Below are positions 1 through 36,973 of a DNA stretch of 36,973 nucleotides, in pieces. The stretch covers positions 62,001 through 98,973 of the forward strand of contig NKIB01009591.1 in the NCBI GenBank assembly GCA_002256025.1, written 5' to 3'. The notes below the pieces were generated by a model. That model did no database searches, was not told the origin of the DNA, and saw nothing but the letters and a program-made list of their open reading frames with translations. This stretch comes from Asterionella formosa (lineage: Eukaryota). The position numbers and the translations under genes are program-made. How positions within the stretch are numbered: position 1 is the stretch's first letter; the number at the start of each line of letters is the position of its first letter.

Positions 1-975
1 ATGTTGATGTTTTCTCAAATCCCAGTGGTCCCATTGATCAAGGATTTCAACCATCTAAACATCAAGACTAGCATATCTCGTGCATCAATACCAGTTCAAC
101 ATTCTGAGTCTTTCAACAAGATGAAATTCATGGAAGCTCAGTTGAAGCTTTGTTGAAGCTTTGTTGATTGCTGTGAGTTAATTCCATGACATGATTGCTT
201 GGCTGCCTAACCTCCAGCAAACACCTTCTACTACAAAATTTACCTTACAGAAATCACCTTTTCTGAATGGATGAACGTTGAAATACTCCCGGATTATCAG
301 CCCTATGAAATTTTTGATTACGCCATGGTGATATGGTTGGAATACTGTCTTCTTCAGGATAGCTTTCAGTGTGGGTACTGGTACCTGGTGGTGAGGAGCT
401 ATCCTGCATAGCTATATCGAGCTCTATGTAAGTCCCAGGGGTCCCATCGAGAGATGAAGAATCACAACATGATACTTAACATCAAGACTCAGACCTTTTG
501 TGTATCCCTCCCACCAGGTCTATGTTTGGAGTCTTTCAACCAAGATGCGATCATTGAACACTCAGTGGCAACCTTTTTGATTGATTTCAGTAAATCCTGT
601 GATATGGCTAACACATGCACCTTGTTCAGTCCAGCAGATTCCTTGCTTCTTGTTCTCCCACTGCTACAAACGATGCCTTACAGATATTGCCTTTTCTGAC
701 TGGAAGAGTGTAGCAATACACCCAGATGCTCAGTCCTACTATGACAGTCTCGACAAAGACATGTTGATGTGACTGGAGGATAATCTTCACACTCGATAAA
801 ACCGGTCAACATGCTGGTGATAGACTTTGCTGCCTGTCTTAAGACCTTAAATAAGCTCCTCAAGATGCCTCATCCAGAAGATCAAGAGGTCTTGGCCAAG
901 GAAGATTTGAGGTTGATTGTCATTTACTTTATGCCCGGTGCGTGGCAGCAAGAGTTTGCATCATGGACAATCTAG
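1..975 (+). mobile_element. Decayed Ty3/Gypsy-like gag remnant with internal diverged duplication
   Basis: Frame-shifted, stop-interrupted translation. 799-963 reads KPVNMLVIDFAACLKTLNKLLKMPHPEDQEVLAKEDLRLIVIYFMPGAWQQEFAS, matching the KPxxMxxxxFxxRLxxLNxxL...LxxxEL...MPxxWQxxF pattern I associate with diatom Gypsy gag. CpG-poor. No pol or LTR seen in the window. Confidence 0.55.
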
Positions 976-1337
976 ATATTCTAATTAACTGATAAGCTCA
1001 TATATTCAACAAATATTATTTCTTTTATGATAGTTGGATACTTCACCTGTTAGCTACTGTACTCCTGGCAGTGGCAGTAAAAAAAGTTTGCATTCTCCTT
1101 ACTAGGCGAACAATTCTAAGCAACTGCTTTCTGAATTACTGGACCTTCCTCCCCTGTCCCTGATTTTTGTTATCCATGGTCATCGGTCTAGGAGACGGTT
1201 TGTACTATGGGCAAAACTAGGTAAGTTAATTTCCTCTGATTTAGAACTGTCTGTACACTCCGCTATTGTTTCTTGGAATACCAGAGTGAGCTACCTGATG
1301 ATAGTACGGGGAACAATAAGCCTGATCCTATGTATCT

Positions 1338-1440
1338 ACCGGTACACATGTACTCCGGACTCTGGAGTACCAGTACCAGGGTACCAGGTACCACCCTGGT
1401 AGACAAACACCCATGGTACCAGGGTACCAGGGTACCCTGA
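1338..1440. repeat. GGTACCW/TACCGGTA palindromic low-complexity cluster upstream of gene at 1692
   Basis: gtaccagtaccagggtaccaggtacc and ggtaccagggtaccagggtaccc read directly from the sequence. Confidence 0.9.
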
Positions 1441-1691
1441 CCCGACCAAGACAAAGATCTACTAGAGATGTCAAAAATCTATGTATGTATGCAAACTATC
1501 TCACCAAAGATTGTCTTCTGCTTTTTAGTTCAACAAAAAACTGTATACCGGTGTATCATATCAGTATTCTGGCTAATGATTATATAATAACTTAAATGGC
1601 AGTTTGTTGTGATCCTCGGCTCAGGAATACTGTTTTCCTTGCTAACAGGTGTATCGGCTCTAAACGATCCAATACATGAATACATACCACC

Positions 1692-3098
1692 ATGACTAAA
1701 AAATCACTGTGCTTCTGCATCCTCTTCACGTACGGATCCGAACTTGTGGCATCGTTTGCTCCAAAATCAGGATGGGCACATCATTACAGCCGTACACCCC
1801 ACTTGAAAATGTCGATACCGAACCCACTTGACACAATCACATCTGGTCTTGCCAGCATCTGCCGCTTTCCAAAAGGGGTGACGGTTGAAAATAATGTCAA
1901 ATCAGGGGCCATATTGGTGCAGCTTTTTGATGTTGAAACGTCTCGTGAGTGTCGCATTGTTAGGGAGCGGATTTCGGAATTGGATCTTGTTGTTCGGGCT
2001 GTCATCCCAGCTGCACCTAATTCAAGAGTTTTCTCAGTGGCCACTTATGAGCACGCACTACCAATCGGGACAGAAATTCCTAGGCTAGTCGTTCAAGATG
2101 AAGCTGGTAGAGAAGTGGTCAAAGTTGGACAAGCGGAGATTATTTCATACCTAGACGAGACATTCTCAATGTCCGACGCCCCAGATGCTGAATCGGATAA
2201 TTTAAAGGAAAGCGTGTTGAATGTGGCGCACGCAGTGGGAAACTATGCAGCATGCTTCCTTCGCCTCGGTCGTGGTTCTTCCGTGACATCGGCAGCTTTG
2301 TCGGCCGCGACCCCTCGGCCCGATCTACCGTTGATCCTCTACTCCTACGAAGGCAACCAGTTTTGCCGCCTCGTTCGCGAGGTGTTAACAGACTTAGACA
2401 TTGTTTACGAACTGAGATCAGCAGGAAAGCTTTCCCCTCGGCGAGAAGAGTTGGCTGCCATTACCGGAGGATCGTCTCAATGCCCCTTCCTTATTGACCC
2501 CAACACAAGTGTTCAGATGCCAGAGAGCGAAAGCATTATTCGCTACCTGTACAAAACCTACGCGCTATGGACACCACCTAATGAAATACTTCAACTAACC
2601 TCCGAATTCATCTTGCCGCTCGTCAAGCCGCTTTTCAAGATCCTTGCTCCATTGCAAGCCGGATCTTCTAAAGAAAACAAGAATGAATACGAGGCTGACT
2701 TATCCAAGGCCCGCATAGAGATTGACCGGGAAATTGCTTCTGCATCTGTAGTTATCTATACTTACAGCCTGTCGCCTTTTTCAAGCGAGGCGAAGGCTCT
2801 CTTTGATAATCTCGAAATTGAGTACACAGAAATCAGCCTGGGTAGTGAATGGCTTCCGGGATTGATTGCCACAGGGAGTTCACAGAAACGAGCGGCTCTA
2901 CTTGAAATGACTGGCCAGTCCTCGTTACCTCATGTTTTTATTGGAGGAAAACCAATTGGTGGCTTGTTTAGTGGAACTCCAGGTATTATTCCTGCGCTTG
3001 AACAAGGCATATTGATTCCAATGGTAAACTCTGCTAGATCCACCAGTGTAGTAGATCTCCCAGAATCTGCGCTTGAAGAAATGGGAGCATTCGAGTGA
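1692..3098 (+). CDS. Plastid-targeted protein with two GST-N (thioredoxin-fold) domains plus C-terminal glutaredoxin-like domain
   Basis: 468-aa intronless ORF. Signal peptide then VAS|FAP cleavage motif. LYSYEGNQFCRLVREVLTDLDI...QCPFLIDPNT...ESESIIRYL is the tandem GST-N signature. C-terminal VVIYTYSLSPFS...SLPHVFIGGKPIGG is the Grx fold. Confidence 0.85.
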   Translation: MTKKSLCFCILFTYGSELVASFAPKSGWAHHYSRTPHLKMSIPNPLDTITSGLASICRFPKGVTVENNVKSGAILVQLFDVETSRECRIVRERISELDLVVRAVIPAAPNSRVFSVATYEHALPIGTEIPRLVVQDEAGREVVKVGQAEIISYLDETFSMSDAPDAESDNLKESVLNVAHAVGNYAACFLRLGRGSSVTSAALSAATPRPDLPLILYSYEGNQFCRLVREVLTDLDIVYELRSAGKLSPRREELAAITGGSSQCPFLIDPNTSVQMPESESIIRYLYKTYALWTPPNEILQLTSEFILPLVKPLFKILAPLQAGSSKENKNEYEADLSKARIEIDREIASASVVIYTYSLSPFSSEAKALFDNLEIEYTEISLGSEWLPGLIATGSSQKRAALLEMTGQSSLPHVFIGGKPIGGLFSGTPGIIPALEQGILIPMVNSARSTSVVDLPESALEEMGAFE

Positions 3099-3132
3099 AG
3101 ATTGCATCGCTTTATCCACGATTTGTACCTTG

Positions 3133-4878
3133 CTAGCTAACTGCCTTTAACAAGCAACGATGAACAGGAACTCCGTTCATTGAACAAGCAACTTCTGTCT
3201 CAGTTCTGCCAATTCTTGGTAGTATAGGACCTTTGCTCCAGCCTTCCCCTTCTGCCCTTTCACCTCCCATTTCAATCCAATCTAATGTTCGTTTCGTTAA
3301 GTGAGACTGTTTTCTACTACCTTCGTCCTCAAAGGACGAGCAATCCATGGCTTGAAATCCTCCTGTTTCCTCCGCTGTTCGTTTGATCCAAACTGCAACA
3401 TCTTCGCAATTCGACTGAACAAGCAGCTTTCCATTTGCTCTGGATAACGCTCGATGGACGACTTTCAGAAGACTTTTGTTTACCATGAACCCACTTTCTG
3501 TGTCTGCAGGAAGCTGTGCGTTTCCTTGAGATTTCTCGCCACTACTAGTCAATAGATTTGATAATCGGTATGGCGTCGGGAATTGAACAAGACAACACTC
3601 CACTTGGCCTGGGTATGAATCCACGACACAATGCAAGAATTCTTCAGCTGCATCGGCAAAGAAATGAAGCCTGTCCTGCAATTCCCATCGTTTGGACATA
3701 CCCTCTCCAAATCCAATGGCCATACCACTGAGATCGACGCCAGCGAAGTTACAATTGGACCATTCCTGTACAAGTGGAAAATTCTCTTCTCCCAGACATC
3801 GCTGTGCTAATCCGAGCAGAGAGACGCCCATACCACATCCAATGTCAATCACAAGCGGTTTCGTGGGTTCACTGTAAATTCCTTGCCAATCATAGCGTAT
3901 AAGACTGCAGTCGTGATTGGTTTTCCCATTATCCCCAGTTGCATCTTGTTGGTGACGTTCCCAGTGTTTCTGAGCAGACTCAAGAAAAATTCGTTGCTTA
4001 CGCTGTCGCGTTGAGAATCTCCAAATCATGACCAAGCATCGATCAGAATGAAAGTCCAAAAGATTCCCCATCCCCTCAGATGCTACCTTGCCTTTGGAAG
4101 CCAAGGCCAGCTTCCCCACTCTTTCTAAACCAGCATCATTTCGAACTCCAGCTGCAGCTAACCTCTCCAATATATGCCAAATGTCCTTTTCTCGGCACGA
4201 ACTACGAGTACCAAAGCGGCCCAGCTCGTTCTCACAGATTCTCGATAGTGATTGCATAACGAAGTGATCGTTGGCGCCAGCCAGCGAAAACCAGAATGCA
4301 GCATCAGCTGCTTTCCTTCCTCTCAGTTCAGGTTCCACCGCTTCCTTCCTTTTCAATCTTTCGCTGGCTTTCGATAGTAAGGATTGCAACTGTTGTTTTG
4401 GAACTGGCACTTGTCGTTCCGATGAAGCTAGAGCCAGTCCGAGTGCTGCATGGGCCAACTGCAAAACCGTGGTACCCTCTAACAGAGTCTCAGTGGTGTT
4501 GCGGACTAAAGACCACGAAGACACTCCACCGTCCTTTCGAGACATATCTTTTAAAGACACAAAGTATCCAGCTGGCAGGTCGACCCGATCCAGTTCGTTT
4601 CTGAGCGCATCTGCTTCGTCATAGTCACCTTGCCATCTCGCTTCGGCTCGTTTTTGTACCAGCTGAGACAAGAAATTTATCTGCTCTGATGTTAAAATCT
4701 TTTCAGGTTCCACAACAGTCTCTTGCTGCGATCGAACGGTTAGGTGTCGAGCTTGAAAGCTCCGATTTATGGGCCCAACAAACGATATCAAGTCTGTTCG
4801 GGCACCACAGGAAATGCTCAACGACACAATCCAAATACAGGCAAATTGCGACAGATTCCTCATCACAGTGGGCGACAT
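3133..4878 (-). CDS. Class I SAM-dependent methyltransferase, TrmB (tRNA m7G46)-like, with N-terminal CysRS C-terminal-like helical domain
   Basis: First ATG at 4878 (alternative 4863); the ORF-track start at 4956 is non-ATG. Motif I VIDIGCGMG, GVDLS, QFPTPY (cf. TrmB FPDPW), GKLLVQSN, TETE. N-terminal RAEARWQGDYDEADALRNEL. Hydrophobic leader suggests organelle targeting. Confidence 0.75.
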   Translation of the reverse strand: MSPTVMRNLSQFACIWIVSLSISCGARTDLISFVGPINRSFQARHLTVRSQQETVVEPEKILTSEQINFLSQLVQKRAEARWQGDYDEADALRNELDRVDLPAGYFVSLKDMSRKDGGVSSWSLVRNTTETLLEGTTVLQLAHAALGLALASSERQVPVPKQQLQSLLSKASERLKRKEAVEPELRGRKAADAAFWFSLAGANDHFVMQSLSRICENELGRFGTRSSCREKDIWHILERLAAAGVRNDAGLERVGKLALASKGKVASEGMGNLLDFHSDRCLVMIWRFSTRQRKQRIFLESAQKHWERHQQDATGDNGKTNHDCSLIRYDWQGIYSEPTKPLVIDIGCGMGVSLLGLAQRCLGEENFPLVQEWSNCNFAGVDLSGMAIGFGEGMSKRWELQDRLHFFADAAEEFLHCVVDSYPGQVECCLVQFPTPYRLSNLLTSSGEKSQGNAQLPADTESGFMVNKSLLKVVHRALSRANGKLLVQSNCEDVAVWIKRTAEETGGFQAMDCSSFEDEGSRKQSHLTKRTLDWIEMGGERAEGEGWSKGPILPRIGRTETEVACSMNGVPVHRCLLKAVS

Positions 4879-5110
4879 TATCCAAGCATGGATGACGGGC
4901 GAAGAACAAGTGCCGTCCTCTGGAGAGAATGTGTGTTGCTTTCGATGGTGCAACACAACAGTCCATAATGGGTTACCATTGAACTAGCAACCGCTATGTA
5001 TATTACTGCCTGTAATAATACATACGGCAATGTAGCGTTATTGACATACCTAATACAAATACCGGGTATACCGCTAATGTACAACTGCACGCATCACATA
5101 CACCGATTAT

Positions 5111-5142
5111 GGTACCTGGTACCAGGTACCAGGTACCGGGTA
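5111..5142. repeat. (GGTACCW)n cluster containing a perfect 20-bp palindrome
   Basis: 5111-5130 ggtacctggtaccaggtacc is its own reverse complement; it continues aggtaccgggta. Confidence 0.9.
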
Positions 5143-5660
5143 GTAGACATAATGTACCATGTGTACATTGTAGTAAGCATATCATGAACACCAGTCCCAA
5201 GAAGTGCTACCAGGGTACGCAGTCTACCCTTCTAGCAAACGAATACTCTTTAAGCGGATAATATAAGTGAGTTTAAATTTTTTTGAAGAGCCTTGACTTT
5301 AGTGGAGTTCTTCAGGTCCACAACATATATATGATACTGGTATATACAATGAAGGATGCTGTGGTGGACCCTCCAATTTCAGTCATGATTAAATTTGACC
5401 TAACAGTGCAGAAATATATGAATGAATTATGCCAGTAGTATATACTAACATGGTAAGTCTATTTTTACAATGGTAACATCACACAAACAACCAAGCCATT
5501 GGCTTGGACGCAACTTCTGGTTTCTCTTCTGTCATCATTTTCTGTCTAACAATAAATATTTGGATCAACAAGAGCTTCTTGAATATCATTGCAAGAAGAT
5601 GCAAACCTTCTATTTATGTAATATTTAAAATGCTTGGCCCATGTTGAGACTGATGGATTA

Positions 5661-6491
5661 TTAATACAACACTTCCTCATCATTAAAGTCCTCCAAAGTT
5701 TCATCTGGTCTATCAGGCAATGCCTCTGTGCATCGAATCATAGTAAGAAAGCAATCGTTAAACGCACGATCAAACTCGCCTTCCATGTCACGAACATCTG
5801 TCTTGCTGTATGTCATTGCAATTTCCTTTAGAAACGGAACCAAGAGGGCAACGCCCTTGGGTACGTCAATACCTATGCGATTGGCGTACTTACATAACTG
5901 GTTACCAAACAGGAGGACTTTGTCTAGACTCACCCAATTTTCTAACAGCACATTGAAATATAGAATCATTGGGCAATGAGGCATGAAGAAGAGTGTGGCA
6001 GTCGAATGAATATTGCGTTTACCTCGTTCATTGTCCTGGATAAGTTGTATCCCAAGATCGTGTAGAATGCTGGTCTCCAATTGCGTCGAACAGGGGTCAA
6101 AAAAGTACACGTGTACGGGAGGTTCACTTTCGTCGTTTGCTGACTGGAGAATGTCCCAGAGATTGAGGGCGCATGCTAACTGCCAAAGCGGACCCGATCG
6201 TTGTCGTCCAAAATTACCGATTCCATAGCAGACTATTTGCTGAGGGCGGATGGGAGAGTCATTGAATGATTCAGTCAGAAATTTGAAGAAGTCAGTCTCT
6301 TTCAGTTTATATTTGTAATCGTACAATTGCTCAACTATTAATCGCTTGGATTCATCGGTCCATTCCGTGGCATCTGGAGGAGCTTGCACAGCAGCGGTTG
6401 TTCGCTGGCGATTTCGGTTGATCTGTTTCTTTCGTCCCTTGGCAATTCGCTTCTTATCTTGTTTTGTCACTGTAGTCCATTCGTCAGTCAT
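5661..6491 (-). CDS. SRR1-domain protein (SRRD/Ber1-like)
   Basis: 276-aa ORF with IVCYGIGNF, WQLA, FFDP, LFFMPHCPMILYFNVLLENW and LLFGN motifs typical of the SRR1 domain; C-terminal AFND. Confidence 0.85.
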   Translation of the reverse strand: MTDEWTTVTKQDKKRIAKGRKKQINRNRQRTTAAVQAPPDATEWTDESKRLIVEQLYDYKYKLKETDFFKFLTESFNDSPIRPQQIVCYGIGNFGRQRSGPLWQLACALNLWDILQSANDESEPPVHVYFFDPCSTQLETSILHDLGIQLIQDNERGKRNIHSTATLFFMPHCPMILYFNVLLENWVSLDKVLLFGNQLCKYANRIGIDVPKGVALLVPFLKEIAMTYSKTDVRDMEGEFDRAFNDCFLTMIRCTEALPDRPDETLEDFNDEEVLY

Positions 6492-7235
6492 AGTTGACTG
6501 CTTGTGTGATCATGAACGAATAGAATGGCACGTCATGGCCGACAGACGCAACACAAGCATCACCACATTTGTATATACCGGTTATCCTGTATTGCAGAAT
6601 AAATGTGTGCACAGCCACAGCCACATCAACCATGCATGCATTATTATATAAAAAAAGGCATGCATGAGGGGGTAAAATTTTGCCATGATGGAAATAATAA
6701 AAATAGTATTACCGGCAGGCTTGTTTTTTTATATCTATTAATTCGATATATTAATTACCGCAACCATCTTTGTTTTAATTAAATTTCATAGATGACGATG
6801 ATATGATGATCATATGGTGTATTCAATCTCTAGTGAACATATTTTATCTCCATTTTACACAAATACATATACTGCATATTGTATATCATGGCTACATGTA
6901 CACGGATATGTATGTAAGCATTTATGTTTATATATTTGTGTATGTATATATTCATGAAATTACATATTTTTGTATGTATTGTGTACGAATGTACGCATGT
7001 ACGGCTAGAAGAACTGAGCATGGGATTGTGCTTTCGTCAGTATTTCGGTAAAATTGTTGTGGAGAGTACTATCTTAGGGTACCAGGGGGTACCTGGTACC
7101 AGACATACATTACCGGTAGTACCAGTGCAACTACCACTGGAGGAAAAATGAAAGAAAGCCATCAAGCAAATGCATTGAACATTATTAACATCAGGCAAGC
7201 GTATTAAGTAACTCATCATCATTCACAACCGCATC

Positions 7236-8482
7236 ATGACAACTTTAACGACGGCATCCAAGTTCGTCGTGTTCGTCGCAGCTTTTTCCATGCTGCCCAC
7301 GGAAGCCTTCAAACCAAACCTACCCTCCTGTTTTGGTTCCAAATGCCTTCAACATCGCCCCAAATTGTTCGCATCCTTGGAGCAAGAAGCAGACTCTCCC
7401 ACTGCGTCGACGAGCGCACCATCGGCACCTCCACCTGTCCTCAATGGGAAAATGGTTCTTCCCATGCGAGTGGCACTTTCAGGCCTGTCAGGGCACGTGC
7501 TGCCAGCCGTATATGCTGTCATTCGCTCTGGATATACTCGAGGGTCGGATGGCTGGGACAAAGTCGAATACGTTGGCCGAACCACACACTTGTATGAAAC
7601 ACTCCAGCAGTTCATTTTGGAACATGGGTCCGACAAGGTGGCCCACCTTCGAGCATTATCCTTTTCTTTTCCACAAGAAGGCGCGATGCAATCTGTTGTG
7701 GACGATTGGAGGGAATCGGCCGTGGCAGCTGGTGCGCTCTTGAAAGATTGGGAGCCACGTTTGGAATCTACGTTCGTGGACATGATGGTTGACGAAGACG
7801 ACGACGATGAATGGGAAATCGACGAAGCTACTTCAATCGCGACCGCTAGTAAGGAAGAACTGATTTCACCATTTGCCAATTCAGGAGAAGTAGTTGCTGT
7901 AGGTGAGGTCTTGGAATTTACTCAGTTCAATGTCGACAAGGTCTTGGAAGAAGTTAGACCCTACTTGATTAGTGACGGAGGAAACGTGTCAGTAGAAAAG
8001 GTGGATCCTGTCAGCAAAGAAGTATTTCTGAAACTCGAGGGAGCATGTGGTACGTATTTGACGGTGTATCATCGAATTTGCTTAGTTCGTACTTGTCGTT
8101 TTCGCCAAAGGAGTTGAGGAGGGAAATGAATCTCACCTCCAGATATTCTTAAATTTTCGCAGGTTCGTGTCCTTCTTCCACCGTTACGATGAAAATGGGA
8201 ATTGAACGTGTCCTAAAGGAACACTTTCCAAACGTGCAAGTCGTTCAAGTTGAGGACGAATCTGACAAGCCCACAGAACTCACCTATGCCGCTGTGGAGC
8301 AAGAAGTCAAACGCATCCAGCCAGCTATTGTCGCCATGGGCGGTGTGGTAGAAATCATCAATGTGGATCCCATCGGTGAAGTGACTCTCCACTTTCGAGG
8401 AGCCAACAAGGTGCGGCAAGGATTGGAAATGGCGTTACTGGACATTCCGTTCTGCAAGCATATCAAGTTTGTGACTGCATAA
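7236..8482 (+). CDS. Plastid NFU-type Fe-S cluster carrier with N-terminal GIY-YIG-like domain; join(7236..8049,8163..8482)
   Basis: TEA|FKP presequence. VDKVLEEVRPYLISDGGNV...LKLEGACG|SCPSSTVTMKMGIERVLKEHFP is restored by a 113-nt GTACGT...TTTCGCAG intron (8050-8162). A second, Cys-less NifU repeat follows. N-terminal PAVYAV...VEYVGRT. Confidence 0.9.
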
Positions 8483-8517
8483 TTTTTTAATGTATTGACT
8501 ATATATTTCGGAACGAG

Positions 8518-9138
8518 TTACTCCTTCTTAATTCTTCGCTTCTTCGAAACTTCCGGCTGAGGCTCTTCGATTCCTAACAGACTGCTAAACATTTTGGAAG
8601 GATCCTTTTGCATTTCCATTTGTTTTTGCATACGTTCGCGTTCTTCTGGTTCCAAATTCTCCATCATTTTGGGCATCAATGCCATCATTCCCACGGAAAC
8701 AATAATCATGAGCATCATGGGGTTCTTGAGAAGTGACATGGGGTTAAATCCACCGCGAGCTTCAAAATATTCGTACCGAGCGTAGGCCTTCATTACTAGT
8801 GGATGAGCAATGGCATACTTGGGCGCCCCCGGATAGGCGTATTCGATGCATTTAGGTGCATCCATTTGATCTTCTAGAAGCTTAATCTTCACTTGGCCAA
8901 AGTGATGCTTGTGGGAATGAACGTCCAGAAGGTAAATGCCTGGAGGAATGCCGTAGAAGGAAAACGTGCCGTCTGCCTTGGAGTACGAAGTGAACTCGCC
9001 TGAATTCAACACAATTTTCGTGGAATTTACTGGCGTTTCATCGGGAAGGCGAAGTTGACCATTGATGGTTGTCGTCGGAGATGCAAAAATCAATGGGAGA
9101 AAGCTAAGAAACAGCGAAGCGAGGCGAAGCATTGTCAT
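8518..9138 (-). CDS. EMC7: ER membrane protein complex subunit 7
   Basis: ATG at 9138. Signal peptide, beta-sandwich DGTFSFYGIPPGIYLLDV, then YFEAR...MSLLKNPMMLM TM segment and MPKMMENLEPE. Confidence 0.88.
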   Translation of the reverse strand: MTMLRLASLFLSFLPLIFASPTTTINGQLRLPDETPVNSTKIVLNSGEFTSYSKADGTFSFYGIPPGIYLLDVHSHKHHFGQVKIKLLEDQMDAPKCIEYAYPGAPKYAIAHPLVMKAYARYEYFEARGGFNPMSLLKNPMMLMIIVSVGMMALMPKMMENLEPEERERMQKQMEMQKDPSKMFSSLLGIEEPQPEVSKKRRIKKE

Positions 9139-9750
9139 GGTCAACCTGTTCCAGCTCAATTAATTGGTAAGGACTGATAATAATGATGGCTGTAGACATC
9201 ATCAGTTCTTAGTCGTCTCATTCTTGCAATCTGCGTGTGACCCAATGCGGGATGTACTAGGAGACTGTCTACCGGCATGTATGTACTGCCAATCTCCTAC
9301 GTAGACTATGTATGCAAATATGTACTGCTCATTCCGGTACAAATGTACGCAAGTGCTTCACATCCCGGTAAGTACCTGGTACCTAGGTAGAGTAGCATGT
9401 ACTTACTATGATGATACCCGCCTGATGGATATCCGTAATAATCTAAGAAAATGTATATGGTTCTTGTATGTACGGTAATATTTGTACTCTAGTATGTATT
9501 ATAGAGTTGCTTGTAATGATGATATTTCCTCTGCTATAGTAGCGCTCGCTCCTTGCCTTGCTCATCGACGTACCTACTATGATAACAATTCACAACAGCA
9601 AGAATAGATCTAATTCAGAAGGCCACGGCTCAAGCCCATGAGTATTTAGACGACATTTTGGTTTGGTTCTAAAGCAAAGGAAAAGCACCATTGCTGTTTG
9701 TCATATAGCATGTCCTACTCAGGAATCTGATGGAATGTTATTTAGCTAGA

Positions 9751-10620
9751 CTAAGCAGTAATCCAAGCCTCGTATAGGTCACGAAATGCAAGAAGACCCT
9801 CCTTGCTCTCCTTCTCGACAGCTTGTTGAATCGCCTGAGAGCCTTGCTCTTCAGCCTTTTCTTTCTTCATGGGTAGAATCTTTAGAAGGAACGAAGGAAA
9901 TTTTACTGATACCTTCAGGTGGCCATCAATGAAGAAGATAATTCCGTTTTCGTCAGGAGGGGGCTTGGCGGATACACGAGTAATTGAAAGCGGCCCGTCG
10001 TCCTTCTTTGCGACTTTTTTCTTCGAAGCACCCGTTAGTTGATTAAAGATCCACACAATTGGCTTCGCTCCTTCCACTTGTTGTTCATCGTCAATCAGTA
10101 CAAACTCAAATTCCGGAAAGTTATTGGAAGCTGTACTCGGGACCAGCTTGCTACCAATCAAAACGACGGATTTAAGGGTGAGTCCTGGGAAATGCATTCC
10201 TCCCGTAGTAACTTGCAAAACGACATCGCTCTCGTCGGGCTTCGTTCCCCCATTCATAACCGCCTTTTTTCGCCACAGTTGAAGAAGTTCAGGAGAAGGT
10301 ATCGATTCCGTGCAAGGTTTTCTGTTCCCGGCAGTCACCAAAGCGTTTCGATTCTCGTCGATTTGAAAGAACTCCAAAATCTTCTCGGGGCTTGCCAATG
10401 GAGCAGCAGATGACTCCGAGCGGACAATACCTACAAAGTTGAGACATGCAGCGTTTTTGGTTACCTCGTCGTCAGCTTCGTCCAGCGATACAGCCTTGAG
10501 TATTCCTAGCCTTGAGGAGGAGGTGCTGATGACGTTCCTATCAAGATTCGAGAGGTGGCCGAAGCCATAGATGTGAATTACATCAAAGACGAGAGTTGAA
10601 AATAGGATTAATCTCACCAT
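9751..10620 (-). CDS. Uncharacterised predicted plastid protein
   Basis: 289-aa ORF. Signal peptide with IYG|FGH site and Ser-rich transit-like region. Globular C-terminal part (HFPGLTL...FPSFLLKILP...AEEQGSQAI) that I cannot assign with confidence. Confidence 0.75.
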   Translation of the reverse strand: MVRLILFSTLVFDVIHIYGFGHLSNLDRNVISTSSSRLGILKAVSLDEADDEVTKNAACLNFVGIVRSESSAAPLASPEKILEFFQIDENRNALVTAGNRKPCTESIPSPELLQLWRKKAVMNGGTKPDESDVVLQVTTGGMHFPGLTLKSVVLIGSKLVPSTASNNFPEFEFVLIDDEQQVEGAKPIVWIFNQLTGASKKKVAKKDDGPLSITRVSAKPPPDENGIIFFIDGHLKVSVKFPSFLLKILPMKKEKAEEQGSQAIQQAVEKESKEGLLAFRDLYEAWITA

Positions 10621-10799
10621 TTCTGATCTTCTACCGTTAATCCTTCTTCAGAATGATAAGATAAAATCATCCATGCATGTGGCTGCTACCGGTACTTGGA
10701 TGTGGTGGTATGAATTCGAGTTTTTCGGAAACTGTCTCTTTTCCCCCCTCTGATGTGCGTGTATGTGGTATCAGTACCACCACTCCTAAATGTTTGCCA

Positions 10800-11090
10800 A
10801 CTATTACCGGTACCAGGTACCGTACGATCGATTCTCACGATGACCTACGACCTGTACGTCAGCAAGAGCCATTTTGCGCTGTTCATACATCAAGAGGAGT
10901 GTACACGTTGACTACTGTACAGTACCAGGTACCTGGTATTACCGGTACCGGCCCCCTGTTGCCTCACCGTATAGGTACGATATTCGTAATGGGTACCGGT
11001 ACAGTATACATCGTGTCAGGACCTGCTGCGGTGAATTCGCTCGTTCGCTTACCAGCTTATGGTACCAGGTACCTGGTAGCTAGGTATACG
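10800..11090. repeat. GGTACCW/TACCGGTA/GTAC cluster in divergent promoter
   Basis: taccggtaccaggtaccgtac (10805), taccaggtacctggta palindromes (10923, 11063), ggtaccggtac (10992). Confidence 0.88.
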
Positions 11091-11291
11091 TGACGGTGGC
11101 GATGTGCGTGTACAGTATACCCGTAGCTAAACACGTTTCGACGCCCAATTCTTCTTAAATTATACGGCGGTATCCATTCGAGATGCTGCGTTGATGATAC
11201 ACAGAAGACTGGACTCCTGTAATTGACCTAATTACTTGTATGTACTCCGTACTATGTATGCCTCGTGTATTAGCGAGCAAATCATTTGTCA

Positions 11292-12458
11292 ATGATGGTC
11301 AATAAACTGATCGAAACATTTAAGAAACAAGCCTCGTTCACAAAGGCATATTCTCCGCTTTATACGACCTTATTCGCTAGCATCGCTTCATGGTTGGAAA
11401 ACAATCCTGACTGCGAAACAAGAAGATGGCTTGTTGATGTCAGCTCTACACGATCACCCTTAGAAACGTCACTGCTACTGATGGCAGGAATGCACCGTGA
11501 AGTGTTATTAGATGCCCCTGGTACTCAGGAATTGAGACAATACTATCCTTCGGTCGGAGGCTCCAAGTCACATAATGATATCGGTTTGCCTAAAATATTT
11601 GCAGAGGCGCTTACCTCTCGAAAAGAATCGTTATCAGAAATGATGCAGAATGCAACAGTTCAAACTAATGAAACGGCGAGAGGAATCTTTTGGCTCTTCC
11701 CTGCAGTGGTAACAGGTTGGGGAAGTATGCATCTCATCGATTTAGGCGCCAGTGCAGGTCTAAATCTTGTTGGGGAGCAAAGAAGGTTCGCCATGGTGGG
11801 TCCCGACTTCTCTGAATTTGCATCATTTGGACTGGCTCCCAGCACTCAGTTTGTAACAAAGTGTGAACCAGTAATCCCTCACTCCTGGAATGCTTTGTCG
11901 GATATACCATGTATTTTGACAAGATCAGGATGCGACTTGAACCCACTACCACTGGAGACAGACATAGATCAGAAAATTCTCAAAAGTTTTGTATGGGCTG
12001 ACCAATTGGAACGAATGGCAAGATTGGAAGAGGGTATCATGGCGCATGCATCTGTCAGTAGAAAACAACAAATCCAAGTAATGCCAGCCAATTTACCTCA
12101 TGATCTTCCATATTTCCTCAGATCATTATCCCTTGACGATGATAAAGCCCCAGTACTCATTTACAACACTTATATGACAGCATATTTAGAGAATGAAGGG
12201 CTTGCACTATATGACTACATTGCAGATTGGGCAGCAGAAACAAATCGGCCTGTCTTGTGGGCTCAAGCTGAACCACCCAAGGAGGGGATGGTTGAGGCTC
12301 CTGATAACTTCCACTGGTGTGCTTGGACAATAGATTTGTGGCAACCAGGAAAAGGTCATTCAAGTTGGCACATTGCTTGGGTTCATCCACATGGCACAGA
12401 AGTGAAGTGGCTAAATCCAAGTCTTGAATTGTTCTTGCAGGAGTTTAGTCAATTGTAG
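11292..12458 (+). CDS. DUF2332-family protein (bacterial-type, putative SAM-binding fold)
   Basis: ATG at 11292, intronless. Motifs VQTNETAR, LIDLGASAGLNL, RSGCDLNP, LKSFVWADQLERMARLE and C-terminal HPHGTEVKW are characteristic of DUF2332. Confidence 0.8.
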   Translation: MMVNKLIETFKKQASFTKAYSPLYTTLFASIASWLENNPDCETRRWLVDVSSTRSPLETSLLLMAGMHREVLLDAPGTQELRQYYPSVGGSKSHNDIGLPKIFAEALTSRKESLSEMMQNATVQTNETARGIFWLFPAVVTGWGSMHLIDLGASAGLNLVGEQRRFAMVGPDFSEFASFGLAPSTQFVTKCEPVIPHSWNALSDIPCILTRSGCDLNPLPLETDIDQKILKSFVWADQLERMARLEEGIMAHASVSRKQQIQVMPANLPHDLPYFLRSLSLDDDKAPVLIYNTYMTAYLENEGLALYDYIADWAAETNRPVLWAQAEPPKEGMVEAPDNFHWCAWTIDLWQPGKGHSSWHIAWVHPHGTEVKWLNPSLELFLQEFSQL

Positions 12459-13960
12459 ATGTCATGGTGAACCAATTATTTATGTTGTTGATTTTTTGCA
12501 TTATATACAGTCAAAGACTATTGGTAGAATACAGTAGTCTTAAATCATCAATTGCTGCCACCATGAAAATAAGTATAGTTGAACCATTTTTTCATTTTGT
12601 GCCATTTCTTCTAATACAACAGCATGGCTACTGATTTTGGGGAAGTAGACTAGGTACATCATGTACTTTGATGATATGTATAGTTTACTTGCTAGTGAGT
12701 AAGATTGGCAGTCAGCACACACTTTTCCTGCTGGTAGATCTGCACACTCATAAATTTCAGAGAGAATAGAGATAACCTTGTGCTATAGTAGACTATATAC
12801 TGGTACTCTGCTATGTAATGTTATGCAAATGGACTGGTATGATGGATACACTGGCTGATATATATAAGAACAGATGATGTGCCTGGTCATTTACAGGCAA
12901 AAAATTTAAATGGACATGAATGGTCTTTGGACCTACCTTCTTTTAGTACTATTCATCATTAAGGAGTATATCAGACTGAGGAACAAGGCAACAGTTATGT
13001 GGTGTGCAGGTGGAAGACCAATCTATGAAAAGTATGGGGCTTCATATCCACTGAAACTATTCAACAGCAGCAACAATGTATATCATAAACAAAACCCTCC
13101 ATCACTTTTCAGCAAAACAGAGATGTTGGATTTGTGCCAAAACTCAAAATTTTTGATTCATACTGGTAGTAAGTTGGTGTGCATAAAACATCTAAAAAAC
13201 TAGTAGTACTTACAAGAAACCAAGAACAGTATTCTGGTTGTTGAAAACAGTTTGCGTATCATGTAGCCTAAAATATAGAAAATATTATAGTGTTTGGCAT
13301 TGTGTCAAACAATCCATCGGAATTCTACCCATAACTATAAAAATCAAGGTAAATGGTAAATTTTATAATTGAGACTAGTCTGCAGGAGGGAGGGTCGAAT
13401 TGCAATAAGGATGTCGTTTTGATCGAAGAAAATCAAATTTTTGTGAGTATCATACTCTCATAATCAAATTATTGGTTTGCTTGTTTGTCAATCATAAAGT
13501 AGGGCTTAAGGCCAAGAAGGGTCATTTTCCCCTACTTTTTTAGTATAATGGCTGTATTTTGCAAAACAAGTTGAACTAGGGTCTAATGAGCCAACCATCT
13601 TCTGCTTTGTTGTTCCCATCAAACTTCCTAGCATTGAGGTTAGAAATGGAGCAATCAACAATTCATTGACATTGTTATATGCTGCCATTAAATCAATTTT
13701 GTGTTATTTGGAATCAAAGTGACAGTGAAAGCAAAATTGGGGGTCAGGAGCCATTTTTCCACCAGGAACACTTTTTACAAAATACTCAGCACCAAGGAGA
13801 AGACTTTCGGTGTGAAATTGTAGCTCTTAGTAGAGTACATGCAGTATACATAGATGAGGGGCAGCTAGTTGGCTGTCTTGATTATTATCGAAGCTTTCGA
13901 TTTAAAAAAGGGCAAAGATCATTTTCTTGTTGCACTTTTTCACAAGAGCAGAAGGAGTAC

Positions 13961-13976
13961 ATATATATATATATAT
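13961..13976. repeat. (AT)8 microsatellite
   Basis: atatatatatatatat read directly. Confidence 0.9.
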
Positions 13977-14505
13977 GGATTATCGATTGATAAATACTTC
14001 TATAGAAATAATCACTGTTTGCATGGAGAGAAATTAACGCTCGGCAATAAGTGCGGTTTCAATTTTCGTTTTAGTTTCTACATACATGCCGGTACATGTA
14101 TTAGCCAAATACCGGTATAAACCTCTGCAGTCTGTACATCTATCCGTAAAAATACATACCGTACGTACACAATCATGTAGTAAGTAGACAACATGTTTTC
14201 GACCTTTGGAAATAGACGTCACCTCGCTGCTGGTTCGTCGGTCAGATTTCCGAAGCCCTGCTGGCCTGACGAAACCGAACTTCTCCAACTAAATATCCAT
14301 ACATACATATACGTATATATATATGTGTAGACATTGCGGAATTCTTTCTTGATCTTCGTATTGCATATATGTAGAGACGCTATGTATTTTTTGCAACGAC
14401 CTGTACCTGGTATCATATATTTCTGACATCATGGGGGTTGGGCCTGCATGAATCCTCATAAATTCCTCCAGACGGAGCAAACGCACAATTTTTTGCCCGT
14501 AGCAA

Positions 14506-15558
14506 ATGGCTCGTAGTGTGCTTGCCATGTCCACAGGATTGGGAGCGAAGACATTGATCCCTGAATGTCGGTTGTTGAACGTTGCTCCATCTCTCCTTGC
14601 TGAAATTCCCTCGGAACGAGACGCTGAGGCAGCATATAAGGGGCCGAGACTCATCAAGACAGAACTGTATGCTCGGGTCTTACAAGACGAATGGAAGCAA
14701 GAATGCTATCCCAACGGGGTCAACGAAATGGAATCTTCCATGGGAGGGCCCTTCATTTTCTCGGACGCAAACGTGAACTATCATGGTCACGTGGTGTATC
14801 CGCCAGACTTTCACCACGACGAGCGTTTGCCGGCAATTATCATCTTCCAGACTGGAGCTGGTCCTCGAGACCTCTTCTTTCATTGGAGGGCAGACGCCTG
14901 GGCAAAAGGTATTCACAATGGAAAGGAACTCAAGGAGCTGAGATGCATTGTCTTTATCGCCGATTTGCTTTCCGACGATCGTGGATGGGGTTGGGACGAT
15001 GACAAGTCATATTATGAGAATATAAGAAAGGATTTATTGAAAGTTGAAAATGGCATTCGGAAAAATCTGCGCCACCAAATCGAACTCGTTGTTCGTACTG
15101 TGCAAAAGATGGAAGGCGTTGATGACGAAAAGCTCGCAGCATTTTGTTTCTGTTTGTCGGGTCACGTCATGATGGAACTGGCCCGCATGCGAGTACCAGG
15201 AGTCCGATGCGCTGCCGCCTTTCACGGAGTGTATGATCAGCTGAGCACAACCAAGTTAGAAGTGACCCATGGTGACCCTCTCAAACTATTGATATGCCAC
15301 GGTGCCTCTGATCCGTTCGTTGACGACGCTGACTTGCAATTTGTCAAGGATCAGTTGTCGCTGTTGCCAAACGTCGAGTGGAAAATACATGAGTTTCCTG
15401 GTGTGATCCATGGTTTTACCAATCCATCCCATGCTCATCATCCCAATGCGAGATGTTTCAGATATTTTCCCGAAGAAACAAGAACGTCCATGAAAGATGC
15501 ACTTGATATGTTTGTGGAAACTTGCTTTTTCGATCCATTTCAAGCTAAACTGAACTAG
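14506..15558 (+). CDS. Dienelactone hydrolase family (alpha/beta hydrolase)
   Basis: 350-aa ORF. PAIIIF, VFIADL, nucleophile region AAFCFCLSG, AAAFHG, LICHGASDPFV (Asp), GVIHGFTNP (His). Confidence 0.85.
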   Translation: MARSVLAMSTGLGAKTLIPECRLLNVAPSLLAEIPSERDAEAAYKGPRLIKTELYARVLQDEWKQECYPNGVNEMESSMGGPFIFSDANVNYHGHVVYPPDFHHDERLPAIIIFQTGAGPRDLFFHWRADAWAKGIHNGKELKELRCIVFIADLLSDDRGWGWDDDKSYYENIRKDLLKVENGIRKNLRHQIELVVRTVQKMEGVDDEKLAAFCFCLSGHVMMELARMRVPGVRCAAAFHGVYDQLSTTKLEVTHGDPLKLLICHGASDPFVDDADLQFVKDQLSLLPNVEWKIHEFPGVIHGFTNPSHAHHPNARCFRYFPEETRTSMKDALDMFVETCFFDPFQAKLN

Positions 15559-16022
15559 GAAAATGGATTGCTGACCAGCGTAATTAGCCTATATTAGTAC
15601 CATCAGACGGAGAAACATGCAAACGATTCAATGGTTCATGCCATCTGAAAATAAGGGCAAATGATATCACATCAAACGATTTGCACAAATAAATAAGATG
15701 ATCGAAACTATAGAAACCTCGCCAAACAATAGATCCTAGCGGAAAAAGGCACGGCGAACGTAGTTCCTCAAGTATGTGTGGTGTCCAACCACATCAAGGT
15801 ATTCCTATGATCCTTCGAAGTACCCTATTGATCACTTTTTGTTCTACCGTGAACGAAACACGAAGTTGATCCAAATAAGGACTTTGCAGAAGACATTTAA
15901 CGAATGGCACCGACAATCAATTGCCTTCCCGAGCGTGCAGGAAAATGTAGCGTAAACGCCTGAAAGTCCGTGTCAATGAAAGCAAAACTCGATTTGTGAC
16001 GAATTGTATGATACTTTCAAGA

Positions 16023-17000
16023 CTAGTCATTGGAAACTATAGGCTCCAAGCATTCATCATCACTTGGCACTTGCTCCTCTTCTTGCTCGCCCACTAGACT
16101 AGCCAAAATGCTTGCGGCTTCTTGATCGTCTCCGGCTCGTTTATCTTTGTGCGCATGTCGGATATCAAACTTCATTCTCGTCACTGGCATTTTGCAATAA
16201 TTGCAGTAGAAAAATTTGATTCTATTTTGTCGACAATAGCGATGACTGCATCGCAGCTCGGATCCATGTGGCGTGGTTGGCGGAATGACAAAAAAGGCGT
16301 TTTGGTGCGTGTGTGTTGGACCCATCATGCGAGCTGGGCATGGCACCTTATGCGGGTGGTCAGGATACACGTACCTTTGCTTGTTTCTGATTGTCTCGGC
16401 GACAAATGGTCTCGACAGAGCTCGTTTCGCAGCGAGCTCCTTGAGCTCGTCCAACGTCATGTTGAGAAGTTGATCTCTCGAGGGATGACTCACAGTGACT
16501 CCAGGTACGCCAGCATGGTGAGGTTGGAGAGGAGAAGAATGGCCCGGAAGGTCTTGTCCAGGATGAGGGGCAGCATTTGTGCTAGACTGGTATTGGAAGG
16601 GCATGGGATGCTGTCGATTCTGCTCATTAGTCGCTATAATGCTAATGTTGCTGACTGGTTGACATGCAAGTGCTACTGGAGGCGAGGTGGATTGTCCCGA
16701 AGATAGCTTGGCTCCTGCCAGTGATGGACCTGTTCGCTGAAGTGCACTACATGGAAGGATAGATTTCCCTAGTGCGAGTAACGGAATCGCTGCATTTTTC
16801 CGTTCGGCTTCTCTGGTGGGGTCACGGTTGGAATCAGAATCACATGCTTGTTCCGACAGCTCAAGATCAGCTGTATCCTCACTTTGAGGTTCATCGGATC
16901 CTTCCGATTCATCCCCTTGCATATGTCTCTCTGATATTCTCTTCGACTTGCGAGACACGATCTCAGCTTTTTGCTTCACAGTGTGTGCAGTTCTAGCCAT
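16023..17000 (-). CDS. Low-complexity protein with diatom-type Cys/His putative zinc-binding domain
   Basis: 325-aa ORF. CPAR..H..AFFVIP..HG.EL.CSH..C....KF.YC..C..PV....F..RHAH at about 16149-16350. Basic NLS-like N-terminus. Confidence 0.8.
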   Translation of the reverse strand: MARTAHTVKQKAEIVSRKSKRISERHMQGDESEGSDEPQSEDTADLELSEQACDSDSNRDPTREAERKNAAIPLLALGKSILPCSALQRTGPSLAGAKLSSGQSTSPPVALACQPVSNISIIATNEQNRQHPMPFQYQSSTNAAPHPGQDLPGHSSPLQPHHAGVPGVTVSHPSRDQLLNMTLDELKELAAKRALSRPFVAETIRNKQRYVYPDHPHKVPCPARMMGPTHTHQNAFFVIPPTTPHGSELRCSHRYCRQNRIKFFYCNYCKMPVTRMKFDIRHAHKDKRAGDDQEAASILASLVGEQEEEQVPSDDECLEPIVSND

Positions 17001-17260
17001 GGTTGTTCTTGCAAACCATTCACTCTTTTATAGAATACCGGAAGGCTACACTTCCTGTTCTATATAGTACATCATATAACATCATGCATGCCATGGTCAC
17101 ATCAATCACCGGTACTCGGCTATTTCACATTGCGTCAAATACAGAGGAATGAGCGTATTATTACTACGGATTTATATAAATAATGCATATTTGTGGTGAA
17201 GCCAATGTTCTTGGTATGATCCTACGCTATTTCCGCCCGCAAGTCCTGGAAGAAATACAG

Positions 17261-17600
17261 TACCAGGGTACATAGATTCAGCCAAGGAACAGCCACTGGT
17301 CGATTATGCTGGCTGATCTAGCATGATCCCTACCATTGTAGGAACATGGTAGGAGTTAGAGCAAGTTCCGTTAACTTTTTATCCCAAGTTGCAGGTACCT
17401 GGTACTACCATACCGGTACTGTATTATCATACCGGTATTGTGTTTAGTGGTACCAGGTACCCTGGTAGTCTACTACCTGTTAGCAGGTACCTGGTACCGG
17501 TAAATAGAGTATAGCTACGGGCATTATGCATCATGATCATCACACGTACTACCGTACTCCGAATAGCATATTCTGTACCACTACCATGGTATCAGGGGTA
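17261..17600. repeat. GGTACCW/TACCGGTA cluster in divergent promoter
   Basis: caggtacctggtac (17392), ggtaccaggtaccctggta (17449), caggtacctggtaccggta (17484), taccatggta (17582). Confidence 0.88.
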
Positions 17601-17938
17601 GTAGACTACTGGTGCTCCTTGTTTCTCTTGTCGTGTCGTGATATGTACATAGTACAACCGAACATGATTACCGGGGGTATCTGGTAGTGGTGGTAATATA
17701 AGAATGACATTTTACTACTGGAATACATAGTATGTCATAGCATTATAACCGTATATTTATACCGCATTATTACAGTAATTAAAAGCAAAAGCATGTGCTC
17801 GTGTACTGCTCGTTTGCTTTGTGCGTTTGTTCCTCCGGGCACGACACGATACGGTTTCCCATGTTTTATAGATCGTCTCCACATCCCAGAAATTGCTTGA
17901 TTCGCGTTGATTCGGTCCATCATTTGAGTTTCATCATT

Positions 17939-18379
17939 ATGAGCTCCTCTACTTTTATACCTCGCGAAAGTGAACGCAAACGAAAACAAGATGAAGAAGT
18001 AATTCCGAACGTCGAAAAGAAAGGTCGAAAACGTCGTCGCGGGACGTTCACATCCGATACTTCATCAGAGTCAAGTTATGAGCGCCACAAAAAGAAGAAA
18101 CACTCGAAACGTCGAAAGTCAGACAGAAATAGTCATTCTTCCGACGAAGATGAACGGCGACGAAGAAAACATAAAAAGAGCAAACTGAAGAAGGACAAGA
18201 AAAGGAATAAAGGTGATGACGATGAAGACTCTAGACTTGCAGGGGTCGCGAAGGAGACCGTCCGAAGATCTGTGATTACCGGCAAGAGAATCAAGATGCA
18301 CATTGAAAAGACAGAAGACGATCTGCTACAAGATCAAGCTCGAAAGGATTTGCTAAGATTTATGAATTCATCCATTTAA
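17939..18379 (+). CDS. Small Lys/Arg/Ser-rich putative nuclear protein
   Basis: First ATG at 17939, in frame with the ORF track. K/R/S/D low complexity followed by a structured-looking C-terminus RRSVITGKRIKMHIEKT...LLRFMNS. Confidence 0.75.
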   Translation: MSSSTFIPRESERKRKQDEEVIPNVEKKGRKRRRGTFTSDTSSESSYERHKKKKHSKRRKSDRNSHSSDEDERRRRKHKKSKLKKDKKRNKGDDDEDSRLAGVAKETVRRSVITGKRIKMHIEKTEDDLLQDQARKDLLRFMNSSI

Positions 18380-18634
18380 AATATTTTAAAATGGTCATGC
18401 GAAATGGAATTAAGAATACCTAAACACTACTGTCATTCAAAGCAACGCAAGTAACTGCAGACGGATGGCCAAAGACAGAAGACGATCTGCAACAAGATCA
18501 AGCTCGAAAGGATTTGCTTAGATTTATGAATTCATCTATTTAAAATACTTTGAAATGGTCACGCGAAATGGAATTAAGAATACCTAAACACTACTGTCAT
18601 TCAAAGCAACGCAAGTAACTGCAGACGGATGGCC
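18307..18634. repeat. 164-bp tandem duplication (18307-18470 / 18471-18634)
   Basis: Both copies run aaagacagaagacgatctgc...gcagacggatggcc. Six substitutions counted by eye, no indels. Confidence 0.95.
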
Positions 18635-19620
18635 ATTGTACTGACAAACAACTTCTCCAGTTCGCAAATTCCATAATTTAGCAGTGTGGTCACTGCTGGC
18701 TGTCACCAAGTATGATGAATCAGCGCAAAATGCAGCATCCCAAATCCACTTTGTGTGACTCTCAAGTATTTGTGAAAGTTCCCAAGTGTCTGTATCCCAT
18801 AGTCGGGCCGTACCATCGCTCCCAGTAGTGACCAATTGTCGTGAATCAGGTGATATTTTGGCGTGTAAGCAGTAAGATCCCGGTGGATGGGCTCTGAACT
18901 TGGTAGTTGGTTTTAGATTGTCGGCAAACGTCGTCGGATCCCAACAAAATACCATTGCGTGATTCGACACAGCCACCAACGTTGAATCGTCTTCTGCAAT
19001 ATCAACATCTTGCACCGACACAGGCTTACCGGCTACACCCTTGGGGTCTGGGATAACAGAGTTGATGCACTTTGCACTACCGAGATCCCATATCTTAACG
19101 CAGCCGTTTTGGTCCCCACTTATAATTTCATCGCGCCTATTCCGATGTGCGACGGATGTGACTGGCCCCTTGGCGTTGAAGCTACGAGCATATGTTCGTG
19201 ATTTAAGGTCCCATAACTTGACCGTGCCTTTGGCAAATGAATGGAGGGAATCGTGTGTTAGTTTGTCGTGTTGTGATTCTGTTTCGGGCGACCAAAACTC
19301 TCGATAGGAACTTAGGAACAACACATACCATCTTCACTCCCACTGTACAGGTACCGGCCATCCCTCTGAAAGCCCAAGCTCGTTACTGACGTTGTGTGTC
19401 CTTCTAACGTGAGCACTGGAGCATCCATGGCTGGATTGTTGATTTCGTATAGTCTAATTTGTGGATTCCCGCCAGCAGCGAGAAATTGCTTGTCGGGGGT
19501 TATTTCGAGGCAATTCACTTGGGAATCTGGATGTCTCAACGTGCGACTGCATTTTCCAGAGGGAGCTTCCCAAAATCTGATTATGTGATCATATCCAGCA
19601 GTCGCGAGAATGACTGACAT
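18584..19620 (-). CDS. LST8: TOR complex subunit LST8 (WD40); complement(join(18584..19227,19329..19620))
   Basis: [22 protein letters not shown]...[12 protein letters not shown]...[14 protein letters not shown] is joined by a 101-nt GTATGT...CAAAG intron (19328-19228). Ends [21 protein letters not shown]...VTCVALND. Confidence 0.95.
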
Positions 19621-21002
19621 GCTCAACAACTACGGTAGTTGTATATCCGATGGACCTGACGGTAAAGAGTAAGTACCGATATGTGATATGTATATAAAAT
19701 AGAATGATAAATGTGGTGGGAATTTTTGTTGTTGTGTGCTCTTTGGACGTGGGATCAAGAAAACAAGGATGAAAGAAATAGTTTGTACTGATGGAGAGGT
19801 GTTGTGCATTATTTGTGTGGAGAAATTGCCCGCACCAGACATACCGGTATGTACACCAAAATAGACCTCCGTAGTCCCCTACCAGCAGGAAGTACAATGT
19901 GCATCGTATGAGCCGATATATTAATGTATGTATATATTTATCTATGTACATGTATATACAACCAAACAGACACTCACGCACATAGTCGTGTACACAGCAC
20001 GTATAAAGCAAGTAAGGATCTAGGAATGCACGCAACGTAGACATGTATGATGGCTAGTACGAACAAGCAAAAATATAGTAAACAATGATGTCACGACGAA
20101 AGCATGATATGGCGCCTGAAACGGAGAAATCCAATTGTTACTTCCACATACTTGTCACATACCAATGTGTGCGTGACCTATAAATTTATTACAGTGACTC
20201 CTTGGATATACATACTGCTGGTAGCAGTAGCTAGGCTGTCACCCCATGAATCCATTCATTCAAGTTCTGGCACATACCGGTACATATGTATTGGTCGTCA
20301 GGTCATTCATGTCTGTCTGCAGACATCTTCACAATACTATTGTGCAACCATTGAATGACTATACCAAAGGCATGCTTCAATATTCCTCTGCTACTCCCCT
20401 TCATTCAATTTGCTAACAAAAATTATGGTCAAAAGTGATGATTGTTCCCAGGTATCAAGAAATAACACTGATCTGCTGCACCGTTAATCTTCATCAGTCT
20501 TATAGCTCTGAACAAATCTGCTGAATTTGCTCTGAATATGCTCATCAATTCTTGTGGTAGCTGACAAGTGTGCATAGTTCCCACTTCCATCCAATACCTT
20601 CCTCTGGCATTAGGCATGAACATGGCACTGTATGGGGTCAAACACTGCATGATTATGTTGCAATTTCATGAGTATACAGCGGCGGCCTTCTCCAGGATGT
20701 TAGGCTTCAAAATATCTGTTGTGTTTTGTTGGGTGTAATATGTCTCCTCTGTTTACTTTAATTCTACAGTAAGAGGAAAAATCTCCCCTATCTGATGTCT
20801 TCACCAACAGATACCTCTGCAAATAAAAACCATCATATTCCTATGATGCATCATAGGTCATATGATGCATCATTATGATCATCTGATCATAACTTTTCAT
20901 TACATCATCTAATAATTTTGGTAAATGCCCTTGTAATTTAAAAAGTAAGACTTTTGACTATGGAAATTTAATTTTTATCTGTATTGTTTCTTTTAGGTTC
21001 CT

Positions 21003-22720
21003 TTAATTAAATTTTTTCGTAGGATAATGTACCAGTTAGAGTAATGTGGTTTGGCTCATCATCCTCGCCAGTCCTCACTCTGATTCTTGCAACAACCACG
21101 ACAAAGTAGCCATGTCGAGAGGAACGAGAGTTTGTGATAAAATCTTCATTTGTCGTTCAAGTCATCATATGTCTTCGATGAATCATCACCTACAGTGCAC
21201 AGTATGTTCGTATGCAATCCGTTAAGAGCTTGAAAAGAAATCCAATGAAAACAAAATGGCTCATCACACAACACGAATATTTCCGGCCGGTCTGTCACTG
21301 GATCATCGATCAATGTTACAACCTCAATCATAGCTAAACAACATCCATTATAGAACAGTAGAACAGCACAGCCAATCTACTTCTATGTTACATCGTCTCT
21401 TTAACAAGAACGTAATACATCTAGAATTGCAACGCAGCATAGCAGGCGATATGCACAAAGAAGCATAAGACTGTCTGTTTATAGTAACAGAGTGATTCTG
21501 GTTCCGTAATTTTCATGTTTCATCAGATTTCCTTTGTCATCGTACTATTTCCTTACCTTTGACGACAGGAGCGTATTTTTTTGATGTATCTGGAATGGTT
21601 CAATGGATGGCAGCAGTTGGATTTAGACACAAACCTCGACAAAAGCACTAGTACTTTGTAGATGTTCATAAAGAGCCAGACACGTTTTTCTATCGATCAC
21701 CAGCCAGTCTATACTGCAAAAATGCAAGAAGCAAGCACAAGTTGAATGCCCATTTATGGATTCAAATTTCAGTATTGCAACAATGTAAACCATTAGAAAC
21801 CGGAAGTCACATTTCATCTAATTACGGTTTTCATTAGCTATACTAGTATTGATTGAGAGGAAGCAATGGTAGAATGACAAACGGGCGGGGAAAACAACGC
21901 AGAGGAGCCTACTAAATTTTCTCCCCAATGATCCCAGACCCTCTTGGATGTCACTTGCTACAGAGAATGGAGAACAGCCGCCATGATCTGTTGATTGTTG
22001 TTGTATGGTGCCACTGACCAAAACTTCCAGAAATCTCAATGAGTTGCTTGTTTCTTGACTTGAATGCCAAAGGGATCAAAACCAGTGGAAAAATCGAAAT
22101 TCTCTGCAAACATCAGGACAATTGTGAAAGAGAAATGAAGGTTGTTGGGAGCAGGTACCTACCGGAAAAGGAAGCAATGCTTTCGGCATCATCAATATAT
22201 ACACAAGCCTGCGTCACCTGACGTCAATATAGCTACCTCGACCTCATCAGTGAAGAAGTTGATGGGTGGAGCATGAGAGGAAAATCGGGGTTGAGGGTTT
22301 CTTGACGCCAATGTGCTTGGTTGTTTTTTCAGACGAAGGCATTGAGTAACCTGGGCCTGTGAAGCCAAAGGATAAAGAAAAATCTATGACAAGGGTGAGT
22401 TGTGAGATAGTGTTTAGGAGCAAAAGTTATCATACTAGCTGAACGCATTCGAAAATTCGTATAGACAATATATGGTGGCATACCATGGCTGCTCTTGGCT
22501 GACAGTTGCCAAGTCAAGTAAAAACACAACGAGGGTGCACAAAAGACAGTCCAATTTTAATCAACTGGCTGATACGTCGTTGTGAGACTCACCATTCTGC
22601 AATGGGGCGGACTTTGATCTTTGCTTCGTTCGAAGCACAATCAATTCGAATGCTGTCCAGTGAAACAGCCAATGAAAACAATTGTAGCGAAAAAGCGCAG
22701 AACAGATCAAGAGATTTCAT
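21003..22720 (-). pseudogene. Decayed intron-containing gene with signal-peptide-like start
   Basis: ATG 22720 gives MKSLDLFCAFSLQLFSLAVSLDS. Canonical donors GTGAGT (22592), GTATGC (22483), GTAGGT (22162) and GTAAGG (21556) have polypyrimidine-CAG acceptors. The spliced frame has multiple stops and a frameshift. Family not recognised. Confidence 0.45.
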
Positions 22721-23651
22721 AGGAATTTAAAAAAACAGGGCACACTATATGATGCACTGCTCCTTGTGTAGACTATATTTGATCATTTCCATATTTCATA
22801 TCATACAGGTGCATGGATGACTCCTGCCGCCCTTTCATTAGATATGCAGCCATGTTGCAATAATTCTACAAGACCTATAGGATTGGTAGTCTGGTGTTCA
22901 TCATTTTCGCATTTAATATACCAGTAGGAGTCATGTATGCATGCATGCTGCGATAATTCATACAAGAAATAAAAATTTGGTAGCTTGGGGTTATCACTTC
23001 CATACTGTATATGGGGGGTTGCATGCATGAGCAACTACTACTCCGGTATAAACTATGATCTTTAATCAATAAATTTTGATTCGTTCATCCTATACCTTTG
23101 ATCATAACATATTGATCATATAATGAATGGTGTCATTGATGAGAAATTGAAAGAGCTAAATTTATTTTCAGGAATCAGGATAAATTGATCTTAAAAATAT
23201 GATCAAATGATCCTAAACACATGAGCATATTCAGTTTTCCGCTGCACTTTTGTGATACTCCCATGATAGAAGTAATACCCAGCCAGTATACAGTACTGCT
23301 GGCAGGCCATATGAATTTTTCGAATGTATATGGTCACTCTATATTCATAAATGTATGATTTAGATAGACCATTTCAAAAATTGGTGATGACTCCCGTTTA
23401 TTAAGGGGCTTAATTAAATCAGCCACTGACCTGTAGGTACAAGAATTGACACAAAACAAATTGAAAAAAATCAACAGGTTGTGGAAAATTATGAACTCAT
23501 CATGCATTGTATATATTTGAATCATTTATAATCAAAATTGATATTAGTATACACAGGATGTCCCATATAATGACCGTGTTTAAAACTATGCAAATGTTCA
23601 ACTGTATATATACATTTAAACTTACAAATCTTTCTATATATATATTTTTTC

Positions 23652-24689
23652 ATGGCTGAAACATTTGAAATCATGTTTTCATGTTCCTTGTCATGCATAC
23701 ACTTTGCTCCTGAAATGAAGGATCATCACAAATGATGTTGCGGAAAACCAAAGTGCTAATACAACACAATGATTCTTGCGACCGGCTTAGAAAGAGTGAC
23801 TACAGAGAAGGCGGGCGGAATCAATTGATGGTAAGTCAAGAGCAAATGCTTTTCATGTTCCTTGTCATGCATACACTTCCTGAAATGAAGGAGCTCAAGC
23901 AACACATGATGCGAAAATCTGAAGTGACAATACAACATGGTGATACACCATGCGGCTGAGAAGGGGTGAATATGATGGAGAAGGGCGGAATCAACAAGCT
24001 GTGCATAGTATCACGGCATGTCAAGAGCAAATGCCAGAATGATCAATTGTTGGTATTACAAATACGGAATAACTCGTCCCCTTTCAGTGATTCAATAGTT
24101 CCTTTTCGATTTGGTGGCCAAACAATGCGGACAAAAGAAATCTGTAAGTGCTATCATCTTTGGATCAATCCACAACTGTTAGAAAAACTGACACATGTAT
24201 GTTGCTTCTTTCAGGATAATTGTAGACAAACAGTTTTTGTAACAAGTTACAAACAACTGCAGCATTGGAGCCCATTTATTGATCGATACTTTCTAATTCA
24301 ATCTTCAACTGACACATTCCTTTACACAAATATGCATCAGCCAGTTACTTCCTCAATTTGTGGTAAGTGAAGATAGAAGCGAAATGCATGTTAATGTGTA
24401 GGCAAAACATGAACAGCTAACATTGAATTTCTTCTCTTTGTTAGTATGGCTGATTGGAACAACGAAACGGATTAAATAGTAATAAGAAAATGCGTGAATG
24501 CAAACTCAGATCCGTCAGGAGTAAATGGAACAAAGCAGGGGAACAACGGCAAGGCAACCAGTACTACTACAACAACCTTCAGAATTGGATTGGGGGGAAG
24601 GTGGAAGTGAAAGCTGAAGCAGCACCACCAATCATTGCGATGAGAGAATTGTAGAACATTCTGTAGCCACTCAAGATATAGAAACATAG
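23652..24689 (+). pseudogene. Decayed intron-containing gene with internal ~175-bp tandem repeat
   Basis: Intron-like segments 24144-24214 (GTAAGT..CTGAC..TTTCAG) and 24363-24444 (GTAAGT..GCTAAC..TTAG). All three spliced frames contain stops. Confidence 0.45.
23672..24035. repeat. Diverged tandem repeat, two units of ~175-190 bp
   Basis: ttttcatgttccttgtcatgcatacactt..cctgaaatgaagga, aatacaaca, gggcggaatcaa and gtcaagagcaaatgc each occur twice in the same order. Confidence 0.85.
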
Positions 24690-26207
24690 AACCATTCTTA
24701 GCTAAATATAGTTCTAAATTTCGATCCATTTCATCCTATTTTAGACAGTGATATCGATGAGAATTACAATCATGCTAAGATAGATGCATGACAAAAGTAT
24801 ACACATCATAGGACCACCATGTTTAACTAATTATATGGTGCAATGGTATTTTAACTATTATAGTATCATCATACTTCAAGCTCGGTAAAAGTTTACTGTA
24901 TGATCATAATTATATGATACATTAATCATATTTTTGATCCAAAAACTATCATATATGTAAAAATCCTGTGCCACTTCTTAGCGTACAATACCCTTGATCC
25001 TATATGCATGATAGTTTTTATTTGCAGGTGTATGTTCAAGTGGCAAAGTTAAATAGTGCCAATATCCCCCCTTTTCTTGCAAGAGTGAAATGTTGGCGCA
25101 GATGAAGCTAATGGACACCTTGACAGTTGGAAAAGTGTGTAACAAAAGAATTAGTAGGAAAAAAATTCTTGTTAGCCTCTAATGGGCGTTGTGTGAATCT
25201 GTTTATATTCAGTACAGAATAGTGTGTGATGGTAGAGGGCAATAACCATTCAGAGCATGTATCTGATGTGAGTGGGTAGTGAGGGCTTGCAGCCATGACC
25301 CACAGGTGGCGACATGCAACAATGCTGGAGTGCTGCTATGGGCAGCAAAGGTCGCCTTCAACAGCAAAGAACTTACAGCGCGCAACGTTTTAATATGTTG
25401 ACGACTTGTAATCAGCAGCATGCGCTTCTGTAGGATGGCGAAATCTTTCGCAGAAGTGTGATGGATCCAAGGCAGAAGAGCAGTAAGGTGAGAGGATTAT
25501 GTTCAATATTTTTATAACTGCGGTGGTTAGTTTTTGGAAATTAAATATTAGTTTGGATTATTTAATGATTATATTAAAATTATTCCTAGTAATGGCTGCT
25601 GCTGTGCCAGTCAGGTTATGCAAAACAAATATATTCCCATTAGTGGTAATCACATACTAATCCTTTAAGAATTATCTAAACAAAGTGTTTCTTGCATTGA
25701 AAATTCTGCAAAGATGAGATGGCAATAATGAAAACATCATGTTTATGATTGTCAGAGAAAAATTCAAAGCACCATAATTGACGACTGGAAGCAAGCAATG
25801 TTACAAAATGCATCAGTGATGGGAAAAACTCAACCTCTGCACAGTTATTCCTATAATAAATAGTTAACTCCTGTCATAAATAGTAATAAAAGGTTCACTA
25901 TTGGAATTGAAAGCAAGGGAAATGGCAGAACCTTATAATTATGGAACACACGGTCAAGTCAGCAAGCTACCAACCACTATGATCATTGTACTTTGTGTGA
26001 AAAATGTAGTTTATAACATTGATGGATAAAAGTGCCACCAACCAAACTGTTGCTATTGTAGGCTGGTGTGAATACCAAATTTCCTAGTCGACAGGCAATC
26101 TATTTGCAAGTCGCATGTTATGTAACTTTTCATTACCTCAAGTTGGTAGTCTATCATGTAATGAGTATATTTCGTTGATATTCTTCACGAGTCCACTGAT
26201 AAAAGTT

Positions 26208-26881
26208 CTAACGCCCAGATCCATTTGGCCCTGTTCGTCTTCCTGGCTTGCGTCCCAGTTGGAATTGCTCCTGAAAGGAAAGTCCATCATCGAGTTGCGA
26301 TGCCGTATCCTCACCAGGTTTGGTCATTTCTTCCACTAGTTCTTCCGCTTCAACAATTTGTTTTAAGACTTCTCTCTTGCTTGATTCGCAAAGCATCCCA
26401 CCAATAAACATTTCAAATAGAATCAATAGGGATTTGTGTAGCGAAAATACCAAATCCAATTCGCAGACTGTAGAAAATAAAACTTGTTAGCGCGCTTACA
26501 ATAGATGTGAAGCATATCAATATAATAATTCGATTGAGTTCTTGTATTCGTACCAGAATTGAAATATCCATCCAAGGCCTCGACAAATAGGTGGATTTGC
26601 TCCAGTACAATCAATTCATTCATCTCCATGGGCACGCCAGCAACAAAATATAGAGAGGCGTAACGCCGGTACACAAACTTGTACGTTCCCTTCTCAATAA
26701 TGTTGCACATCTTTGGCTGTCGAGGCAAGACGTCAGCAGCAATGTCCCGAAGGATGCGACGCTTTTCCGCCTCGCTGTACGAGCTAAAGAACTCTGATAA
26801 ACGGATCTTTCCCTGGCGAGACATGAGGACCATGAAATGCCAGCCATAGGCTGTGCCCTTTCTCGATTCTGTCGGTGCCAT
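26208..26881 (-). CDS. Clathrin adaptor complex small (sigma) subunit, AP-1 sigma-like; complement(join(26208..26467,26554..26881))
   Basis: FMVLMSRQGKIRL, MCNIIE, VYRRYASLYF, NELIVLEQIHLFVEALDGYFNS|VCELDLVF joined by an 86-nt GTACGA...GCTAAC...CTACAG intron (26553-26468). ATG at 26881. Confidence 0.92.
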
Positions 26882-27034
26882 GGCCAACGAAAAAAATGAC
26901 GATGGAAGCAGTAGTCGCCCTTAAGTTAGAATCGATGGGTTTGGTCTGGCTGGTGCTGCTGTTTGAAACAGTCTTTTGGTGTGTTGTTGTTGCGTTTCTC
27001 GCGTTGTTGTTTCTCGCTGTAGGTAAGCAATCTA

Positions 27035-27492
27035 CTACCAGGTACCGTATGTAGGGTGGTAACTACGGGTGGAAAGTCCGCTAATCGAGATATTTAGCTG
27101 ATCCTTTTCTTAAGTAAAATACAAATTTCCCGGACCTTCCCTACCGGTAGTTAGTACCTTGTACCCTGGTACCTGGTACCTGGTACCAGGTACTCAAGAG
27201 TCCGGAGTATATACCGGTACTCCGGTATGTAATGTTTTGGACGTACATTTTGTATGTAATGTTACTACCGGTACTGGTATGTATGCAAATCATGCAATGC
27301 ATGAGAGGAACAGCTCCGTACTCCAGTGCCTGGTACCAGGTACCTGGTACCCTGGTACCGGGTACCGTTACCTAGCACCAGTAGTATGACACTCATCACA
27401 CCGGGTACCTGGCACCCTGGTACCTGGTACTGGTACCTGGCACAGGGTATTTCGACTGCATCTTGTCGCTAGGACCAGCGGTATACCGGTAC
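27035..27492. repeat. Densest GGTACCW/TACCGGTA cluster, divergent promoter
   Basis: ggtacctggtacctggtaccaggtac (27168), perfect palindrome ggtaccaggtacctggtacc (27332-27351), ggtacctggtactggtacctgg (27419). Confidence 0.92.
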
Positions 27493-27605
27493 TGCTCTTT
27501 GCCACCATGACATACCATCACCAGGAACTTATAAAAATATTAAACAGTACCGGTATTATAGTTCTGCTTGTCCTCATTTTGGCTCGTCATTCTATCATTG
27601 TTTCA

Positions 27606-27635
27606 ACACACACACACACACACCACCACCACCAC
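27606..27635 (+). repeat. (AC)n-(CAC)n compound microsatellite in 5' leader
   Basis: acacacacacacacacaccaccaccaccac, ending 12 nt before ATG 27648. Confidence 0.9.
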
Positions 27636-27647
27636 TTAAGACAAGTC

Positions 27648-28175
27648 ATGGGTCAAATCTGCGCCGGAAAAGCGGCGGAACCAGCTAAGCAGGGTGCCTT
27701 TACGGACAATACAAACTACAGCGACAGCTCAACCAACGACAATACCAACATGATGCAAGTAGTGGATGCGACTACAACAACAAACATCAAGGAGGCCTTG
27801 ATGATAAAGGATCCGCGAGACGCGAATTCCGAGCGAGAACAAGCGCTGCGAGAAGAGCAAGCAAGATTAGAACGAATTGTTTCCGCGGCAGGACGAGATA
27901 TGGTGGCTGTCAGATCGACCAGGGGTGGAAGCTACTACAACGATCAAGGGTTTGCAGCGGCCTTGGCGCAGCACTTGGAGCAAACAATGACGTCTGTCAC
28001 TGTCGATAAGTGTCTTCCACACTCACAAGGTCAAGCGATATATGCGATATTGTCACGACCGTTCGAAACATACCCCAATATGGACACTGAAGCAGAGTCC
28101 TTCTTGTCCTCTACTGTGCCATTGAAAGAGCAGCTTTTTGCAGGGTGCAAGCCTATTTTTGAGAATCTTCTGTAG
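27648..28175 (+). CDS. N-acylated protein, LAMTOR1/Ego1 (Ragulator anchor)-like
   Basis: MGQICAGK start (Gly2 myristoylation, Cys5 palmitoylation). EEQARLERIVSAAGRDMVAV resembles LAMTOR1 EQALLSSILAKTASNIIDV. 175 aa. The gene is solid; the identity is tentative. Confidence 0.6.
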   Translation: MGQICAGKAAEPAKQGAFTDNTNYSDSSTNDNTNMMQVVDATTTTNIKEALMIKDPRDANSEREQALREEQARLERIVSAAGRDMVAVRSTRGGSYYNDQGFAAALAQHLEQTMTSVTVDKCLPHSQGQAIYAILSRPFETYPNMDTEAESFLSSTVPLKEQLFAGCKPIFENLL

Positions 28176-28212
28176 TCTAGCGAAAATTAGCTTGGATTTA
28201 TAGTGTTAAGGT

Positions 28213-29070
28213 TCAGATTCGCATTTGATCTCTTGAATCAATTTCCACGCCTCCCCAGCATTCCAGTGTCACCCTGTGATCATTCTTCTTTTTCACATTT
28301 CGTATTTGAATCAAACTAGGTCTTCCCATGGCTGTGCCTTGATAAATTTTGTATTGTTGCCGCTTCAGGATTGGGTGCAAGCAAACTGCCAAGGCACCGG
28401 CAGCAATTCCAGTCGCTGGATCTTCGGGGTATCCCGACGCTCGAGGAAATTGACGACATTCAAATCCATCAGATGATTCAGCATACAAATATAGGCCCGT
28501 TGAATCAATGATATCGCACGCAATTCGAAAGGCTTCGGGGTCCCAAGGAGGGGAAACATTGTGCAGGGCATCCACTGAGACTAGTCGCACCAGAGTCTTG
28601 GAACGAGCCACTGAAGCATTGATAATTGGCAACGAGGACATGACATGTTCACTCTTGACACTACATAGCTGCAGTAAGCTATGTGCATCCACTAATTTTT
28701 CGTGATACACCGAATCCATGAATAGACCAATGTTAATGCTACCGCTGCTTTGCCTATCCACCATTGCCGACTGAGGACAAAGGTCATTGGTATGAAATTT
28801 GATGGTGTGACTGTCTCCACTTAATTCAGAAAGCACACAAGCAGCTCCCATCGCTGCATGAGCACAAAAGCTCACTTCATCTCCTGATGGCATAAAGAAC
28901 GTCAAGGCATCACCAGGAGAAATTACAACGGACTCCCACTCACAACTCTGCGCAAGTTTGGATTTAATTGAAGGAGAAATCGGTATTGATGTCTGGAAAA
29001 TGGTCACTGGATTACCTCCTCCCACTGCCGATGCAAAGACTCGGGCTGTAATTCGTTGAAGGACGCTCAT
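28213..29070 (-). CDS. PhzF/PBLD family isomerase-like protein
   Basis: ATG 29070. VFAS..GGGNP, EVSFCAHAAMG, RQFP..G..EDPATGIAAGAL, YQGTAMGRPSLI. Confidence 0.88.
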   Translation of the reverse strand: MSVLQRITARVFASAVGGGNPVTIFQTSIPISPSIKSKLAQSCEWESVVISPGDALTFFMPSGDEVSFCAHAAMGAACVLSELSGDSHTIKFHTNDLCPQSAMVDRQSSGSINIGLFMDSVYHEKLVDAHSLLQLCSVKSEHVMSSLPIINASVARSKTLVRLVSVDALHNVSPPWDPEAFRIACDIIDSTGLYLYAESSDGFECRQFPRASGYPEDPATGIAAGALAVCLHPILKRQQYKIYQGTAMGRPSLIQIRNVKKKNDHRVTLECWGGVEIDSRDQMRI

Positions 29071-29299
29071 GTCTAGGGCGATATCTAAGGAATGCTGTGA
29101 TGGGCAATTGTCATTGTCTATCAAGATAGATCAGCGCAAGGAATAATCGTTGATTCAGCATTAGATCCTGTCAAGTTGTATGATGAAGTATCAGTGAGCG
29201 CGAGTCCATCCACTATAGAGTTGAACTCTACCAGTACTCTCATCACATCGGACATCATGCTGCGGCAGGCAGCAGCGCGGAAAAAAGAAGTCTATATGC

Positions 29300-29445
29300 A
29301 TACTGTACATACCGGTATACCGGTAAATATCTTTTCATTGTGTCTGTTAGGCTGTTGATGTCGACAGGTGTCCGAAGGCTAAATATAATAGTCTGAGGAA
29401 TACTACCGGTACTTACCTGGTACCAGGTACCAGGTACAACCGTTA
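29300..29445. repeat. GGTACCW/TACCGGTA cluster in divergent promoter
   Basis: taccggtataccggta (29310) and taccggtacttacctggtaccaggtaccaggtac (29404). Confidence 0.88.
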
Positions 29446-29754
29446 CATGGCTACTCGCATCGTCTGAGGAATGAAAAAGATGCACAGCAGTGGTACTCAA
29501 AGTAGATACAATATTTATATTGCATACGTACTTATCACATGTTACTAAATAAACCGGTATGACGATGTGTTCAAAAATACCGGAGATCTGTTCTGTAAAT
29601 GTACCGGTATGTGTTTTTTGTGGTACCGGTACTGATCATGTCCCTGTGATGGCTTTCAAGCAGGTATTCGGCTGATGTAGGGCTGCCACAAAGTGTCACT
29701 TTTGTTTTGGACGACATCTGTGATGAATAATAGAGCACTATCAGCCGACATAAC

Positions 29755-31395
29755 ATGAAAAGTATTGCACTAGCGTCCTTTGTATTTATTGGGTTGATCC
29801 AGATTGCAGTATCTTTTACAACTCATCATACAATCAAATTGCATTTGAAGCCATTGGCACACTTGATTCGTCAATCCAACCATGATTCATTGCAGCTTCG
29901 GCGGCGAGTTACTCTGTTGACCACCAAAGAAACTTCTGATGACGAACATGTATGTAATTGACGCTTTTGCGAATCTGGTGTATCTGCGCGGCATTGTATG
30001 TAATTCTAATACTTTCTGTCCATCGATCAGAATGTAGGCCCGCTGAAACGAGCTGTCCAAAAGTTTAAGGCCCGTCCTAGAACGTATTTGATAATTCCCT
30101 GTGTGGCTGCTCTAGTGGGATGGTTCACCAACTATCTAGCCGTTCAAATGATTTTCTACCCAATTAAATTTTGGGGTATTCCCATATGGTGTCGTCCAGA
30201 AATCCCTCTGGGTTTCATTGGTTGGCAGGGCATTGTGCCATGCAAGACACGGCCCATGAGTGAAGTCATGGTTAACATGGTAACAGAACAACTCTTGAGT
30301 GTACAAGAGGTGTTTATGCGGTTGGACCCACGTAAGGTGGGACGACTCTTGGCTCCAGAAGTACCAAAATTGACGAAAGAAATCATTGGAGACCTGGCAT
30401 TACCTCATTGGATTCAAGCCATGCCAGGAGCTGTCTTTACTGGCTTGAGTTCAGAATCACGATCCATTCTCAAAGTGTACAATGTTGATTTCTTGACTGG
30501 TCTTACAAAAGCAATGCAGCACAATATAAATTCGATCTTCAATATCCGTAACTGCGTCGTAAATCAAATGCTTTTGGACCGATCCCTGTTGGGTCAACTC
30601 TTTTACAAATGTGGGTCGAAGGAGCTTGACTTTTTGACAAATAGTGGCCTTTGGTTGGGTTTTGTCTTGGGTCTCATTCAAATGGTGATAGCTCTGTTTT
30701 GGGAAAACCCATGGCTGTCCAGTATTGGTGGAGCGATTGTTGGCTACGCTACAAACTGGCTTGCATTAAAATGGATTTTTGAACCTGTGAATCCGACCAA
30801 GTTCGGTCCATTTATTCTACAAGGTCAATTTCTTCGAAGACAAAAGGAGGTATCAGCAGAGTTTTCTCAGTTCTTCGCCCAGAAAATCTTGAATTCACAG
30901 CAGCTCTGGAATAGCATCTTGAGCGATCCGAGTACGACCCCTGCTTTCTACAGTCTGTTTAGTACCCACTTTTCAGGTTTTCTTAAGAAAGTGACAGGCG
31001 GACTATTGCGATTTACCCCAGAGCCTGAGGTCGTAGACTTTGCGACCAAAAAGGTTTTTGAAAAATTGCCAGAACATGTTGGTGTTTTGCACAGCTATAT
31101 TGACAAAACATTGAACTTGGAGAATTCATTGCGAGTGAAGATGGAAGCGATGACGTCAACTCAATTTGAACGTGTCTTGCATCCAATCTTTGAAGAAGAT
31201 GAGTTAACTTTGGTGTTGGCTGGAGCTGTATTGGGATTCGCTGCAGGTTTGATTCAGCAAGGTTTTGAGACAGGTCAGATCGATCTGAAGCCTTACTTTA
31301 AATGCTTGAAGAAGAGATTTCATAGGGTCGTTCAGTCGTTTGCTGCAATGCTTCAAATTCGTCGTGGTGACAAAAATGGCGAATCAAAAGAGTAA
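29755..31395 (+). CDS. Plastid-targeted DUF445-family membrane protein; join(29755..29949,30031..31395)
   Basis: AVS|FTT presequence. 81-nt GTATGT...CTAAT...ATCAG intron keeps frame. Repeated VGWFTNYLAVQMIFYP / VGYATNWLALKWIFEP, WQGIVP, and FERVLHPIFEEDELTLVLAGAVLG. Confidence 0.88.
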
Positions 31396-31631
31396 GTGTG
31401 TTGGATGCTATTAGGAGCTGAATTTAATGGTGCCAAAAGCTGCAAAATAGACAGTCGATGTACTCTCAATTTGAACACATATAAATCGAGCGCACATCGA
31501 CTACCAGTAACCTCACAGCGAGTGCAAATTGAGGATAAGATGTACTCAAAATCAAAATCGGTTTATATCCATCATGAATAGAAATCCATGTATCTTTTAT
31601 GGAACTACGCTATTTATTCTAGTGGCAAAAG

Positions 31632-32807
31632 TTAATCTGCTGATCTTTTCAAGGAAGCTAAGACTTCACCCCAAACTCCTTCCATGCTTTGGTTTGCATT
31701 GACTTGTCGGACCACTCCAAGGGGAGCGTAGTGTTTCAATATAGGCACTGTCTCACCATGATACCCTTGAAGACGCTTCACGAGAGCCGATGATGTGTCA
31801 TCAGGTCGCTGCATTAAGGGTTCACCAGTTTCATCATCCTTCATACTCTCTGGCACTGGGTTTCCATGGGTATCTAATTTCATCGACTTGGGAGGCGCAA
31901 ATTTAATGTGATAGGATCGCCCACTAGTCTTATGAATCCAACGTCCACAGATTCTTTCTTCCAATACACCGTCAGGAACTTGCAACTCAATGACTTTGGT
32001 GACACATGCACCTTCACTTGCCAACATACTATCCAGCGCTTTGGCTTGCTCCAAAGTCCGAGGGAATCCATCGAGGATGAAACCAAATTGACAGTCTTCT
32101 TCCTTGATACGGTCTCGGATGATTCCAATAACAATCTCGTCACTCACAAGACCTCCAGCCTTCATAACGGCCTGTGCCTTCTTTCCAATTTCGGTTTGAG
32201 CCGAGACCGCAGCTCGCAACATGTCACCAGTGGAGAGTTGTGGAGTGCCCAGCAAGTCTTCAATCTTGGGTCCATGCGTTCCTTTGCTGCCAAAATCAAA
32301 AAAAAACCCAACGAATGCACAACGTGTTAGATACCCCAAGCCCACGATACTAACTTATGGGCCTTCCATAGCCTGGTAATGTTGCACTTACCCAGCTCCA
32401 GGTGGTCCAAACAGAATCAAAATGTTGCGAGGCCAGTAAGTGCCAAACTTTGCTTTTGTTTCCTTCACAGCCTCCTCTACTGATTCCGTTTTTCCAAAGA
32501 AGTTGGAAGTCTTGGACTGCAACGACATGGCGATGAATGTTTCAGTCAGCTATTTCATAGCAAGGAATATGAACAAGAGGTCGCGCATGGGGGCCATTCT
32601 GACTGTGGGATTGACTCATGACCTAATAGTGCGGTTACTCACATCGTTGCAAAGCATGGCAGTTCCTCCCATTGCCAATCCCGCAATAGCGAGAAGCGGC
32701 AAGGCCTTCTCATTCTTGCTGCTGACGCGAGAAGCAGTAGCAAGAGTCCTTCGGGAAGAAGAAGCCAAGCGGCGAGTGGCGATACGGAGAGTGTTGGAGG
32801 CGAGCAT
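31632..32807 (-). CDS. ADK: Adenylate kinase, mitochondrial-targeted; complement(join(31632..32286,32392..32516,32643..32807))
   Basis: Introns 32642-32517 (GTGAGT..TTGCAG) and 32391-32287 (GTAAGT..GGCAG) restore the P-loop ILFGPPGAG|KGT. Also LSTGDMLR, GFILDGFPRT and LID GRWIHKTSGRSYH...DDETGEPLMQRPDD. Arg/Ser-rich presequence. Confidence 0.95.
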
Positions 32808-33386
32808 CGTCCTGGATGACAGCCTTTACTTTTATCTTTTATATAAAATATGTATATACATTTATTTGTGTCCTCTACATGTGAGGATGCAGATATTTTT
32901 CGGAGATCGATGATATACCTTTAACCACTATGTATGGATCACACTTTGTGATATTTGCACATATTCATACCTGAATTCTTTACTATCCATAGTCTATGGT
33001 AGAAACATATCATGTTGGTGAGGATCCAGCAGCGTACCGGTAGATTCGCGGGACGAGGGGCGCACAGACGACCACAAATGTTGGTTGATTGCTTGCTGGC
33101 ACGATGCCTTATTAATTATTAAAAATAGAGAGCGAGTACTGGTAAGGAATTAAAAAATTATACAGTGTACAGTACAACACAGTACGGAGTACATTTGTTT
33201 TACATGAGGGCTGATGTAAGAATGCGAAGCAACTGTATCGAGAAAAAAGGTGCAAGGTACTACGAGGTACCGGAACTCCCTCAAGAAACACATCATTGCA
33301 CATAGTTTGTGTTACAATTTTCAGACCAGTATTTGCATGCTTTCACTTTAAAGGAAGCACACCATCCAGCCATTAAAAATCAAATA

Positions 33387-35141
33387 ATGAGTGAACAAGA
33401 CGAGCAGCCGCAGACCAAAAAAATCAGAACCGAAGGCCTCTTGGATATTTTGTCGCCTCACATTTTAACTTTGGAATGCAAGGCCCTCAACGAAAACTAC
33501 GCAATGGCTACACCCTATCCCCATGGACGAATGGAGAAAATGTTCAGGGAAGGATTCCTCGAAAAGGTACTTGATGAAGTCAAATCAACAAGCGTTGTCA
33601 AATTCAAGGAATCGGATCTCTTTCGAGTGTATCAATCCATTGATCTTGGAAACTTGGCGGACGATGCACCACAGGCCATGGAATTGCCGTCTTTATTGGA
33701 ACTTAAGCGAGCCATCTACTCTCGGGAGTATAGGAACTTTATAGAGCGAGTCGTGGGGATTCCACAAGGTACTCTGACCGAACAAGTTGACTGTGCCGTC
33801 AATTGCCATATTTCTGGCTGCCATTTGCTCTGTCACGATGATGTGATCGGAACGCGCAAAGTGTCGTATATTATTTACCTCACTGAGGAGGGATGGAAAA
33901 AGGAAGAAGGTGGAGCATTAGAGCTTTATGAAAGTGAACTAGACAGCCAACAGCGACGAGTTCCTAAGCCTATTCCCAGCAAAACTCTCTTGCCCATTTT
34001 CAACACCATGGCGTATTTTGTTGTTGTTCCAGGGCAGTCATTTCATGCTGTTCAAGAAGTCTTTGGTGAACGACCCAGATTGTCAATTCAAGGTTGGTAT
34101 CATGCTAAAGAAAAACCGGAGAACATGGAGGAGGCGACTTTGAGTCAATTAAAATCGACCTTAAAGGGAGAAGACACCGAGGGCGTCTTTATTGCCTTTG
34201 ACGAGAATGATCATGACCAACTATTGGTGCTACCAAAAGAAGACATTGAGCATCTTTCGAAGTATATGAACACTACCTATATTACGGAGGAGTCGATAGC
34301 GGAGATTCGAAATCGGTTTGAAATAGACTCAAGTGTCCAACTTCGATCGTTCATTCAACCAGAATGGATCAACAAGATTAATTCAGCATGTGCTAAACGA
34401 GACGAAAAGTTCGGAAACGGAAATCCGGTACTTGACTACAACGCAGGTGTTGACAAAGATTGGAAGATAGTGGGGCCTGCTCACAAGCAAAGGTTTCTGG
34501 AGTACACTGGGACAAGTGATGGTGATATGGCCGGCTCCGTCATGGCTCAAATACGTCGGGAGTTGCTTGAATCACTTGCATTTGGACGCTTTCTAAATTG
34601 CATTACAGGTTTGGGTATGCCACTTGGCCATAGAGGACGTGTACGTCGCTTTCGCCCTGCTTTGGACTATACTGTGGCTCATTATGGAATTTTGACAACT
34701 CAATCCGTCCTGGATGCAACACTGTGCTTTGCAGCAGGAAACGGGAAACAGTGCCTCATGGACGAAGAGACTGGCGATTTGGTGGGCTCAGATGATGACG
34801 CCATTTGGGCGTCTGGCGACTGCGGTGGGTTTGAATGTTATATTGCTGCTGATGACGATAGTGATGAAGGTCACGAGGAAGCAGCAGATGAATATAACGC
34901 TGATGACGACACTGAACTGCTGAGTGTCTCAGCCAGTAATAATACACTTTCGTTGGTCTACAGAGATCCAGGAACCATGCGATTTGTGAAGTATGTTGGT
35001 TGTCGAGCTCCTAGCTCAAGATGGGATCTTAGTATGGAGTACGAAGTGCAAGTCACCGAAAGTGATGATGAGTGCACTGAAACAGATGACACAGTGGAGG
35101 GCAGAGGTCATGGTGTAAATGGAGGTGATAATGTAGATTGA
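33387..35141 (+). CDS. TPA1: Ribosomal protein uS12 prolyl hydroxylase, TPA1/Ofd1/OGFOD1 family
   Basis: ATG 33387. HLLCHDDVIGTRKVSYIIYL (HxD), GGALELY, SFHAVQEV, RLSIQGWYH. Second degenerate domain with GPAHKQRF, RRFRPALDYT and LSLVYRDPGTMRFVKYV. Confidence 0.92.
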   Translation: MSEQDEQPQTKKIRTEGLLDILSPHILTLECKALNENYAMATPYPHGRMEKMFREGFLEKVLDEVKSTSVVKFKESDLFRVYQSIDLGNLADDAPQAMELPSLLELKRAIYSREYRNFIERVVGIPQGTLTEQVDCAVNCHISGCHLLCHDDVIGTRKVSYIIYLTEEGWKKEEGGALELYESELDSQQRRVPKPIPSKTLLPIFNTMAYFVVVPGQSFHAVQEVFGERPRLSIQGWYHAKEKPENMEEATLSQLKSTLKGEDTEGVFIAFDENDHDQLLVLPKEDIEHLSKYMNTTYITEESIAEIRNRFEIDSSVQLRSFIQPEWINKINSACAKRDEKFGNGNPVLDYNAGVDKDWKIVGPAHKQRFLEYTGTSDGDMAGSVMAQIRRELLESLAFGRFLNCITGLGMPLGHRGRVRRFRPALDYTVAHYGILTTQSVLDATLCFAAGNGKQCLMDEETGDLVGSDDDAIWASGDCGGFECYIAADDDSDEGHEEAADEYNADDDTELLSVSASNNTLSLVYRDPGTMRFVKYVGCRAPSSRWDLSMEYEVQVTESDDECTETDDTVEGRGHGVNGGDNVD

Positions 35142-35324
35142 ACAGAGGGTGAATGAAACACTGCTGCAATATTTACCAAAATTACTGGATTCTCTCAAGT
35201 ACTGAGAGATATCAAAGCGATGTTGGAACTTTGTGCTGTAACAGTGCAAACATCTCTGGAGAATGATACATAGTAATTGTTTGAATTTATGAATTTTGAT
35301 CACATGTCATGATCTAAAGCTATA

Positions 35325-35671
35325 TTTACGTGAAATTCATACATGTACATATACTGCATCTAAGCCGCGTATTACGTGAAGTGACAATCATGTAAATAAG
35401 CCTAGTTGATTTTGAATGGATCACATGAATTAGTTGAATACATCAAAATGCTTACTTGAATATATCTATATATTATCTGAATACATCACGTTCATTATTT
35501 GATCAGAGTATCATGCATGCATTCCTGATCATCACTATATTACGTGATCACCTTCACATCATTATTTGAAATACTTCAATTAATTCTGTAATTCAGTTCA
35601 CATTGCCTTAAATTTTTGTTCACGTAATTCTATAATATAGTTCACGTAATGTATTAAATTTTTTACGTAAT
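35325..35671. repeat. Cluster of six ATTACGTGAA-like motifs, three forward then three inverted
   Basis: tttacgtgaa 35325, attacgtgaa 35371, attacgtgat 35539, ttcacgtaat 35619, ttcacgtaat 35641, tttacgtaat 35662. Confidence 0.8.
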
Positions 35672-35709
35672 TTAAAAGTACTATCAAATAATGTTGATTA
35701 CTAATTCAA

Positions 35710-36526
35710 CAACCGGTATTTCACATTACATGGGAAACAAATCTCGATATGCAATCAAACAAAGCTGTTCTATCAGAATGGAATCTTCAGTCTTGAGAAG
35801 TCAGGCATTATGAGACATCTGTAAGGACATTGCAAGACGAGGAGAAGCCATTCATTCAGAAGGGGGAAATTATTCACTCTTGAACACGCATCATTCTACG
35901 AAGTTGCAACATGAATGCATCCTCACACACTGATTTCCTTCTTGTACTTGAAATGACTTCTTCATTGACCTGCAGAGATTTTCATAACAACAGTGTGTCA
36001 GTAATGTATAAGATAGAACTAGCAACAGCAGAAAGCAACACACAGTTCATTCCGGACCTCATTGTCCCTGCCTGTTGTCAACAACAATGCGTGAGCTGAC
36101 AAGCCATACTAGCATTTAGGTAAACAACAAGAACACACTCACCATTCAACTGTATTGCAGAGTTCTTTTATTTGAGCCAAGGATTCAATTGACATTGCAG
36201 CAAACCCCTTCAATTCAGGAGCATTCGGATGAAATCCAGGATTGAGTATTGTTGCTTTCTGATTCTGTGTTAATGTCATATGATAACAGGGCTCCGTAAA
36301 TCATGAGTTGTTAGTGTGCCTTGGCGTGCTGTTTGTCATGCTGCCAGCTGCTGCTGTATTTATAATGAATTATTGAACAACTGGCACATAAAGATTCGCA
36401 TAGTCGTTGCCCACACAAGGGGCTGTGTCTGTGATGACCACGAATTGATTTAAAAGGACCTTTACCACAGAATTTACATTTGTCCTCGTCGTAATTGTCA
36501 CACAGATCCATGATATTTACTGTCAT
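35710..36526 (-). pseudogene. Decayed spliced gene with N-terminal C2HC-like zinc finger (possibly transposon-derived)
   Basis: MTVNIMD..CKFCGKGPFKSIRGHHRHSPLC followed by a frameshift and stops. Intron-like GTGAGT..CTCAC..ACAG and GTCCGG..CTGAC..TGCAG segments lie at about 35950-36142. Confidence 0.45.
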
Positions 36527-36973
36527 TCAGTGCTGTGTTGGCGAGAGAAAAATAAGAATAACCGGTAGCTAAAATAATGGACCTTGTTTGGCGCATATTT
36601 GGCAAACAATACTACCTGGTACCATCCTCATCAGTAGACATAATTCCACCAGTGTTGATTTTGAGTAATAATAATCACGTAAAAAAATTGGGTTGCCTAC
36701 CACTGGCTAGTAGTACATTTACCTAGTACCGGTAATAACCTACATAACATGAAAACTGGGAAGGGGAGAGGGAGCTTTTTTACCGGTAAGTGTCAGTTCT
36801 TCATGTGATGTGTACAACCGTAAAACTTTGATCTCAGATGGATGACATTAGACACCACAAATATCCTTACTATTTCATTAAGTAAAATGCGTGTTGTGAA
36901 TGTATTAGCCTCAAGAGCAGGATCTTAGTTGAACTTTCAAATGAATTATTTGAAACATCAACTAATTCAGTCT

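What the first reader, a model, noticed from the sequence alone, without database searches (positions are those of the whole stretch)
1338..36790. Promoter-restricted self-complementary (GGTACCW)n / TACCGGTA tangles in front of almost every gene
Seen: clusters built from GGTACC joined by A/T (creating CCWGG junctions) or overlapping CCGG occur at about 1340-1440, 5060-5140, 7075-7125, 9365-9390, 10800-11090, 14090-14165/14400, 17260-17600, 19840, 27035-27490, 29300-29630, 33260 and 36560-36790. Each of these intergenic regions contains a gene 5' end. The clusters are typically 100-500 bp upstream of an ATG, include perfect 20-bp palindromes (5111, 27332), are absent from the four short tail-to-tail gaps and are rare in CDS. 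Copies share vocabulary but no linear homology, so this is not one dispersed MITE. Inference: either a lineage-specific general promoter or nucleosome-exclusion code, or the footprint of a local process that seeds and expands palindromic units (strand-switch slippage, or a DNA modification system acting on GTAC/CCWGG/CCGG). I know of no functional description of it.
Basis: partly seen in the sequence, partly recalled or inferred. Interest (0 to 1): 0.8.

Follow-up and report, generated by a model that had tools for sequence, protein, structure and literature searches.

The report
Palindromic GTAC clusters at diatom promoters
In this freshwater diatom nearly every gene is preceded by clusters of short palindromic DNA words (GGTACC, TACCGGTA); this promoter signature seems undescribed and most likely provides docking sites for a general promoter-binding protein.

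Summary
The window is nuclear DNA of a freshwater diatom. GGTACC occurs 46 times against 4.3 expected, and TACCGGTA 25 times against 0.16. They are the most enriched words in an unbiased k-mer ranking.

With my curated gene models, the 7.7 kb lying within 600 bp upstream of a start codon holds 42 of 46 GGTACC, 24 of 25 TACCGGTA and 26 of 26 TACCWGGTA. Coding DNA, 3' flanks, six convergent gaps and 7.7 kb of distal non-coding DNA hold almost none, and control palindromes are evenly spread. Sixteen of 18 genes carry a word.

A metagenome scan found the same promoter-side bias in 34 other contigs. One was tested and belongs to a second diatom, whose word set differs.

The clusters are not a MITE, an RNA gene or an assembly artefact.

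Best reading (about 0.45): clustered binding sites for a dimeric general promoter factor. Replication slippage resizes the arrays. No protein, chromatin effect or DNA modification could be tested. Eight literature searches found no description.

Verdict: a new variant of a known kind. Interest 0.65.

The parts
1337..1436 (.). Cluster upstream of gene 1692-3098 (+): TACCGGTA, (GTACCAG)n, (CCAGGGTA)3
   Evidence: nearest word 258 bp from the ATG
5060..5142 (.). Cluster upstream of gene 3133-4956 (-): (GGTACCW)4.6 with a perfect 22-bp palindrome at 5110-5131
   Evidence: RNA contigs of two studies both stop at 5037 while a DNA contig runs on (weak hint)
7078..7125 (.). Cluster in the divergent gap between 5661-6491 (-) and 7236-8482 (+)
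   Evidence: Strain variant: TACCGG lost at 7111 and gained behind 7131 in X13, X9 and X2
9345..9390 (.). Small cluster upstream of EMC7-like gene 8518-9159 (-)
   Evidence: 222 bp from the ATG
10687..11078 (.). Large cluster in the divergent gap between 9751-10620 (-) and 11286-12458 (+): 7 GGTACC, 4 TACCGGTA, 5 TACCWGGTA
14093..14415 (.). Weak cluster upstream of gene 14506-15558 (+): one TACCGGTA plus GTAC words
17260..17613 (.). Cluster upstream of gene 16023-17000 (-): 5 GGTACC, 3 TACCGGTA, GTAGTAGAC/GTCTACTAC words
19842..20282 (.). Two isolated TACCGGTA sites upstream of WD40 gene 18584-19629 (-)
27041..27555 (.). Largest cluster, in the divergent gap between 26208-26887 (-) and 27648-28175 (+): 12 GGTACC, 5 TACCGGTA, perfect 20-bp palindrome at 27332-27351, 41-nt inverted arms at 27154-27194 and 27325-27365
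   Evidence: single-strand DNA fold z = -7.09
29310..29631 (.). Cluster in the divergent gap between 28213-29124 (-) and 30088-31395 (+): 5 TACCGGTA, 3 GGTACC, 16-bp palindrome TACCGGTATACCGGTA
33035..33271 (.). Weak cluster upstream of Ofd1/Tpa1-like gene 33309-35141 (+): one TACCGGTA, one GGTACC
36561..36788 (.). Cluster upstream of a tentative minus-strand first exon (36311-36526): 2 TACCGGTA, 1 GGTACC, 1 extra ACCGGT

Best explanation
The clusters are promoter-proximal arrays of binding sites for one sequence-specific DNA-binding protein, or a small family of them. The protein is probably dimeric and reads the inverted half-sites TACC/GGTA.

The half-sites occur with spacer 0 (TACCGGTA), with spacer 1 (TACCWGGTA), and everted and overlapping (GGTACC).

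Sites sit a few hundred bp upstream of the start codon at nearly every gene. They would act as a general promoter mark. Possible actions are keeping the promoter nucleosome-free, helping the initiation complex to form, and insulating each promoter from read-through in a compact genome. Yeast Reb1/Abf1, Drosophila GAGA factor on (GA)n, and DREF/BEAF-32 on TATCGATA/CGATA work this way.

Because the unit is self-complementary and short, replication slippage and hairpin-mediated strand switching create and resize the heptad arrays. Selection for occupancy then keeps them.

Shown here: enrichment, promoter-side placement, exactness of the words, isolated exact sites, unit-level differences between strains, and different word sets in two diatoms.

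Inferred: protein binding, dimeric recognition, and any effect on chromatin or transcription.
For: 1. Placement in the window. 42 of 46 GGTACC, 24 of 25 TACCGGTA and 26 of 26 TACCWGGTA lie within 600 bp upstream of a facing ATG. There are 0-2 per class in CDS, 3' flanks and 7.7 kb of distal non-coding DNA, and five control palindromes are flat. Sixteen of 18 genes have a word, and the median distance to the ATG is 284 bp.

2. Placement in other contigs. I analysed 34 of the 128 fetched metagenome loci (397 kb), none overlapping the window. GGTACC per kb is 0.17 in ORFs, 2.41 in divergent gaps, 1.37 in tandem gaps and 0.24 in convergent gaps. The scan-pattern matches fall 25 divergent, 25 tandem, 2 convergent, 0 in ORFs and 17 at contig edges. 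Divergent gaps hold two promoters and have about twice the tandem density.

3. Position within gaps. Words are depleted in the 100 bp next to the ATG (0.57/kb) and in the first 200 bp after stop codons (0.22-0.44/kb). They peak 400-600 bp upstream (4.1-4.2/kb). In 86 tandem gaps the 170 words fall 13, 27, 58, 54 and 18 across fifths running from stop to ATG.

4. Site-like sharpness. There are 25 exact TACCGGTA against 33 copies spread over all 24 one-mismatch variants. There are 26 exact TACCWGGTA; the centre base is W in 26 of 29 in the window and 311 of 314 in the loci. Thirteen of 25 TACCGGTA are isolated, with unrelated flanks.

5. Turnover with retention. In three runs from another study, TACCGGTA at 7111 is lost and a new TACCGGTACC appears 21 bp away.

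6. Dialects. The window has TACCGGTA about equal to TACCWGGTA (25 and 26) and TAGTACTA once. The other loci have 311, 28 and 98. One search, on the 27 loci of the Ga0100/Ga0210 sample series, adds ACTAGT, TAGCTA and (TAC)n. L045 was tested and is a diatom. This fits a factor and its sites drifting together.

7. Weak hint on transcripts. RNA contigs of two studies both stop at 5037, 74 bp short of the 5111 array, while a DNA contig continues.
Against: - No binding protein is identified, and none could be sought because no genome is held.
- In gaps that lack the scan pattern, which is the unbiased subset, the contrast is weaker. Divergent gaps have a word in 7 of 19, tandem in 16 of 39 and convergent in 3 of 24 (Fisher p = 0.019). 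Densities are 1.32, 0.82 and 0.74 per kb, with 12 words in three 'convergent' gaps.
- Only about 40% of those promoter-type gaps carry an exact word, so 'almost every gene' is shown only for the window.
- Some RNA contigs run into or through clusters: X13 and X9 from 7085, X13 to 5246, X9 across 9735-12559. RNA contigs from other loci also end in arrays. The words are therefore not strictly upstream of all transcripts.
- In the other loci the vocabulary is broad and includes plain (TAC)n/(GTA)n trinucleotide repeats. That looks more like slippage-prone low-complexity DNA than a single defined site.
- Enrichment at spacers 0, 1 and, more weakly, 2 is unusual for a rigid dimer.
- Gene models in the loci are crude (ORFs of at least 120 aa). 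Only one locus (L045) was checked for taxon.
Confidence: 0.45

Rival explanations
1. Neutral by-product of a mutational process confined to open promoter DNA. Self-complementary units are seeded and expanded by replication slippage, hairpin-mediated template switching or repair of promoter-associated breaks, and have no function.
For: - There are tandem 7- and 8-bp arrays of 2-6 copies, perfect 16-22-bp palindromes, and a 41-nt inverted pair with a fold z of -7.09.
- Strains differ by indels in these gaps, including a TACCGG unit and a 16-bp insertion carrying TACCGG.
- The other loci show (TAC)n/(GTA)n runs that switch strand, such as TACTAGTA and GTACTAGTAC.
- Clusters share words but not linear order.
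Against: - Thirteen of 25 TACCGGTA are isolated exact 8-mers with unrelated flanks, against 0.16 expected in the whole window. Slippage cannot make these.
- Exact words outnumber their decay products.
- Other microsatellites, (AT)8 and (AC)9, are not tied to these positions.
- Convergent gaps carry none in the window, and GGTACC is near its composition expectation there in the loci.
- The lost 7111 site is replaced 21 bp away.
Confidence: 0.25
2. Intrinsic DNA-structure code with no dedicated factor. GTAC-rich self-complementary heptads disfavour nucleosomes or extrude cruciforms under transcriptional supercoiling, and so define promoter gaps directly.
For: - Placement is promoter-only.
- The TA step is enriched in promoter DNA (observed/expected 1.15, against 0.55-0.76 elsewhere).
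- Self-complementarity is strong.
- Many different arrangements of the same GTA/TAC syllable are enriched. That fits a physical property better than one fixed site.
Against: - A physical property should tolerate mismatches, yet exact 8- and 9-mers dominate their variants.
- Isolated 8-bp sites are too short to exclude a nucleosome or to extrude.
- I know of no published nucleosome-excluding behaviour for these words (from recall; not searched).
Confidence: 0.12
3. Targets of a DNA modification system (methylation at GTAC, CCWGG or CCGG) that marks promoters.
For: - All the words are palindromes of the kind methyltransferases read.
- The commonest variants of TACCGGTA are the CpG transitions TACTGGTA (7) and TACCAGTA (4).
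- A copy of a cluster segment lying in AT-rich distal DNA has its CpGs changed to TpG (12791 against 27205).
Against: - CpG observed/expected in promoters (0.79) equals that in CDS (0.81), and only distal DNA is depleted (0.51). Promoter CpGs therefore look unmethylated in the germ line.
- GGTACC has no CpG.
- No modification data or methyltransferase gene could be examined.
Confidence: 0.06
4. Debris or terminal repeats of a promoter-targeting transposon (a MITE).
For: - DNA-run depth rises 4-40 fold in the bins holding arrays.
- Dozens of contigs from elsewhere end in the arrays.
- Inverted array pairs flank about 130 bp at 27154-27365.
Against: - No conserved internal sequence, terminal repeat or target-site duplication was found.
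- Flanks of the other copies disagree (agreement 0.36-0.42).
- Many sites are single 8-mers.
Confidence: 0.05

Closest known systems
GAGA factor on (GA)n promoter microsatellites in Drosophila, and BPC proteins on GA repeats in plants (from recall)
   Same: Short words occur as microsatellite-like arrays just upstream of many genes. The arrays can grow by slippage. The proposed role is a general factor that opens promoters.
   Different: The word here is self-complementary (GGTACCW, TACCGGTA), so arrays are palindromic and strand-neutral. The factor is unknown. The host is a diatom.
DRE (TATCGATA) bound by DREF, and CGATA clusters bound by BEAF-32, at Drosophila housekeeping promoters (from recall; a BEAF paper, PMC12549938, was seen only as a search listing and abstract)
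   Same: An exact 8-bp palindrome is strongly over-represented near the starts of a large share of genes, often in several copies.
   Different: The sequence is different. Here heptad tandem arrays occur as well, and spacer variants 0, 1 and 2 of the same half-sites.
Yeast general regulatory factors (Reb1, Abf1, Rap1) and unstable promoter tandem repeats (from recall)
   Same: Position in the promoter gap of a compact genome. A possible dual role in nucleosome depletion and in blocking read-through from the neighbouring gene. Strain-level repeat variation.
   Different: Yeast promoter repeats are mostly AT-rich and non-palindromic. Nothing was tested functionally here.
SBP-box proteins on GTAC-core elements (plant SPL proteins; Chlamydomonas CRR1 copper-response elements) (from recall)
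   Same: A GTAC core.
   Different: A table in PMC4827209 lists 0 SBP genes for Phaeodactylum and the other non-green algae, and 23 for Chlamydomonas (passages seen). The flanks here are RGTACY and ACC(W)GGT, not CGTAC.
Highly iterated palindromes and REP-type repeats of bacteria
   Same: Extreme over-representation of one short palindrome, and 7-bp repeat units.
   Different: Those are bacterial. They lie in genes or behind stop codons, and are not confined to gene-upstream DNA.

Membership tests
Promoter-proximal homotypic binding-site clusters / general regulatory factor elements | Concentrated within a few hundred bp upstream of gene starts and absent from other non-coding DNA | tested here: met
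   window; 34 other loci; weaker in gaps lacking the scan pattern
Promoter-proximal homotypic binding-site clusters / general regulatory factor elements | Defined word far above chance, with exact copies dominating variants | tested here: met
Promoter-proximal homotypic binding-site clusters / general regulatory factor elements | Bound by a sequence-specific protein | not testable with these tools
   No genome held; no binding data
Promoter-proximal homotypic binding-site clusters / general regulatory factor elements | Changes nucleosome occupancy or transcription | not testable with these tools
   Only assembled RNA contigs were available; these cannot show starts or levels
Microsatellite / short tandem repeat | Head-to-tail units in several copies | tested here: met
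   7-bp arrays of 3.4-7.7 copies at 1367, 5111, 17448, 27154, 27329, 27400 and 29414; 8-bp arrays at 1411 and 29309
Microsatellite / short tandem repeat | All copies explained by tandem expansion | tested here: not met
   13 of 25 TACCGGTA in the window have no other GGTACC, TACCGGTA or TACCWGGTA within 20 bp; 143 of 311 TACCWGGTA in the loci have no other TACC(W)GGTA within 20 bp
MITE / DNA transposon | Conserved linear sequence with terminal inverted repeats and target-site duplication | tested here: not met
   flanks of other genomic copies disagree
SBP-box GTAC element (CuRE type) | GTAC core | tested here: met
   GTAC is 17.1/kb in promoter DNA against 2.3-3.8/kb elsewhere
SBP-box GTAC element (CuRE type) | SBP-domain factor present in the lineage | not tested
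   No genome to search. The PMC4827209 table lists 0 SBP genes in Phaeodactylum
HIP1-like highly iterated palindrome / methyltransferase target | Genome-wide spread including coding DNA | tested here: not met
   0 TACCGGTA and 2 GGTACC in 18.7 kb of CDS
HIP1-like highly iterated palindrome / methyltransferase target | Cognate DNA modification | not testable with these tools
   No raw long reads or methylation data
Structured RNA gene | Match to a known RNA family or tRNA | tested here: not met
   0 Rfam matches at gathering score and 0 tRNAs in the window

The most novel reading that the evidence does not exclude
A clade of diatoms uses a near-universal promoter code built from one self-complementary syllable: TACC/GGTA arranged inverted, everted or in heptad arrays. 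A dedicated palindrome-binding general factor reads it, or a promoter-marking DNA modification does. Each species has its own dialect of the code. This would be the first general promoter element described for diatoms. It would also be a natural case of a transcription-factor code that grows by hairpin slippage.
Probability: 0.35. Interest if true: 0.8.

Novelty: new variant of a known kind. Interest (0 to 1): 0.65.

Why it matters
Diatom promoters are poorly defined. My searches found no described general promoter element for diatoms.

A short word set that flags the upstream region of 16 of 18 genes could have three uses:
- It would give a sequence-only way to find promoters and gene orientation in diatom genomes and metagenome contigs.
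- It would give compact synthetic promoter parts for diatom engineering.
- It would give a direct bait for isolating the factor.

The species-specific word sets offer a test case for how a factor and thousands of its sites change together. The self-complementary arrays show how slippage can supply new sites.

If the words prove to be a neutral by-product, they would instead point to a promoter-specific mutational process.

Tried and rejected
- Genome-wide test in the organism's own genome: no genome is held.
- Earlier notes of this scan: nothing on this genome. The GGTACC notes concern bacterial REP or heptad repeats, and one concerns a Naegleria promoter motif.
- Literature, eight searches: these returned only cloning primers and unrelated papers.
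- Three papers queried by term search:
  - The Phytophthora binding-specificity paper PMC11267843 has no GTAC, CCGG, GGTA or TACC in its main text.
  - A 2026 diatom Myb preprint has none either.
  - The third, PMC4827209, gave the SBP table cited elsewhere in this report.
  - Figures and supplements of these papers were not seen and could hold motifs.
- Orthologous promoters: tblastn of 17 window proteins against all 128 loci gave no hit, so no phylogenetic footprinting was possible.
- MITE reading: rejected.
- RNA gene or tRNA reading: rejected.
- Assembly artefact: rejected. Twenty of the 24 listed runs, from 13 studies, hold the stretch, and X2 contigs span three clusters.
- RNA evidence for start sites:
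  - Only assembled contigs were available, and these cannot show transcript starts.
  - Several RNA contigs end 50-260 bp short of clusters (1527/1584, 9102, 10637, 14492, 17136, 19721). Apart from the shared stop at 5037, I do not count this as evidence.
  - No RNA contig covers 12674-14007; that gap proves nothing.
  - The 'joints' between arrays (for example 1393 to 5113) have 20-23-bp sides. They are contigs from other loci that share array words, not deletions.
- SNP density inside words against flanks: the tables are truncated (35 substitutions and 8 indels not shown), so no test was made.
- A third protein search to place the marine locus L059 was not run, because it would add little.


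Full report
**What the window is**

The 16 longest ORFs carry eukaryotic families: EMC7, SRR1, a THOC3-type WD40 propeller, an Ofd1/Tpa1 prolyl hydroxylase, adenylate kinase and a GST-glutaredoxin fusion. The Ofd1-like protein has its best named relatives in diatoms at 50-59% identity, and unnamed relatives at 74-75%.

Twenty of the 24 listed public runs, from 13 studies and mostly labelled freshwater or lake metagenomes, hold window 27000-36900. So this is nuclear DNA of a freshwater diatom without a close named relative. No whole genome is held for it. Genes are mostly single long ORFs. RNA contigs confirm introns at 8049-8161 and 19227-19327.

Yes.
- GGTACC occurs 46 times against 4.3 expected from dinucleotide shuffles (largest 12). 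TACCGGTA occurs 25 times against 0.16.
- An unbiased ranking of all k-mers puts GGTACC, TACCGG, CCGGTA and ACCGGT first among 6-mers. It puts TACCGGTA (48-fold), GTACCAGG and CCTGGTAC first among 8-mers.
Three are weak.
- The two 20-bp palindromes are perfect, and 5110-5131 is a perfect 22-mer.
- Tandem Repeats Finder reports 7-bp arrays of 3.4-7.7 copies and two 8-bp arrays.

**Is it promoter-restricted?**

I built 18 gene models from ORFs, Pfam hits and RNA-contig introns. Two are tentative: 32440-32913, and a minus-strand first exon at 36311-36526.

Counts by class:

| Class | Size | GGTACC | TACCGGTA | TACCWGGTA |
|---|---|---|---|---|
| Within 600 bp upstream of a facing ATG | 7,659 bp | 42 of 46 | 24 of 25 | 26 of 26 |
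| CDS | 18,747 bp | 2 | 0 | 0 |
| 3' flanks | 2,868 bp | 0 | 0 | 0 |
| Distal non-coding | 7,699 bp | 2 | 1 | 0 |

- The distal class is mainly the AT-rich, ORF-free stretches at about 20300-26200 and 12500-13900.
- Six convergent gaps (964 bp in all) hold no word.
- CATG, TGCA, GGATCC, GAATTC and CCATGG show no such skew.
- Sixty-two of 71 words lie 100-500 bp from the nearest facing ATG (median 284 bp). Sixteen of 18 genes have a word within 600 bp.
- The distal DNA is CpG-depleted (observed/expected 0.51, against 0.79-0.81 in promoters and CDS). It is probably old methylated repeat DNA, so it is a control for 'any non-coding DNA' but not for 'any open chromatin'.

**More DNA from elsewhere**

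It yielded 128 loci totalling 634,524 bp. None overlaps the window apart from a 47-bp array match.

I analysed 34 of the 128 loci. The criteria were at least 4 kb and GC 0.38-0.50, with five same-contig duplicates dropped. Gene models were crude (non-overlapping ORFs of at least 120 aa).

GGTACC density and scan-pattern matches:

| Region | GGTACC per kb | Scan-pattern matches |
|---|---|---|
| ORFs | 0.17 | 0 |
| Divergent gaps | 2.41 | 25 |
| Tandem gaps | 1.37 | 25 |
| Convergent gaps | 0.24 | 2 |
| Contig edges | 1.10 | 17 |

For the loci and the window together:
- Words are rare in the 100 bp next to the ATG (0.57/kb) and in the first 200 bp after a stop codon (0.22-0.44/kb).
- They peak 400-600 bp upstream (about 4.1/kb).
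- In 86 tandem gaps the 170 words fall 13, 27, 58, 54 and 18 across fifths running from stop to ATG.

The unbiased subset, meaning gaps that lack the scan pattern, gives a weaker contrast:
- A word is present in 7 of 19 divergent gaps, 16 of 39 tandem gaps and 3 of 24 convergent gaps (Fisher p = 0.019).
- Densities are 1.32, 0.82 and 0.74 per kb, with 12 words in three 'convergent' gaps.

The promoter-side bias therefore generalises. 'Almost every gene' is shown only for the window.

**A second diatom with another dialect**

L045 carries a DEAD-box helicase gene. Its best named relatives are diatoms at 55-59% identity. Many of the loci share a word profile that differs from the window's.

| Word | Window | 34 loci |
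|---|---|---|
| TACCWGGTA | 26 | 311 |
| TACCGGTA | 25 | 28 |
| TAGTACTA | 1 | 98 |

In the 27 loci of the Ga0100/Ga0210 sample series, ACTAGT, TAGCTA, AGTAGACT and (TAC)n/(GTA)n are also enriched in promoter-type gaps (example). Those extra words are not promoter-linked in the window.

The common denominator is the syllable RGTA/TACY in three arrangements:
- inverted: TACC-N0/1-GGTA and TACTAGTA;
- everted and overlapping: GGTACC and AGTACT;
- direct: (GTA)n.

The centre base of TACCNGGTA is W in 26 of 29 cases in the window and 311 of 314 in the loci.

**What it is not**

- Not a MITE. Repeat searches give only array-to-array matches, weak 65-71% alignments driven by shared words, and one 35-nt match at 86%. 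In DNA run X2, 12-27 contigs from elsewhere end in the arrays at 1392 and 5111-5137, and their flanks disagree with one another (agreement 0.36-0.42).
- Not a known RNA or tRNA.
- Not an assembly artefact. X2 contigs from another study span the clusters at 5111, 10687-11073 and 17260-17600, although they break at three other arrays.
- The X2 depth spikes in the array bins (4388 against about 103) show that the arrays are dispersed at many other loci.

**Evidence bearing on mechanism**

For discrete recognition sites:
- There are 25 exact TACCGGTA against 33 copies over all 24 one-mismatch variants. The commonest variants are the CpG transitions TACTGGTA (7) and TACCAGTA (4).
- TACCWGGTA has almost no variants.
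- Thirteen of 25 TACCGGTA stand alone with unrelated flanks.
- In runs from other studies, TACCGG is missing at 7111 and present behind 7131. This removes one TACCGGTA and creates TACCGGTACC 21 bp away.

For slippage and strand switching:
- The heptad arrays themselves.
- A 41-nt inverted array pair at 27154-27365, with a single-strand DNA fold z of -7.09.
- Unit-sized indels between strains.
- Strand-switching (TAC)n/(GTA)n runs in the second diatom's locus L045.

On transcripts:
- Only assembled contigs were available, and these cannot define starts.
- The one admissible hint is that RNA contigs of two studies both stop at 5037, 74 bp short of the 5111 array, while a DNA contig continues.
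- Against strict exclusion from transcripts, some metatranscriptome contigs enter or cross clusters: from 7085, to 5246, and across 9735-12559.

**Explanation**

I favour, at about 0.45, clustered binding sites for a dimeric, sequence-specific general promoter factor. Slippage supplies the arrays and resizes them.

Rivals:
- a neutral promoter-specific mutational by-product (0.25);
- an intrinsic DNA-structure or nucleosome-exclusion code (0.12);
- a DNA-modification target (0.06);
- transposon debris (0.05).

Binding, chromatin effects and modification are all untested.

**Comparison with what is known**

- The closest analogues are GAGA factor on (GA)n, DREF/BEAF-32 on TATCGATA/CGATA, and the yeast general regulatory factors with promoter tandem repeats. 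I cite these from recall.
- SBP-box factors read GTAC. However, a published table lists no SBP genes in Phaeodactylum or the other non-green algae it covers (PMC4827209, passages seen).
- Bacterial iterated palindromes and GGTACC heptad repeats noted earlier in this scan differ in host and placement.
- Eight literature searches found no description of this signature. Of the three papers queried by term, two hold none of these words in their main text. The third gave only the SBP table. Figures and supplements were not seen.

**Verdict**

It is best filed as a new variant of a known kind, namely promoter-proximal homotypic element arrays. It has an unusual self-complementary architecture and species-specific dialects. 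Interest 0.65.

Noticed in passing
window 18307-18635: A 164-bp unit is repeated twice at 96% identity just downstream of the WD40 gene's stop codon (18584), within its RNA contigs. RNA contigs of X14 and X9 carry only one copy ('skips 164'), so this is either a copy-number polymorphism or an assembly collapse.
   Followed up: partly
window 1-1334: Depth in DNA run X2 is about 1000 against about 100 for the rest of the window, and there is no ORF of 100 aa or more. This is probably a dispersed repeat or TE fragment unrelated to the GTAC clusters.
   Followed up: no
window 20300-26200 and 12500-13900: Two AT-rich stretches (35-38% GC) have no long ORFs, CpG observed/expected of 0.51 and an excess of TG/CA. 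They are likely old methylated repeat DNA and carry almost none of the promoter words.
   Followed up: partly
window 12791-12825 vs 27205-27239: A 35-nt segment from inside the largest cluster recurs in the AT-rich distal DNA at 86% identity, with its CpGs changed to TpG. TACTGGTA, TAGTACTA and GTAGTA words lie nearby (12798-13203). This may be a decayed former cluster.
   Followed up: partly
window 11286-12458: A diatom gene matches DUF2332, which Pfam describes as conserved in bacteria (E = 2.4e-48). It may have a bacterial origin.
   Followed up: no
window 7236-9159: The NifU-like gene (with intron 8049-8161) and the EMC7-like gene converge with only 35 bp between their stop codons. Single RNA contigs cover both, so their 3' ends probably overlap.
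   Followed up: no
window 27606-27635: An (AC)9(CAC)5 microsatellite lies 13-42 bp upstream of the MGQ... start codon at 27648, probably in the 5' UTR.
   Followed up: no
L045 9257-11428: A 2.2-kb divergent gap of the second diatom is packed with GGTACCW arrays, TACTAGTA and GTACTAGTAC palindromes and (GTA)n runs. This is a far denser 'tangle' than any in the window.
   Followed up: partly
L059 (marine metagenome contig), 91-195: A marine contig carries the window's dialect (3 TACCGGTA and 3 GGTACC within about 100 bp) next to the 3' end of a 1040-aa ORF. Its taxon was not checked.
   Followed up: no
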